64,000 nt of DNA from positions 1,178,001 to 1,242,000 of the forward strand of contig JBLDXI010000011.1 of NCBI GenBank assembly GCA_047495785.1. Direction: 5' to 3'. The translations under genes and the position numbers were made by a program. Under the pieces are notes generated by a model. It saw only the letters and a list, made by a program, of their open reading frames with translations. It had not been told where the DNA came from and made no database searches. Positions 1 to 64,000 of the stretch are shown here, one piece after another; the stretch's first letter is position 1; each line of letters starts with the position of its first letter. Source of the stretch: Lepidodermella squamata. Lineage: Eukaryota; Animalia; Gastrotricha.

Positions 1-1203
1 TGCAGTTTCGAGGTGTTGGGTCTGACGTAGTGAGTGCTAATCGGGACAAAAAAGTCTTGGACAAGTTGGGGTGGTTCTTGCTGCTTTCCCTGTGAAAACC
101 TTCCTCCCAGTGCCTTCTCCTATTTCACTACAAAAAGCTACGGTGCAACCATGGGTTTTTTCGAGATAAGACAGGTTAAAACACACCATTTTCACTTTTT
201 CCTCGTTTTGCAAGCCGGGAAGGAAAAGACTTCAAAGCCGTGGATGACAACCATATTAACTGGCTATTTCTTACTTCGCTGATAGGCTCTCCATGTGCTC
301 TGCTAGGGAATGTGAAAAAACTGTGGTTGAACCCATTTTGTTCCTCGCAGAAACGCCGCTAAAGGCGCCAGTATTTGCATTTTTCCAAGGTTTTTGCACT
401 TTCGGATCGCTATCAGGTCGCCTAACGGCAGAAAACCCACGGTTACACATGCATTTTTATCAATTTCTGGATACGTCCGACTGTTCTCTACCAGGTAATC
501 CGAAAATTTCATGGTATCATCCACAAAAGCGCATTATATTTGTTGGTCATTTGTCCAGTGCATTCATTATTTTTCACACAGAATGCGGGCTATAAGTATA
601 TCTTATAATATTATGCGCGCGTAGTACTGTTTATAGTGCGCAGTACTCTGTATAGAGGTTTTTTCTCGCTGGTCGCCTTTAGCGCAAAATCATCGTTTAA
701 TCGGAGTTTACGGTCATGGTCAATGGAAACGGTGCAGAGGGTGTGGCAAGGTCATTTCTTCATAAATATAAAATAATTAATTTGTGGATATCACGGCAGA
801 AATATACAGCGAAGTTGAGGCTGTTGCTATCTGTAACATGCTGCCATGGCCAGCGCCGCCCACTGACGCCTGTCACGTCCTGTCACGGCCTGCCGTTGAC
901 TGCTTCATTTCGGTATGGTCCCTTAGGGATGTCATACTCTGTTTTATTAGCTATTAGCTCTGTCAATTAGAGAAAAATGCCACAATCTTAAATCAGGAAC
1001 CAGCCATTTCATATTCGTCGGATGTCTATATAACAATACGGTCTATATAGGCGATTCGTGCGCTAAATCAAAAAATCACACGGAAAGAGTGATAATGCAC
1101 AACGTCAAAAATAGCGTTAATAAGCCTTAAAGATTTCACTGGTTAACTGTATAACAACTCGATAGCCGAACTGATTATTTTCGAGTTTTAAGTTGAAGCA
1201 GAA

Positions 1204-2152
1204 TTACGCTGGCGTGGTTGATGAGCACTTTTCGAAGTTGGTGATGCCGTATGCTGATGCAGTACCCCAAGTATTTACGTTCAGATTTTGTGCGTCCTTT
1301 TGACCACCGAATATTCCAGTACAGCAGGCAGCAAAAGTAGAGTAAATGTACACACTGGCGCTGTTAGATTGAACAGTGTTCTGGGAAAAATACACTTATT
1401 GACAGTTAGCGTGCAATCTTTGGCAAACTCACAATGCCCGTAGTAGCGATTCCGTCAGCATTAGCGTTGGCCGTATAAGGAAAGCGGACGCAGTAACCGA
1501 TTCTTGTACCGCCGTTTGCAACTCTGTACGGCGTAGTATCTACCCCGCCAACACAGACCAGTGTAGGATTGCTGGTGCCCTGTTTCGGAAGGTATTCATA
1601 TACGATATTTGCCGTTTGGCCGCTCGCAACAGTATTTGTACAGCAAGTGCCAAAGTCAGTGTAGCTGTTAGGCACACTCGCCGTCGCGGTTGCTTGCTGA
1701 TTAAAATACATATTGATGAGCGACTCCTGAAAACGTAATTAGTTAATGTCTTACAGTAACGCCGCTTGTAAACACCGAAGTACATGTCGCGCCACTTGCG
1801 ATACAAAACTGTATGTTGGACTGCTGGATAGCCGGAGTTGGTGTTGTAGCACCTTGCGTTGTGGCGATTGTGCACAGTTGGTATGTAACCTGAATGCAGA
1901 AAGAATACAATTTCGAGATGGCGTGAAATGCATCAGGTGTTTTACGGTTGTTTGGCAGCTTTTCGTCGTATCACTGCAAAGGTTGCTCGTTGGAACGCAG
2001 CTTTTGCTCGACGTGTCACACTGGTTTGCCGTGGTTGTGCACGCAGATCCTGATGCGCATGTGCCAGTAGGACATGGCGTGCTCGTCGAAGCAGGGCACG
2101 CGTCAACTGCGACAACAGCGGCAAGAGCAATTACTAAATACAAGTAGCTCAT
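1204..2152 (-). CDS. Secreted Cys/Thr-rich protein, copy 1 (exons 2152-1946, 1889-1755, 1696-1433, 1380-1204; 260 aa)
   Basis: Mirror image of copy 2; signal peptide MSYLYLVIALAAVVAVDA; three phase-0 GT-AG introns of 56, 58 and 52 nt give an uninterrupted ORF. Confidence 0.88.
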
Positions 2153-5100
2153 CACTTATTGAAAGGACAAATTTTGCTGAATATCATCATTCGCTTTTCA
2201 TATCGCGTAATTAATAAATGTTCAGGTCTTGTCTGTTCTTCCACATGTTATAACGAGGGTTTCTGTTGCAGAGATGATCGCGATTTCAGTGCCAGTGCGA
2301 TTGGCAGAATTGGTCTCAGAATTGGGATCAGAATTGGCCATTGCACTGCTTGCGATAATCCCAAATTAGTAGCGAGGGCAGACATGAGGAATTCTTAGAG
2401 GAATACTGACGTCGACTAATAAGCGGTCGGCGTTTTTGTTTTCATTTTAATTTCCTTTCTTGTCCTCGACGGTGTCTGTCTTACTGATGATTTATTGAAG
2501 CCCGTGATTAGCTAATTTGTCCACAGCGCATAATTGAATATAACATCAATCGTTGTTTTTTTTCATTGTCAAGCTGCCCTCTCTTGTGGGCATGAGCTTT
2601 CAAATAAATAAATAAATTATAATAACTCCTTTATTGTCTGTCGTCAACTGAATTTTGAGCCTCCAACGCCTGCAGATAGATATCAAACACTCCATTGAGT
2701 GTTGGATAAGTGCTTATAAATATTAGGAACACTTGCGATAAAGTAGGGCTGGACGCTGGAATGGTGGCAAAAAATCGTGCACGGCAAAATGGTTGCTTTT
2801 TCAAGTAACCTTTTGGTTCGTCCAGCTAAAACTTAGTTTTAAAGTTATTGCAATTCCATTCAATAGCTTTTGCTTTACTGAGCATTGACTATGACAGATG
2901 ACAGGTTCACTCGCAAAATTAAATAAACAAGCTTAAGAGTGCATGTGTCACTCTGAAAAACAATACGAAATGAAAGGACGTTTAAATTATGTTTTATGCA
3001 TTTTTGCATCCGCTGTAACAGTTTATATTTCTGCTATTGTGTACACTCTGCTTCATGTCAATTTCAAAATAAGGGAAAACTGAGCAGCAATTCATAATAT
3101 AGCTCCATCCGACAATATTTATTGCACTTTGTAATTAATTAGTTCAAGTTTTAAAGATCGCAAAAAGTGGAGTTTTGGCGCGGTTTCCGAGATGCTATCA
3201 AGAGGAGATGCATCTTTGGAGATGAATTCACATTGATAGCAAATAGATAGCAAATATTGATATATTGTTGACTTATGCCGTTGAATATTGATTAATCCAT
3301 GTATGTAATAAACTTTACGCACTTTGTTTACACAAAGGGGAATTAACGCACGCGCGTGTTACGCAAGTGTGTTTACGGCAGCGTTCCCCAAACTTTTTGT
3401 CTGCTAAGACTGTCTGACACAGTAGTGTCCTATGAGAATGGCTCGTAGGACACCTTGCTAAAATGAATGAAATTTGGTTCGGAATAAGTTCAATTATTTG
3501 AGCTACAAATTGATTGCTTGTTTAAATTCGTTTTTGATGGCAACCGAGCTCGAAATTGATAAAATCCCGAATAAAATCAAACTGAACGCGAGCGAAGCGA
3601 GAAACGTTTTAGAATGCGACACTGAAAAACGGTCTCAGTTTATTCTCTTATTCGGTCTCAGTTTTCGCAATGTGGTATACCCAAAATCGGTGAAATGAGC
3701 CTTACATTGCATTTCCTTGCCGTTGAAATCCACCGCTGGAATCCAGAAGACGGCGGTGCAACGTGGTTTTCTGCTGTCTTGAGGAGTCTAATGATATAAC
3801 AAGCGGCCTTGATAACTTGTTGCTCAAGTTTCAGTCCGCGGATCAGATAAACGCACCCTTTTCTGGGCGAAATGCAATGCAACTAGCTGTTTCACGATGA
3901 AAAGGGCATTGGTATCATTTAAATAAACGGAAAGCTGGGGGAAACATGTCGAATTTACTGGCATAGATGTTGCTGATGCGGAAGACACGTTGCCTTCCTT
4001 CTTTATCCTTGATGTTCTCTCATCCTTGTGTGATACTTCGTCGTCCGCAGTGATGCCGTAGCTAACTCCTATAGACTAATTAAAGCTGATCCCAAAGGCG
4101 TTACCACCGTTATCATCAAAGCTGTCTCGTAGAACATGTTCATAATATCAAAAAGAAAAAATACAAGGTATTTTAGATTACGATGATTTAGCCGCTCAGT
4201 TCATTTCGTTTACCGATAACCGAGATCTAATTCAGACATCGATCACTCGTTTGCAGCGGCGCAGGGCGGTGGCGGGAATATTCCGTGGTGATGCCCGTGT
4301 CCTGTCATCAATTTCCCTGCGGTAACCGCAGTTGCGGGCGGGTGTAACTGTTTGCGAGATTGCGGTAACAAAGCAAGTTTAACACCACGCCGGTCTTTGT
4401 CTTTTATATATGCATCCTTTTGATCTCTGATTCTACGCGTCCTGTAAGAACAGTCCAGCATTCTCGCATAGATTTTACGTTTCTTGTCATATTTTAGTGG
4501 TAAACTATTTGATTGATGTAACTTTAAGCGCAATAAATCACAATAATATAACGCGCCCCACCCGCTGAATTTCCCGGAGAAATAGAAGAATAAGCGAAAA
4601 CAAACGATTTCAAACCTTAGCCCTAACGCGGCCGCTGAAAACTAGTAGCCAGTGATCTCGATTTGAGTTGATTTGATTTGATTTGGATTTGATTTGGCTC
4701 AATTTTCAGGGTTTTTGATTTGATTTGATTTGATTTGAGTTGAAAATGGCCAGGCAGGCTGCGATCTTGGATTCTCGAGCTGCCAGGGATGGAAAAAAGT
4801 TTTTTGCTGCATTTGCCAAAATTACTAGTTATTTTGGTGGAAAACCGAGCGAAGCGAGAACATTTTGCAGATTTTTCACTAAAACACGCTGCGGAACCTC
4901 TAAAAATTGACGAAATAGGGGGATAAATTCTCATTTTGTCGTCTGGCCCGGCCGAGCTGGGTGGTATAGTGTAAATATAGTGTAAATACTTTCAACTAGC
5001 TTCGGCTACGCAGCTCCTTGCTATTGTTGTCCAGAATCTTGCGCGTGTCTTTATTTTTATAACAGAATAAGATTACGAGGAGAACGACTTATGACCAGCG

Positions 5101-5308
5101 ATATGCGCAATGCATTTTGTTGACTTCTACAGTCTTGTTAATTGCCTCAGCTTTGATACATTTATGTCTCATTTCTGTTTTGTTGTTGAAAGCAGACAGA
5201 GGGCTATAAGATTTGATATCATAAAGTCCTTTGCCAAATAAAATAACCCGCGTTGGCAATCTACCCACGATCATAGATCGCACGATCGGACAAGTTTTTC
5301 TACCTTGG

Positions 5309-5647
5309 CAGGGGTAGATGGGGGGGATCATCCCCCCCAGCTCGGCCGGGCCAGACGACAAAATGAGAATTTATCCCCCTATTTCGTCAATTTTTAGAGG
5401 TTCCGCAGCGTGTTTTAGTGAAAAATCTGCAAAATGTTCTCGCTTCGCTCGGTTTTCCACCAAAATAACTAGTAATTTTGGCAAATGCAGCAAAAAACTT
5501 TTTTCCATCCCTGGCAGCTCGAGAATCCAAGATCGCAGCCTGCCTGGCCATTTTCAACTCAAATCAAATCAAATCAAATCAAAAACCCTGAAAATTGAGC
5601 CAAATCAAATCCAAATCAAATCAAATCAACTCAAATCGAGATCACTG
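5309..5647. mobile_element. TE-like insertion with (TCAAA)n tract; truncated mirror copy at 4650-4961
   Basis: Homology to the copy-3 upstream region starts only at the ctact at 5649/11626; CAG...CTG ends; a related CAGTGA-(TTTGA)n segment occurs at 18654-18770. Confidence 0.45.
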
Positions 5648-8144
5648 GCTACTAGTTTTCAGCGGCCGCGTTAGGGCTAAGGTTTGAAATCGTTTGTTTT
5701 CGCTTATTCTTCTATTTCTCCGGGAAATTCAGCGGGTGGGGCGCGTTATATTATTGTGATTTATTGCGCTTAAAGTTACATCAATCAAATAGTTTACCAC
5801 TAAAATATGACAAGAAACGTAAAATCTATGCGAGAATGCTGGACTGTTCTTACAGGACGCGTAGAATCAGAGATCAAAAGGATGCATATATAAAAGACAA
5901 AGACCGGCGTGGTGTTAAACTTGCTTTGTTACCGCAATCTCGCAAACAGTTACACCCGCCCGCAACTGCGGTTACCGCAGGGAAATTGATGACAGGACAC
6001 GGGCATCACCACGGAATATTCCCGCCACCGCCCTGCGCCGCTGCAAACGAGTGATCGATGTCTGAATTAGATCTCGGTTATCGGTAAACGAAATGAACTG
6101 AGCGGCTAAATCATCGTAATCTAAAATACCTTGTATTTTTTCTTTTTGATATTATGAACATGTTCTACGAGACAGCTTTGATGATAACGGTGGTAACGCC
6201 TTTGGGATCAGCTTTAATTAGTCTATAGGAGTTAGCTACGGCATCACTGCGGACGACGAAGTATCACACAAGGATGAGAGAACATCAAGGATAAAGAAGG
6301 AAGGCAACGTGTCTTCCGCATCAGCAACATCTATGCCAGTAAATTCGACATGTTTCCCCCAGCTTTCCGTTTATTTAAATGATACCAATGCCCTTTTCAT
6401 CGTGAAACAGCTAGTTGCATTGCATTTCGCCCAGAAAAGGGTGCGTTTATCTGATCCGCGGACTGAAACTTGAGCAACAAGTTATCAAGGCCGCTTGTTA
6501 TATCATTAGACTCCTCAAGACAGCAGAAAACCACGTTGCACCGCCGTCTTCTGGATTCCAGCGGTGGATTTCAACGGCAAGGAAATGCAATGTAAGGCTC
6601 ATTTCACCGATTTTGGGTATACCACATTGCGAAAACTGAGACCGAATAAGAGAATAAACTGAGACCGTTTTTCAGTGTCGCATTCTAAAACGTTTCTCGC
6701 TTCGCTCGCGTTCAGTTTGATTTTATTCGGGATTTTATCAATTTCGAGCTCGGTTGCCATCAAAAACGAATTTAAACAAGCAATCAATTTGTAGCTCAAA
6801 TAATTGAACTTATTCCGAACCAAATTTCATTCATTTTAGCAAGGTGTCCTACGAGCCATTCTCATAGGACACTACTGTGTCAGACAGTCTTAGCAGACAA
6901 AAAGTTTGGGGAACGCTGCCGTAAACACACTTGCGTAACACGCGCGTGCGTTAATTCCCCTTTGTGTAAACAAAGTGCGTAAAGTTTATTACATACATGG
7001 ATTAATCAATATTCAACGGCATAAGTCAACAATATATCAATATTTGCTATCTATTTGCTATCAATGTGAATTCATCTCCAAAGATGCATCTCCTCTTGAT
7101 AGCATCTCGGAAACCGCGCCAAAACTCCACTTTTTGCGATCTTTAAAACTTGAACTAATTAATTACAAAGTGCAATAAATATTGTCGGATGGAGCTATAT
7201 TATGAATTGCTGCTCAGTTTTCCCTTATTTTGAAATTGACATGAAGCAGAGTGTACACAATAGCAGAAATATAAACTGTTACAGCGGATGCAAAAATGCA
7301 TAAAACATAATTTAAACGTCCTTTCATTTCGTATTGTTTTTCAGAGTGACACATGCACTCTTAAGCTTGTTTATTTAATTTTGCGAGTGAACCTGTCATC
7401 TGTCATAGTCAATGCTCAGTAAAGCAAAAGCTATTGAATGGAATTGCAATAACTTTAAAACTAAGTTTTAGCTGGACGAACCAAAAGGTTACTTGAAAAA
7501 GCAACCATTTTGCCGTGCACGATTTTTTGCCACCATTCCAGCGTCCAGCCCTACTTTATCGCAAGTGTTCCTAATATTTATAAGCACTTATCCAACACTC
7601 AATGGAGTGTTTGATATCTATCTGCAGGCGTTGGAGGCTCAAAATTCAGTTGACGACAGACAATAAAGGAGTTATTATAATTTATTTATTTATTTGAAAG
7701 CTCATGCCCACAAGAGAGGGCAGCTTGACAATGAAAAAAAACAACGATTGATGTTATATTCAATTATGCGCTGTGGACAAATTAGCTAATCACGGGCTTC
7801 AATAAATCATCAGTAAGACAGACACCGTCGAGGACAAGAAAGGAAATTAAAATGAAAACAAAAACGCCGACCGCTTATTAGTCGACGTCAGTATTCCTCT
7901 AAGAATTCCTCATGTCTGCCCTCGCTACTAATTTGGGATTATCGCAAGCAGTGCAATGGCCAATTCTGATCCCAATTCTGAGACCAATTCTGCCAATCGC
8001 ACTGGCACTGAAATCGCGATCATCTCTGCAACAGAAACCCTCGTTATAACATGTGGAAGAACAGACAAGACCTGAACATTTATTAATTACGCGATATGAA
8101 AAGCGAATGATGATATTCAGCAAAATTTGTCCTTTCAATAAGTG

Positions 8145-9093
8145 ATGAGCTACTTGTATTTAGTAATTGCTCTTGCCGCTGTTGTCGCAGTTGACGCGTG
8201 CCCTGCTTCGACGAGCACGCCATGTCCTACTGGCACATGCGCATCAGGATCTGCGTGCACAACCACGGCAAACCAGTGTGACACGTCGAGCAAAAGCTGC
8301 GTTCCAACGAGCAACCTTTGCAGTGATACGACGAAAAGCTGCCAAACAACCGTAAAACACCTGATGCATTTCACGCCATCTCGAAATTGTATTCTTTCTG
8401 CATTCAGGTTACATACCAACTGTGCACAATCGCCACAACGCAAGGTGCTACAACACCAACTCCGGCTATCCAGCAGTCCAACATACAGTTTTGTATCGCA
8501 AGTGGCGCGACATGTACTTCGGTGTTTACAAGCGGCGTTACTGTAAGACATTAACTAATTACGTTTTCAGGAGTCGCTCATCAATATGTATTTTAATCAG
8601 CAAGCAACCGCGACGGCGAGTGTGCCTAACAGCTACACTGACTTTGGCACTTGCTGTACAAATACTGTTGCGAGCGGCCAAACGGCAAATATCGTATATG
8701 AATACCTTCCGAAACAGGGCACCAGCAATCCTACACTGGTCTGTGTTGGCGGGGTAGATACTACGCCGTACAGAGTTGCAAACGGCGGTACAAGAATCGG
8801 TTACTGCGTCCGCTTTCCTTATACGGCCAACGCTAATGCTGACGGAATCGCTACTACGCGCATTGTGAGTTTGCCAAAGATTGCACGCTAACTGTCAATA
8901 AGTGTATTTTTCCCAGAACACTGTTCAATCTAACAGCGCCAGTGTGTACATTTACTCTACTTTTGCTGCCTGCTGTACTGGAATATTCGGTGGTCAAAAG
9001 GACGCACAAAATCTGAACGTAAATACTTGGGGTACTGCATCAGCATACGGCATCACCAACTTCGAAAAGTGCTCATCAACCACGCCAGCGTAA
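8145..9093 (+). CDS. Secreted Cys/Thr-rich protein, copy 2 (exons 8145-8351, 8408-8542, 8601-8864, 8917-9093; 260 aa, 18 Cys)
   Basis: Signal peptide; donors gtaaaa/gtaaga/gtgagt and acceptors ttcag/atcag/cccag; spliced frame open to TAA at 9093; exon 2 differs from copy 3 mostly at synonymous sites, supporting coding status. Confidence 0.9.
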
Positions 9094-10628
9094 TTCTGCT
9101 TCAACTTAAAACTCGAAAATAATCAGTTCGGCTATCGAGTTGTTATACAGTTAACCAGTGAAATCTTTAAGGCTTATTAACGCTATTTTTGACGTTGTGT
9201 ATTATCACTCTTTCCGTGTGATTTTTTGATTTAGCGCACGAATCGCCTATATAGACCGTATTGTTATATAGACATCCGACGAATATGAAATGGCTGGTTC
9301 CTGATTTAAGATTGTGGCATTTTTCTCTAATTGACAGAGCTAATAGCTAATAAAACAGAGTATGACATCCCTAAGGGACCATGCCGAAATGAAGCAGTCA
9401 ACGGCAGGCCGTGACAGGACGTGACAGGCGTCAGTGGGCGGCGCTGGCCATGGCAGCATGTTACAGATAGCAACAGCCTCAACTTCGCTGTATATTTCTG
9501 CCGTGATATCCACAAATTAATTATTTTATATTTATGAAGAAATGACCTTGCCACACCCTCTGCACCGTTTCCATTGACCATGACCGTAAACTCCATATTA
9601 GTCGTGGTAAATTGCTGCGGCAAAAACACTTGTTGCAAATAATCTTATGGATCGCACGAAAGAACGTTTCATCCGGGAGTCACAGCAACAATCGATTGAC
9701 CGATCAGCGTGCGCATTGGATTGGACTTTTTAAGTGGTCACACAATGCAGCTGATAAAACGGCAGCATCTGCTCAAAATTACACAGAAATAGCACAAGAA
9801 ATATTGGGGTGGAAAATAATGACGTGATTCATTTCATTAAATTCAAACCGGTGAACTTTACCCCTCATTAGTCTGACTTCATTTTTTCGTGTCCGAAAAC
9901 ATCTTAGTGCGGTGTCCTATCTACTATCTACGTCACATGGGAATTATCGTTAATCAGCCGAGTCATGCGTCAATCTGGCGTGCTGAACAGTCGCACATAA
10001 CACTTGGGACTAATACTGTCTACTAATACTAATAGAAACTAACTAAAACTGCATGTGCGACTGCGCGAGCCATTCTGCATGTCCGCGCACTCCACGCCGT
10101 CCAGAGCCGCCATGCCGACAACATCGCCCGCTTTTGTGCTGCCGCTTCATGAGGACATCGAGGCTGATCGGCATTCCGCGTCGCCGCCTGTCTTCCTGCT
10201 CAACGATCGGTTCTCCCCCATACCAGTCCTCTGTTCCACAATGTTTGTCTCTCTCCTAGGTCTTCTTCCCTTTCCTGCTTATTTCCCTCTCTACACGTTT
10301 TTAATGGAAAAAAGTGACGTGAGCGTGCTAGTCGTGCACATACAAGCGCGCTGCTTAACCGTCAATCGCGCGCAAATTTGCACAGCAGTCTTACTTGCAT
10401 CGTCTTTCAGAATAACTACCGTATTTAGTCATATAGAGGCCTCTACTGTCTAGCGCAAGGTCCTCAAAATTTGGATTAGTGACTACAGCACTCCACTACG
10501 AAAACAGCACTTCGACAGCTTCTTTTGAATCCTAATTGATTTTCGGCCCTGTAATAAAGGTTTTGATAGCGAATTATTAGAAATTCTCGTCACTGCCCAT
10601 CGGTACGCCGTGTATTCTTTCCTCCATG

Positions 10629-10865
10629 CAAACTGGGAGCAAACGCCAAAAAATTTCCCCATGGTCACAACTTACGAAATCAAGCCATCAATAGGTGTAA
10701 ATGAGGAAAAAATCGGGAGAAAAATGGAGAAATACTTGAGGCGCATTATTTATATGGCCTCAATAAACATTTTTCTCCCGATTTTTTCCTCATTTACACC
10801 TATTGATGGCTTGATTTCGTAAGTTGTGACCATGGGGCAATTTTTTGGCGTTTGCTCCCAGTTTG
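10629..10865. mobile_element. MITE-like inverted repeat (arms ~97 bp)
   Basis: caaactgggagcaaacgcc...gggagaaaaatg (10629-10726) is the near-perfect reverse complement of 10768-10865. Confidence 0.8.
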
Positions 10866-11051
10866 TTTCACAGTAAAAAGAACCACAATGCTGGTTCAGC
10901 AAGCTTGAACAGTCGAGAAGCAATGTATCGTCACCGTTATAGATTGCTCTCACAAATAAACTGATTGCATCATTGAATTCCTCGTGAAAAGTTACTCTAG
11001 AACATGTGTAACAGGTCAGAGGATGAATTTTGGGTATACTTTTATGATAGG

Positions 11052-11430
11052 GCCATTAAAGTAATTATGACCGGAAGTAATCGTAGCTTCGAAACGGTGA
11101 TAGTTATGGAAATCCTAAAAGCAGATTCGTGTTCAGCGACAGCGATTTCATTTTCTTTGTTAACTTTCTTTGTTCATGTGTTCTCAGCTAAGTATCGTCA
11201 ATGGTATCATGTACGAACGCCCTGAAAGTCGACGTGATTTAACCTGCGACTCTAGAGAGGTATTCGGGCTTCATAGCAAATGGCGAGGCTGAGACCGGGC
11301 GTATAAAGAAAGTTAACGAAGAAAATGAAATCGCTGTCGCTGAACACGAATCTGCTTTTAGGATTTCCATTTTCCATAACTATCACCGTTTCGAAGCTAC
11401 GATTACTTCCGGTCATAATTACTTTATGGC
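11052..11430. mobile_element. MITE-like inverted repeat (arms ~120 bp)
   Basis: 11052-11170 is the reverse complement of 11306-11430 with one small indel. Confidence 0.8.
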
Positions 11431-11625
11431 TCGAGCGCTGGGTCGGCTTTCTGATACCATACCATCCTTGTTAGAGGACGTTTCAACGCGTTGTAGCCGC
11501 AATCCTTCGTGATTTATGCGGCCATATGACGTCGATGCATGAATTGTGGCATTGTGTGAATATATAGCTTTAATCATGTTGAAATTCTGCAAAAGACTTT
11601 ACCCGTTGACGCATTTCAGCCGCTG

Positions 11626-12965
11626 CTACTGGTTTTCAGCGGCCGAATTAGGGCTAAGGTTCTTTGAAATCGTTTGTTTTTGCTATGGTTGCTTATTCTT
11701 CCATTTCTCCGGGAAATTCAGCGGGTGGGGCGCGTTATATTATTGTGATTTATTGCGCTTAAAGTTACATCAATCAAATAGTTTACCACTAAAATATGAC
11801 AAGAAACGTAAAATCTATGCGAGAATGCTGGACTGTTCTTACAGGACGCGTAGAATCAGAGATCAAAAGGATGCATATAAAAGACAAAGACCGGCGTGGT
11901 GTTAAACTTGCTCTGTAACCGCAGCCACACAATTAGTTACACCCGCCCGCAACTGGTTGCCGCAGGGAAATCGATGATAGAACTCAGGCACCACGGATTG
12001 CTTTCAAAATATCCGGCCGCAGCCCCGCGCCGCGAATTAGATCTCGGCATCATCATTGAATTTTTCGCTGAAAATGCTTAACTCTCACTCATGCTTTCAA
12101 TTATGCATCAAATATAACGTCTTGTTAGACACTCAACTTGATGTGAATGGTGCGATAAACATAGCCAGTGACGTGGGATAGGTTCATAGCCTCGCCATGT
12201 TGATTTTCCATGCTAAGGATGCAAGTGATGCTTTATTAGTAAGTGAGGCGCTCGCCTTTGCTAAGTGCTGTCCTTACTTGAAAGCCATCCTCTTGATAAT
12301 GATGTCCTTAGTAAGGATGTCCTGCAATGCAAGATGGCTTCCAAGTAATGCTTGGTAGGGATGACTTACTCAACAATCCTTACTCAGAATTCGCCGCTTC
12401 AGACTCAGCGATCTAAGGATCTGATCTCAAATAGACCTGTGCAGCTTAGATGACGCGGCGCATACTGTTGATATCCAAAGTAAGGTTGGTTTTTTCATTG
12501 ATCAAATTGGAAGGCATTCCCTTACTAAGCACCAAGTTATGCTCACATATCCTTAGAAAGGAAGTTTAACATGACGACGTCACGAACAGCAGTAAACGAA
12601 ATAAAATGAGCGGCTAAATCATTATATCTAAAATACCTTGCATTCTTTCTTTTTGATGTTACGAACATGTGTAATAACAATAGTTCTGAGAGACAACTTT
12701 GATGATGAGGGCGTTAACATCTTTGCGATAAGCTTTGATTAGTCGAGAGATGTTAACTACGACATCACGACATCACGACGTAGTATCACAACATCAGGTT
12801 GAGAGACTATCAAAGAACCGAAGTAAGGAAATGTGTCTTACGTATCAGCAACATCTATGCCAATAAATTCGACATGCTTTCGCCCGCTACTCCGTCCATT
12901 TACATGATATCACTGTCATTTTCAACATGAAACAGCCTCTTCCAGTGCATTTCGGCCGAATAAAG
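11626..12965 (+). repeat. Diverged duplicate of the copy-2 upstream region (5649-6445), interrupted by an insertion at ~12050-12590
   Basis: 11705-11910 is nearly identical to 5716-5925; 12590-12965 is clearly similar to 6084-6445. Confidence 0.85.
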
Positions 12966-13309
12966 GTGTATATCTCAAACATCATTGTCTTTCCTCTTTG
13001 CTCAAAACACTTACAATGAAAAACATTTAGCCTTTGGCCATCACAATGTCAAGTCACTGTTGGACGTGCTCCGTCATGTCCGTCCTCAGAAAAAAAAAAA
13101 ATTTTGATGATGTAGAAGAATATACATCAATATATGTAGATAAATAAAGCCTACTGTGCACTTCGCTTCTAATGCTGTCATCGTTTTATTAGTGTCACCT
13201 GAAAACCTACTTTTAACGGGTAAAACAACAGACAAGACTCAATCATTTATTAACTGCGTGTTTCGAAAACAAACACTGACATTCGGTAAAATATTTTTCT
13301 CGATAAGTC

Positions 13310-14261
13310 ATGAGCTACTTGTTTTTAGTTATTGCTCTCGCCGCTGTGGTCGCAGTGGACGCATGCCCCGCTTCATCTACGGACACTCCCTGTCCTACGG
13401 GCACATGCGTTTCAGGATCTGCGTGCACAACCACGGCAAACCAGTGTGACACGTCGAGCAAAAGCTGCGTTCCAACGAGCAACCTTTGCAGTGATACGAC
13501 GAAAAGCTGCCAGACAACCGTAAAACATCTGATGCATTAAATGCCACCTGCAAATTTTGCTTCTGATGCGCTCAGGTTACATACCAACTCTGCAATATTG
13601 CCACCACTCAAGGAGCTACAACGCCAACCCCGGCTATTCAGCAGGCCAACTTGAAGTTTTGTATCGCCAGCGGAGCGACGTGTACTTCGGTATTCACAAG
13701 CGGCGTCGCTGTAAGACATGAACATATTTTGAATTAGCCATTCGCTATTTTTTATGCATCTCAATCAGCAAGCAACCGCGACGGCGAGTGTGCCTAACAG
13801 CTACACTGACTTTGGCACTTGCTGTACAAATACTGTTGCGAGCGGCCAAACGGCAAATATCGTATATGAATACCTTCCGAAACAGGGCACCAGCAATCCT
13901 ACACTGGTCTGTGTTGGCGGTGTAGATACTACTCCGTACAGAGTAGCAAACGGCGGTACAAGAATCGGTTACTGCGTCCGCTTTCCTTATACGGCCAACG
14001 CTAATGCTGACGGAATCGCTACTACGGGCATTGTGAGTTTGCCAAAGATTGCACGCTAACTGTCAATAAGTGTATTTTTCCCAGAACACTGTTCAATCTA
14101 ACAGCGCCAGTGTGTACATTTACTCTACTTTTGCTGCCTGCTGTACTGGAATATTCGGTGGTCAAAAGGACGCACAAAATCTGAACGTAAATACTTGGGG
14201 TACTGCATCAGCATACGGCATCACCAACTTCGAAAAGTGCTCATCAACCACACCAGCGTAA
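13310..14261 (+). CDS. Secreted Cys/Thr-rich protein, copy 3 (exons 13310-13519, 13576-13710, 13769-14032, 14085-14261; 261 aa)
   Basis: Same exon structure and intron sizes (56, 58, 52 nt) as copy 2; open spliced frame. Confidence 0.9.
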
Positions 14262-15310
14262 TTCTTCTACAGCTAGAAGCTATATATGGATAATTTGTAA
14301 TTTGAGCTATTGAGTTGATTTATGATGGTGAAGTGAAGTGATGATTCTATTATTGTAATTCTGTAATGCTGCGCTTTTAGGGTCAATAGGCAATAAGCCA
14401 ATGGATGAAATAGAATCCTCGAGAAGGGGGCACGGTACCCGGTACCCGCCGTACCTCCCGGTATTTCGCAATTATGTGAAACTGTAAACTGGAAACGAGT
14501 CAAAGCTTCATTCAGTGTCATTTAACCTTTGACAACATGTAGGATCATTACTTATGCGCCTTTGATTTTCTTTACGAATGTTTTTACTGTTAAGCCAGAA
14601 GTCTTCCGTTTTCTAGGGTTTAAGCGAATGACGTGAGTTTGTAAGGCTTTATCCATATAGCCATTATGAGTCGAACTCGACAGAAAGCAGACTTATAAGA
14701 CATTAGTAGATATCCGCTTGGCTCAGCAAAATAAAATCATTTATTGACCTCACAGACAGCTTGAGCATAGTTTGACTGTGGGTTTTTCAGCAGAAAGTAA
14801 TTTTTCCATGAACATTTTGCAGAGCTCATATTCCCATCGTAATATGAGGATCATAATAATCTAAATTTCATCGAAATATTATGTGATTAAGACGCATGAT
14901 TTGCATATCATCAATTTTTTCTTGCCGCGCCGAGCGCGGTTTCCCCGGCCTTAGTTTTTCCGCGTGTGCGGCTCTAAAAAAAATTGAAAAATCGGTAAAT
15001 TTCGAACTCATTTTTATGGCTCATCGTAATTCAAGACGGCTTGAGTGAAAAGCTGAAGTAGTGGCGCCGTCGTTGACCTGAGCAGACGACACGGTTGTAT
15101 CCGCAGAGGCCGCTTAAGGATGCACACGTGGGCCGCCATGACTCTCAATGGTTGTCTGTCTCGAGAGGTGGGGAAACCCACGGGTCGATAGGTAGATAGA
15201 TCTGTGAAAAGGTTTAGATAAACTTGAACGGGGTTCGGCACCACATCCAATGGTGTCAAATCTTCATTAGAGTGGGAGGAATCAGGGACGGGTAGCCAGC
15301 TCGTGGGTAT

Positions 15311-15549
15311 TGGTGCACGCTAGAAACTTCGGTTCGGACGCACTTCGGACAGTAGTTTTGGGGGCCTCCGATCCGACGTTCTTTGTTGGGCGTGCGCGCG
15401 TCGCGTAGGACGCGCTATTGTTTAAACTTCGGGCGCGCGAGCCGAAGTGCGCGCGTTTGTGAAAGATAATCTAAACGTCGGACAACTATTACGAAACTTC
15501 GGGCGCCGAAAACGTCGGACGCTCGTCGGACGCATTTGTGAAAGCACCA
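15311..15549. mobile_element. Short non-autonomous derivative of the PIF/Harbinger element at 35621-38233
   Basis: 15328-15549 matches 37992-38233, including the TIR ...ggacgcatttgtgaaagcacca followed by TTA; starts with a vestigial TGGTGC. Confidence 0.85.
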
Positions 15550-15552
15550 TTA

Positions 15553-15825
15553 GAAGCGACAAGTGCGAAGAAGAATTCATCCACTTGAAGAAGGCCTTCT
15601 GTCTCCGCCTGAATTTGCTTTCGCTGATTCAGAACCGTTCAAGATACTCTGCGACGCGAGCGATTTTGGCCTTGCGGCGATGTTGATACAAGAACAAAAT
15701 GGAAAAGACCGACTCATCGCGGCGCACAGCAGACTGCTGAACGCTGCAGAACGCCGATATCCGATTCTCGAAAAGGAGTGCTTGGCAATGGTTTACACCA
15801 CTCAGAAATTCAGGGAATTCCTACT
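15553..15825 (+). pseudogene. Ty3/Gypsy pol fragment (RT connection/RNase H-like), frameshifted
   Basis: CEEEFIHLKKA / LLSPP...CDASDFGLAAMLIQ...HSRLLNAAERRYPILEKECLAMV matches the Gypsy RT-RNaseH consensus (DASxxGLGAVLxQ, SRxLxxAExNY, EKExLA); cut by MITEs on both sides. Confidence 0.85.
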
Positions 15826-15834
15826 TGTACAACA

Positions 15835-16479
15835 GGTGTGGCGACAAGTGAGCAAACGACTATTCAACATGCGACAGCTCGGGACGACCATTCGACAAAC
15901 GTCAACTCGGCATTAAACATTTAGAGGACCGAAAACGACAATTCGGCAAATGAATATTGAGCAGAATGTCCAGTTTCGACAATTCAGCAAAACGACAGCT
16001 CGACATGATGAAAATCCCTAATATGGAGAAACGACAACTCGGCATGAATACAATTCTGCCATCACGTTTAAGAAAGATTGATAGCACTTGAGAACGGAAC
16101 AAAATTCAATGCCCTAGATTGAGCAAGAATATAAAGGGTAAGAAGGCTATGCGAGCGGAGCGAGCATGCCTATTCCAACCCTGGTTTTTCCGACAGGCTT
16201 GAAAAGTGTATCTGACGGTTATTTTATGCGTGATGTGGCTCTCAACACTTCCCAATCTATAGCTAATGTTGAGTTGTCGTTATAGTATTAGTGAATTGTC
16301 GAGTTGTTTTCTGCCGCATTGTCGCTTAAGGGTACGATGAATTTTCACTGCCGTGTAGTCGTTTGCCGAGTTGTCGTTTTCGATCGTATAAAAAAAAATA
16401 TTGCCGAACTGGCGTTTGCTGAATTGTCGCTGTCGAATAGTCGTATTCCCAATTTTCGTTGCTCAGTTGTCATACAACC
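15835..16479. mobile_element. MITE with degenerate GGTTGT...ACAACC TIRs and CGACAA subterminal repeats
   Basis: Left end ggtgtggcgacaagtgagcaaacga vs reverse complement of right end ggttgtatgacaactgagcaacga; acgacaactcggc motifs invert across the centre. Confidence 0.7.
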
Positions 16480-17302
16480 GGACAACATTTTACGATTGAA
16501 ACCGACCATCGCGCTTTTGTCTGGATAAAAACGATGAAGGAGCCCAGTAAAAGAGCATGACGATGGCTTGAAATTCTATCTGACTGTCGCTTCAACATTG
16601 TTCACAGACCTGGATGCGAAAACTTTAGTGACGGCTTATCCAGAGCCAATACGGGTGAACCATTGATAGATCACGAACTTACTGCTGAAGAAAACGCCGT
16701 CTTTTCTAATATTCAAACCAACATAAATTCAATATCGCACATCATTTTAATCGCCGAGGCAAAGCCGAGTAAAAAGAACGAGTGTGTCAACACGAGTGCT
16801 TAAAAATAAAGTTTGGCGGTCATCGTCGCCAAATTGTTGAAAAAAGTGCACGTTTTCTTCGCACAGCTGTAGCCGCTTGACGATGAGCAAAAATAACCTG
16901 ATAACGCTTAAGATGTCTTCGCGCTAAAAATCAGCCATCTTTAAACAACTGAAGGACAACAGATTGTTCATTTCTACTATTTAACCCAAGCTAAGCATTC
17001 TCAGTTCTTCTCATTTCCAGGTCAACTTTACTTGAATTAAACAGACAAATGCGGTACATTTTGAACAAATGAACAAATGCAATTGAAGGGACTACAAAAA
17101 ATACTAGAAATCAACATCAAAATTAAACAAAAATTAAGAAAAATTCAAAACAAGAATAGTTTCGTTAGGGTGCAGAACGGGAATTGTTTGATCTTGGTCT
17201 ATTATCAATGGATCCATCGACAATTCGCCATTGCCAACGACGGCGGCTTTGCATTTGCGAACATCAACATCCAAACCGATTTCAGAAAACAGATTGATTG
17301 CC

Positions 17303-17560
17303 TGTCACGGGAACATAAAACAGTCAACTGCTACCCTTAATGATTTATTCATTGAAAATAAACTGAACACCAGTCACTGGCAAATTGAGAGCTTAAGTAC
17401 TGACAATACTAGTGTGATAGTATTGCACTACACAGCCTAGTTAGTTATCTCATGATCATACATCACAAGTCCTAGATCACAGCTATGGTTAATCATCTTA
17501 TTAGTCATGACCGGGATGCCGCCGTAACACCAATCGTTACACTACACCCTCCTCAGGCCC
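17303..17560 (-). mobile_element. Possible 3' LTR (17303-17541) with adjacent polypurine tract
   Basis: TGTCACG...CGTTACA termini; on the minus strand GAGGAGGGTGTAG directly precedes TGTAACG; AATAAA inside. No second LTR seen. Confidence 0.4.
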
Positions 17561-20270
17561 CTTCTTCGCCGCGAGAGCAAACCGAAAATCGTAGAGGGCA
17601 AATCGTAGAAGAAAGCCATGAGCCGTGAACCTTGAACCATAAGCTGAATTGCAAACTCTAATTGAGACGAAAGCAAGCAAGCCGAAATCGAGGGCACTGA
17701 AAGCATCATCGAAAAGAAAAGAGGCGAAAAGAATCATCGAAACATTGGACATGACCGGAGCTAAATTTCCTGACCACGTACACTTGATAACATTTTTAGG
17801 AATATGGAAGAACCAAATAATTGAAGTAGTTGACCAGTGACCGGCGAACAGAAGGATAGAGTGATTCGATGAATTCGAAAGAGGCAAATTGATGAGGAAC
17901 CTAAAAACTGTTGTTGTAGTGTTCAAAACCGGAAAACGACCAATATTGAGAAATCCAAAGCATTGAGATCCGAAAGAACATTGAAGACGATCACACCGAA
18001 GACGATGAACCGATATCAAACCAGCATTGGCAAATTGATGCGTAAGCCGGAAAGAGACACAAGTAGCATGGGTCCGAAAATCACGAGTGCGACGTAGTTT
18101 CAAGCTTCAAATCACTGGACATCGAAATGTCGAAGCGCCATAAACAAGACAAAGCTTTAGCCGGCGTTTACACAGCGATTACAGTGAGAATCAGCAAAAC
18201 CGAGCGAGAAATTACCAGGCTTCAAATCACAGGACCTCGACAATGTCGTAGCACAACAGCTTGGCCAGGCGACAAAACTACAGTGATAATCAACCAGGTT
18301 CCAGAGAATCACGAAAACACAGCGGGGCCAAGGCGTCATTTCACAGGATCTCGAAGTTGTCGTAGCACCAGAACGTAGCCAGGGCGAATCTTGAGCATTG
18401 GCTACGACAGCAGCGACTACAGCGAAAATCAACCAAGACCATTTTCCATTGAGCGAAGCCAGGACTTGTCAGCGATTACGCAACTTCGGAGAGCGATTAC
18501 AAAACTTCGGAGGCTAAAACTTCGGACGCGTCTCCGAAGCAGTTTGTGAACGCAACATAAAAATTCAAAAAATTGGCAAAAATTGAAGTAAGCATATGAA
18601 TAACGCGTACTTATTCAAGTATGAATATTAAGAAGAAGAAGAAGAAGTGACAACAGTGACTTTGATTTGATTTGATTTTGTCAGTAAATTACAGGTCTTT
18701 TTAAATCAAATCATTTTAATTCAAATGAAATTCCCAAAAACTCCATGGTAAAACAATCAAATCAAATAAAATATTTCGCATAGAGAAGCTTGAGTAATGA
18801 GGTTTAAAGTGTAGACCTGAGTTGGAGCCTCGGCTACTGTTTCAGCTCTTCGCTTAAACCCGAAAATAATAGAAATCGATTGGTCTTCGACATGTCCTTG
18901 ATGGAGTTGAGTTCGCGAGATTCCACGTAATTGCTGATTGCTGGTCGTTATTTGGTCCAGGGTTATGTTCAACGTCGTCGTGAATGAGTTTCAGTACAGA
19001 AAGCCAGTGCATGCGTAAGGCAAAGGTCTTAGACGATCCACGGCCAATATAAGCCAGAAAATTAGCCCTATTCCATTTTTCGACAGATTATGATAAAAAC
19101 GTGCAAACGCTGATAGTTGGCGACTCAAATGATAGATTAATTTCTAAAATGAATTCAATAGCATGCATTAATAGCTGAAAAATCGGGCGTAAGCTACCGT
19201 CGCCCCTTTCGGTAAAATTCAATCAAGCAATGTCAAATTTGAGTGGTCATTCAGGGATATTGGATGCTGGACTATTAAAATAAATGAATTCTTTGTACAA
19301 ACGAGAAAAAAAATATTTATTTCAACTTTCAAATGCACTACTTTTTTAGAACTAAAATCAAGAGCTTAGAGACTGAAACTTATCCATTGTTGCGTAACCA
19401 GTTCAAACTACGACTTTTTTGATGAGGTCTTCCACTGATTAGGAGGAATATTAATTGTAGAACGAAAAGGTCGTGTTATTGCAATCCCAATGGAAAGGCT
19501 GGAACCTGGAAACATTCGACCGCCGACTACGACCGGTTCCGCTTGGCTGCGTAGTTTGAATTTTTTCGAGCAAAAAGTTTTTAACTCCATTTTTTTAATT
19601 TAATTCAAATAAATTAAATTTTTTATTCCAAATAAAATTCGATTTGCAAGGGGGTTTTAGACGTCTAAGGAAACTAGGTTTGCAAGGGGGTTTTAGACGC
19701 ATAAGCGATGGTTTTGGGACAGAAACGCGGTGCAAGACCCCAGAAATTCTTGTCACGCGGTTTTTCAGCCAGAACGAGCAGCCTCGGCGTCCTACAGTAT
19801 GTCTCATGGTGCCTATGAGTGAATGTTTACACCCATCCAACAGTCGACCACAGACCACACTAGAAAGACGTAAAGTGTCCACGTATTTAAATTATACAAT
19901 GAATCTTCAGTCAGTCTCGTCTTTCGCACGTAGAATGACGCTGCTTACAAACTTCTCCAGAAACCTGACAGGGGCTTGTTGCTGAATCTTATCAGGCAGA
20001 GTTTCTGTTGAAGCGACTTTTTGATAAGTTGTTCTGCTTGGCTTTGAGAACAATCGACACGGCAAAGCGCCTCGGCTTTTACAGCTAGTTATCTTCAAAA
20101 TAATGTGAAGTGAAGATTGAAACAATCGTATCCCAACAGTGACGTAGCAATACAGTAAAAACTAATCGAGTTTTCGTTATTTTTATTATCGATAATTTTT
20201 GCGAGGCGGTTGACTGTATGTAATCCATGGCAAACGTTCCAATTTGCGCACGGTTTCGACAGTATAGTAT

Positions 20271-21537
20271 CTAGAACCTGCCTGCAGTCATTTCGCGGAA
20301 GAATGATGATACCTTAGAATAAATAGAATGGCTTTTGGAAATTAACAGCAGTCAAATCTACCTTTTCTCCGTCCCATTGAAATTCATCAGCGACCATAGT
20401 CTCAATATTTCGCATAATGACAATTCTGTCATTTGGCGATGGAAGTGATTGCGAACCTTTGTCTTGGTATTTACTCTCGAACCAAAAAGCTAGGCTTATT
20501 GTCGGCTGATCGCTTGCAGATTCAACATAATGCCACCAGCGAGGTGGAATGTAGAGAACATCGCCCGGGTTGATAATCGCTTCAAGCGCTTTCACGTTTG
20601 CGGCCAATGGGAATCTCGCGAAATCGGGATTCTCAAAATCTACCTGAGATTGGCGATCGCAAGGATGATAAACAGGATACGGGTAGAGATTCGCAAATTG
20701 TGACGGATCGAATAATAGAACACGCTTTGTGCCGCTTATCTGCGCAAGGAAATTGTTGAATTCATCATAGTGGGCAGGTGTTATGCTGGCTTTCTCTCCA
20801 ATGAAGAGAACATTAGCCGCCATATCCTTCCAAGTGTTACGTGTGCGCTGCTTCTCAACCCAATGCCAATCAAATTCAGCTATGTCTTGCTTCAATTTTG
20901 GCGAAGCGCCATTTTTGTAAGCTGCAACATCTTGAAGGTAAAGCCATTCCGGGTCAGTGTGACGGGTCTTCATCCGGTTGTAAAATTCGTCAAATGTCAC
21001 GTGAGCTTTTTCATGTGGTCGAACGAATGCACGCACGTTCTTAATTTTATCCTCGTTGTAATACATGAACGTCCTATTTGCGGATATACGCAACGAAAAC
21101 TTATCGCCGCTCAAGTTATCGCGCAAATATTCTAACGTCCATTTTTCTGCACTTCGAAAAATCTCCCCATCTGTTATCACCACTGGCGACTGACGTAAAA
21201 AAAAATAATAAAGAGCACATTATTGGAATAAATCTTACTTCATTTGATATCATGTAATTTGTGAACGTGTTTCTAACCGACAATCGTGGCACTGCTGTTG
21301 GTTTGAAATAATATTCGCGAAATGTCTTTTGTGTTGTGCAGCTGTTACGCTCTCCGGATTGACAGTCACCCTACTGGCAAAATATTAATTAACGCATGAA
21401 TTACCAGACTTACAGCCATTAGGTACCTCATTCGAACAGAACGCAGCTTCCAATGCCCTGTTACGTTGTGATGAAGAATATTCATCAAGCCTTTGCAACG
21501 AAAAAAGAACTAACGTGAATATCAGGATAGCAGTCAT
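20271..21537 (-). CDS. FIH/HIF1AN-like JmjC 2OG-Fe(II) oxygenase 1 with N-terminal signal peptide/anchor (exons 21537-21427, 21370-21239, 21189-20362, 20312-20271; alternative ATG at 21561)
   Basis: Motifs WTLEYL, TPAHYDE (HxD), GTKR, LYPYPVYHPCDRQSQVDF, PGDVLYIP, WWHYVES, MRNIE and terminal GRF are FIH-like. Exon 1 MTAILIFTLVLFSL joins in frame through 49-56 nt introns. Confidence 0.9.
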
Positions 21538-22188
21538 GTTCAAACTGCGATGAGTCCGCATTGTATTCGAGAAATCAACTCGATATGAAAGTAAAACGTA
21601 ACACTTATTCGATATACCTATCACATATGTTATATGCTACTAGAAAAGACGCGCGGTACACCGCGCGCCTCGTAACATGTACGCTGCAATGCTTCCATGC
21701 CAAGGAACTTAATAATAAAGCGGATTTGAAAATAACTTGAAACGAATCACATTAAAGCCAATGGATTGTTGATACTTGTAAAACACCGTTCAGATGACGG
21801 TTGTTAACTTATAAATGTCACTCACGTTCCCCATTCTTCATTTCACAACTCCAATCTGATATTCAATGATATACGACATACATCTAAGTTAAGTAAGTTA
21901 AGTTAACTCCATTCATAGATCTATAGATCCTTACTCGACGTACTCTGAATGTGATCTGAGTGAGATCTAATTTGAGATCAAAATATGTGACTTAGCAACC
22001 ATAGATCCGTACTCAATGTTGATGTTGTAGATTGACATAGATCTACATTGAGATTGAGTTAAATAGATCTACTTATTCTTGAGAATGAGGTAAGTTGAGG
22101 TTAAGCTCCAAGTTGATCTAACTTGAGATTAGACTTGTATGTTAGTTAGCATCTATATTTCCTTACTTCGGGATGTAATGTTCATATA

Positions 22189-23931
22189 CAGTGCGTTTCA
22201 GAATTATATGCCCAGTACTTCCTTGTTTGTGTTGTTTTTTCTTATGTTAAGAATATTCACCATATTCACGTTGCTGTTGCTATTATTATTATGAGGTCAG
22301 CAATACGCATTTACGCACAAAGTGAAGAATGGAGCGATATTTGCGATATGGTGGAAATTTACTCTCTTAACAAGCAAAAGCATTCATTTCAAAGGCGGAA
22401 ACCCCAATCTGAATAAGCAATTAATACCGTATTACCGCGCTTGATACGTCATGTCGATATGAATTTGCGTCAAAAGAAATCAATTCGAAAAAAAGTATCG
22501 CCATTTGACACTGTAGTCGTAATAACTGAAATTCGCCATTCCTATTACGCGCAAGGAATTATGCCGAAATTCAGCAGTCAACGGTACGCCGTGGCAGGAC
22601 TTCGCAAGCGACAGTAAGCGGCGCTAGCTTGGAGGAAGGAATCATTCCTCGAAGGGCGGCAGGGCGTCGCAGCTTATTTCAGCCTCAATTTTGCTATTAT
22701 AAAATCGTAAAGCGCGCTTGTAAGTTAGAAACTGAAGCAGTATTCCCCCATTCGTAATGAAACCTGCCGGCGGCCCGCCGCCTTGCAGCGCCAGTTCCGC
22801 TCCCCTCACAGCGCTAGTCCCGCTCTTTCTCGCGCGCACAATAGAATGACTACAACAAGTCACGATTTTATGGCGCCAAGCCGCACAAGAAGAGCTTGAA
22901 ATTGATTGATAAAATCATAAGTTTCTCATTTTGATCCGTTTCTGTGTGCCTGTATTTTTTCTGAATCTCCCAAAATTTTCCGAATTTTTCAAAAATTGTC
23001 TAAAGCTTCCTAAATTATTGATACCGAAAATGTGTTATCGACAAAGAAAGCCAGATCTACTCACATATTTGTTAATTTCTCGGGCGCGCTATTGATACCG
23101 CTATTATTGCAACCAATTGCTTCAGATTAGTGACAATAATTATCAAATGACCGCGCGCTCTCGCGCTGTTTATTTAATAACCAACTCGCTACAAGAGTGT
23201 CTTCATTCTTCCTCGGCGACGAAAAAACCCTTACCTCTCGACAGTTTCGTTGTATCTGAAATACAACGGAATTTCGTTATATCAAAAAAATACATCTACA
23301 TGTCGTATTAAGCGCCGTAATACGTTGTGTGGGTCATCTTAGGCCGGATTTTGCAGAGTCAAAGTCCAACTACGTGTTGCTCTGATGGTCGATATGATAG
23401 CATCAATGGGATCAATGGGGCTTGGCAGCACGCGATTCTATCAATTGATTAACATAGTGTGAAAAAAATCACACCCACCAACCCGACCAGCCCCACTATC
23501 GCGACCGACCCAGCAACAAGTAGTTGGACTTTGACACTGCATATCCAGACTAAGATGGTTTGACTAAGTTATTAAATATCTTATAAAATTTCGTTTTAAT
23601 TGGACATAGGAACTTTGATAGCTGAACAAGGAGGAAATCGCTTATGGTTCCTACATCTCCTCATTCACCTCTCAACATTTCAAGAACATTTAAATCTCAA
23701 GATAAAATATCGCAATAAAAATAAGTTGAATTTTCAAGCTCAATAATTGTCTCATTCTCATCACTTACTTAATCTTAATGAAGAAGAAAAAAACGTTAAT
23801 GAGCCCCCCGCTAAACATCGTTAAGAGATAGCAATTATGCCATTTTTATGAGGCTGCAATAAAAAAGCTATGTTCGTATTCCAATGCGCCCAAACATATA
23901 ACTGTTGGGCATATAATTTTGAAACGCACTG
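22189..23931. mobile_element. Non-autonomous Tc1/mariner-type element
   Basis: TA|CAGTGCGTTTCAGAATTATATGCCCA ... TGGGCATATAATTTTGAAACGCACTG|TA; no transposase ORF inside. Confidence 0.85.
23336..23557. mobile_element. MITE nested in the Tc1-like element
   Basis: catcttaggccggattttgcagagtcaaagtccaactac vs gtagttggactttgacactgcatatccagactaagatg; the same terminus recurs at 35291-35319. Confidence 0.75.
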
Positions 23932-26667
23932 TACTCAAGCATTAACAGATCTCAGCGAAAGATGTATCTAAAGCAAATGAATGTTCTATTGATCATGATT
24001 CACGAACATCTTTCAGTAAGACACCGAACATCAATAAGCGCAGAAGTTAACTGCACGCTGGTTAACTTGAAACTCGCGCGCCCCCGAAAACCGCGTCAAT
24101 TTGGTTTTCAACATGAATTATTTAAAAATTTGATTGTTAGTAATTTTAAAGTAAAATAAAAATTATAGAATTATTTTTATTTAAAATTAACGCGTATTTA
24201 AAAAGTTTATCCGAGTTCTCTTACGTTCTTTATGTTGTTAATTACTGTGTACATCGTCGCGAAAGGGGCCGCTCTCGAAATGATCTATCCAAAATGATCA
24301 GCTGAGCGAGAGCCATCATATCAAAAAAACGGCATTTTATTGGCTGATTCCCATTAGGCTCAGCGTTTTTTGAGAGAAGTAATAATAGAAATAATGCCAC
24401 TTGGCTGCGATACCATTTGAATAAAATCAAGGTTTGAATGGCCACGAAAGTAATAATGTTTATATCACCTGCAGTATTGAATAGATCATCTCCAGAGGAG
24501 TATAATGATGTAAATATTGGGCCCAATTCGGTTCTCCTTTTATATTGGAACAACAATAAAAACTTAGCGGCCCATTTCAAACGCAACGACATAGCGCATG
24601 CAGCCATACTTTACCGAAGCGAAGAAAATCTCACAATAAAGTAGTGTCGGAGATGGAAGGAAGTAGAGTGTTCCGGCGCTGCTAATTTTTGGCACGGGAG
24701 TGTATTCGATATAAAAGCTGGCAGAACTGTGTATTATTTAACAGAAGTTTATACAAAAACACTTAGGGCGATGAATCGATCTTGAAGATCGCGGTTTTTT
24801 TTGCTGTCATCATGGTCGAAGGAAAAAATTCCATTTCGGGACCTAGCCTAGCCGAGTTACCTGTAGGGAGCTGGAAGTTGTTTTGCATTTTACGGATGCA
24901 TTTTCAGCATATGCCTAGCCGAAAAGTTGAAGAAAACGCATCAGCTACAGCTGGCAGCTGGCTTTGCTGGCAACAGCTCTGGCAACAATTCAGAAAGTTA
25001 CCATCGATTAATACTAGTGGCAGAAAAGGACAACCAACAGATTAGACATTTATGTTAAAAAAAGAACCGGGGTTTTCGAATTTCGATTTTGACCATCCTC
25101 GGTAGGTGGGAGCCCTTTTAAACATTATTGAACTGAAAACCGGCTGAAAATGCGGTTGAAAACCGAGTTCACGCGAGGAAATTAGCACCAGGGACGCCAG
25201 GGACGCGTACCTGGTAGGTTTGAAGGTCAAGATAGTAACCGGAGCAATTAAACGCGGGTTTTTTCGGGGAATACTTATTTTTCATGTTGGTTATAAAGAT
25301 AATTTGCTCAAACAGTTCTCCCTCATTGAAAAGGAATTATCTGCTCTATCATGCGATTTTCTCCGTTTCGATAAAAAGTGTTGTGGCGCTAGAAAGTGTT
25401 TGACGTTGGAAAATAAAAGAAATTCCAGTGTGAAAGGAGGTGTCACCAGGAATAATACTAAATGTAATAGCTACTTTTTAATCTAAGAGCAAGAAAAACA
25501 TTGATTCGTCGATTCGCAAGATGAAAAAACAGGTAAGTTCGAAGGAGAGTTTAATTTAATAGATTAGCTGCAGTTCAGTGTCGGCCTGGTAGCCTTAGAC
25601 AGTTTAACGTGGGACACCACCTGGAGCCAAGTTCAGCTATTGAATCAACATGTCTTAATCAGCGGTCGTGTGGTGATGAAGCTTCAGGCGCCCTGTAGTA
25701 GACTTCAGACGTTTTCTCAATCGTGAATATGCAACATAGTCATGATTTTCTAGCATCAGTAGCTTCAACATACCGGGATGATGAGAAGAGGAATGAGGCT
25801 TAAAAATTGCAATTTTATGATTAAGCGAAAATCTCCAATGATTGACGTTAAATTTCGGAACGTTGTCGTGCAGGAGTCTCCCATCTTATCTCGTTCATGG
25901 AAGAACAGACACGACACTGGAAACCACTCGATTCAACAGCATGTCAGCTTGAAAAATACTGGAAATGAAAAATAATTAAATGAGCATCAACAACTATGTC
26001 AGCTGTAACTCTGCTATCGCGTTTTTAGTCTTGATTTTCCTTTCTATATCAGTCAGATCAGACAGACGTGTTAATAGACGGACGATTTCAGGACACGCGT
26101 TTAGAATCTTACTGACAAAACCGCATACGATGATAAAGAAACACGTTTTCCATCCAGGTAAATAACTTTTGTTTCCCAGTAATTATCATGTTTGCGTATA
26201 TATGGAAAGCTAAACAAAGAACTTCGCGTCAAACATTTCTTGCATCATTTCTGAGTGACGCTTATGTTTCCAAAGAAATAAAAGGTTATATATCGAGTAT
26301 ACTTAGCGTTTTGCGCAATTATGAGAATTCCAAAGTAGGCGAACAATGCAATCAAAATGAACAGTTAACAAGATGGACCAGCAGGATTTTTAGCTTTGCA
26401 ACGCTTGCCACGTCGCAATGAATCACTCGACTTGAACCGAATCGTTGAGAACAACGTAATGTGTCACGCCTGTTTTTTGAAATAATACAGTAGAAGGGTT
26501 GAAGTTTACGAACACACGAATCGGAGCAGGAGCTGAGTGGATTCTATGCTGTCATATCGGACAGGGGACAACAATTCAGAAAAAAGACAAAGAAGGCATA
26601 GTTTGATTTATTATTTACTAATGATCATTGAAATTCAACTGCTTCAAGCTGGTTCATTTGTTTTTTG

Positions 26668-28213
26668 TTAGTATTCCAATGGGAGATGAGCGTATCTGCC
26701 GATAGTCAGGTTACGGAAAAAATTGTTTATCTGAAATACATGATTAAAACAGCAATAGACGCTAATTCTCACAACATACCTTCGTTTCATCCCAATTAAA
26801 CGTGTGAGTTACGATCTCTTCCGCGCCACGCAACATTTTTACTTTCATGCGATCAGATAATGGATACTTGTTGTTATCAGCCAAGTTAGGGTTGTTGAAA
26901 GTAAACGTCACACTGATAGTAGGCTGATCAGCTCCTGACTCCACTTGATGCCACCAATACTCAGGAAGATATATCACCTCCCCCGGGCTGATAAATGCTT
27001 CATAAGCTTCAATCTTTGACAGCAAAGGAAATCTTTCGAAATCAGGATTCTCAAAGTCAACAGGAGACTGTCTGTCACATGGATGATACATCGGGAAGGC
27101 ATATATATTTCGGAATTGAGACGGTGGGAAGATCAAGAAGCGTTTTGTACCTTTCACCTGGGCGACGAATATTTCGAACTCGTCGTAGTGAGAAGGTGTA
27201 ATGCTGTCTTCATGAGCTATCAGAAGAAGATTCTGTTTGTACCCAGGCTCATAATTGTTGCGCTGTTGGTGCTTATTCACCCATTGCCAGTTAAATTTCT
27301 GGACATCTTCTTTGAGTTCTTCTAGGGTTTCGTTCACCAGTGGCTGCTGAATGTACATCCTTCTATCTGCCGTATGGCGTTTTTGAAATTCATCATAGAA
27401 TTCCTTCATTGTAATATGAATCCTCTCATAAGGCCGCTCGTAGTTGGCAACATTTTTCACATTTTTCTCAGCGAAATAAAGAAATCTATTGGTTTTCGAA
27501 ACAAATACTTGATACAGGCCCTTGTTGCTTTTGTCCCTGAGATATTCCAATGTCCAGTTCAGTGCATTATCAACGAGCTTGGTACCAGTTATGACTACCG
27601 GTTTCTGAAAATATACGGGACTTATAACAAGGACGACAATTTAAAATGTAGAGTTGTGGTAAAAATATATTTCATAATCGGGCAACACGTACAGGCATAA
27701 TAGACATAATCAGTATATCCTCATTACGAAAATTACGGCCTTGGAGTGATATTACGAAAAGTCCAAAAATCATTGAAGTTCCTCACGTTCTCAAGTCAAG
27801 AAAAAAATGAATCCCTAACAATGGTGCAGCGAATGACAATTGAAAAATCGTTTACCTGTTTCGATATCATTTCGTCAACTTGAGGATCGTCTGCTGACAT
27901 TTTCGGTATGCTTTTTGTTTTGAGGAAGTACTCGCGAAACTTTGGCCTATTGTCGTTCATTGTTGATGGTTCGACAGCTGGGGAGTTCGTCGGGCTCTGA
28001 AAAATACGATAATGGCCTTCTATAATGGCACTTGCCTGGAAATCCACGTCGTGGGTGTGAGACGCGATGCAAAGAACTTGACGATATTTTAATACGCAAA
28101 TGAAATGAAATCTCGCTCACCTGGGCATTTATTATTTGAATCAATCTGCAAAGGTCGCAAAGTGATATCAACAGGAAATAAAAGGCAAATTAATTATTTA
28201 CGCGACTATCCAT
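26668..28213 (-). CDS. FIH/HIF1AN-like JmjC oxygenase 2 (exons 28213-28121 [in-frame TAA at codon 8], 28035-27856, 27604-26780, 26730-26668); may instead start at ATG ~27960
   Basis: TPSHYDE, GTKR, HPCDRQSPVDF, WWHQVES and terminal GRY are intact; intron positions match gene 1; the 5' end is uncertain. Confidence 0.85.
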
Positions 28214-28674
28214 GCGATAACGAGGGAATTGACGTAAAGTGACATAGGTTAACTCCTAGAAATTTTTCAACTTGAGCAGGAAGTTTTTGAGATTCGCAAA
28301 ACTGCAAAAAAAAGAATTACAATGATGTGGCCATTTCAGCCAAGAGAAATGCGTACGCACAGCAAAAGCGGAGTGTTCAGGTTGCAGGTTTTTCCTCAAA
28401 GAAATATCACACGACAGACGACTCTGGTTGTGATGTCCGCTAACATAATTTAACTGCTTCAGCAACGACAAATAATAATACTTCAGATACTGTCGGAACT
28501 ATTTTTGTGGAAAATCAGGATGTTTATAAGCATATTTCAATTATTTTAAGATATGATTAAAATAGGAATACCAACTTTGTTCGGTAAGTCTGTTACAGAC
28601 TTCAAGACTTATGTTGCCCCGCGTTTTTGTAAAATTTCAATTCGACAAAGTGGAACTCGATTGAATATTAAATA

Positions 28675-29041
28675 TAACTTTGCATCCCGCACTAGTGCGG
28701 GACGTGCGGGATGACCTGCGGGATGCGTCCCACAGATGATCCCGCTGATGCTGCGGGATCGTCCCGCACCCGTCCCGCACCCGTCCCGCACTGTTATCCC
28801 GCACCATCCTGCACATCATCCCGCAGCTGCCATCCCGCACTTCTTCAGCAGGACCGTTGCGTGATCCCGCACCCTCCATAATCTCAGCTGCGGGACGCGG
28901 TCCGGCATAGACTGCGGGATAGGCGGGATGGACTGCGGGATGAGCTGCGGGATAGGCGGGATGGACTGCGGGATGAAATGCGGGATGCTGCGGGATGAGA
29001 ATGACGGTTCCTTCCCGCACCGAGTGCGGGATGCAAAGTTA
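28675..29041. mobile_element. MITE built of GCGGGAT/ATCCCGC repeats
   Basis: Perfect TIR taactttgcatcccgcact / agtgcgggatgcaaagtta; dense internal gcggga repeats in both orientations. Confidence 0.85.
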
Positions 29042-29135
29042 AAAGTATCCGAGGTGTTGTCACTAGGAAACCGGCAGCTGCAACTACAGTCCTCGACTGC
29101 TACGTTGAAAACAGGAACTCGATATTAGAACCTAT

Positions 29136-30244
29136 AGTACGCGGCATAATTATTTTTTCATGTTTTCAAGCTATAATTTATCGAAGATCGAAGCTGATAC
29201 GAAGACATCTTTTATGCAAAATAAAGCTTGCGTTTCAGGGAATTTGAACAAAAAACCGCCTCCTTTTATTATGCGTAGTTCAAGAGTGGCATGAAAATGA
29301 GTGTAAATATATCATGGTTAAAGGAATCATTTTTTGAGAAAGTTATTTTTTGATCATGTGCGCCTGAATTCGGTCGCCATTGACAGCAACGCACAGAAAG
29401 ACCCGCTCTCGAAATTGGTCGATGGTCGATTGGTGCAATACGTCTGGTTGTAGATTCATCTCTTAAGAAGGCGTTGATCAACGCAATCTTCGACTCGAAG
29501 ACTCCATCCTTGAGGTGCGAAGCCAGGCGCCTTAGCGCAGTACTGCTTGACAGATTCAGCTAGCGAGCAGAAACCGGCCTCTTTCGCTTCAAACTTCGTT
29601 TCACCACCAGCCTGACTTGCCTCTCCTTCTCTGGCGATCTCTTCGATTTTGAATGAGTTGCATTTTCGGTTTGATGTTCAAATTTTCAATCATCCAGAAA
29701 CTTGCTCACCCAGATTCGCAGAATCTGTGGGTCGGGCGAATCTTGCAAAATTCTTCAGTCTGTGTCGATATTCCCGTAAGGCTAGCGTGAGGGACCGACC
29801 ATTCTCAATATCTCAATGTAAAGAACAATCAAATCTTTACGTATCTGAGTGCTAAACTTAATTTCAACAACCGTGTCAAATAACCATGAATGGTTGTAAG
29901 GCAGTTCAGCAACGTCAGCATAGTCTTCTGCTGAAGAGTCTTTTGCTGAGTTAGTACAGCTGCTTAAGTGTCAGCTGCTGAAGTGTCTATTGCTTATGTG
30001 CTGTTTGCTGAAGTAGCGAATGCTGTAATAAGTTCTGCTGAACTGTCTTACAACCATATAAATAAATCGCACCAAATTTAATGCAACGCCGATTTTTTAA
30101 CGTCGATCATTAAAATTTGAGGTTCCCATAACAAAACGTACCTGAAACGCAAGCTTTACTTTGCAAAAAGATGGTCTTCGTATCAGCTTCGATCTTCGAT
30201 AAATTATAGCTTGAAAACTTCTAATACAAATTATGCCGCGTACT
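29136..30244. mobile_element. Non-autonomous TIR element (arms ~105 bp) with a nested MITE at 29892-30055
   Basis: agtacgcggcataat...gcgtttcagg vs cctgaaacgc...attatgccgcgtact; nested ggttgtaaggcagttcagca / tgctgaactgtcttacaacc. Confidence 0.8.
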
Positions 30245-30537
30245 TTTGTTCATGAGTTCTTCCTTCTGAGTTTGTTTTTGGCGTCAAAGTCAAAGTTCAG
30301 AGAGTTGCACCTTTGGGTTTTTCTTTTTTATTAGACGCAAATACTATCGAGTAGTCGATTAAGCGCGCCTTCGCACTTTCCGCTTCTCTACACAGCTATC
30401 AATTTCGCAACCAGCCGCTATTGCTCGCATAACCGGAACGACATGCGCACGAGTTACGAGAATTACGGGCCCTCCTTACATTGCGCAATCAGAGGGTAAA
30501 TGTGGATCTTTACGAAAACACAAACTCAGATTATAAT

Positions 30538-30878
30538 TTCTGGACCGCGCCCGCTATTGACAAAAAGATACTTCTGATTGTTTTGGCGGTTTTTATCCTC
30601 TGATAAAGTTCAGACAATTCTCTATCGAATAGATATAGGTTTCTCGCAAAAGGATTATGGGAAAATCTTACGCGCGACTTCAATTTCGTTCTCAGGCGAG
30701 AGAGCGCGCTCTCATCCTGTGCGCATATTTTGAGGTGCGCGTAAAACTTATTTTCATGATTTTTTCACGCGAGAACCCTATATCTCTTCGATAGCGAATT
30801 GTTAGAATTATTTTGTAGTGTGAAAACCGACGCGATGTTTGGAAGTAATTCTTTGAAATCCGTGCGCGCGGTCTAGAA
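30538..30878. repeat. Degenerate palindromic MITE-like element
   Basis: acaattctctatcgaatagatataggtttctcgc vs gcgagaaccctatatctcttcgatagcgaattgt; outer ttctggaccgcgc / gcgcggtctagaa. Confidence 0.65.
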
Positions 30879-32604
30879 CTTGTTAAAAATCAGGACTAAG
30901 AAAAGTTAACTGATGCGCGCGCTTGTGAGGAATACAAGTGCGCGCGCCTGATTCTCGTCCAGAAAGTCCTGATTGATAAATTGAGTGCACGCGCAACGTT
31001 ATCGCCACGCGCGAGCTGTAGTTGTTAGTTGTTACGCGAAATGTACATAACTTTTACCGAGATCGCCGTATCCTCGCGAATTCAAGATTTTCGCGAAAAT
31101 TACTGTTTTATTACGCAAATATCCAAGGATCGCCCTCGCGAATTTAAAATTTCGCGAAAATATAAAATGGTCATTTTTGGGCAATTCGCGAATTCAAGAT
31201 TACCGCGAAAATGAGTACGTATACAGTATTATCACATGGAATTTCGGCCAATACAAGGCATTAAATTTTCACTCACGAGGAAGGTAACCCTCATAAAACC
31301 AATTTCCTGCTAAAAAGCGAGCTCCAAAACCTCAACTCTTGGTATGAGAGGCGGGAAGTGGCAATTGCAAGGGGCTCGTTGAGGTTTCTAGCGACAATGC
31401 GGGCAGAAAAGTCCTCGGCCGGGAGCGAAAATAGTTTGAGAACAACTGCGTTTAAAAGAAGCTATTTACTTGCCACTCTTGGCCTTGAAACGAGGATAAA
31501 TCCGAGTCTACGACGCTAACGATTTGAGATACAGGATACGGTGTCTATTGTTATTCAAAAATGCTTTTTGCCTAATTTGCGCTTGGAATTTAATTGACGA
31601 ATAATGTATCATTGTTTCCACTATCCGGGTGAATGGCTTTTAATGAGAAAACTACGAGTCCTCTATACAGCAGAGATGAAGTCTCGCACGCTAGCGCGTA
31701 AACAACTCTGAATAAAAGCCTATGCCATTCTCAAGTTGATAAGCTTCGACCAACTAAGCACATTCGCTTTTTACATTGAAACGAGTCCGTATGTACGGAA
31801 GTTATGTCTGAACCGTTTTACGTACGATCATTTCGTGTAGATGCTGATATATTGAACAGACAAATATTGCGAAGGCAAACAGTTAACTGCAGTTACATTG
31901 TGAAATTGGAAAATCTCTGTGTCCATCTGCTTTATCTATCTTGCCTCACATGCTTCGTCATCCGCGGCGATTTTGAATTTTTCAAAATGCCAGTACATTT
32001 TTAGAAATGGAGCGTTCCGCTAAATCAGGTTCCGCCGAGTTCTAAAATCTCTGGCTTTGTTGACTTGGCGGATCAAATTTAGCGGACCAAATCTAGGTGT
32101 AGTACTTGAACTGCTTGAGTGAGGCTAAAGAGCTTAGGTTTGTATAGAAGGTCGTTGGATGGCCCTTTTCAGTAGGAATCGAGCAATCACATGACACACC
32201 TCCAATCTAGCCCGAAACACGGGTCCACTAAAAATTGGCCCGTTGAACTCTGCGACGTTAGCCACATAATGGAAAAGAAGTTCCGCGTAGCGAAGCATAA
32301 CATTGAGGGTAGAAAGGATGAGTTTTGCTCAGAGGTGCCCTAAATATCACTCCATTTTTACAAATGAACAATGAAATACGCAAATTGTTGTTAACAAAAG
32401 CGTTAATACGACGCGATGTATGCATACTCGTGGCGCGAATTATCCTCATTCTTGAGATAGAAAACTCCCCCCCCCCCTGAGCCCTCTTGAAAAAGTCAAG
32501 ATTTTTATTTCTGTCAGAATTCATTAAATTCAACAATATTTGTTACGATAATACGATTTGCGGCTAGCCTCAGTCATTCTCCAGCATATTAACCCAAGCA
32601 TAGT

Positions 32605-33886
32605 TCATTTGCTCATCGGCAGCGATACGTATCTGCCCACTGTGAGGTCACGAAAGAATGTTGTAAGCTGAAAATTAAATGCGAACAGGAAATGAGAGCG
32701 ATATTGGATGAATAGAACTCACCTCGTTTTCATTAAAATTGAATACCTGCGTGAATATCTTCTCAACGTTGCGCATCAGGTCAAAGTTGTTTGGTTCAGT
32801 TGACAGAACTTTCTGACTTTCGGCCTTAATTTTCAAATGGTACTTAATACTAATAGACGGATTGTTGGAGCTCGATTCAATTTGGTGCCACCAGCGAGAT
32901 GGAATGAGGATAATATCGCCAGGATTTAGGACAGCTTCTGAAGCAATGACGCCTGCGGCTGACGGAAACTTTGTGAAGTCGGGTTTCTCCAGGTCAACTT
33001 GGGAGTACTTATCACATGGATGATAATAAGGATAGGAATATAAATTGCCGAACTGCGACGGCTCGAATAGTATTACTCGGCTTGTGCCGCTCACTTGCAA
33101 CAAGATGAGATACTCCTCCTCGTAACCAGTTACAAGCTTGCTTTTCTCTTCGCTGACCATCAAAAAGCTTGAATCTATTTCTACCTGATGGCTAGGGTCG
33201 ACATGTTTTGCTATCCATTCGGAGAACATTGGCTTAACAGCGTTTTGCAGGGCTGGCAGTTTTGCAGTGTTTTGCAGGAGAAAAATCGTATTTGAATCGA
33301 GATGTCTTTCCTCGAATGCATCGTGAAACTGAGCGAAACTCATTTCTACAGCCTTAACCGAACTTTTAAAATTCTTGACGTGCTTCTTCTTTGTTTCGCT
33401 GCATTCTAAGAAGCGCTTGTTCTCGGAAATTCTAATATCAAAGATTTCGTCTCCATATTCCTCGAGCATTTCGTCTAGGGTGAAATCGTGAGCATCTAAA
33501 CCGTTATCAGAAATCACAATAGGTTCCTGCTTTACATGGAATTTTACAATCGTTAAACAGTTGACCCAGAGACTAACGTTATTCAGTTTGAGCTTTTCCT
33601 CGGAAAGTTTGATTCTCGGAATTGGCTGTGTTTGGAAGTAGTATTGCTGAAATAGTTTGGATTTTGAGCAGCCATCTCCAGCAGTCGCATCACAGTAGTC
33701 CTGGAAACAAAGATGGATCATCTAGATCAGAGAGGCCAAATTTCAATATTTTTCTTACTTCTGTGCTGCTACAGGCTGCTCTGCTGAGCCTGAAGTTAAT
33801 TATTTTACGATTAGGCTGAATGTAGCTTTATCAACTCACACATGAGCAATGAAGATGAGAAAATGAAAAGATGACATAGGCTGCAT
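32605..33886 (-). CDS. FIH/HIF1AN-like JmjC paralog 3, predicted catalytically dead, with signal peptide (exons 33886-33840, 33789-33759, 33700-33578, 33526-32723, 32667-32605)
   Basis: LYSYPYYHPCDKYSQVD, PGDIILIP, WWHQIES, MRNVE and GRY are retained, but TPAHYDE is replaced by VTGYEE and GTKR by GTSR. The spliced N-terminus reads MQPMSSFHFLIFIAHVLSRAAC; all introns are 50-58 nt. Confidence 0.87.
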
Positions 33887-34320
33887 GTGATTCCTTAGGG
33901 TCGAACACGATCTCAAATAAGTTTCTGAAATATTGGAATTTGTTTCTATAGATAAGTTAAGTTGACTAATGAGTAAGAGAAATTAGAACAAATACGAAGC
34001 TGGAGAGAAGGTACAAATAAAAACTGCAAAGTAATTTAAGCTCTTTTCTAGTTTTATTTTAACCAAATGTCTTCATGATTTCAATTCCGGAACAAAAAAC
34101 TTGTGAACTGTCTATGAATTTCATGTTGATGACACAGCATTTGGCATTTGGGTCTGACGTAACGGGACATTTTGGACATGTCAACTACGACCCACATAAC
34201 ATGGACATAAAAAGTGTGCATCGCACCGGCGGAATTAGCAAAGACCCTAATAAATTTAAAACTTAGCAGGCCTTCTACTTTGGAAAATTAAGCGACAAGT
34301 TAGAAACGTTAGACTATCTA

Positions 34321-34701
34321 ATGAATTTAGCCCATTTTCTCTTCGCGGTTTTGGCTTGGGCAGTTACGATGGCTGTTCAACCGGGCGATGACATTGTGGC
34401 GTTCACAAGGGCACTGGATCTTTTCAAATCATTTGACTACGCAGCCGCCGTTGATGGATTTTTTGAAGCGCAACAAGTTGTCGATCAACTTAAAGAAGCT
34501 GGCTATAAGCCATGGCAGCGGGAGGAAGATATTGTGTTATACTTGGCACAGTCGATCGTTCATTCCACCAAAGACTATGCGAAAGCTGTTAAAATTATAG
34601 AGGACTATACAGGATTTCATACGTCCTATTTAGACCTTTTAGCTCGCTTCGCTAAACAGTATAGTTATGACGCCATCAAGGCGAATAAAACCGAATTGTA
34701 A
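34321..34701 (+). CDS. Small helical (TPR-like) protein with signal peptide and C-terminal KTEL ER-retrieval-like motif, 126 aa
   Basis: MNLAHFLFAVLAWAVTMA leader; TPR-like patterns (ALDLFKSFDYAAAVDGF, YLAQSIVHSTKDYAKAVKIIE); KTEL-stop immediately followed by AATAAA. Confidence 0.8.
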   Translation: MNLAHFLFAVLAWAVTMAVQPGDDIVAFTRALDLFKSFDYAAAVDGFFEAQQVVDQLKEAGYKPWQREEDIVLYLAQSIVHSTKDYAKAVKIIEDYTGFHTSYLDLLARFAKQYSYDAIKANKTEL

Positions 34702-35142
34702 TAAAACACATTTTTCCATTAGCTGTAATAGTTTTTATAATGGTGAATTGAGTTTGATTTGAGGCGAAGTAGTTACCTTAATGAAGAGCCCCCTTGATAC
34801 AGCGAAGATCATATACACTTTTGAGTGCGCGAAGTAGCGGGGAGACTGGGAGTACGGTACTCCCAGTTCCACCAGCCGAGAAAATAACAGGATTTTAGGA
34901 GAACTTAGTCCAACTTCTCGGGATTCCATAGCTACCATGTTCTGTTGAGAATAAGAGCTGTGAATAGATGGGAATTCGTAATATCTGACCAACTATTTAT
35001 ACCCAAGTTAGAATAATAAGTTATAATAAGTCATTGATAAACTTGCATGTGTATAGTCACCCTCTATCATTTAACTTAAATCAAATAATTGGTGAGATAT
35101 TACGAATTCCCATCTATTCACAGCTCTTATTCTCAACCGAAC

Positions 35143-35225
35143 ATGGTAGCGTAGTGGTTAGCGGTGATGCGCTATCTCAGAAGATCCATAGTTCGAGCCC
35201 GACTCCATTGGGCTAGTTTTTTATA
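35143..35225 (+). other. tRNA-derived (SINE-head-like) segment
   Basis: A-box TAGCGTAGTGG and B-box GTTCGAGCC at tRNA-like spacing, followed by a T-run; no clean cloverleaf. Confidence 0.55.
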
Positions 35226-36111
35226 TTTTACTTTTTTTAAAGATTAACGATGACGACGAAATGACGGAATCACGAACTTCTATTAATATGTTGGACTTTG
35301 ATTCTGCATATCCGGACTATATTGTACACTTTTATTGTTTTATTATTTTAGTAATAAAGCTGTTATTTTCGAATTATTCGAGCATAAACGCTCTTGGATC
35401 GTGGACGTAAGACTTTCAGCCGCTAAAACGGCAAACGACCCCCGACCCAGTTGCGCTTGGTAAGACGAAACGCATTATTCTTTCATCTTTCACCTTCAAC
35501 GGCGTCTTGGCTATGACGTTATTTGAAAACAATGCAATGCCATCATTTCAATGTTTACTTCATATACTTTTGTTATTATTATAATTTATGTGCCAGTTTT
35601 TTTGCGCGTACTAAGGCTTATGGTGCTTTCACAAATGCGTCCGACGGCGAAAACTTCGGTTAGCAACTCGCAAACTTCGGAAAAGTGAAGCGAAACGTCG
35701 GACGGCGTTATCAGTGGCAATTCGGACGCGCGCGCGCAGCGAGACGTCCGACGTACTATTGTTCTTCTCCCGAAGTTAGCGCGCATACCTCTCAACGAGC
35801 GCACGCACTTTTATATAGCGGAAAACGGCCGGGTACAGCAACGTTTTTTTCATTTCGGTCCCAATCCAAAAAATGTTTTCAAATAAAGGTAGATGACGTA
35901 AAAGCAACACGAGCATATATAATTTTACTATTATCGCATTTATCAAGCCCAACATGTTGTTCTTTAGTAAAAATGAAAGCAAATTAAGTCGAAGCACAGT
36001 ATAAGGATGCGAAATGCGAAAATCAGAAATGAGAAAATGAATTTACATTCATGAGATGTTAATCATTTTAGTGCGAATATCAAAAAATCGACAGAAACCG
36101 ACTGCTGAAAT

Positions 36112-37124
36112 TTAGAATTTTCGATTCAGCATTTTTGACTGCCAGGCAACCATGCCCGATTCGGACTGGAACCAGATGGTTAAATTCGAGCGCAACTGCT
36201 GGCCGTGGTCGAAACCCTTTTTCTCGGTGACGCGAATGTTCTCTGGGACGAAATTCGGTAGCGCGCCTTCTTTCTCGATCTCCTGCCACGTGTCCCACGC
36301 CTCGCGATCGCCGATGTTGTAGTTAGAAACCTCGGCCATTGCGAAATTATGAAGCGTACAGATGGCCAGCACGGCGTCTTCTGCCATTTCTGGGCTCAAC
36401 TCCATCACTTTCCGAAGTAGGCGGAATCTAGCTGATGCAATGCCGAATGCGTTTTCGACGACACGCCGACCGCGAGATAAACGATAATTAAAAGTTTGCT
36501 TATTAGCCGGCAAATTTCCGGATGTTTGTCCGGGATAGGGTGAAAGGAAGTTCCAGTCTAGCCCGAACGCCGCATCGCCAACAAAATAATGGTTCGCCTT
36601 CATATTGCCACCAGGTAGAGGAATAGACTCCGTTGGCGTGGTGTTGCTGCAATATTCCAGCAGGCCGCTATTCTTGAATACCCCGCCGTCACTGAAACGG
36701 CCGTGGGCACCGACATCGACCAGGCAGAAGCGATACTTGGCGTCAACCACCGCCATTAGCACAATCGAGTAAGTTCCCTAAAAAAATTAAAATTAAAAAT
36801 TAAAAAATCCAGAAAAATTGAAATTAAAAATTTACAAATTAATTTTGAGAATATTTTTTCAAATAAAATAAAAATAAATAAAAATAAAATAAATAAATAA
36901 ATAAATAAATAAATAACTAAATAAAAATTGCTACCAACCTTATAATTATAGTATTCGCTCCCAGATTTTGCCGGACGAACGATGACGCAGTGTTTTCCGT
37001 CTACCGCGCCGCAGCAGAACGGCAAATTCCAGTACTGGCCAAACTCGGCGGCGTTCTCTCGCCACGTTTCAGCGGTGGGAGTCGGCATGTAAATTGGCAT
37101 TAGGGCGGTTGCACAGCCGTACAC
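36112..37124 (-). pseudogene. Harbinger DDE transposase (HARBI1/DDE_Tnp_4-like), 5'-truncated; exons 37124-36939 and 36777-36112
   Basis: GAVDGKH, YYNYK|GTYSIVLMAVVDA, GRFSDGGVF, VGDAAF, FNYRLSRGRRVVENAFG; the N-terminal region is missing. Confidence 0.92.
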
Positions 37125-37125
37125 C

Positions 37126-37851
37126 TACAAAGACGTGAGCGAGGAGTGGCAGCGTCTTCGCGACCGCTTCACTAAATGCCACTAAAAGCAGTACGTGGCG
37201 AGCGGCTCGGCAGCTGAGAAGACTGTCCGTTTCGCCTTCTACGAGGCGATGACCTTTCTGGCGGACGTAGTGATGTACAAAAACAAGTGAGTTATTTTAT
37301 TTATTTTTTTAAATGAAAAAAAATGCGGAAAATCGGAAACAAATTGCTTAAATTTTTCTTATTTTTGTTGCAGAACGAAGTCGAATTTACCTGCTTCTTC
37401 GGCGTTACCTGCCTCAGTTGCCCGGCAACTTCGCCCCGACACGCCTCACACGCCTCAAACGCCTCACACGCCTCAAACGCCTCACACGCCTCAAGTCAAT
37501 GCTACTGGCGATTCTTCCGGCGACGCTGGTCAGTTGAACCCTCCGCCCGTCTTAGCCGGCGCTCAAGACTCGCAGTCAAACTTCATCGAACAGTCGACAC
37601 CGTCAGCAGCAGCGGCAAGCAGTGGTCGGAAGAAGCGGAAGGCGGAAGAATCTGAAGAACTTGACCCACTTACCCGGGCGATAATCGCCTCGCTCGAGGG
37701 CGAGCCGCTCTTTACAGAGCGCCGTCGCGCTATTAATGAACAATTTGCGTCGATTTTAAATATTATTGATGAATCACCTCTCAGCAAAAGTGAAATAATG
37801 CGCTTATTTTTCGATATTAGTGATTTAGTCCGTCGCACGGTGTACAACTAA
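37126..37851 (+). pseudogene. Harbinger MADF/Myb-like partner, 5'-truncated with premature TAA; exons ~37126-37286 and 37374-37851
   Basis: EEWQRLRDRF...SGS...FYEAMTFL is the C-terminal half of a MADF domain; it splices in frame to a TPH/TPQ-repeat region, an RKKRK motif and ORF 37534-37851. Confidence 0.82.
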
Positions 37852-39025
37852 TTGTGAATTGTTTGTAATTTTTTGTTGAATTTTGTCTTAAATTGTTGAA
37901 ATGCGTTGTAGTATATGGTGTTGTAATTTCCGCTGTTGTTGAGCCCAATAAAACTTTTCCGCTCTTCGTTAGATTCTTTTGTTTAAACTCTTCGGTTCGG
38001 ACGCACTTCGGACGGTAGTTTTGCGGGTCTCCGATCCGATGTTCATTGTTGTGCGTGCGCCCGCTGGGTCGGACGCGCTATTGTTCAAACTTCGGGCGCG
38101 CAGGCCGAAGTGCGCGCGTTTGTGAAAGAAAATCTGAACGTCGGGCAACTATTACGCTACTTCGGTCGCCTATTACGAAACTTCGGGCGCCGAAAACGTC
38201 GGACGCTCGTCGGACGCATTTGTGAAAGCACCATTAGATTTAGGTTTGACAGTTTCTTTGTTCTTTCTCATACAGTCCTACAATGCCCTCTAAAATCTAG
38301 TGTCTATTTTAAGTTTAAATGGATACGATATCTGAATTCAGCAGCAAATGTTGATGCGGTTTCTGCAAGACGGATGGGATATTCATAATAATCGTCATTC
38401 GCGACTTCGAATTCTTCGCATCGCGCCATTTTACCTGAGGAACAGTAGCAGGGGGCCGTGATACGATTTACGATCCTGGATAGTACAATACATATCGATT
38501 TCAAACTTAATGAACTAAATGAACTTTTCCACCGAAAATCACAAGAAGCATTTTCGTCACCAATTTCTCAAATTTTATCCAAATTTAACGAGGATTTCAG
38601 GAAGGTTTACAACAGACTAGGTCTATCGAACGGTGAAACCCGCTCCAAAAAATTCCTCATGGTTACGGAGCTATTAAAAAACTGCGAGGCAAAAAAATTA
38701 TCATCCGTACTTTATAAGGCTAGAGAGATTATCATGTTTGAGAAATTATCGCGAATGAAAAATTGGATGACATAGCAACAGAACAGGAGTTTCAAAGCCG
38801 CCACTGATTTTTTTACAAGTAATGAGCATCAAATCTTAGTTGAGCATAAAATAAACATTGGTATATATATAAGGATTGGTATATAAGAAATCGAACAATC
38901 AACTAATAATCAATAAATTACGCAAAATCACGCATTCGACGTTTCTATAGAAAAATCGAAATATTAAGGCATTACTGCACATTTACGATGCCACCGAGAC
39001 TCTAATAAAAAATAAAAAAATATGT

Positions 39026-39399
39026 TCAATGCATATAACGACGCGTTTGGCGGCCGTCGATGAGCTGCTGCAGCCATTGTCGCATGTTGCTTTTCAGCTC
39101 TTCGTAGATATCTTCTCGCAGGTTCTCGCTGTTGTTCTGGTCCAGCAAGATGTCAACACAATTTTCTGCAGCGCTGTCGATTGTACATCTAGCATCATCC
39201 AGATGGTACTCAATCTGATGCGCGATTCGATCCTCAGCCTGTAAAAAATGATAAAACCTGGAAACAAAATTAATCACTTCCTTTCAATACTCACCTCCTC
39301 GACAATTCGCTCAACAGTTGCAATTTGTTCATCGGTTAGCGGACTCGGCGGCCGGCGAAAAGTGTTTTTCGGGGCCGTTAGCGTTTCGGGAATACGCAT
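39026..39399 (-). CDS. Hypothetical 105-aa protein (exons 39399-39295, 39238-39026)
   Basis: 56-nt phase-0 intron (gtgagt...ttacag) joins two open exons; acidic and helical; downstream AATAAA-like region unclear; no recognisable family. Confidence 0.5.
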
Positions 39400-39696
39400 C
39401 TTCGGTTTCTGATTTTCCTAAAAGCGCTGAATATGAAAATTACCGTACTTAACGAATTTTTAGGCAGGACCCAATTACAGGGCAGAACCGAAATAAAGGG
39501 CAGAGTGTAATGGTCATTTGAAATAATAAAGGGCAGAACCGTATTAATAGGCAGGGCCTTGTATGAAGTGGCTCACCTGAGCGCTGGGTTGGTGGTTAAT
39601 GTGGATAGGTTGCGATTTCTCGTCAGTAAGAGCACTCTACAGTGAGGCGCCTTTGATTGCTAATAATCCTTGAGATTGATTGCAAGCCGGTTTAAA

Positions 39697-39697
39697 A

Positions 39698-39733
<36 letters not shown>
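39697..39733. repeat. (AAAT)n microsatellite
   Basis: About 9 tandem AAAT units. Confidence 0.9.
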
Positions 39734-40058
39734 CGTCCTTTATCCACCCTAATCCATTTGAGCACACACTTCACGCGTGTGCTCAAAGGTGGAAGGCAAA
39801 AGCTATAGTGGTTATTCGGCGGTTTAAACTGTTGATCTTGGTACTGTTCAGGTGACTGATTAGGTTCGAAAAAATTATAGGGCAGACCCTAAATACAGGG
39901 CAGGACTTGAACCTCGTTCGAAAAAATAAAGGGCAGGGTCTTATAATTCGTAAAATATGTGTCGTAGGGGAACACGCGCATTAGATGAAAGCGCGTTCCG
40001 CTAGAAATCGCTTTTATTCCGAAATGCGCGCTTTCCGCAGGCTGTTCATCTGAAAATG

Positions 40059-40312
40059 AAGTGAACGACGAGAAATTCAAATTTCGCGTTTTCCTGAATG
40101 TTTTTCACTGCAAATTAAATTTGTATTTGAAAACAAATTTAAAAGTGAACGACGAGAAATTCAAATTTCGCGTTTTCCTGAATGTTTTTCACTGCAAATT
40201 AAATTTGTATTTGAAAACAAATTTAAAAGTGAACGACGAGAAATTCAAATTTCGCGTTTTCCTGAATGTTTTTCACTGCAAATTAAATTTGTATTTGAAA
40301 ACAAATTTAAAT
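40059..40312. repeat. Perfect tandem repeat, 3 x 84 bp
   Basis: gtgaacgacgagaaattc... recurs at 40061, 40145 and 40229 with no visible mismatch. Confidence 0.97.
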
Positions 40313-40977
40313 ATTAAATAATGTAGATTTTGGAAATTTATAAAATATTTTGTTTACATTAGCAACGGAATTTTGTTCGTTCGTTGTGCAACGAGCGGGC
40401 GCGGTTGCGGCGTGGAGAACTCTCTCGATTTCTAAACGTAATAGCTGGAAGCTTTTAATATTGATTTTCAAATTCTTCGTATTCGATTTAGCAATGAACA
40501 AACAAAATTCCGTTGCTAATTCATCTAGTGGCATTCTCCTCTGACGGCTTTGATTAGCACAATCTTGGACTTGAAGACTCCATCCTTGAGGTGCGAAGCC
40601 AGGCGCCCTTTCAAATCGCCATTAAACCAGTAATCATCCACCACTAAGTATGGTGAATTCAGCTTGCGAGCTTGTTTCTGGAAGAAACCGGCCTCTTTCG
40701 CTTCAAACTTCGTTTCACCACCAGCCTGTTGCTTAGGCGGTCGCCAGTTCGTCGGCTTCCGGCCAGCCTGAAGTTTTTGCTACGACCCGATTTGGTATTT
40801 TCGTCGAGCGGCGTTCAACTGTAGCGGAGCCAAATTTGCCTGTAAAATTTGACTGTAGCGGAACCAAAACGCCAGAAATGCATCACAAGTTCACTTCATT
40901 TGAAATAGGTACTAAATGGGCTTCATCTCAGCTTCACAGTTCAGAATCATAAATGATTTGCGTGCAAAGTAATAAAA

Positions 40978-42779
40978 TTATCCAGTCGTTATTAAGGTCA
41001 AATCTGTCAGATCTTTATCTTGAGTCCAGTTCAACCTCGCCACCATAATTGGGTTCCAAGCATGTGGACATTTCTCATTTAAACGCAAGCGTTCAAGATG
41101 CGAAGGCAACGCTAATGGCCGCTTCGATAGATCATCGAATTCAAACAAAAATTCGTAGCTATTCACTTCACTCCACCTCGAGTAGTTCGCGCAGAATTCG
41201 GGCTTTTGTTCGAGCTCAGTCAGCCCGTAGCAGTAGCCTTTTCTCAGAGCGTGGACTAAAATTCCATCAGTTACTTTACCGGGTGCAAAATATGTCCAGT
41301 GTATCGATAAATGGGGTCGTAGTCTCGATATTATTTTTCTGCTGATTCCAGCTTCAGATAAATTTGCCACCTGGCCGTATGGTGCTGGACCCGGCCAATT
41401 GGGCTCGACCTCGTTGACAATCCAGTAGTAGTCATCGCGAAAGTGCCGCCAAAGTATGGTACACATCATGTTGTACTCGGAGTAGAGGCCGTATCGGCCG
41501 AATGCAGCGAAAGCTTCGTCGAAGGTCTTTGTATTTCTCTGCTTTCTGATGACTTCGCGGATGAAATGCAAGTGGGCAACCTTGACGATGACCGGGAAGA
41601 AGCACATGCAATTGAAGACTTCTGAAATGGATTAACTTTTTTAGAAAAAGCATCTTTTGAACTTTGAATTTGCGTGGCCACATTGAACTATTGAAACTTG
41701 ATGAAACAGTACAATTTCGATTGGGGAAATCCTGATCAAAAATCAAAACCATCATACCGAATAAGGGGTATCGTACCCCCTATAGTTCTTCAGGCCAAAA
41801 TGGAAATACCCCCGTAAAATCACAGGTTCTTTGGTCGTAAAATTGGGGCCCGAAAATACCCCCTAGCTTGAGGAACCTACTCCTCACAAACCTCGGGGTT
41901 CTTCAGGAAAGCTTGACAGAAAACAATCATTATTTCATAATTCATAATTACTATTGTGACGTTCTGATCTGGAACCCTCGCCCTCATGCCGTAGAACCGC
42001 TCAACCGAATTAAAGGTGGTTCCATGCAACCATACCCTTGCAATATGTAAAAGGATCGTCCCTCTAACGTAGCAATCTTTGGAACCTAAATTTGGTCTAT
42101 AATGCCTTAATACAGCAAAGGCATCAACACTCACCTTTGAATCCAGTATAAGCGTAAGTGTTGCCTGGAACTCGGTACCAATTACCCAGCCAGCCTTCTC
42201 TCGGTCGTCCGTATAACGGTCTCAGTACAGGTTTGCCATCAATGAAAGATCTCGGCCTGTAATCCGAGTGACAAACGCTGTATCTGTATCAACAAATCCA
42301 ACATAAGTCGCATTAGTCCAGTTGTCAGCCCACATTTTCAACCACTGGGACTTGTCCCAACCCGGGCAAGGAAACACGCGTTGAGTAAGGACTGTCCTAA
42401 CCTGAATCCCATCGAATGACGCCATGGCTCGTTTTTCAACCCGATCAGCAAAATGCCGGACGTTAGGATCTTCAATATCGGTGACAATGGATAATTTCAA
42501 CTCCTGATTCGTAGGCCAGAACATGGCTAGAGTTGGAATGAACCAGGTTGATGTCTCCATTTCGCCGACTTCATTCGAAGGCGTAGTCAGCATCAATTCA
42601 ATATCGGGCCATTTCTCATTGCAATTGTCATTATTACCAAACGAAAATTTGTCGATGACGAAATCACGGAAATGTGACGAATGGTTATAGCCTTGTCTTA
42701 CAAGGTTGAATAACAAATATATTGAGCTAAAAACCGCGAGCAGTATTTTTAGTGGTTTGAGGTAAACAGTCAGGGGCAT
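40978..42779 (-). CDS. Type II membrane GT-A-like (DxD) glycosyltransferase-like protein A; exons 42779-42135 and 41621-40978; 1-nt frameshift at ~42246
   Basis: N-terminal TM; GWDKSQWLKMWADNWTNATYVGFVDTD; NCMCFFPVI; YSEYNMMC. Colinear with paralog 61270-63144 with the same phase-1 intron; adding one T restores DLFIDGKPV. Confidence 0.78.
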
Positions 42780-43354
42780 TTTATGTATTGCAGTGGTACA
42801 TTCAGAGACCTGCCTGTGAATATACTAAGGCATTATTATTAGTCACAGAAGGAATCAGCGACATTAAGAGTTAAGAGGATTAACTTTGAATACGCACATA
42901 CTACCATAAGAATTTTATTCCTTCACACCGATTAAAAATAATCCCATATGATATATGATATATCTACAATAGAATTCATTATATCGACTGCAATTTTAGC
43001 TACGTGTTAGTTTTATGTTTAATGTCATGTTGAATGAAATCGGATGATTTAATGAAGGCAGAGCCATTCGGTGTTGCATCGTTCGAATTTTCGCCATGCC
43101 ATTTCCTTAGCCGATTCGCCTATACAAAATTATTGTCAATCGATCTCAAAACTCATCAGCTGAATTTGATAAAAATTCGCTGAATTCAACAATGTGCATG
43201 TATATGCAAATTAGGCGCGATACGCTCTTTGAGATAAGCTGCGGCACACGCAAAGGGCTCTCGTAGTGTCTCGTAGTTGGCGATGAGCTAGGTAAAAGGG
43301 ACCCTTATGCCGATTTTTGTAATCCTTACCAGTTCCACTGTCCCACTTCGCTCT

Positions 43355-43851
43355 ATCATTATAGGGCGACTTTGCAGTCACGTGAATAAGGTCAAAGTCC
43401 GTCTGTTTTTTTCTGGTCTTGGTCGCGCGGTCGCGCAGTCGTTGTGGTCGGGCGGTCGTGTAAAAAAATGCTCACTTAAAAATGAGAGAAAAAAAACGAT
43501 GCACCACCAGGAGTCGAACTAAGGATGTTGGAATAAAAAGCCATGTTTTTGATCCACTACGCCACCAATTCATGGCAATTAAGAGTTTCTATCAGTGGAT
43601 CCGATTAGCAACAATATGGGTGTAAATATTTCTTCAACTGGTGGCGTAGTGGATCAAAAACATGGCTTTTTATTCCAACATCCTTAGTTCGACTCCTGGT
43701 GGTGCATCGTTTTTTTTCTCTCATTTTTAAGTGAGCATTTTTTTACACGACCGCCCGACCACAACGACTGCGCGACCGCGCGACCAAGACCAGAAAAAAA
43801 TAGACGGACTTTGACCTTATTCACGTGACTGCAAAGTCGCCCTATAATGAT
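43355..43851. mobile_element. Palindromic element: 213-bp arms (43355-43567, 43639-43851), each containing a tRNA-like segment
   Basis: Arms are near-perfect reverse complements; TGGCGTAGTGG (A-box) ... GTTCGACTCC (B-box) ... GGTGCA followed by a T-run. Confidence 0.85.
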
Positions 43852-43861
43852 GCATAATTAT

Positions 43862-46364
43862 CCTGTATCGTTACATGCGCCGATTTTTTTTGCGCATCAT
43901 AGATTGCGCAATGTAACATGCGCATTACCCATTTCCTATTTTTTAAATTGAGCATTTCGCAAATGCGGAATACGAAGTTGCGCAAATTTTTTTGTTTGCG
44001 AATTTGCTCAATTCTAAAATACGGAAATGGGTAATGCGCATCGTTACATTGCGCAATCTATGATGCGCAAAAAAAATCGAGCGCATGTAACGATAGGATG
44101 ATTAGTAATCCGTTTTTATTGTTAATTCGTTCTTCGTTTATAGTAAAAATGAGCGTGAAAAATGTTTAGATTGTTCCGATTTGAAGGTTAAAGAAAAAAG
44201 TTTAAAGAAACATGTTGATCACAATTTGAATTGAAAGCGAAAGGTGTTCAAGTTCTGACGATGAGATGGACTGGGTTGGGCTCAGTCGTCCAGATCGGCG
44301 AGTAGGCGAGCGCAGTAGCGGACGTAGTCTGCTTGATTGACGTTGCCAGCAACGAAGCGGTCGTGCAGGATCTCCACCCTGCGTTGCAAGCGCTCATACT
44401 TGCGATTCAGACGCACCGTGTCGGCTGCAGACGCAACTTGCTCCCGGCGAGCTCGAGCCGCCGCTTCCTCCTTGCCGAATTGCTCGACAACCTCCCAGAT
44501 GTTGGGGTGAGGTTTTCCCAGGCACTTGTTCAATCGATAGTGCCATCCTACAAAACAGAATTGAAAGTGAGAAACAACTACTCGCGTCACTCTTACCTTC
44601 AGCGTGGTTGTTGGTCCTGACGCTGCGCTCCCAAACATTCCAGTGAGCTGGAGGATTGTCACGCAGCCATGTTTGTTCGACATAGGCGAAATAGCGGTCG
44701 AGGACAGCGGGCGCATCGTTTCGGATGGTCTCGATATGCGCGGCGACCAGGTTGACAGGAAGGAAGGCGGTTGCAGTCGTCTCCCGAACGATCGTGCGGA
44801 CGTTGTTGGCGTTCTCGCGGTAGGCGACCTGATGGAGAAAGTGATTTGGATCAAATGTAAAAAAATGAAAATTTACATGATTACATACCTTCAATCCCAT
44901 TTCCACGGTCACAAATCGGTAGTGACATTGGGTGAAATGAAAGAAACACCCGCAAAAGTCAAACGGCTGTCCGTTGCCGAACTCATCCTGAAGAGCAGGG
45001 ATCAAACCGGTTTCAAAGTCTGCCGTGGCAGATTGCGGCTGGAATCGTAGATCGCGATCGATAGCAACGTCTTTCAGTGACCTGAAGAACCTTCCGTAAA
45101 GGCGGCGTGTCTTGCGAGTGAGTAGGCCGTAAACCAGCGGCTGGATGAGATCAGGCTCCGTTTCAGCGTGCAACGTGAAGATCTGCATGAACTGAGGCGG
45201 AGAAGACTTGAACGTTCCGTCCATATAGACGCGTTCCGCGTTGGTGAGCAAGTTGAAGTCTTCGGGTGAAGCGAACGCAGCAAAACAGCCATCATTGGTC
45301 ACCTCGGCTGACAGTAAGAACGGCCTATCGATCGAAGTTCTTATGAATCTGTCGTAAAAAGAAAAATATAAGAATTCCATTGGATAATCTAATAAAATCG
45401 CTTACCTTCGAAAACGTTCATCATCCTCGTTTTCGATCAGCATTTCGACGAACTGCTCGGCGTTGTCGGGGTTTGCCGGTAAATGAAGGCGTCGCTGGCG
45501 GTACAACGCTCCAGAGGCAGATGCGAAACCCGGTAGCAGCATAGCTGCTTCTGGGTCCACATCATTCAACTAGAAAGATGGTGAAGTTAGTTATTTTTTA
45601 CAACGACGAAATTTGGCAATACCTCTGTCAGGTAGCGTTCGTAAATTCGGGGTGCAGGTTCCCGGGTAGTGCCAGCCGCCATTTTCATGAGACTTTGAGC
45701 ATGTTCCTTCGCGAGCCGCTGCTCATTGGGTGGGTGGCTGTGATCTCGAGCCAGCGTCCACAGACCATCGTGTTCCACAACCCGACCTTGACAATGGCTG
45801 CGCAAGCAACGGCCGTTTTCGCGGTACCCATAGCCGTTTACCATGATTTTCGGGCGCCCTGAAAGGAAAGAAAATTAAACAATAATTCGAAACAGGATCC
45901 AGGTTGAGAGAACCTTTAGTTGTAGTTGACATTACTGCCTCCCCAACATCGGCATCCATCTCTTCATCTTCCATAGCATCCATTTCCATTTCATCAGCTT
46001 CCGCCATTGTTGAATGTAAAATGAGTGAGATATAGTTATAGAAATTGATGTTATCGATGAATCTTCAAGCCTTTTCGACCAGCTTAAATACTGGAATCCA
46101 CTGCCAATTAAGATAGTCGTGTCAAATTTATTGGTGCGCAATTGTTTCTCCGCTCAACTATAATTTGCGAAACTGGGTTATGCGTAATTGCTGTAATGCG
46201 CAATGAACGATGCGCATCATAATAATTGCGTAACTGGATAAGCCCATATTCCAAAATTATAAAAAACTAAAGCTGAAAAAACTAAATCCCATCTGAGGAA
46301 TGCGCTAATACCTGAGCGCAAATACCCCATGCGCAAAAAAAATCGGCGCATGTTACATACGACC
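43862..46364. mobile_element. Mutator-like (MULE) transposon, apparently autonomous
   Basis: 9-bp direct repeat CATAATTAT at 43853-43861 and 46365-46373; TIR core acatgcgccgattttttttgcgcat; transposase gene inside. Confidence 0.88.
44282..46007 (-). CDS. FLYWCH-MULE transposase, six exons
   Basis: KG|RPKIMVNGYGY...C..C...HSH (FLYWCH-like), YMDGTFK, VYGLL, ADFETGL, GCFFHFTQ, RTNNHAE|GWH, HPNIW; five ~50-60 nt introns join all pieces in frame. Confidence 0.9.
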
Positions 46365-46626
46365 CATAATTATGTTCTCGTCAGTCTCAATGGTTCCCCC
46401 GGCGCAACCGCGGCAGCTGTTGCCAATCAAATTATGATCAATTAAATATAATTATTAAATCTCTATTGGAGATCTGAAACGAAAATTGAAGCAGCGCGCT
46501 TTAAGCACACCTGCGCTCTGCGCTGACCCCCTTCTATCCTATATAATAGCCACTCAGCAACAAAAATGAACAGACAGAATGGTTGATTTAATGTATCTTT
46601 TTCATTATTTATTACAATGGATCATG

Positions 46627-48093
46627 TCATATGTAACATCCGCGTAAATTCTGAAACATCATAACAGGCTGGTGGTTGTTCATTCCGTTAAAGTATTCAT
46701 AGCCGATGAAGCGCCAGCATTCACTCATCATTTGATAGCGTTTCGGCCCATACATTCTATTCTGGTTGAACTGAACGGTATCTGAACCAAGGGGCACGCC
46801 TAAAAGCAGCAATCCCCCGGGTTTTACGATACAACTTATTTTAGCCATTTCCATAAGATCACCATCCGGATTCAACGGATCACTGTACCTGCCTAGACCG
46901 CTGTGCTCTAGGCTTGAAAAACTGACGGCGAAGTCGTAGTGGCCGAAAACTTTCCCCGAGCTGATCATCTCCTCGAATTCTTTAGCGTGAATGTAAGACA
47001 TGTAAGGATGCTTCGGTGGGAATATCCCGCTAAGATCGAGATAGTCAACAGTGGTCACGTGGCTGCCTGTGACTTTCAAAATTTCGTGCTCGACCCACGG
47101 GTAGTAAGACCCTATGACAACGCTGCGTTTGTTCATAAAGTAATCAGGGTACTTTTGGAAAAAATGACGCATCTTGCCATGGGCGTCTACTGTATAAGTG
47201 TATTTCATGGGCCTTGCTGTTGGCGAGGATAAAACTTTTGTTCCCGACGATTCCGTAATATTGACAAGGTATCGCCACTCTGCCTCGCAGTCTGATGTAT
47301 CCGCCGCTTTGTCCGGGGTGTATTCCTCGATAATCTTATCGTTATTCTCGGCAGTAAACCACGGTTTGCTGTGTTCGATGAACCTGTCCCTCTCGCCGCC
47401 GTAATAAACTTGTTTGAGCTCGCCAAACTTAACCGGCCGCTCGTATTGTCTGATACTTCTGCACAGGGGCTTGAGAACATTCAACCGCCAATAGTCGGTA
47501 AAACTTGACAAATTGTACGCAGAAAGACCTCGGTTTTTCAAATAACGAAATTCCTTGAAATCGCCGTTGGATTTCTGTATCCCTGCATAGCTCTCAGCTA
47601 GAATCGCCTCGTTGTAATCATTTTTTATGGCGAGAAATGGGAAGCCAGCCTTGTATTCTTGCCATGGCATGAACCAGCCAGCTAGTTTCGCCTTCATCTC
47701 CTCGGTCATGGGCTCCAACGCCTCGATTTTATCAATCAGCGGGCAATTAACTGCCGCAGCCGCTTCCTTGTCAAAGTTGTCTAAACATCGCGCGCAGAAA
47801 CCAGGCAAACGAGGCGAAGAGCTGTCTCGCACTACGACTGTATCTAAGGATCTGAATCAGACGTGTAACGTTCATGTTAAACTTTGCTTTCAATAAAAAT
47901 ACCCTTGAAAATTCTTGATGACTTCAGGTGAAGGAACGGGTGTTATTACTGGCCTGATGGATTGAGGCGGTGTTTCAGTGCTAAAAAGGAAGTTGAGCGA
48001 AATTATGGCCACGAAGGTTATCAATAGGGCTACGGCTGCTCGTATGTGACCGCGAGATATGCGGCCTCTAATATATTCATGAAAAATCTTCAT
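46627..48093 (-). CDS. DUF268-family SAM-dependent methyltransferase-like type II membrane protein (exons 48093-47903, 47851-46627)
   Basis: TM AAVALLITFVAIISLNFLF; 51-nt intron; VVIGSYYPWVE, YDFAVSFSSLEHSGLGRYSDPLNPDGDL, KPGGLLLLGVPLGSD and RMYGPKR are typical DUF268 motifs. Confidence 0.88.
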
Positions 48094-48963
48094 TGAAATA
48101 ACTTGATTGAATCGAGAAATGTTGTCACAACGAGCAACAATGCACTAGGATTGTTTTGCGTGGTTTTATCGAACGGTCCATTTCGAAGTAACTCAAATGG
48201 ACGGCAAAGAAAGCTAAGCCCTATCATTGCTTACTTGTGAACACACCGTCAAACTATGAAAGATCAACCGGCGAAAGAAGGTTTTAACGAGAGTAAGCCA
48301 AGACAAGCACTAGTTGATTCACAGGGTTCATCAAATCATTGTTCATAATCGCTTCGGAAACTCGAATTTGCAAATGCATTCCTAACCAGTTATTTACAAT
48401 GAATGTATTTCTAGAAATAAATGGGACAGCAGGAAAAAACGTAGCGAGCTGAAAATTTTTGAATTCAGAACTTATCAACGGTGAAAATGAGAGATTATTT
48501 GGCGAACTTTGTTCATTTGCATTAGTACATGGTAAACCCGCTGTCTCTCTGAGCCTTGAAACCCCCTTAAACAATTTGGTTTGGCCCATTCGTTAAAACG
48601 GCCCTGCATATACTTACGGGTTTTCTATTATTGATGAACAATCGGACCAGTCATATTCCAACATGGCAAACTATGTTTAGGATACCTACACGAAAACCGC
48701 AATTTCGCTTTACAAGGGGCAGAATACGGGCTGATAGCTGATTTAATGTTTCATTACCAATTTGATCGGGATGATACAACCCATACAACCGATTGTGATC
48801 ATTCGTGACAGCAAACGAATCGTACAGCTCGTTTGAGCCCTATCGTTCAGCGCTCAGTTTAAAGCCTGTTTTGCTAACAACAAGCAAGATCAACATAATA
48901 GCTGTACTTTATTCGCATGACGACATTGAGCAGCAAACGAAACCTAATAAGATCATTCGTTAA

Positions 48964-51900
48964 TCACCTGGTGTTATCTACATCGAATGCTAAATGATCG
49001 AGTCGATCATAATCTTCAAAGTAGCAGCTCTCCGTATGTTTGTGCAGAAAGCGCCGAGTGGGCCTCCGCGAATAGTACGACGCCATTTCTGAGAGTCCGC
49101 TGCGACTGATGATCAAATAGTCCATGCGCGTCAGCAGCAGCCAAACGCGGTACGTCGCAGCTACAGCTTGCCATTTTTGGTCGTAAGACCACGAGTTCCA
49201 CTTGCCATGGCCATGATTCAAATAATCAATGTGTTCAACTGGCTCGAGCGACGTGTAAGCCTTGATTCTGTGCCAGCGCCACAAATCCTTCACCAAAGCC
49301 GAGGCCACGGCTACGTTGTCGCTTGTAACGTAGACAAGAGCTCGCTGCAGGTCGTAGGCCTTCAGGGTTCGGAGTAATTCCTTCTTAAAGCAGTCTGATT
49401 GCTTGCTGGAAACACGAGTAGATCCGTCAATCACATTAGTTCTTATGTGAATGCCTATGAGAATTGAAAAGTTTAGGCTTAAGCATTACATATTCCTAAA
49501 GGAAATAGCAATCGTGAACAAATATAAAAGGGTATCATCTCCAGGTCGGCCCGAAAATTAAAATTTAGTTCGTAGTTTTGTCAATATTGAGAGGCTTTGA
49601 AGCGTAATTTGTTGGGAATCAACAAAAAATTCCTAGCTTCGCTCGTTTCATGGTTGAAATTGCCAGTTCATAGACAACACTGTAACAGATGGGAAACTAA
49701 CGATCTTTCCATAGTGAATTAATTCGAGCTGAATTTGCTAAGAGTGCTGCACGCGATCACTTTTTATCAGCAGTTTATGCTGCGGATTCAGCCGAGTCTG
49801 CCATTGGCTGTGAATCAAACGAATCTTCCACCGCTGAATTCCGAGCTGAAGGAGAAGAAGCCTCGGCTAAATGAGGACTTCCGCGAGCTTGCTCCGCTGG
49901 ACTTCGTCGATCCAGAGGGTGACAGCGATGACGAGGGTGATGGTTTGGATGACTAGCGAGGAGTAATTAAAGCGAATAGTTGAGTGACTGCCAAGATATG
50001 AGAAATTCCCAACTCTCAACTATTTAGCCGCACTCTTTCAAATTCAGCACGAATAAATTCACAAGGGAAAGATCATTATTACATAGTTTCCTATATTTTA
50101 CAAAGTTGTCTATGCCCCAGTCATTTTGGCAAACACAGGTTCCAATATCGCACCCTGTTGGCAACTAATCCCTTGTGGGTCTAGAAAAAAGCCCCGAAAG
50201 TCTGCTAACCTATTTTCTGCGTCGATTCATTTAGGCGACTGCGAAAAGCATTGAACCATGTTTGCTGAACGTAAGCCTCAAGCTTCGGCTGGGGCTTCCC
50301 AAATAAAATTCTCAACGCAGCAGAAACAATTTGCAAATAATTGAATGTATTCAATCCGTAAACGTCGGCGATATCGCCGAAAAGATCGCGTTTAGAAAGT
50401 GCGACTTGAACGGCCTGCATTGTATTAGTCAAAGCTTTAACCCCAAGCAACGAATCATTACGCAGCCTGGTTGTGTACCAATCGACGATTGCGTCCTTGA
50501 AATCTGCATCGTAGTTCATGTTGTGCCTATTGTGAAAATTGGGCGAGGATGCTAGGCAATGCTCGTCGATTTTTCTCGCCAAGCGATCGTCGGCGGTTGG
50601 ATACCAATCAGAATTGACAGCGAAGAACTGCTCAATCGGCAACGGCGCGGTTGATTCGATAAGGAAGACTGAGTCGGTCAGAATAGCTGCGTAAAACATT
50701 GCGATAATGCCGCGTAGCCGGTCGCCCCAACCTGCACAGCCTCCCCAACCTCCTGCCGCGCAAAAGTATACGAGCACCTTGGGGCGACATATCTCGTTAC
50801 CGCAGGCTATTGAAGGCATTTTCGTCCTGACTCGGGTGAAATACGTTTGTCTGATGTGATCTATTCAAGTACAGAAGAAAACAAATGACGTTGCTCTTAC
50901 AAAATTTCAAAAATTGCCTCGTGATTTTCAGGCCCTCGAAGAAAAGTCCCTCATATGCCCTAAGTGACCCTACATTTTCAGGGGACATACAGGTGACCCT
51001 TTAGATTAACGAAACCGTCTGCAATTTTTCGGCTTTTGTTAAAGCTTTACTATTTACTATTCTACTATTTTTCTTTATTATATCGCACATGAAAGATGGA
51101 ATTTTCTCTCTATAGGTTTAATTCCATAATATATTATCTCTCCTTTGAGCATTGGTTGTGCGCCACCTTGACCCGGTGCTCAATTTCGTTGAGCATCTTT
51201 GAGCATTCCGTTAAGCACTGTTGAGCACTCCGTTGAGCAGCGTTGTGCACATTGAGCACAAAATGAGACATTTCTTTAGGCACGTTGTGCTTCTTTGAGC
51301 AGCCTTCGAGCACTCGTTGTGCGGCTCTTGAGCATCGCGTTCAGCGCCAGATTAAGCACCAGTCGTCAATGAATTAAAAAAAATCAGTCGCGGGCAGGAA
51401 TTGAACCAGTGATCTTTGCTCTCAAGCCCGCAATCAAATCCATTGCGCCACTGGCTCCTCATAAATGGATACTATCAAAATCGACTTATCAATAATTCCA
51501 TTTGTTAACAATTTTGCAACTTAGGCAGTTTTTTTGTAATTGCAACCGAGCCATTTGCAAATGAAAAAATATAATTGGGGAAAAATATTAAAAAAAAAAA
51601 AAACCAGTCAGGGGCGGGAATCGAACCAGTGATCACTGCCCTCACACTCAATTTTGTCATCTTTGGAGTGCTCAATGATAACCTGTTATCCTGTTGCGCA
51701 CAAGTTGAGCACTTTCGATATGTTCCGGCTGACGTTGAGCATAATTTGCGCACAAATTGAGCACCCATTGAGCAATCATTGAGCATTTTGAGCACAAGTT
51801 GTGCAATTGAGCAAAAGTGCTCAAAGGAGAGATATTATCAGCTAAATTTCCTGAAAAAAATTGCAAAATTGAAATAGTTGCGCAACTTCCGGGCAGAGCC

Positions 51901-53473
51901 ATATTAATGCACGGACACAGAGGGCACATGCCAGTAAATGGTGAAAAGTTCGGTTCCCAAGCAGTCGGATAAGCATATCTTTTGTTCATGTTACTACAAA
52001 TTTGCTCGATAAATTGCATCAGCTATCGATTTATTTCATCTTTTCCTACTCCTTCTCTATGTTTTCAAACAGCATAAAATCGTTAAAACGTATCACTTAT
52101 CACTTGCGCATTTATTTTCGAATTATCAGGTTATCTCCGTTATTCAGGCATTTCATTATGAGATTGTTTATGTAAAAGAATAGCCACCATGAAATGCGAT
52201 AGCTTGGGGTAATTTTGTTGTATCCCCGAGAGGCTATAGAAGGGTTAAAGTCGTGAATTGAGTCTAACGGATCCATTTTTCTTGCTAAAAACTGCATAGA
52301 TATGCAAGTTGCCGGAAAGAAAACGTACCCAAAACCCTGTGATTTCGTGGATACCTAATACTTACACGTATTTTCCATAAAAATCTCATAATGAAATGCC
52401 TAAATAACGGAGCTAACCTGATAAATCCAAACAAAAGCGCAAGTGATACAAAATTTACCAAAAGTTAATGCACAAATGGGAAATGCGGAAGTGGGCGTAA
52501 TTCGTTTGAATACAAAATTGATTATTATAATTGAATCCTCTTCCCTCAATTTCCGAGTTAACGAAAAGAACATTTTTTGAGAGAGGTACCTGCGGTTTTT
52601 TTAATTTTTAAATTAATTAAAATTATAATGGGCGGATAGGGCGTTAGGTGGCATAAAAAGAGATCGCGTGCTGCACTCTTTCCAAATTCAGCTCGAATAA
52701 ATTCACTATGGAAATATCGTTAGTTTCCTATCTGTTATACTGTTGTCTATGACCGTAGGCCTCAGGAAACTAGGTCTGGGAGGTAACGGGCGGTAACACC
52801 TAGATTTTCATTTTTCCGCAAAATCTGCCAACTAGAAAGTGCCCTGGGGCCACTAGAATGAGGCCTCGGTTCAAATTATATTCAATGACAATCAAAAAGC
52901 GGCAGAAAAGCTTTTCGATTACAAAATTTTACGACAGAGGTCCGAATCTGTCCAGCTCACAGGGAATGGACAGACCATTCAATTGTAACTTGTAACAACC
53001 GGAATTATATGGGGCTCCCGAAGATGGAGAATAGAAATTATTAACTAGAGTCTAGAGTTCCGGACGACGAGGAAATGCCAACCGGGAAAATGGTGTATTT
53101 TGGAATAAAATAAATTCGACTTTTATACAACCCGTAGAAAAACCGAAAATTTCGAAAACAGTTATTGTTGGGCGTTAGCTGGTTACTGTAGATTTTCATT
53201 TATATCGCCGCGGATGAAGGGTATCAGGTGATCCCGTTAGGTTTAAGTTTGGAAAAATTGGAAAATTCCCAGAATCAGACCAACTCAAGATGGAAATCGC
53301 TTACTTGTTATTGCATCCTGGTCATCCTTGACAGCTAGCGTTGAGGCATTGAAGTTTTTCGTTTTCTCGAAAAGTGGAAATTGTTCCAGCGATTTGCCGC
53401 CCAATTCACAGTATGGTTTATTGCTCGCGCAATCTTCAATCTTCCTTTCAAACGTTGAGCAGTTGAGAGTCAC
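48964..53473 (-). CDS. GT-B fucosyltransferase-like protein (NodZ/FUT8/xyloglucan FUT-type motifs); exons ~53473-53305 (tentative), 50860-50210, 49454-48964; 5' end unresolved
   Basis: GWGDRLRGIIAMFYAAILT, spliced KI|GIHIRT, VYVTSDN, DYLIISRSGLSEMA. The upstream exon is phase-compatible, but no clean start or TM exon was found. Confidence 0.7.
49669..50114. mobile_element. Intronic MITE; a second terminus copy at ~52683-52751
   Basis: catagacaac...gatctttcc...gctgaatttg vs caaattcagc...ggaaagatc...gttgtctatg. Confidence 0.75.
51138..51831. mobile_element. MITE with TTGAGCA repeats, ATATTAT(C) target duplication and two internal tRNA-like segments (minus strand, ~51385-51454 and ~51605-51650)
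   Basis: TIR ctctcctttgagca / tgctcaaaggagag; minus strand CAGTGGCGCAATGG...GGTTCAATTCC...T-run and GGTTCGATTCCC...T-run. Confidence 0.82.
52098..52448. mobile_element. MITE-like inverted repeat
   Basis: tatcacttgcgc...aggcatttcattatgagatt vs aatctcataatgaaatgcct...gcgcaagtgata. Confidence 0.72.
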
Positions 53474-54159
53474 ACATCTCGTGAGAGTCGTTCAATGGAA
53501 AAAGGATTGCTTACGCATCACCGATGCGTAGCTCCTATTTGACTAAGAATAGCGGTAGCCAATCACGCCGTGTTCGTATTATGAATGATGAGGCGCTTTA
53601 AAGACAGCAGTTTGATGTTCTATTTTGCGAAAGACGCCGCAAAAACGGCCCGTGGCTGTCGCAGGAACGTCGACCATCTCCCGACTTGGAAATTGCTCAG
53701 CGCAGTTCACGCCTGCTTATCCCTGTGCATCATGCTTTTCCGAATTACGGATGATGGCTCGACAGTGAACCATTTACCGGATACGAGTTACAAGGAACTA
53801 ACTGGCGAACCGGCTAAAACGAAGGAAGCAAGCCAGTCTTCGAGAACTTCAGCATCGAGAAGGAAAACCGCGGGTCCCCTCCCCCTTCCCCCTCCGTGGT
53901 ATTTGTTGGGGGACTTTCCACTTTGGCCTCGGGAACTGGGTGGTACAATACCCTTCATACCCCCCGTACTCCGCGCACTGATTCAAAATGAATCTTATGA
54001 AAGTTTGCTTACAATCGTTATGATATAATAATATAACGTATTAAATATAGCACTCATTTTTTCTCATTCCCTCCGCTGGAATTGTGTTTCATTCATTCAT
54101 TCACTTCTTTCGTACATATTATTGCTTTCGTTTCCCTCTTGTTTCAATTCGTCCAGTTC

Positions 54160-54430
54160 CGACGACACTGATATAGGTTGCGAATATTGTTCTCGATAAG
54201 ATAAATGTAATTATTGCTCAACCAAGCCTTGAACCAATCCTATGCGGCCGAGTGTCCTGGCTAAATGTCTCTTCTGACGCTAAATACAAACAAAGCAAAG
54301 CCAGGTCACAATCCTAGGGAAATGTTCTAGAATATTGAATACTTTGGGCTTGATTAACTGAAATCCGCCACAATTGACTTATTCAAAATTAGCCCTCAGC
54401 GGCTATGAAGAGCGCGCAGACGTCCACTAT
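54160..54430 (+). repeat. Dispersed repeat; second copy at ~59651-59910, followed by an inverted partial copy at 59925-60033
   Basis: Shared cgacactgatatag...ccaatccta.gcggccgagtgtcctggc...gcgcgcagacgtccac. Confidence 0.85.
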
Positions 54431-54969
54431 TGCACCTATTGCCCATCGTCACCCCTAGAAACGTACAAATGAGTACATATTAAACCACCATCATATGTGA
54501 CCACGTTTTATGCGGGGAAAATGTCCTTCCCTCCTCCTATACGGTAATTCGAACCGTCATTTTTTATTCAAAATACGAGTTTTTTCCTCAATGCGTCATG
54601 ATCAATAAAAAATCAGAAGATTTATTGGAAAAAATCGTTGAAAGCATCAAGTCAAGATATGTAGAATAAATATAATATGTAACTGATACGCGGCATGAGA
54701 AGCGCAATTATAATCAAGATGCAAAATGTTAGTTCAACCCCAGTTTTTTCTGTTTCCGGTGCAATGTTATGCGCGCAATCCGCGATATGCCACTTGTCTG
54801 TAGAAAATTCTCCGAATTATTGATATAAGCTGAAATCGTCCTAATTATATATTGTAAACGAAGGTAAGAAGACAGAACATTTCATTTGAGAGCATTATTT
54901 TCCCACACTGACTTTTAAAGCGCCCTCAGTTTCTCTGCTTACAACTGACCGCTTTTTTTGACTGAATCG

Positions 54970-57900
54970 ATGATGGCCTGGTTGAATATTTTGAAAACCG
55001 ATGAAGACAAACGAGCAACGGCTCTGCAGTACGGGCTCACTACTGCCTTGCTGATTTCAGTATTGCCGCGATTCGGATTAGCAGGAACGGGTGTGCCAGC
55101 CGATGGCTATAAATACTACTGTGAGTCGATGATGGTGGCTCAAGCTTGTTCGCAATACTTTAAATCAGCAAAGGCTGCTTGGCCAGATTTGACCCGAGTG
55201 GATAAATTTCATGATTTCCGCAGGATCCTGCTAGTTTTGCACTACAACTACCCAAACTACGCGTCAGCTGCCAAAGTTCTATCATTATATCGAGATGTGT
55301 TCGCTAAAATTGTATTTTGTGGCCCGACAGCTAATTTTTGGCCGCATCAAGAGACAAAATTAGAAACCGCTGTTTCGGAGAAGGTTGCGCCTTTCGTTAA
55401 CTACGGCTTTCCCAAGAGAGGTGAGCTCATAGCAACGTATGCATGCCTGCCACGAGCGATCGAGGCTGTCGGTGACGACTTCGATGGCGCCCTAGTCATG
55501 TCAGATGACTTGCTAGTCAACTACTGGAACTTGAAAGACGCTTACAACAAATCTTTGAAGAAGCTTTGGCTGCTGAAACCTGACCGGGATCACCCGTTTG
55601 ATGTAGACACGGTGAGTTCGCAATTTTTACCTTCTTCTGGGCTGGATGTCGCAATGAAAATTTTCATCTTAAGCTATTTACTAGATATTTCGCATTAAAT
55701 TGAAATACCCGAATTTCAGCCAGATTCGGTATAAAAACTTCCAAAACTTTGACAACCATTGCTCCATTAATTTCCCCGCTAAAGGGCCTCTCGATTTCTT
55801 GAAAGCCGATTTACTACAATTCGATTGTTTAGCCGCAGTTCGATTGAATATGATTTGTCGGCATTTTCGGATCATTGACGTTCGGAGTTCGGAGTTGACC
55901 ATTCATCGTGGGCATTCCAATTATTCGTTTTGCGTTACATGCTACTGAAGCTGCCAACTTCGTGTTCTAGCATTTTCAAGTCAGATTTCTGTCCAACCCG
56001 TCATGACTATATTAGCCTTGCTATAATTATCTACACTGGAAAAAATACGGTCCGCATAATTGATCATTACAAGCAGTTCTGTAACATACCCGAATTCATA
56101 CCCCATTTTATTTGCAGGGTTTTTTCTGTCATAAAATGAGCAGCAACAATTCCGTCGATTGTGTGAACGACGATTGGCGACAGAATTGGCGTTGGCAAAT
56201 TTATAATCGCAATCAGACCACAAGTTTCTTCGACGATCTCGACAAATTGATCGCTGGAGAGGCATCGCCAAACAGCAATGTTAATGTCTCGCCTAATTAC
56301 TGGCGCGAAGTGAAGACAAATTTGACAAATGCGACCGGCGGAGAGCGTCGCATGTTAGGCCTTGCGTCTGGAGACGTGTTCTACATGCCAAAATCGTATT
56401 TTCACAACGCAATGCCACTCTTGAGTCTCCTGGGAAAGTGAGTCAAATCTGCCATGAGCACTATATGAATTCATTCGGACCATAGTTTTTCGTCAGCAAT
56501 ATCCTTCTTTTCACAGCAAAATCCTTTTTCTCACAGCAATTTTTTTTTTCGCGAGGAACATCTTTTATGTGCAGCAAATCCCGTTTTATTTCAGGAGAAA
56601 AGAAAAAAAATTGCAAGTTGAAATTGAAATTAACCACGCGATTCAGCGTCGCGTGTTTATTTAGCATCATCACATGTCAGTAGCATTGTCAGTAAATTAT
56701 TGCTAAATTATTCGGAAAAAATGTCAGCTTTTTCTGAAATGAACATTTCCAAATTTTCCACGTCACCCTATTTCCCCAGGGCCATGTAGTGATTGTTGCA
56801 AAAAAAACATGGTATGTTGGCTTCCGCCCGGCACCGCGATGGCCGACGGGCCTGATGACGTAAGGGACAGATTCCATTTGATGGACCTCAATATTGATAT
56901 TACGGCTCACTGCGATTGCTGTAAGGGCCTCCTCCCCGCCCCAGTAGCCTAGTTCCGACAGGCGTAGAACTGCAAATAAAGTTAATTAAGTTTTGCACAC
57001 ATGAAACGCGATGCAAATTTATTTACCAAATTCCAAATAATCTTCCAAGCCGTAGGGCGTATTCTCCCTGTCACCCGGGTGAATCCCGGCATCACCAATT
57101 CAGCGTTGTCGGTGAGCCAGTCTACCGCCTCAGCCCTCAGCAATGCATGGTCGTCCTCCGAACCGTGGAGGAGTAGTGCCATCGCACGGAAGGCACAGTT
57201 CCCGTCACCCAGAACGTCGTGCACGGCGAATCGGTCGTATCGGTCACCGTCACGAGGGCAACCGTCACCAGCAGGCGGAGACTTCATAAAAGGTCACCTC
57301 ACCACCTTCTTTGAGCTGAACGACTTTGGCGCGCTTCTTGCACACTTCGTACCCCTGCTTGGAATAGAAAGCGCAGCGAAAGATGAGTTGCCTGGATTGA
57401 TCCGAGGCAACGTAGACGGAACCGTCGGGGCGAAGAAGTGGCTGGTCTGCTTTGATGCGCGTCACCAAGTCTTCCCATGGCTGGGCTTCGTACTGTTTGC
57501 TTTTGCAATATACGACGTTGTTTCCGCGAATCGGCGCTGGTTCCAACGAGCTACCATCTGAAGACGAGCAACCGTAGATGGCGTTGATACTCGAACTTCC
57601 TTCATTTCAAGTTAAAAGTTATTTTAAATGAATATACGACCAACTGAAAGTCATTTGGTCTTGACTGGAAGATCTGGAAGCGTTGCGCAATGAAACGCGC
57701 GATCTACTTTTTTAATTTGTTTTTTTTCCACGTGCCCATACTTTTCAACCTTTTTAAGGTGTTGTTACGACTTAACACGCGACGCTGAATCGCGTGGTGA
57801 ATTTCAATTTCAACTTGCAATTTTTTTCTTTTCTCCTGAAATAAAACGGGATTTGCTGCAAATAAAAGATGTTCCTCGCGAAAAAAAATTGCTGTGAGAA

Positions 57901-58280
57901 AAAGGATTTTGCTGTGAAAAGAAGGAATTTGCTGACGGTTAAAGTATAATTCATTCATAACTAAAATTCACTGCAGGCATGAAGTTTTCATGGAGATAGG
58001 TCTTATAACGGCCCTGCGTGTATTGGCGCCCCATGCTGACATTCAAGACTTGAGCTGGGCAGCGCACGACTGGGGCCAGGGCATCATTCGCAGCCATCCT
58101 CTGGTTGAAGTTTACAATACAACCCTGGAGTTCATTCATCCGGTTAAATTCGGCGACAGGCATCGCTTTAATCGCCTGCTACGGCTAGATTTAGCCAGTT
58201 GGGGGACAACTTGCACTTTTTGCAATGTTAACAAACTGGGTACGGCATTTGCTGCTATGCAAAAGCAAATCCCACCGTAG
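54970..58280 (+). CDS. DUF288/STELLO-like putative glycosyltransferase-associated protein (exons 54970-55611, 56118-56437, 57977-58280)
   Basis: Hydrophobic N-terminal segment; ILLVLHYNY, LYRDVFAKIVFCGP, GALVMSDDLLVNYWNL, GDVFYMP, VFMEI and FIHPVKF resemble the C-terminal region of DUF288 proteins; splice phases are consistent. Confidence 0.78.
56477..57947. mobile_element. Internally deleted MULE-like element carrying an OTU protease, inserted in intron 2 of the DUF288-like gene
   Basis: ~165-bp TIRs (56491-56657 / 57774-57937); 9-bp direct repeat AATTCATTC at 56468-56476 and 57948-57956. Confidence 0.9.
56768..57546 (-). pseudogene. Zn-finger (WRKY/FLYWCH-like) fragment fused to an OTU cysteine protease domain, with frameshifts and one intron
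   Basis: FRCAFYSK..CKKRAKVV fragment, then VLGDGNCAFRAMA...HALLR, LGYWGGEEAL and NNHY (OTU Cys, WG and His motifs) across two frameshifts and a ~57-nt intron. Confidence 0.8.
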
Positions 58281-59059
58281 AAAATATTCTGAGCTAACAC
58301 CGGCAATTCAATTGCTCTGAAAAATTCATAGTGGCGATCAGCCTGTTTTGATGTTTCAGAATCTGATTATGATACGTTACGAAAGAAACGACACTTTCCT
58401 AAATAAAGCAGCTAAAGTAGCTAGCAGTTTAGGTTAAGGAGTGATTTTTTCATGAAAATTTCCATGCAAAACGCACAGACTGTGTTCAAAAGACATCGCT
58501 ATTGTAACAAATTTGGAGTGATCGTATAAATAATAGAAAAATAGAAGTCGCACAAAATCATCTTTATTATCAATGCTACGCAACAAAATTACAGGCAAGC
58601 CTAGCTTTAGGGCCAGAAAGTTGTAGCCCCTTTGTCGGTTGTATTACCCTCCAATGCCATGGAACATTTGCTTCGACGTGTTAGTTGTTAGTTGCAATCG
58701 GTTCGCCACCATCGAATCAAGCCGGTCCTAGGTTAAAATTCGGCAGCGAGATGCGCTCGTTTCGGCATCTTCGGTTCAGTTTTCGGCAAAGTCAACGCCC
58801 GACAAAAACCGCGAAACATCGAAAATGCAGATTCGGCAATCAGATATTGACAGGAACGAAATATGCAATTCCACTTTCATTAAAACATCATCAATTGAGA
58901 ATATCATCAAGAGATCATCATTTATTAGTTTGCGAATTTTCGAAATCAGTGCGTTCTCTTACAGCTGAGCTATTTAACTCACTACCGATGAAAGGCTCAT
59001 CAAAAAATGAAAAAATTAATAGCTCAGTCTTGAACCATCAGGGCGGGTTGAGCTTTTCG

Positions 59060-59545
59060 TTTGCGGCCTCGCTTAGCGCTTAGCTTTAGGCCCGACTGCT
59101 CGGCTAGTTCGACCGGGAAAGAAACGTCGCCCAGATGCATCTGTATACCAAGGACGTGATAACAGTGCTAAGTTTTGAGAAAATTCCAGCAATTGCACAC
59201 TTGCGTGAGCAGCTCACCATCGATCAAATGATCCCATCCCACACTTTTTCCCACACTTCATCCTTGATTGTTGGCGCTGGGCGCTGTATAGAACTTCTTG
59301 TTTCGCTCCCGCGAACAGCGACCGAGCATCTTTTTCGCAACTTCAAGCTGCTGCATGACAGGTAGCCGACTCCGGAAGGTGTAATCGGTCTTTATGCGGC
59401 CGTTCTTGCCTTCTTGGCCGTTGACCATTGAGCCGATTGCGTAGCCTTGGTACCACGTGTTGTTCTTGTCGAGGTACTGCTTCTCGAAGGCTGCCAAACA
59501 CGCCGCCGCCTCCCATTTGCTGAGAAACAACTGGGACACGACCTC
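59060..59545 (-). pseudogene. Degraded MULE transposase C-terminus with SWIM zinc finger
   Basis: FEKQYL...WYQG...NGQEGKNGRIK...TFRSRL and CNCWNFLK.*HCYHVLG (CxC..CxH), with in-frame stops. Confidence 0.7.
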
Positions 59546-61269
59546 GATCGTTGGTAGATACTCTATAGCGAGATGGCGAGATTAAAGGCTAAATTTGGGA
59601 GAACCAACAATACCTAACGAGCTGTGAATGTGATGGCTAGATTGGACCCACGACACTGATATAGAATGCGAATATTGTTTTCGATAAGACAAGCGAGAAA
59701 AATGTAATTATCGCTCAAACAAGCCTTGAAGCCAATCCTAAGCGGCCGAGTGTCCTGGCAAAATGCGTATTCCGAAGCGGAATAAAAACAAAGTCAAATC
59801 AGGTCACAAGTATACAGGAAAATGTTTGAGAATATTGAGTACTTTAATCCGCCACAATACTTACTCAAAATTAGCCTTTAGCGACTGAGCGCGCGCAGAC
59901 GTCCACCATTGGTATTGAGAATATTTAATATCCTCAAATACTTTCCTATAGGCTTGTGACCTGATTTGACTTTGTTTTTATTCCGCTTCAGAAGACGCAT
60001 TTAGCCAGGACACTCGGCCGCATAGGATTGGCTCAACAATGTATTCGCTTCAGCACTACAACAATCAACTGCATGTACTCATTTGTTTAGAAAAGGGTGA
60101 CGATGCGTGGTTGTCACCTTTTTTCTCCCCTTTGCCCTCCTCTGTTCAAGATAGCATGCCCTAATTCGTGAACTGCAGCTCGCGGACTATTTTCTAGAAT
60201 TTTTCTAGCCAACAATTGAACATTTTTGCCACAGGCGATCTTAACACCTTACTTCGGGCCGATTCCTGTGCGTTAACGCCCCTTGTCCTTTAAGCGCGCG
60301 TTGTGTTCAAGTTGCCAATCACGCACACACAATGTGTACGCACGGCCATTGGTCGATACACAACGGGATTTATGAGCGGGATTCGTTCACCGTTCATGAT
60401 TAAGTTGATATTTTACATTATCAGGCACCCGCCCAGTGATATTAGCCCCCCTATTCTTATCCTGCGTGATGAACCGCGTGCTATCCACGTGAACTGGGGT
60501 TTGGGGCTGTAAAGTTTCTCTTTTGAGAAAATTCACGTTGCAGGCAGGGTGCGAAGTACAGGGTTGCTGGGGTGTCGCGACTGGCGCCATGACTAAGATC
60601 CATGATTAAGATCATTTCAGTTGCCAACAGAGATGTTACCAATAACGGTAAATTTGATATTATTTTTCTTGGTTTCGAGGTTTTTCAAATCATTCCTGAT
60701 GGCGAATCGTCAACAATTGCGCCTGCTAAAGGCTAAAGCTCGCTTCGCTAGAGAAAATTTGAGCGTTTGTAAGAGGATTTGGGACCTGTTTTTTTACCAA
60801 AAAATTCAGAAAAATTTCTCGCTTTGCTCGACCCAACGATTTAAATTGACAATATTGTCCACCGATGCAAAGCATAGATACTAGTTGTGCGTGCGAGCGA
60901 GCGCAATTTTTTTGCAGCTCTATATTAGGAACACGCCAGCTTGAAAATCATACTTCGCACACTGGTTGCAGGGCTGGGATTCAAACCCAGGACCTCTGTG
61001 CATCCAGTCATATTCCAGCTTATTATCCAGCTTATAACCAATAAGCCACGAGACTGGTCACATTCTGCGTTATTAAAAAGTTGTTTTAGCGGAGCACGCG
61101 ACCTTTTTTATAAGCGACCCCACAAAGCAAAGTTTTAGCTCGAAAAGGTGGCTCTATCGAATTGATTGGAGCTGTTATTCACTGAGGTCACCGGTTTAGC
61201 TCCCAGCAAAACTTCCATTTTTTTCGGACACTCATTCTTCATAGACGTTATTCATCTGCATTAATTCTT

Positions 61270-63144
61270 ATGCTGTTTCACAAAGTTTCAACTTCCGCCA
61301 TTGCTATCATCGCTTTGGCATGGCAAGCAATCTCGCGGGCTCACTGGCTTAACGGTTCATACACAAGGCCTAGATGTTCGGAGCAGCTTTTACCGAAAGT
61401 GAAAGATGATCCATGCAGCAACTTCTACAATTGGGGCGTTGACTTGGAACTCATGCTGCCCATCCCGCCAACCGATCAAGGCCGCGATGAACTGGCCAGC
61501 TTCATCCTGCCGTCGTTATCGCTGTTCTGGCCGGCTGATAACCTCAAACTCATGTTCATCACCGATGGTGAACATACGAATGTCGATGCTTTCAAGCAGA
61601 GCTTGAAAGATGTGCTTGTGCTGCCTAACGTTTCACTGAGCTGCAAAGCTGGTTATCGGGTGCTGTTGAATTACCCGAATGTCACGCTCAAGCGGGGATG
61701 GGACCGCCAGCAGTGGCTCATGTTCTGGGCTGATAACTTCACAACTTCGGAATACGTCGGCTTCCTGGACAGCGATGCTGTGTTCGTGACTCGGGTGCAT
61801 AGGTACGATTTGTTCGTCGATGACCGGCCTATCATCAGGGCGGTTTTCGGGAAGCCGTACGATCCAACCTGGTGGCCGCAAACTTCCAGGGTGACCCAAG
61901 CAGCGATTGGAAAGCCAGGTGGGTATTTCCACCCTTCATACTAGAACGTTTTTTCCGTTTCGTCATTCGAAATTTTGGCGCGGAACTCAAAGCTATTTTC
62001 TAAAGCCCACATTATAGAAAGTGAAACCAGCCCACTTACAAATACACGAGTGCAGAACTTCCCGGTAACCAACATTTATTTTCATGAAGCGCGCAATTGT
62101 TCATAGCACATTACGCGCTAGATTTAGTTGCTTTCTATTCTGGCTATTAGACAGAAATCCGTTGTGGTCGAAATCGAGCTATCATCGCCCAGTACAGGCG
62201 AAGTGCGCGATTCTTGAGCTTCAAAACTGAATTCTGATCTGAATACTAACTTCTGACAACTTTTTAGGACTGACTGTTGTCAGTGCAGTAAAGAGGGACG
62301 TTAGGGACCTTCATGTGAGTAATTTAGAATCTGTAATTCGAATGCTGAAAACATCTGATAATCTGGATAATCAGGGTGCTCGAAGATATTTTTTGTGATA
62401 GGATTGTCAAGTTTCGCACTCGTGTAAAAATAGTTAAGGTAAAACCCTGATAGACATATGTTCGATGAAATTTATCGGACAGTTCTTGGTCCTCGGTCGT
62501 TCGCAAACTAAAGATTGCTTTATTGAACAGAGCCCATGAACTGCATGTCGTACTTTCCTGTCATCTTTAAAACTACACACTTGAAACCCATGCGTGAACA
62601 TATTCGGAAGCAGTTCAACACAACAACGTTCGACGAAGCCTTCCTTCTGATTGCATCGCACAAAATCTACTCCCAGTTCACCATTATGTGCGCATACCTA
62701 TGGTACTATCACCGGGATGCTTACTTCTGGACTATCCGAGAGCGCGAGCCTGGTTGGAAGGGCCCATTCGCGCCTGGCCAGGCGAAGACTCCAGCCGAGG
62801 TAGGCCTTACTCAATCTCTGTTCGAGATACAACGCCCTTCGCTGGCTATTCATTGGAACTATGAGGCATTCAAAGACGAGCGGAATGCAATGACATCATT
62901 ACTAAGAACAGGTGTTTGCTATTCAATGAGTGAAACTGAGAAGCTGAGGACGAAGTTGTGCGACAATCAGCCCAGTCGATGGGACTCGCTTAATACTTAC
63001 GAGTGGACCTTTGAAAGCTATACCTTCATTTGGAACAACACGCTGACATTGGCAGCCCATCGCGAGCGGCTTCAAAGACTTGATCAGTGTCCGCATAGAT
63101 GGAATTTTAGGCCAATGAGAAATCGTTTTCAAAGCGTGCAATAG
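61270..63144 (+). CDS. GT-A-like (DxD) glycosyltransferase-like protein B (exons 61270-61918, 62531-63144)
   Basis: Signal/anchor SAIAIIALAW; GWDRQQWLMFWADNFTTSEYVGFLDSD; EPMNCMSYFPVI; YSQFTIMC; intact paralog of 40978-42779. Confidence 0.85.
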
Positions 63145-64000
63145 TGGCGGGGAGTGTTAGTCGGAGAGTGCTTATTTCCTGAGGACAAAACTATAAAATT
63201 AGATATCGCAGTCGGTTCTACTGCGTGTGAGTGCGGTGAGTCTTAGACTCTAAGCTTAAAGAGCTTCATGTGTAAGTACGATGACCCACCAGTGAGCACA
63301 ATGACTCAATAAAACTACAGACAAAAGTGGAATTGGGGCAGGTAGGGTTGGTTTTCCACGTATAGGGGGGTCGTGGGGCAAGCGGGTTGGTATTGGGTGG
63401 ATTGACCCATATGGGATGCGGGTTATTTAACACGCAATGCTAATTATTTTCTAAAGCCCTCAGATTATTATGGTGATAATTTCTCGAGCATCGGAGGTAA
63501 GAAAACAATTTTCTTTATTCTGATCTCAAGTTTAAATTGTACTTGAAAAAGTCGCCGAGATGATGAAAAGCTGGCGGGCAATGTTAGCGGGAGTGAGGGA
63601 GCGGGAGTATACAAGCGGTTTCCCAGTAGATGAGCGGGTTAGCATGTCCTAGTTTTATTTACATAGGCCCTCCGCTGGCTCAAATTAGTTTTTTGGAAAA
63701 TGTCGGAGATGAGGCGGCATTGCCTAGCCGAGGCACTAATATAGTCTCGCCCCATTCGAACAATATGCCGGTTATTTTTAGAGACGCATTGAATCACGCG
63801 CACTGGTAATTTTGATCGTCAGTTTGAGCTCATCCAAATCGTTGGCAAACGTTATCTTCGTTCGTTTTTATCAACACCAAAAACTGCATATTTTGGTTCA
63901 TGGCTTTGCGATTGAGACAATAGATCAAGATGATTAAGATGCCGCTATCTCCGTTTGATCTACCAATGCGGGATTCAAAATCAACCTCGATCCTTGATAT

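What the first reader, a model, noticed from the sequence alone, without database searches (positions are those of the whole stretch)
20271..33886. Tandem trio of FIH-like JmjC oxygenases that appear retargeted to the secretory pathway
Seen: short upstream exons missed by the ORF track splice in frame and give hydrophobic leaders (gene 1 MTAILIFTLVLFSL; gene 3 MSSFHFLIFIAHVLSRAAC; gene 2 FAFYFLLISLC behind a stop). Genes 1 and 3 share a 3-Cys segment across the same intron (CSNE|GDC...C; CSSTE|DYC...C). Known: canonical FIH/HIF1AN is a usually single-copy cytosolic Asn hydroxylase with no signal peptide; lumenal 2OG oxygenases are normally P4H, P3H, PLOD, ASPH or JMJD8. Inference: a lineage-specific ER-lumenal or secreted FIH-type hydroxylase family.
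Basis: partly seen in the sequence, partly recalled or inferred. Interest (0 to 1): 0.85.

Follow-up and report, generated by a model that had tools for sequence, protein, structure and literature searches.

The report
Three FIH-like genes, two with signal peptides
A small invertebrate (probably a gastrotrich) has tripled its FIH oxygen-sensor gene, and two copies carry a spliced leader that looks like a secretion signal; one of these keeps an intact active site and the other has lost it, while the third copy has no leader, which matters because FIH-type enzymes are only known to work in the cytosol.

Summary
Three minus-strand genes, G1, G2 and G3, are FIH/HIF1AN-type JmjC proteins.

- **G3:** The hydrophobic leader (MQPMSSFHFLIFIAHVLSRA|AC...) lies on the mRNA, and only its Met1 or Met4 can start the conserved FIH fold.
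- **G1:** it has a homologous leader, the same 3-Cys segment and the same phase-0 intron. I could not test its RNA, and its first intron has weak splice signals.
- **G2:** it has no leader. Its transcript runs unspliced through the supposed acceptor, and the first AUG gives a canonical-looking cytosolic start (MNDNRPKFREY).

The trio is a lineage-specific clade inside canonical spiralian FIH, ordered (G2,(G1,G3)).
- G1 keeps the iron triad and most 2-oxoglutarate and substrate residues.
- G3 has lost His199, Lys214, Thr196, Tyr145, Asn205, Gln239 and Trp296, so it is a pseudoenzyme.

The database hits also show an older, separate clade of FIH-like paralogues in anthozoans and homoscleromorph sponges. 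These have signal-peptide-like starts and Cys-rich N-termini. The gastrotrich case is therefore a convergent second instance. I found no paper describing either.

Localisation and activity are untested.

The parts
21427..21561 (-). G1 exon 1 (CDS). It has ATGs at 21561 and 21537. It encodes the hydrophobic leader MRTHRSLNMTAILIFTLVLFSLQ... and ends ...AAFCSNE. The donor is GAG|GTACCT.
   Evidence: hydropathy 2.95. No RNA test.
21239..21370 (-). G1 exon 2: GDCQSGERNSC...FREYYFKPTAVPRL...MISNE. The acceptor is the TAG of a CAG-TAG tandem; use of the CAG would put TAG in frame.
20362..21189 (-). G1 exon 3: FIH-type JmjC/Cupin_8 core with His199, Asp201, His279, Lys214, Thr196, Tyr145, Asn205, Gln239 and Trp296 kept
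20271..20312 (-). G1 last exon (VSSFFREMTAGRF, stop TAG 20273-20271), homologous to the last exons of G2 and G3. An AATAAA lies at about 20187.
27856..27996 (-). G2 exon 1. A strong lone acceptor (tatttttcag|) puts the exon start at 27996. ATG 27960 gives MNDNRPKFREY...MISKQ, with no hydrophobic leader.
   Evidence: The RNA contig is contiguous from 27970 to 28073 and has no upstream ATG.
26780..27604 (-). G2 exon 2: the FIH core. The iron triad is kept; Asn205 is Ile, Asn294 is Thr and Trp296 is Thr.
26668..26730 (-). G2 last exon (INNFFRNLTIGRYAHLPLEY, then stop)
28121..28189 (-). It lies behind a TAA, has no ATG, and no listed RNA contig lies on it. It is most likely upstream non-coding sequence.
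33840..33926 (-). G3 exon 1. The mRNA contig reaches 33926. A lone acceptor ttcag| puts the exon start at 33924. ATGs lie at 33886 and 33877. It encodes the leader MQPMSSFHFLIFIAHV.
33759..33789 (-). G3 31-nt micro-exon (LSRAACSSTE), with a likely signal-peptidase site after SRA
   Evidence: joints in the RNA contig
33578..33700 (-). G3 exon 3: DYCDATAGDGC...YYFQTQPIPRI...KLNN
32723..33526 (-). G3 exon 4: FIH-like core with the iron and 2OG ligands lost (GYEEE in place of AHYDE; Lys214 is Ser)
32487..32667 (-). G3 last exon (LTTFFRDLTVGRYVSLPMSK, stop at about 32605) plus the 3'UTR. The poly(A) tail is added at 32487 and an AATAAA lies at 32509.
34321..34701 (+). Head-to-head neighbour of G3: a 126-aa ORF with a hydrophobic start and a C-terminal KTEL. 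It is not part of the trio but is a possible partner.

Best explanation
A canonical FIH (HIF1AN) gene was duplicated twice in this lineage, giving three tandem genes.

- **G2** keeps the ancestral layout. Its mRNA begins at a lone acceptor 35 nt before MNDNRPKF, it has no leader, and it keeps the iron triad. It is most likely the cytosolic FIH of this animal, with an altered substrate pocket.
- **The common ancestor of G1 and G3** gained an upstream coding exon. That exon supplies a cleavable N-terminal signal peptide and the first Cys of a three-cysteine segment; the other two Cys lie at the start of the next exon. Both proteins should therefore enter the ER co-translationally.
- **G1** keeps the 2-His-1-carboxylate iron site and most 2OG and substrate residues. 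It would act as an Fe(II)/2OG hydroxylase of Asn, Asp or His side chains on lumenal or secreted proteins.
- **G3** is expressed but has lost the iron and 2OG ligands, so it is a pseudoenzyme. It keeps the C-terminal helices that dimerise FIH. The likeliest role is as a non-catalytic partner or substrate-binding subunit (of G1, or by itself), possibly disulphide-linked through the odd cysteine.

**Shown:** gene structures; the G3 mRNA; the residue states; the phylogeny.
**Inferred:** signal-peptide function; G1 expression and splicing; enzymatic activity; any G1-G3 pairing.
For: - FIH is the best match for all three genes.
- The G3 exon joins, leader and poly(A) tail sit on one RNA contig.
- In G3 the only Met codons upstream of the conserved YYFQTQPIPRI strand are Met1 and Met4. 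The leader must therefore be translated if the fold is to be made. The same logic holds for G1, with Met1 or Met9.
- The G1 and G3 leaders are homologous (ALEAAFCSNE|GDC against LSRAACSSTE|DYC) and share an intron position and phase.
- Hydropathy is 2.95 for G1 and 2.24 for G3. It is 1.56 or less for 118 of the 120 FIH homologues and 2.31 for the neighbour's signal-peptide-like start.
- G3 has a textbook small-x-small site (S-R-A|A) after an 11-residue hydrophobic core.
- Residue table: G1 keeps H199, D201, H279, K214, T196, Y145, N205, Q239 and W296; G3 loses nearly all of them.
- Trees give (G2,(G1,G3)) inside spiralian FIH.
- The G2 RNA contig has no upstream ATG, and its acceptor is unspliced in cis.
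- G1 and G3 lack the non-conserved cysteines of canonical FIH but gained three near the N-terminus.
Against: - No signal-peptide predictor was available, so the call rests on hydropathy and the -3/-1 rule.
- G1's hydrophobic core is followed by QRLDEY, with no good small-x-small site nearby.
- G1's first intron has a weak donor (GTACCT) and a CAG-TAG tandem acceptor. Use of the CAG would give an in-frame stop.
- G1 RNA was not examined.
- N-glycosylation sequons are not enriched: G1 has 4 including one in the leader, G3 has 0, and the canonical median is 2.5. The cnidarian/sponge clade has up to 8.
- Neither G1 nor G3 has a KDEL-type retention signal.
- The genome trans-splices a leader onto its mRNAs (earlier notes). 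A downstream acceptor could therefore bypass G1's leader.
Confidence: 0.6

Rival explanations
1. G1 and G3 are type II (signal-anchor) membrane proteins. The hydrophobic segment is not cleaved and tethers the FIH-like domain to the lumenal face of the ER or Golgi.
For: G1 has Arg2 and Arg5 before the hydrophobic run, acidic residues after it, and no good cleavage site. Other genes in this window start with hydrophobic N-terminal segments, and an earlier unchecked note reads this genome's DUF268 proteins as type II membrane proteins (s1-379846).
Against: The hydrophobic cores are only about 11-14 residues, too short for a typical membrane span. G3 has a textbook S-R-A|A cleavage site.
Confidence: 0.15
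2. Only the dead copy, G3, is really made with a leader. G1 is a decaying or unexpressed duplicate. The locus then gives a secreted FIH-fold binding protein but no lumenal hydroxylase.
For: G1 has the weakest splice signals: GTACCT..CAGTAG with a possible in-frame stop, and GTAGAT..TCTAAG. No RNA evidence was obtained for it. G3 is the one shown on a transcript.
Against: G1 has an intact 378-codon ORF over four exons. It has the shortest branch of the trio (0.61, against 1.19 and 2.38) and keeps the catalytic residues. Both point to purifying selection. A poly(A) signal follows its stop codon.
Confidence: 0.15
3. The hydrophobic N-termini are not targeting signals, and all three proteins are cytosolic FIH paralogues with lineage-specific N-terminal extensions.
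For: Sequons are not enriched, there is no retention signal, and localisation is untested.
Against: An 11-14-residue hydrophobic run at the extreme N-terminus, followed by a polar Cys-bearing segment, is the standard signal-peptide layout. It is absent from 118 of 120 FIH homologues. The two of the 120 that reach 2.0 are an Exaiptasia protein that falls in the separate clade of FIH-like proteins with signal-peptide-like starts and many sequons, and a salamander protein with a long N-terminal extension that I did not examine further.
Confidence: 0.1

Closest known systems
FIH / HIF1AN (factor inhibiting HIF), the cytosolic Fe(II)/2OG asparaginyl hydroxylase
   Same: Same fold and family. Identity is 38-44% for G1 and G2 and 30-32% for G3. 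The trio nests within spiralian FIH in the tree. The HxD...H triad and Lys214 are kept in G1 and G2, and the C-terminal dimerisation helices are kept in all three. G2 also keeps the short cytosolic N-terminus.
   Different: There are three fast-evolving copies instead of one. G1 and G3 have an added signal-peptide-like leader plus a 3-Cys segment. G3 lacks the catalytic residues. All three have lost Asn294, and G2 has also lost Asn205 and Trp296.
FIH-like paralogues with signal-peptide-like starts in Anthozoa and homoscleromorph sponges (for example Exaiptasia P0090, Oculina P0125, Dendronephthya P0127, Corticium P0129, Oscarella P0131). They are annotated automatically as 'HIF-1-alpha inhibitor(-like)', and I found no paper on them.
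   Same: An FIH-type core preceded by a hydrophobic N-terminus and a Cys-bearing N-terminal extension. Each species with one also has a canonical leaderless FIH.
   Different: They form a separate, old clade (support 100/99) outside canonical FIH. Joining G1 and G3 to it is rejected (AU test, p = 0.023). The extensions are longer (60-130 residues), several members carry 5-8 N-glycosylation sequons, and the sponge members have coiled-coil-like stretches. The gastrotrich leaders are a convergent gain.
JMJD8, the ER-lumenal JmjC-only protein (PMC5684140)
   Same: A small JmjC protein with an N-terminal signal peptide that forms dimers or oligomers.
   Different: By the paper's alignment JMJD8 has HxH rather than HxD at the iron site, and its tree puts JMJD8 in one cluster with JMJD7, HSPBAP1, JMJD5, TYW5 and HIF1AN. 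No JMJD8 sequence was compared here; the trio matches FIH 45 or more orders of magnitude better than JMJD5 or JMJD7 for G1 and G2 (22 for G3) and nests inside the FIH clade.
ASPH (aspartyl/asparaginyl beta-hydroxylase), the known ER-lumenal Asp/Asn hydroxylase of EGF domains
   Same: The chemistry and compartment proposed for G1: Fe(II)/2OG-dependent side-chain hydroxylation in the secretory pathway.
   Different: ASPH belongs to a different 2OG-oxygenase family (from established knowledge). No homology appeared in any search here.

Membership tests
FIH / HIF1AN subfamily of JmjC hydroxylases | Cupin_8/JmjC core that matches FIH better than other JmjC-only proteins and nests within the FIH clade | tested here: met
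   - Pfam Cupin_8 match: 4e-43, 8e-35 and 3e-24.
- Solved-structure search: FIH at 1.5e-70, 1.9e-68 and 1.2e-34, against JMJD5 at 1e-24 or weaker.
- Trees place the trio inside canonical FIH.
FIH / HIF1AN subfamily of JmjC hydroxylases | Fe(II) facial triad His199, Asp201 and His279 | tested here: inconclusive
   Met in G1 and G2. Not met in G3, where His199 is Gly or Tyr and Asp201 is Glu, with only His279 kept. The result therefore differs by gene.
FIH / HIF1AN subfamily of JmjC hydroxylases | 2OG-binding residues Lys214, Thr196, Tyr145, Asn205 and Asn294 | tested here: inconclusive
   G1 keeps 4 of 5 (Asn294 is Ala). G2 keeps 3 of 5 (Asn205 is Ile, Asn294 is Thr). G3 keeps 0 of 5.
FIH / HIF1AN subfamily of JmjC hydroxylases | C-terminal helices that form the obligate homodimer | tested here: met
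   All three align through MRNxE... and the final FFRxxTxGR(Y/F) exon. Dimer formation itself was not tested.
FIH / HIF1AN subfamily of JmjC hydroxylases | Cytosolic protein without a targeting signal | tested here: not met
   G1 and G3 have hydrophobic N-terminal leaders (hydropathy 2.95 and 2.24), and G3's is on the mRNA. G2 does meet this feature.
FIH / HIF1AN subfamily of JmjC hydroxylases | [quoted passage not shown] | not testable with these tools
   This needs an enzyme assay.
Cleavable N-terminal signal peptide (secretory pathway) | The three standard parts of a signal peptide: a short N-terminal stretch, a 7-15-residue hydrophobic core, and a polar stretch with small residues at -3 and -1 | tested here: inconclusive
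   G3 fits fully: MQPMSS / FHFLIFIAHVL / S-R-A|A. G1 has the core (TAILIFTLVLFSL) and a basic N-terminal stretch but no clear cleavage site. No SignalP-type predictor was available.
JMJD8 (ER-lumenal JmjC) | JMJD8-type sequence with HxH at the iron site (as described in PMC5684140) | tested here: not met
   G1 and G2 have HxD, and the trio nests inside FIH. The JMJD8 description comes from PMC5684140. No JMJD8 sequence was compared directly.
Cnidarian/sponge FIH-like clade with signal-peptide-like starts | Membership of the 100/99-supported clade that holds P0090, P0125, P0127, P0129 and P0131 | tested here: not met
   The trio sits in the other (canonical) clade, which has 95/96 support. Forcing G1 and G3 into the signal-peptide clade costs 33 log-likelihood units (AU test p = 0.023).

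The most novel reading that the evidence does not exclude
FIH-type hydroxylases have been recruited to the secretory pathway at least twice in animals: once anciently (anthozoans and sponges) and once in this gastrotrich lineage. Here the lumenal system would be an active subunit (G1) paired with an expressed pseudoenzyme subunit (G3) through the conserved FIH dimer helices and an N-terminal cysteine. It might be retained in the ER by the divergently transcribed KTEL-ended neighbour. That would be a previously unrecognised route to Asn, Asp or His hydroxylation of extracellular or cuticle proteins.
Probability: 0.25. Interest if true: 0.75.

Novelty: new variant of a known kind. Interest (0 to 1): 0.55.

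Why it matters
FIH is treated as a single-copy cytosolic and nuclear oxygen sensor that hydroxylates HIF-alpha and ankyrin repeats. A survey of FIH in non-vertebrates (PMC6488082) mentions no paralogues or signal peptides.

If G1 works in the ER lumen or outside the cell, FIH-type chemistry would reach secreted proteins. Substrate searches for FIH-like enzymes would then have to include the secretome.

The locus also shows all three fates of a duplicate side by side: conserved, retargeted, and retargeted and inactivated. That makes it a compact case of neofunctionalisation by gain of a leader exon.

The unpublished anthozoan and sponge clade found on the way suggests the phenomenon is wider than this one genome. 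That clade may be easier to test, because Exaiptasia and Nematostella can be worked with in the laboratory.

Tried and rejected
- **Homologue search with the G3 core:** nothing at E 1e-5 or better. G3 is too diverged to share 5-residue words, so no G3 orthologue and no copy of its own transcript protein was found.
- **Homologue search with the G1 core:** no hit above 50% identity. The best, P0166, is a metagenome fragment that is sister to the trio. Its contigs end before the 5' exon, so I cannot say whether the sister gene has a leader.
- **Extending P0166:** an exact-pattern scan and a related-loci scan of metagenome contigs found no close relative.
- **P0097 as a separate canonical FIH of this genome:** rejected. 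It is an intronless gene from an unrelated run.
- **P0001, the top hit by score:** it is a sturgeon protein with a partly duplicated core, not a relative of interest.
- **Rejected acceptors for G1's last exon** at 20281 and 20277. I chose the 49-nt intron, which yields VSSFFREMTAGRF, homologous to the last exons of G2 and G3.
- **Rejected alternative donors in G1 intron 1** (GTAAGT and GTAATT further downstream). With the only acceptor that keeps the FIH frame open, they give stops.
- **Sequon enrichment as a mark of secretory adaptation:** it gave no support.
- **RNA evidence for G1:** not obtained. The caps were one run search and one read-laying run of at most 6,000 letters, and I spent them on G3 and the 5' end of G2.


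Full report
**What is there**

The stretch 20271-33926 holds three minus-strand genes, about 6 kb apart. Their long exons all match Pfam Cupin_8 and JmjC_2. Human FIH is the best solved structure for each: G1 1.5e-70, G2 1.9e-68, G3 1.2e-34. JMJD5 is next at 1e-12 to 1e-24, and JMJD7 and TYW5 are weaker. Earlier notes of this scan take the genome for a gastrotrich, probably Lepidodermella, that trans-splices a leader onto its mRNAs. I did not test that identification. The tree does place the genes among spiralian FIHs.

**Gene models**

The run search found one run, X1, that behaves as RNA. A 1246-nt contig carries a poly(A) tail at 32487 and four GT..AG joins.

- **G3** has these exons: 33926-33840, 33789-33759 (31 nt), 33700-33578, 33526-32723 and 32667-32487. 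It gives a 355-residue protein that starts MQPMSSFHFLIFIAHV|LSRAACSSTE|DYCDATAGDGC.
  - The contig ends two bases into a lone ttcag acceptor at 33925. That fits trans-splicing there. Either way, both ATGs (33886 and 33877) are on the mRNA.
- **G1**, by homology and open frames, has exons 21561-21427, 21370-21239, 21189-20362 and 20312-20271, giving 378 residues with introns of 56, 49 and 49 nt.
- **G2** has exons 27960-27856, 27604-26780 and 26730-26668, giving 330 residues.
- All three share the intron before (S/K/E)P(V/I)V(I) and the intron before the last small exon (FFRxxTxGR[Y/F]).

**The leaders**

- G1 and G3 begin with hydrophobic runs. The best 11-residue Kyte-Doolittle mean is 2.95 for G1 and 2.24 for G3. 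It is 0.45 for G2, 1.56 or less for 118 of 120 other FIH homologues, and 2.31 for the signal-peptide-like start of the neighbouring KTEL gene.
- G3 has the full signal-peptide layout, with S-R-A|A as the cleavage site. G1 has a basic start (Arg2, Arg5) and a 13-14-residue core, but no good cleavage site.
- The segments after the cores are homologous: ALEAAFCSNE|GDC...C against LSRAACSSTE|DYC...C. They have a phase-0 intron at the same place and three cysteines each (G1 Cys42, 48, 56; G3 Cys22, 29, 37).
- In both proteins no Met lies between the leader and the conserved N-terminal strand (FREYYFKP.. in G1, QQYYFQTQPIPRI in G3). The FIH fold can therefore only be translated together with the leader.

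**G2 has no leader**

- The X1 contig runs unspliced from 27970 to 28073, across the acceptor at 27997/27996. It contains no upstream ATG.
- That acceptor (tatttttcag|, 35 nt before the ATG) looks like one of the lone acceptors that other agents report before most start codons in this trans-splicing genome.
- G2's start, MNDNRPKFREY, resembles the canonical start of an unnamed FIH homologue from a JGI contig (P0002, MANSGKTPKFRKY).

**Active sites** (numbering as in human FIH, checked on bird FIH)

| Gene | Kept | Changed |
|---|---|---|
| G1 | His199, Asp201, His279, Thr196, Lys214, Tyr145, Asn205, Arg238, Gln239, Trp296 | Asn294 to Ala |
| G2 | His199, Asp201, His279, Lys214, Thr196, Tyr145 | Asn205 to Ile, Asn294 to Thr, Trp296 to Thr |
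| G3 | His279 | His199 to Gly or Tyr, Asp201 to Glu, Thr196 to Leu, Lys214 to Ser, Tyr145 to Phe, Asn205 to Leu, Gln239 to Tyr, Trp296 to His |

G3 is therefore a pseudoenzyme, yet it is clearly transcribed.

**Origin**

- In two maximum-likelihood trees the trio is monophyletic (99/93 and 96/91), ordered (G2,(G1,G3)) with 93/79-81 support, and nested among spiralian canonical FIHs.
- Its sister is P0166, a metagenome fragment 50% identical to G1 with a canonical-looking core.
- All three branches are long (0.6-2.4, against a median of 0.47). The simplest reading is that the G1/G3 ancestor gained the leader exon after it split from a G2-like gene. Loss in G2 cannot be excluded, because the sister gene's 5' end is missing.

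**An unexpected precedent**

- One of the first 120 hits, Exaiptasia P0090, had a signal-peptide-like start.
- Searching with it revealed a family in Anthozoa (Exaiptasia, Oculina, Nematostella, Dendronephthya, Paramuricea and many coral transcripts) and in the sponges Corticium and Oscarella.
- Its members have hydrophobic N-termini, Cys-bearing extensions of 60-130 residues and up to 8 N-glycosylation sequons. Exaiptasia, Nematostella and Oscarella also have a canonical leaderless FIH among the hits; for the other species this was not checked.
- These proteins form a 100/99-supported clade outside canonical FIH. Forcing G1 and G3 into it is rejected (log-likelihood difference 33, AU test p = 0.023). 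The gastrotrich leaders are thus an independent gain.

**Literature**

A survey of FIH in non-vertebrates never mentions a signal peptide, secretion or paralogues (PMC6488082). The JMJD8 paper calls JMJD8 the first JmjC protein found in the ER lumen (PMC5684140). Full-text searches found no paper on secreted FIH-type proteins.

**Caveats**

- No signal-peptide predictor was available.
- G1 RNA was not examined.
- G1's first intron has a weak donor (GTACCT) and a CAG-TAG tandem acceptor, whose first AG would put a stop in frame.
- Sequons are not enriched in G1 or G3.
- Neither G1 nor G3 has a retention signal.
- Contig depth cannot rank expression.

**Verdict**

This is a new variant of a known kind, of moderate interest. 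The interest is raised by the convergent older clade and lowered by the untested localisation and by the fact that only one of the three genes is a candidate lumenal enzyme.

Noticed in passing
Proteins P0090, P0121-P0134, P0169, P0235, P0244 (database hits, not in the window): An apparently undescribed, old clade of FIH-like paralogues in anthozoans and homoscleromorph sponges. Members have signal-peptide-like N-termini, Cys-bearing extensions and many N-glycosylation sequons. The clade is separate from canonical FIH (support 100/99).
   Followed up: partly
window 34321-34701 (+): A 126-aa ORF set head-to-head with G3, with about 395 bp between the 5' ends. It has a hydrophobic signal-peptide-like start and a C-terminal KTEL. 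It has no Pfam family, and protein-language-model features resemble small TPR-like helical proteins.
   Followed up: partly
window 27970-28262: The X1 RNA contig for the 5' end of G2 joins minus-strand 28073 directly to plus-strand 28202-28262. This is an inverted junction. It could be a roughly 189-bp inversion between the RNA source and the assembly, or a fold-back or assembly artefact. The contig's first 52 letters lie on nothing in the stretch.
   Followed up: no
window 28560-29160 and 29960-31560: The intergenic stretches between G2 and G3 have 5- to 20-fold excess contig depth in the DNA-like run X2, with many variant joints. They are repeated elements. The first is a low-complexity HPA(V/Y)-type repeat.
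   Followed up: no
window 1746-2155 and 8142-8551: Two identical copies, in opposite orientation, of a 134-aa ORF with a hydrophobic start and a Cys/Thr/Ser-rich body. This is a large inverted duplication about 6 kb apart.
   Followed up: no
window 36112-36762 (-), 44394-45380 (-): Transposase remnants: a DDE_Tnp_4 (Harbinger/PIF-type) ORF and a MULE-domain ORF.
   Followed up: partly
window 40978-63144: A run of genes that look like secretory-pathway glyco-enzymes: DUF268 (46627-47832), a weak STELLO-like glycosyltransferase match just under Pfam's cut-off (54958-55698), and two pairs of paralogous ORFs without a Pfam family (40978-41607 with 62536-63144, and 42222-42779 with 61270-61944). 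One ORF of each pair (42222-42779 and 61270-61944) starts with a hydrophobic stretch that could be a signal anchor.
   Followed up: partly
L003 1-400 (metagenome contig that encodes P0166): The closest relative of the trio is a eukaryotic gene in two ENA metagenome assemblies. It has roughly 58-nt introns, one at the same (..MK|QPVV) position, and a further upstream coding exon that is cut off by the contig end. Its own N-terminus is therefore unknown.
   Followed up: partly

Follow-up and report, generated by a model that had tools for sequence, protein, structure and literature searches.

A putative two-block neighbourhood of secretory-pathway modifier genes in the gastrotrich Lepidodermella squamata

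Several genes for enzymes that could hydroxylate, glycosylate or methylate secreted proteins lie together in the genome of Lepidodermella squamata, which raises the question of whether they serve one pathway or share only an address. They occupy 20.3–63.1 kb of the window, as we call the whole 64,000-nucleotide stretch of contig JBLDXI010000011.1 that was analysed. Reading of the open reading frames and Pfam matches, from which genes with small exons may have escaped, gave nine genes here other than transposable elements, all of the secretory-pathway modifier type: three FIH-type JmjC genes, one for a small protein ending in KTEL, two for GT-A-like glycosyltransferases, and one each for a DUF268, a fucosyltransferase-like and a STELLO/DUF288-like protein. 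The rest is transposon or repeat, and twenty-odd other open reading frames of at least 90 residues have no Pfam family match. The preliminary description held that every gene not belonging to a transposable element encodes an ER/Golgi or secreted modifier, and the Pfam, fold and atlas evidence bears this out. It also held that the folds are unrelated; four enzyme folds are indeed present beside the small KTEL protein, but three of the nine genes are all GT-A. A signal or anchor is predicted in silico for seven of the nine products and is plausible in the DUF288-like protein, while an N-terminal anchor was looked for and not found in the fucosyltransferase-like protein. Judged from their sequences the genes look functional; the reading frames are intact, the sole frameshift being absent from an independent read assembly.

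Canonical FIH is a cytosolic, single-copy, 2-oxoglutarate-dependent asparaginyl hydroxylase. The JmjC proteins encoded here are 40–44% identical to metazoan FIH (HIF1AN) across the whole catalytic domain, but differ from it in number, with three genes in tandem, and in having signal-like 5′ exons and long branches; one of the three lacks the catalytic residues. All three genes are on the reverse strand. FIH-like 1 (20314..21537; Pfam Cupin_8, E 3.8e-43) has three coding exons with GT/AG junctions, the first encoding a signal-like hydrophobic N-terminus, and is 44% identical to animal FIH. FIH-like 2 (26762..28245; Cupin_8, E 8e-35) has a small 5′ exon with a hydrophobic signal and a donor site. 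In an alignment of the family (A4) both retain the H-x-D...H metal triad, and FIH-like 1 also the lysine that binds 2-oxoglutarate, which the comparison with HIF1AN gives for copy 2 as well. In FIH-like 3 (32675..33886; Cupin_8, E 2.9e-24) the same alignment places Gly and Glu at the His and Asp of the H-x-D motif, and the 2-oxoglutarate-binding Lys and Thr are gone; the protein is probably catalytically dead, though the frame is unbroken and a signal-like 5′ exon is present. FIH-like 1 and 2 are 45% identical to one another and FIH-like 3 is 31–35% identical to either. A tree sets the trio apart from all other FIH proteins with support of 99/95. On their identities of 31–45% these are old paralogues and not recent, fast-evolving copies.

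Head-to-head with FIH-like 3, ~430 bp from its first exon, is the gene for the small KTEL protein (34321..34701, forward strand). This open reading frame encodes 126 residues with an N-terminal hydrophobic signal and a C-terminal KTEL, as in a secreted or ER-resident protein, and a Pfam search assigned it to no family.

The glycosyltransferase genes begin beyond a gap of ~6 kb. GT-A-like glycosyltransferase 1 (40978..42779, reverse strand; DUF6492-like) is encoded by two exons and has an N-terminal membrane anchor and a DTD motif. Its frame is broken in the window by a one-base gap in a run of T at ~42244; since a contig assembled from run X2 has one extra base just behind position 42244, the break is either an assembly error or an allele. 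Its paralogue, GT-A-like glycosyltransferase 2 (61270..63144, forward strand), is 38–42% identical to it, has a signal or anchor, a DSD motif and two exons whose splice junction could be read, and matches Pfam DUF6492, a family with 401 representatives, at 24.9 bits (cut-off 22.9). A homologue at 49% identity (P0241) has a GT-A fold. The STELLO/DUF288-like gene (54958..58280, forward strand) has three exons with readable junctions and a transposon inside its last intron, and falls just under the Pfam STELLO cut-off (27.6 bits against 27.8). STELLO is the top cluster among its neighbours in the protein atlas, and the other named families matched there are all GT-A families. Similarity between this protein and the GT-A-like pair was not detectable; long relatives of the pair, however, bear a STELLO-type N-terminal half. 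The resemblance to STELLO (DUF288) and DUF6492 proteins lies in the GT-A type, the D-x-D motif and the membrane anchor; the window's three genes differ in being short and stand-alone.

Between these lie the two genes whose pairing can be followed outside this genome. The DUF268 gene (46627..48093, reverse strand; Pfam DUF268, 131.9 bits) has an exon encoding a type II membrane anchor, with its splice site read. The C-terminal half of the protein is predicted to adopt a class I SAM-methyltransferase fold (AlphaFold2 pLDDT ~90 over residues 176–400), and Foldseek matched the model to NodS, UbiG and MycE with E values down to 3e-8. All six allelic SNPs in the DUF268 exon are synonymous. A further sequencing run, X1, possibly of RNA, yielded no more than short, low-depth, chimeric contigs over this exon and the nearby MULE element. 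Directly upstream on the same strand, with ~870 bp separating it from the start codon of DUF268, is the fucosyltransferase-like gene (48964..50819), with affinity to the GT37/GT23/GT65 superfamily. Two coding exons were found, and their splice junction forms an H-x-R motif. The Pfam match is below threshold (XG_FTase, E 0.03), while the nearest clusters in language-model space are XG_FTase, O-FucT and FUT8, at 0.94–0.96.

Elsewhere, a single protein (P0063, locus L007) combines DUF268 with a fucosyltransferase-superfamily-like N-terminal domain, the two halves in the same order as the pair in the window. Its neighbours are genes for a GDP-mannose-dehydratase/epimerase, an aminotransferase, a methyltransferase and glycosyltransferases, as in a bacterial-type deoxyhexose or polysaccharide cluster; its contig, with a GC content of 0.59 and overlapping genes, looks prokaryotic and far from this animal. 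That cluster is compact, intron-less and GC-rich and includes nucleotide-sugar synthesis, whereas the window has no sugar-nucleotide genes. The fucosyltransferase-like protein has no significant similarity to the corresponding half of P0063 (E 0.12) and is not detectably orthologous to it, so the argument from fusion is valid at superfamily level only. On a protist contig a GT10+GT25 protein is encoded 1.8 kb from DUF268, with GT17 and methyltransferase genes nearby. The comparison thus supports a joint role for the fucosyltransferase-like/DUF268 pair, the only one for which fusion and adjacency elsewhere would argue.

How, then, might the nine genes be related? Mixed glyco-gene clusters with DUF268 are already known from C. 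elegans, where C13A2.1-12, K06H6.1-6 and T15D6.1-12 combine several glycosyltransferase families, methyltransferases and DUF268; their joint function is unproven, and the gene for the methyltransferase that modifies fucose is still not known (Paschinger et al, 2023; PMC7614267). The gastrotrich neighbourhood is alike in coming from an invertebrate, in its putative type II Golgi enzymes of several glycosyltransferase families, its putative methyltransferases and DUF proteins, DUF268 among them, and in having several members of the same family together. It differs in its signal-bearing FIH-type hydroxylases and KTEL protein, in its DUF6492-like, STELLO-like and GT37-like families, and in the kilobases between its genes, with transposons among them. 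If Golgi-type enzymes account for ~3.5% of genes, the share counted in C. elegans (PMC7614267), we estimate the chance of six independent families falling consecutively under random gene order to be of the order of 1e-3 genome-wide. The glyco-gene neighbourhood is real, non-random and of a known kind, its joint function being unproven.

With moderate confidence we favour a loosely organised neighbourhood of secretory modifiers in two blocks, with the fucosyltransferase-like/DUF268 pair as its best-supported unit, rather than a single selected pathway cluster. The division into blocks is our reading of the ~6 kb gap, which carries a Harbinger-type transposase remnant (36112..37124, reverse strand, two open reading frames; Pfam DDE_Tnp_4, E 4.4e-23). 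In block 1 (20–35 kb) an old tandem trio of FIH-type asparaginyl hydroxylases would have gained signal-peptide exons, two copies seemingly active and the dead one transcribed divergently from the KTEL gene; a likely role would be to hydroxylate client proteins within the ER lumen. Block 2 (41–63 kb) would carry out Golgi-type glycan decoration by the two DUF6492-like GT-A enzymes and the STELLO-like, fucosyltransferase-like and DUF268 proteins. Going by fold, adjacency and the fusion elsewhere, the fucosyltransferase-like protein would attach a fucose-type sugar, and DUF268 would O-methylate either this or an adjacent sugar. The neighbourhood was probably formed as expanded glyco-gene families duplicated locally and their members were retained for a long time.

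A second reading, which we regard as rather unlikely, dispenses with functional coupling: a transposon-rich, recombination-tolerant region would have gathered expanded glyco-families by duplication and drift, the mixture being incidental. At least four kinds of transposon are indeed found among the genes. Besides the Harbinger remnant there is a MULE-type remnant of two overlapping open reading frames (44282..45380, reverse strand; Pfam MULE, E 4.2e-9), a high-copy repeat (43350..43950) with word depth of 2200–2900 in run X2 against ~50–85 in its flanks, and a 1.45-kb element in the DUF288-like intron (56491..57937), whose 167-bp terminal inverted repeats are 96% identical by self-BLAST and which carries an open reading frame with an OTU-protease-like motif and a weak Peptidase_C65 match. 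Also in keeping with it, the GT-A-like family has no conserved linkage elsewhere: in ~40 loci of other organisms none of the window's other families adjoins it. Against this, the association of DUF268 with fucosyltransferases recurs in unrelated organisms, the fusion included, the head-to-head FIH-like 3/KTEL pair suggests shared regulation, and the paralogues appear from their sequences to be ancient and under purifying selection. The earlier suggestion of a TE-rich, fast-evolving region that collects expanded families was right in part, the families being expanded, but paralogues only 31–45% identical are old and do not fit recent, fast change.

The single biosynthetic cluster first proposed for the locus is in our view improbable. 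Here the FIH-like enzymes would act first, hydroxylating a secreted protein for which the Cys/Thr-rich product encoded nearby might be a candidate; the glycosyltransferases and methyltransferase would build and cap a glycan on it, and selection for co-inheritance or co-regulation would keep the genes linked. That non-homologous secretory enzymes are clustered stands: all nine genes are modifiers, spanning four enzyme folds, each intact and constrained in appearance, and the age of the paralogues makes the arrangement long-lasting. No result obtained here, however, joins the hydroxylases, glycosyltransferases and methyltransferase into one pathway or links them to the Cys/Thr-rich protein, and no glycosylation is known to start from FIH-type hydroxylation. 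The linkage missing from the ~40 loci counts against it, as do the DUF268 genes of Lingula, a plain tandem array, and Tribonema, among unrelated genes, neither with such neighbours; so do the mixed strands, the transposon-filled gaps of several kilobases and the Harbinger between hydroxylases and glycan genes.

That the block was acquired ready-made as a glycosylation island from a giant virus, protist or bacterium is very improbable: the closest database relatives of DUF268 and the GT-A-like proteins are mostly from protists or unlabelled metagenomes, and the fucosyltransferase-like protein has haptophyte and plant clusters and one Nucleocytoviricota cluster as its language-model neighbours, but spliceosomal introns with GT/AG ends interrupt all the genes, GC content is uniform over the window (0.39–0.49), the JmjC genes are of animal FIH type, the best GT-A-like homologues share their contigs with Cys-loop receptor genes of animal type, and two scans of viral contigs, which detect close relatives only, found no relative.

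To the left of the neighbourhood, open reading frames at 1406–2155 (reverse strand), 8142–8891 and 13310–14059 (both forward) are three gene copies for the Cys/Thr/Ser-rich secreted protein. Two of the copies lie inside a 4.27-kb inverted duplication, 99.9% identical by self-BLAST, and the protein has a weak 'New_glue' match (E 0.0013).

The genes of the preliminary description between 20.3 and 63.1 kb were recovered by an open reading frame listing together with Pfam scans, although genes made of small exons could have escaped this procedure; the spliced genes of the window were searched exon by exon. They form a hydroxylase block at 20–35 kb, with three FIH-like genes and a small protein ending in KTEL, and a glycan block at 41–63 kb. 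The remaining recognisable sequence in this interval is transposon or repeat, namely Harbinger, MULE and a high-copy repeat at 43.35–43.95 kb, and no Pfam family was found for the other open reading frames of at least 90 amino acids in the window. The composition is that of eukaryotic DNA and is even, with a GC content of 0.39–0.49. At least three non-homologous enzyme families are adjacent here, as had been described, with four enzyme folds among the nine genes; the GT-A fold, however, is shared by three of the nine, and the folds are therefore not all unrelated. On balance, it would seem probable that the locus is a real, long-retained neighbourhood of secretory-pathway enzymes, composed of a hydroxylase and a glycan-decoration block, in which the best-supported unit is the fucosyltransferase-like (FucT-like) gene together with the DUF268 gene.

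The DUF268 gene (PF03269; 46627–48093, minus strand) scores 131.9 bits in Pfam against a gathering score of 25 and has a type II anchor exon. An AF2 model made from the single long exon of the gene alone has a pLDDT of around 90 over residues 176–400. With this model Foldseek gave at least 500 matches at E ≤ 0.001 (best E 3.4e-8), and nearly all of the 50 matches listed are SAM methyltransferases, such as NodS, UbiG and MycE. The C-terminal half of the protein can therefore be confidently predicted to adopt a class I SAM-dependent methyltransferase fold. A search of PDB sequences with the DUF268 profile gave nothing significant. The best database match of the protein is a EukProt transcriptome entry with 35% identity over the full length. 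Residues 1–175 of the reading frame (exon 46627–47832) are conserved in that entry, have a low-confidence fold and belong to no family. In another database protein, P0087 (627 residues), DUF268 is found with Methyltransf_21/22 (FkbM-type), giving two methyltransferase modules in one chain.

Contigs of two sequencing runs, X1 and X2, cover this exon. Six SNPs are seen within 136 bp (46981–47116) in X2, a dense heterozygosity of which four of the six sites are also present in X1, and all six allelic differences in X2 are synonymous and at third positions. The X1 contigs over the exon and the MULE are short, of low depth and partly chimeric, and cannot show transcription. One of them (depth 7) is without seven bases at window position 47541, which would shift the frame; the gap is not seen in X2 and could reflect an allele, a chimeric contig or a simple error.

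On the same, minus strand the FucT-like gene (48964–50819) precedes the start codon of DUF268 by about 870 bp. Its Pfam XG_FTase match reaches 13.3 bits, below the cut-off of 23.4 and thus not significant, and no significant match was found between its exons and PDB sequences. Its language-model neighbours are the XG_FTase, O-FucT and FUT8 clusters, with the XG_FTase cluster at 0.96 and 187 features in common. An N-terminal G-x-G-D/N-R-L motif is visible, as is the H-x-R of motif I, which is formed across the splice junction. From its sequence it is likely that the gene belongs to the fucosyltransferase superfamily (GT37/GT23/GT65-like). No N-terminal membrane anchor was found for it, and the view that every gene here other than those of transposable elements encodes an ER/Golgi or secreted protein has to be qualified to this extent.

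The same two kinds of domain are found together elsewhere. The database protein P0063 has a weak N-terminal match to the NodZ type of the fucosyltransferase superfamily fused to a C-terminal DUF268, in the same order as the adjacent genes of the window. Its gene lies among others of the GDP-mannose-dehydratase/epimerase, aminotransferase, methyltransferase and glycosyltransferase types, surroundings that are those of a deoxyhexose-glycan cluster. On a 206-kb protist contig a GT10+GT25 protein is encoded 1.8 kb from DUF268, with GT17 and methyltransferase genes nearby. Judged by these domain assignments, DUF268 recurs with fucosyltransferase-type enzymes in other organisms, both by fusion and by adjacency. 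Because the FucT-like protein of the window matches the N-terminal domain of P0063 only with an E of 0.12, which is not significant, the fusion argument holds at the level of the superfamily only.

We know of no enzyme that has been identified as O-methylating animal glycans. The adjacency to the FucT-like gene, the fusion in P0063 and the proximity to GT10 in the protist make DUF268 a candidate glycan O-methyltransferase; methyl transfer to a glycan is putative and is suggested by this context of fusion and adjacency with fucosyltransferase-type domains. Tentatively, the two genes may constitute an animal module for methylated fucose, a proposal that we would put at somewhat below even and likelier than a whole pathway from hydroxylation to methylation. 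The methyltransferase that modifies fucose in C. elegans is stated to be unidentified (PMC7614267), and DUF268 would be a concrete candidate for it.

The glycan block also contains two paralogous GT-A-like glycosyltransferase genes, GT 1 (40978–42779, minus strand, DTD motif) and GT 2 (61270–63144, plus strand, DSD motif), each with an N-terminal anchor. They are 38–42% identical to one another and have a phase-1 intron in common. GT 2 matches Pfam DUF6492 with 24.9 bits against a cut-off of 22.9, GT 1 has no match to this family, and the homologues match it weakly. An exhaustive profile search gave 401 representative relatives, typically of 400–430 residues, and Asp181 and Asp183 are invariant across 39 sequences. 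The family profile found nothing significant among PDB sequences. The model of P0241, a 49% identical homologue, has a pLDDT of 87.5, and its structural matches at E ~4e-6 include TarP, TarS and the ABO transferases. We assign a GT-A fold with D-x-D to the family on the basis of the fold predicted for this homologue. GT 1 has a frame break caused by a one-base gap in a run of T near 42244 of the window. The independent X2 contig has one extra base at exactly this position, so the gene is intact in the X2 reads and was rejected as a pseudogene. Immediately downstream of GT 1 an 84-bp unit is perfectly repeated three times in tandem (40059–40311).

The STELLO/DUF288-like gene (54958–58280, plus strand) scores 27.6 bits for Pfam PF03385, just short of the cut-off of 27.8, with a match spanning only positions 180–307 of the STELLO profile. 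In the atlas its top cluster is STELLO (0.88), and its named-family neighbours are all GT-A families. A word-based homologue search with its exon gave no relative. A 1.45-kb element whose inverted ends are 167 bp long sits in the last intron of the gene. Among the GT-A-like relatives there are long proteins of 636–931 residues from protists and metagenomes (P0251, P0255, P0257, P0259, P0261, P0271, P0272, P0297 and P0363; loci L005 and L012), where the DUF6492-like module is preceded by an N-terminal half and by a segment that matches positions 1–112 of the STELLO profile. From this architecture the STELLO and DUF6492-like families are joined in one protein elsewhere. The long fusions cannot, however, serve to connect the DUF288-like gene with GT 2 by Rosetta-stone reasoning, since neither hhalign nor BLAST showed a relation of the DUF288-like exon to the GT-A-like profile or to the STELLO-type N-terminal halves of the fusions.

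In the hydroxylase block the three minus-strand JmjC genes have their main exons at 20314–21183 (copy 1; Pfam Cupin_8 E 3.8e-43), 26762–27550 (copy 2; 8.1e-35) and 32675–33721 (copy 3; 2.9e-24). Their best 120 matches are FIH proteins with 36–44% identity, the identity to FIH of molluscs, echinoderms, cnidarians and vertebrates being 40–44%, and by homology the genes are of true FIH/HIF1AN type. The match to a sturgeon FIH protein (P0121) was considered as a contaminant that might be a relative of this organism; this was rejected, since the protein is encoded by a 26-kb FIH gene of the fish itself. Aligned with five FIH proteins, copies 1 and 2 retain the H-x-D...H triad for Fe(II) and the 2-oxoglutarate Lys and Thr, whereas in copy 3 the His and Asp of the H-x-D motif are replaced by Gly and Glu and both the Lys and the Thr are lost, so that this copy is probably catalytically dead. 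We take the roles of these residues to be those of human FIH, in which the triad binds Fe(II) and the Lys and Thr bind 2-oxoglutarate. Upstream of each main exon lie one or two small 5' exons, bounded by canonical GT/AG sites, which would give the gene product a predicted hydrophobic, signal-like N-terminus. In this in silico respect the three genes differ from the FIH family, which is cytosolic and without a signal peptide. With an FIH-type trio apparently routed to the secretory pathway, an oxygen-sensing enzyme would have been put to an unusual new use. The copies are only 31–45% identical pairwise, and in a maximum-likelihood tree the trio stands apart from all other FIH proteins, including that of a choanoflagellate, with support of 99/95 and on long branches. 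The identity and the tree position suggest old, fast-evolving, lineage-specific duplicates, though long-branch effects are possible. Head-to-head with copy 3 is the gene of 126 codons (34321–34701) for the KTEL protein, which has an N-terminal signal and a C-terminal KTEL, and no Pfam family match.

C. elegans has a total of roughly 20,000 genes. Its candidate Golgi-type genes number about 700 (PMC7614267). At these proportions, which are those of C. elegans and not of this genome, a run of six independent families should occur about once per thousand genomes with random gene order. Animals are, to our knowledge, generally held to be without biosynthetic gene clusters. In C. elegans, clusters mixing glycosyltransferase families, putative methyltransferases and DUF268 have already been described by Paschinger et al (PMC7614267). 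Mixed Golgi enzyme genes are found side by side in nematodes and, apparently, in this invertebrate.

That the genes accumulated here incidentally, with no functional coupling of any kind, is a possible but less likely reading. Comparison of microsynteny at 36 GT-A-like and five stand-alone DUF268 loci showed no conserved multi-family cluster, the one exception being the association of DUF268 with fucosyltransferase-type domains. Within 10 kb of the GT-A-like homologues (4 ENA loci; 32 JGI loci, 150 kb total) there was no homologue of the FIH, DUF268, FucT-like or DUF288-like genes, on contigs that were mostly short and from organisms not closely related, which limits the power of the comparison. 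The scanned neighbours are unrelated genes, and the nearest homologues lie on metagenome contigs that are either animal-looking, with Cys-loop receptor genes, or protist. DUF268 forms a plain tandem triple adjoining thrombospondin-repeat genes in Lingula and is surrounded by unrelated genes in Tribonema.

A gene cluster for a single pathway, as the preliminary description proposed, is unlikely. The FucT-like/DUF268 part of that proposal has support from outside the window, but only proximity ties the hydroxylase block to the glycan block, and about 6 kb with a Harbinger transposon lie between the two. In its full form, the FIH-type hydroxylases and neighbouring transferases would act in one ER-to-Golgi pathway, in which a Cys/Thr-rich secreted protein is hydroxylated and then glycosylated, fucosylated and O-methylated; we regard this as highly unlikely, and if true, the locus would represent a biosynthetic gene cluster of an animal that produces a novel type of protein modification. 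Acquisition of the block from outside is very unlikely, given that the window genes have introns, that GC is even across the window, that the FIH genes are animal-type and that two viral-contig scans were blank. These two scans, one with the alignment of the GT-A-like family and one with the protein of the DUF268 gene, found no relative and led to the rejection of a giant-virus origin, although they detect close relatives only.

Two further features were seen in the window. An inverted duplication of 4.27 kb (703–4967 and 5330–9594) has arms that are 99.9% identical and around 360 bp apart, and may be either a true palindrome or an artefact of the assembly. The gene for the Cys/Thr-rich secreted protein occurs once in each arm, and a third copy, 90% identical, is at 13224–14265. 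A repeat with 85% identity is common to the stretches 15327–15916 and 37990–38388, where a fragment similar to the RNase H of a retrotransposon is also seen; these are probably remnants of an LTR element.

Follow-up and report, generated by a model that had tools for sequence, protein, structure and literature searches.

A predicted secretory, FIH-derived pseudo-enzyme gene and a divergent gene for a KTEL-ended TPR-like orphan protein in the gastrotrich Lepidodermella squamata

FIH (HIF1AN), the asparaginyl hydroxylase of HIF-alpha and of ankyrin repeats, is described as a cytosolic oxygen sensor encoded by a single gene. The genome of Lepidodermella squamata contains several FIH-like genes, and one of them, which has a degenerate active site, lies head-to-head with a gene for a 126-aa protein that has a hydrophobic N-terminus, TPR-like helices and a C-terminal KTEL. 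This arrangement raises the question of whether the products of the two genes work together in the endoplasmic reticulum (ER), or whether these are two separate genes that happen to be neighbours. The locus was analysed within a window of 64,000 nucleotides that is part of contig C11 of an assembly totalling 121 Mb. The window is eukaryotic in character, with low coding density and a GC content of ∼42%, and it includes the remnant of a Harbinger-type transposase. Three FIH-like ORFs, all on the minus strand, were found in it, each of them matching both Pfam Cupin_8 and human FIH; they are referred to here as P1, P2 and P3, the last being the one with the degenerate active site. Three sequencing runs were available for comparison: X1, which behaves like a transcriptome assembly, X3, a second RNA-like run, and X2, which is genomic. 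Over 2.8 kb, X2 differed from the window at two positions; the sole difference within the P3 coding sequence was synonymous.

The structure of the P3 gene was derived from an X1 contig of 1246 nt that aligned to positions 32487–33926 with four skips of 50–58 nt, all of which have GT..AG ends when read on the minus strand. A T-run preceding position 32487 corresponds to polyadenylation, and part of the P3 transcript was also present in X3. When joined, the five exons translate into a protein of 355 aa, with the ATG at 33886 and the stop at 32605; this joined sequence was used in the alignments and the tree, while database searches and structure predictions were run on single exons. The limits and the intact frame read previously from the genomic sequence were therefore the same as those given by the poly(A)-tailed RNA contigs. 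The ATG of the raw ORF, at 33721, was rejected as the start of P3; it lies in the intron located 5′ of exon 3. The ATG codons of P3 and of the 126-aa gene are 435 bp apart, while the 5′ ends of the corresponding RNA contigs are separated by ∼370 bp. This spacer may contain a promoter shared by the two genes. An AATAAA precedes both poly(A) sites. Both mRNAs were found in the same two RNA-like runs, X1 and X3, which indicates that the two genes are expressed and says nothing about their co-regulation. The coordinates of all these features are collected in Table 1.

Table 1. Features of the P3 locus and of the neighbouring FIH-like ORFs (positions in the window).
Feature	Position	Strand	Description and source
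P1 (FIH-like ORF)	20314–21183	-	Human FIH E 2e-70, 241 bits (phmmer)
P2 (FIH-like ORF)	26762–27550	-	Cupin_8 and human FIH matches
P3 (paralog 3), raw ORF	32675–33721	-	Cupin_8 E 2.9e-24; human FIH (PDB) E 2e-37
P3 exon 5	32487–32667	-	Last 20 codons, stop 32605, 3′-UTR with AATAAA, poly(A) site 32487
P3 exon 4	32723–33525	-	Predicted double-stranded beta-helix core with degenerate active-site codons
P3 exon 4 codon, G (H199)	33125–33127	-
P3 exon 4 codon, E (D201)	33119–33121	-
P3 exon 4 codon, S (K214)	33080–33082	-
P3 exon 4 codon, H279	32885–32887	-
P3 exon 3	33577–33699	-	Cys-x7-Cys motif; FIH N-terminal YYFxTxPIPR motif; X1 contig, FIH alignment
P3 exon 2 (31 nt)	33758–33788	-	End of the signal-peptide-like segment, probable cleavage region; X1 joints 33788/33839 and 33699/33758
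P3 exon 1	33839–33926	-	5′-UTR and CDS start, beginning of the signal-peptide-like segment; X1 record 3, spliced translation
Spacer between the divergent P3 and 126-aa mRNAs	33927–34295		∼370 bp; limits are RNA contig 5′ ends, not mapped transcription starts
126-aa gene, mRNA	34296–34721	+	Unspliced, polyadenylated; X1 record 4 (447-nt contig, A-tail), X3 record 17
126-aa gene, CDS	34321–34701	+	ORF; AATAAA overlaps the stop codon
Signal-peptide-like N-terminus of the 126-aa protein	34321–34377	+	∼19 residues, TMA before VQPGDD; in the alignment it matches the paralogs' cleavage-like site, ISA-L
KTEL of the 126-aa protein	34687–34698	+	C-terminal ER-retrieval-like tetrapeptide; -EL invariant in seven aligned paralogs

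Inspection of the whole assembly identified six FIH-like genes, namely the three located in the window, two in tandem on contig C32 (C32a and C32b) and one on contig C38. In a maximum-likelihood FIH tree the six genes formed a single group with a support of 100/100. The shortest branch was that of the C38 copy (0.22), while the terminal branch of P3 amounted to 4.88 changes per column, ∼10 times the median of 0.5; the identity of P3 to its paralogs was 30–38%, a divergence at which synonymous sites are saturated. As placed by this tree, P3 is a lineage-specific, fast-evolving FIH paralog within a species-restricted expansion of six genes. None of the six ends in a KDEL-like motif, in agreement with an earlier observation that the JmjC proteins of the window have no retrieval motif of their own.

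Once the exons were joined, the N-terminus of P3 was seen to consist of a short polar stretch followed by an 11-residue hydrophobic core, a site with small residues and a Cys-x7-Cys motif. This segment is most likely a signal peptide that would direct P3 into the secretory pathway, although it has no basic n-region and includes two His residues inside the h-region, both of which count against this assignment; the signal peptides of P3 and of the 126-aa protein were assigned by eye from the sequence. The Cys-x7-Cys motif is absent from canonical FIH. It was found in the upstream exons of P1 and of the C32b copy, and C32a showed the first Cys only. In P1, P2 and the C32 and C38 copies, both the last exon and those upstream were read by eye in six-frame translations, without RNA support; several of the FIH-like copies appear, on this reading, to have been redirected to the secretory pathway.

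The active site of P3 was compared with that of its relatives using the numbering of a 349-aa ortholog, in which the histidine of HYDE is residue 199 and the GYKR lysine is residue 214. The alignment revealed the substitutions Y102E, Y145F, Q147L, T196L, H199G, D201E, N205L, F207L, K214S, R238K, Q239Y, N294K and W296H. The residues considered to define FIH are H199, D201, R238, Q239, H279, Y145, T196 and K214 (Hampton-Smith et al. 2019, PMC6488082). H279 is the sole one of these eight that P3 keeps. All eight were present in each of the other five FIH-like genes of the genome and in 20 of 20 orthologs, ranging from choanoflagellate to vertebrates, and the change at K214 was observed in P3 only among the six genes. 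The iron ligands His199/Asp201/His279 read Gly/Glu/His in P3, and His, Asp and His in the five paralogs and the 20 orthologs; the 2OG-binding Tyr145/Thr196/Lys214 read Phe/Leu/Ser, with N205L and N294K besides; and Arg238/Gln239, which position the target Asn, read Lys/Tyr. In each of these three groups P3 departs from the residues listed for FIH (PMC6488082). Its score against human FIH, 132 bits by phmmer, is also below the 200 bits set for FIH in that work, a figure that is BLAST-based; P1 reached 241 bits. A change of HxD to GxE and of the 2OG-binding Lys to Ser had been noticed in an earlier note on this DNA. The FIH alignment bears this out as H199G, D201E and K214S, and shows that residue loss in P3 extends beyond these changes.

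At the 85 columns that are invariant among the paralogs P3 retained 48 residues, distributed as 3 of 14 catalytic positions and 45 of 71 (63%) non-catalytic ones (Fisher p 0.006). As judged from these columns, residue erosion in P3 is selective for catalytic positions. Because the iron ligand H199, the 2OG-binding side chains and the Asn-positioning residues are gone, P3 almost certainly has no Fe/2OG hydroxylase activity. Its classification as a FIH in the strict enzymatic sense was rejected. P3 is rather a Cupin_8/JmjC superfamily protein of FIH descent, scoring 86.8 bits to Pfam PF13621, for which the gathering cut-off is 27.4.

One could imagine that P3 is instead an enzyme with changed chemistry, in which a remodelled hydrophobic pocket would work with E201, H279 and new ligands, or with a cofactor other than 2OG. 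The E201-equivalent and H279 do remain, and the substitutions in the pocket are mostly to Leu, Phe and Tyr rather than random. The PDB contains structures of the FIH variants D201E, D201G and D201A, and some FIH D201 variants retain activity. P3, however, has lost the proximal His and all five 2OG contacts together, and a functional 2OG oxygenase lacking them is not known. Nor is a new His/Asp/Glu cluster evident in the P3 alignment. A change of chemistry thus seems highly improbable, and the loss of Fe/2OG hydroxylase function remains the preferred reading.

The loss of catalytic residues was not accompanied by a loss of the fold. An AF2 model of P3 exon 4 had a pLDDT of 86, and its best 24 PDB matches were all FIH, with TM values of 0.81–0.87; the model predicts that P3 has the FIH fold, a double-stranded beta-helix with FIH-specific inserts. 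The last exon encodes FFRDLTVGRY, the motif of the dimerisation helix, followed by VSLPMSK, and 11 of 17 residues are identical to those of the C38 copy. An exon with the pattern FFRxLTxGR[YF] was kept in all six FIH-like genes. The C-terminal MRNVE..GRY region noticed previously is indeed present, and P3 keeps a predicted C-terminal dimerisation helix. How much of this would survive in a gene without constraint was gauged by simulating neutral drift from the coding sequence of a paralog: at ≤60% identity the frame remained open in ≤0.1% of the runs, and drift to the divergence of P3 left 6–9 stops. Despite the long branch, P3 has preserved its frame, its splicing and its C-terminal dimerisation helix; it is thus a maintained pseudo-enzyme, kept as a protein long after catalysis was lost, and not a decaying gene.

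The view opposed to this is that P3 is expressed but functionless, with relaxed selection and leftover transcription in a gene that is becoming a pseudogene. The terminal branch ∼10 times longer than the median would fit that view, as would the replacement of 11 of the 14 catalytic positions and the fact that two weak searches found no P3 ortholog. Of these two, a scan of metagenome contigs gave no match for P3, and a word-index protein search with P3 exon 4 was blank as well, an uninformative outcome since the PDB search with P3 recovered human FIH at 2e-37. Decay is nevertheless unlikely. It should have left several stops in a frame that is open over 355 codons, and it does not account for four introns that are all spliced in a frame-preserving manner, for the retention of nearly two thirds of the non-catalytic invariant positions, for the strongly conserved C-terminal helix, for an exon 4 that is confidently modelled as FIH or for a sole coding difference in the second DNA data set that is synonymous.

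The gene located on the other side of the spacer is equally real. The divergent 126-aa gene that had been described ∼435 bp from P3 proved to be an expressed ORF ending in KTEL, and its reported signal peptide and TPR-like helices were recovered as a signal-peptide-like N-terminus, assigned by eye, and as five TPR-like helices that follow it in an AF2 model (pLDDT 81). A six-frame search of the genome identified eight copies of this family. Apart from the one in the window, six are clustered at 286–323 kb of contig C11 and one is located on contig C34. Over the matched stretches the other copies are 30–47% identical to the one in the window, with no stop in any match; seven of the eight are full-length open frames, at 29–48% identity, while the eighth lacks the N-terminus. 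A hydrophobic N-terminus is common to all seven full-length copies, and EL forms the C-terminus of every one of the eight, with the tails KTEL (two copies, the second being the closest paralog of the window gene), NEEL, NKEL, KEEL, IREL (two copies) and KKEL, the last one in the N-terminally truncated copy. The strict ER-retrieval pattern, PROSITE PS00014, is [KRHQSA]-[DENQ]-E-L; KEEL is the sole tail of the family that fits it, and KTEL and most of the others fall outside. The terminal -EL, invariant in the seven aligned paralogs, fits ER retrieval. KTEL itself is the ER motif of AGR2 (PMC4940162); AGR2 is likewise a soluble secretory-pathway protein ending in KTEL, but it has an unrelated thioredoxin fold, and the tail is the sole feature that it shares with the 126-aa protein.

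Sequence comparisons place this family close to TPR proteins without assigning it to a known one. The window copy had no match in Pfam; some of its paralogs gave sub-threshold hits (4e-4 to 7e-4) to TPR_2 and ANAPC3. A profile of the family reached Fis1 at E 0.01; with long TPR proteins, where the matches extended over many repeats, E was as low as 4e-10. Its language-model neighbours were all TPR clusters. A word-index protein search with the 126-aa protein was blank, and a family profile run exhaustively against 1.84 billion representatives returned long multi-TPR proteins only, with no small homolog. The family is thus an orphan, species-restricted group of small soluble proteins.

In fold searches, the top eight entries for the 126-aa protein were the peptide-substrate-binding (PSB) domain of collagen prolyl 4-hydroxylase (P4H), with Z values of 10.6–11.8 over ∼100 residues. 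Generic TPR proteins ranked after it, at Z 9–10; for helical repeats, however, Z values below ∼13 are not decisive. The Foldseek match to the P4H domain was weak (E 0.1), and the P4HA PSB domain (P4Ha_N) had no sequence or profile match to the 126-aa protein or its family. The best alignment (Z 11.8) covered 100 of 102 residues, and the two have in common a length of ∼100 residues, two TPR-like hairpins with a capping helix and an ER-lumen location, predicted in the case of the 126-aa protein. They differ in that identity is 8–12%, with no detectable sequence similarity, and in that the PSB domain lies within an enzyme, whereas the 126-aa protein is free-standing and has its own tail. As modelled, they would share the same small architecture, which is not demonstrated kinship.

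The resemblance to P4H bears on the proposal, made in the earlier note, that an active hydroxylase, a pseudo-enzyme and an ER-retained adaptor form a complex. Stated for this locus, P3, perhaps together with an active paralog, would bind the KTEL protein, which would provide ER retention and maybe a substrate-binding module. The head-to-head layout, with the mRNA 5′ ends ∼370 bp apart, and the presence of both transcripts in X1 and X3 are in keeping with such a complex, as are the secretory appearance of both proteins, the lack of a retrieval tail in every FIH-like gene, the P4H domain at the top of the fold matches and the use of KTEL by AGR2. The adjacency is not trivially expected by chance either: by a rough, post hoc calculation, random placement of the eight family members and the six FIH-like genes in 121 Mb would give a pair closer than 1 kb in <0.1% of cases. 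The pairing, however, was seen once only among these 8 and 6 genes, and on this point the proposal was not supported. The other seven family copies adjoin Cys-loop-receptor-like, MFS and unannotated membrane genes, and never FIH-like ones; the closest paralog, which also ends in KTEL, sits among unrelated genes. None of the other five FIH-like genes has a neighbour from the 126-aa family, the C32 and C38 copies being far from any member, and besides the 126-aa gene no further xxEL ORF was found in the window. The P4H fold match, in addition, does not reach the level at which kin can be told from generic helical repeats. Interface prediction between P3 exon 4 (267 aa, i.e. P3 without its N-terminal 67 and C-terminal 20 residues) and the mature 126-aa protein gave 0.44, 0.02 and 0.00 in three runs, values that amount to no verdict and weigh neither for nor against binding. 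A P3–KTEL protein complex seems very unlikely; most probably the two genes adjoin by coincidence or, at most, for regulatory reasons.

A more specific form of the same idea draws on collagen P4H, in which a TPR-like domain of the alpha subunit binds peptides and retention comes from the beta subunit, a KDEL-bearing PDI (PMC9676403). The locus could then encode a split equivalent, with the KTEL protein as a detachable subunit for substrate binding and ER retention and P3 joined in a heterodimer to an active paralog that would provide the catalysis, the assembly hydroxylating or holding lumenal clients. We regard this version as improbable to a similar degree, if not more so. The likeness to collagen P4H is real as an analogy and is no evidence for the P3/126-aa pair. 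What connects P3 with the KTEL protein is their adjacency, and at its present strength this link would not count as a finding.

The explanation that we consider probable is that the locus contains two separate, real genes that are divergently transcribed: P3, an expressed secretory pseudo-enzyme derived from FIH that functions by binding only, and the 126-aa gene, whose product would be a peptide-binding member of an orphan family in the ER lumen. We infer secretory targeting, ER retention and the binding-only function from the features described above. P3 would enter the secretory pathway by means of its N-terminal signal peptide, with both the C-terminal dimerisation helix and the fold of FIH retained; having lost the iron ligand (H199G), all the 2OG-binding side chains (Y145F, T196L, N205L, K214S and N294K) and the positioning of Asn (R238K, Q239Y and Y102E), it would either dimerise, as the non-catalytic member, with the active paralogs of the secretory pathway or serve the clients of those paralogs as a decoy or a holder. 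The 126-aa protein, with its signal peptide, two TPR-like hairpins, capping helix and xxEL tail, would reside in the ER lumen and bind peptide segments of client proteins.

Compared with known systems, P3 resembles FIH itself in sequence (E 2e-37), in predicted fold (TM 0.85–0.87), in the N-terminal PIPR motif and in the C-terminal dimerisation helix ending in GRY; it differs from FIH in the lack of seven of the eight defining residues, in the signal-peptide-like N-terminus and the Cys-x7-Cys insert, and in its very long branch. JARID2 is a non-catalytic JmjC protein of the nucleus, and CRTAP is the non-catalytic partner of P3H1; like P3, these are cases of a hydroxylase-family fold or paralog kept for binding or scaffolding. 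CRTAP, however, resembles the non-catalytic N-terminal part of P3H1 and not its oxygenase domain, and P3 is predicted to be secretory, unlike the nuclear JARID2. JMJD8 is a JmjC-only protein of the ER lumen that has a signal peptide, forms dimers and has no established catalytic activity (PMC5684140). It shares with P3 a JmjC/cupin domain of the FIH-JMJD5-JMJD7 group, and its lumenal location would correspond to the predicted secretory one of P3. Unlike an ortholog of JMJD8, P3 descends from FIH, and its loss of ligand residues is explicit. By analogy, JMJD8 and non-catalytic JmjC proteins such as JARID2 would be the nearest functional counterparts of P3.

P3 is a natural FIH pseudo-enzyme, and as such provides a tool to ask about non-catalytic roles of FIH, such as the regulation of dimers or the binding of clients. 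If its inferred placement is correct, JMJD8 would be joined in the ER/secretory compartment by P3 as a second JmjC lineage. Considered on its own, the orphan family of TPR-like proteins with xxEL tails is tractable and may represent a new class of client-binding factors in the ER.

Intron 3 of P3, the catalytically degenerate FIH-like paralog, is free of stop codons and in frame, so its retention would add 17 residues. Intron 2 contains an in-frame ATG (33721) directly after a TAG. As read from this arrangement, a transcript retaining intron 2 could encode a P3 isoform without the signal peptide. No intron-retaining P3 transcripts were found among the transcripts seen, in which only the fully spliced form was present.

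Features in and outside the window (plain coordinates are window positions)
Feature	Position	Strand	Remark
P3 intron 3	33526-33576	-	51 nt
P3 intron 2	33700-33757	-	
Transposase remnant, Harbinger/PIF-type (DDE_Tnp_4)	36112-37124	-	Pfam E 4e-23
Two-part gene, hydrophobic N-terminal anchor	40978-42779	-	paralog of the 61270-63144 gene
DUF268 methyltransferase-like gene	46627-47832		
Two-part gene, hydrophobic N-terminal anchor	61270-63144	+	paralog of the 40978-42779 gene
FIH-like genes C32a and C32b	C32:3005-3010 kb		loci L010, L011
FIH-like gene, C38 copy	C38:354 kb		locus L013

The catalytic residues were intact in all three FIH-like genes located on contigs C32 and C38. The Cys-x7-Cys N-terminal motif was present in C32b; in C32a just the first Cys of the motif remains. 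A long acidic N-terminal extension is found in the C38 copy, which has the shortest branch among the FIH-like copies and is probably the canonical cytosolic FIH.

The 126-aa protein has seven paralogs, found at C11:286-323 kb (loci L002-L006, L008 and L021-L023) on the contig holding the window, and at C34:1007 kb (L007). Cys-loop-receptor-like (Neur_chan_LBD) and multi-pass membrane genes are interspersed among them, and an MFS transporter adjoins the C34 copy. The L008 copy lacks the N-terminus and may be a pseudogene. Within the window, an identical ORF occurs twice in inverted orientation, about 6 kb apart (1746-2155 and 8142-8551); its 134-aa product is Cys- and Thr-rich and secreted-looking, and a similar Cys-rich ORF lies in the paralog cluster (L005).

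Just downstream of the gene for the 126-aa protein, at 34824-35200, the genomic run X2 reaches a depth in the hundreds or thousands, with a pile-up of many divergent contigs, which indicates a dispersed repeat. The transposase remnant is divided between two ORFs. Pfam returned no match for the two two-part paralogs. Genes of secretory and Golgi type abound in this neighbourhood, which makes a secretory neighbour less surprising.
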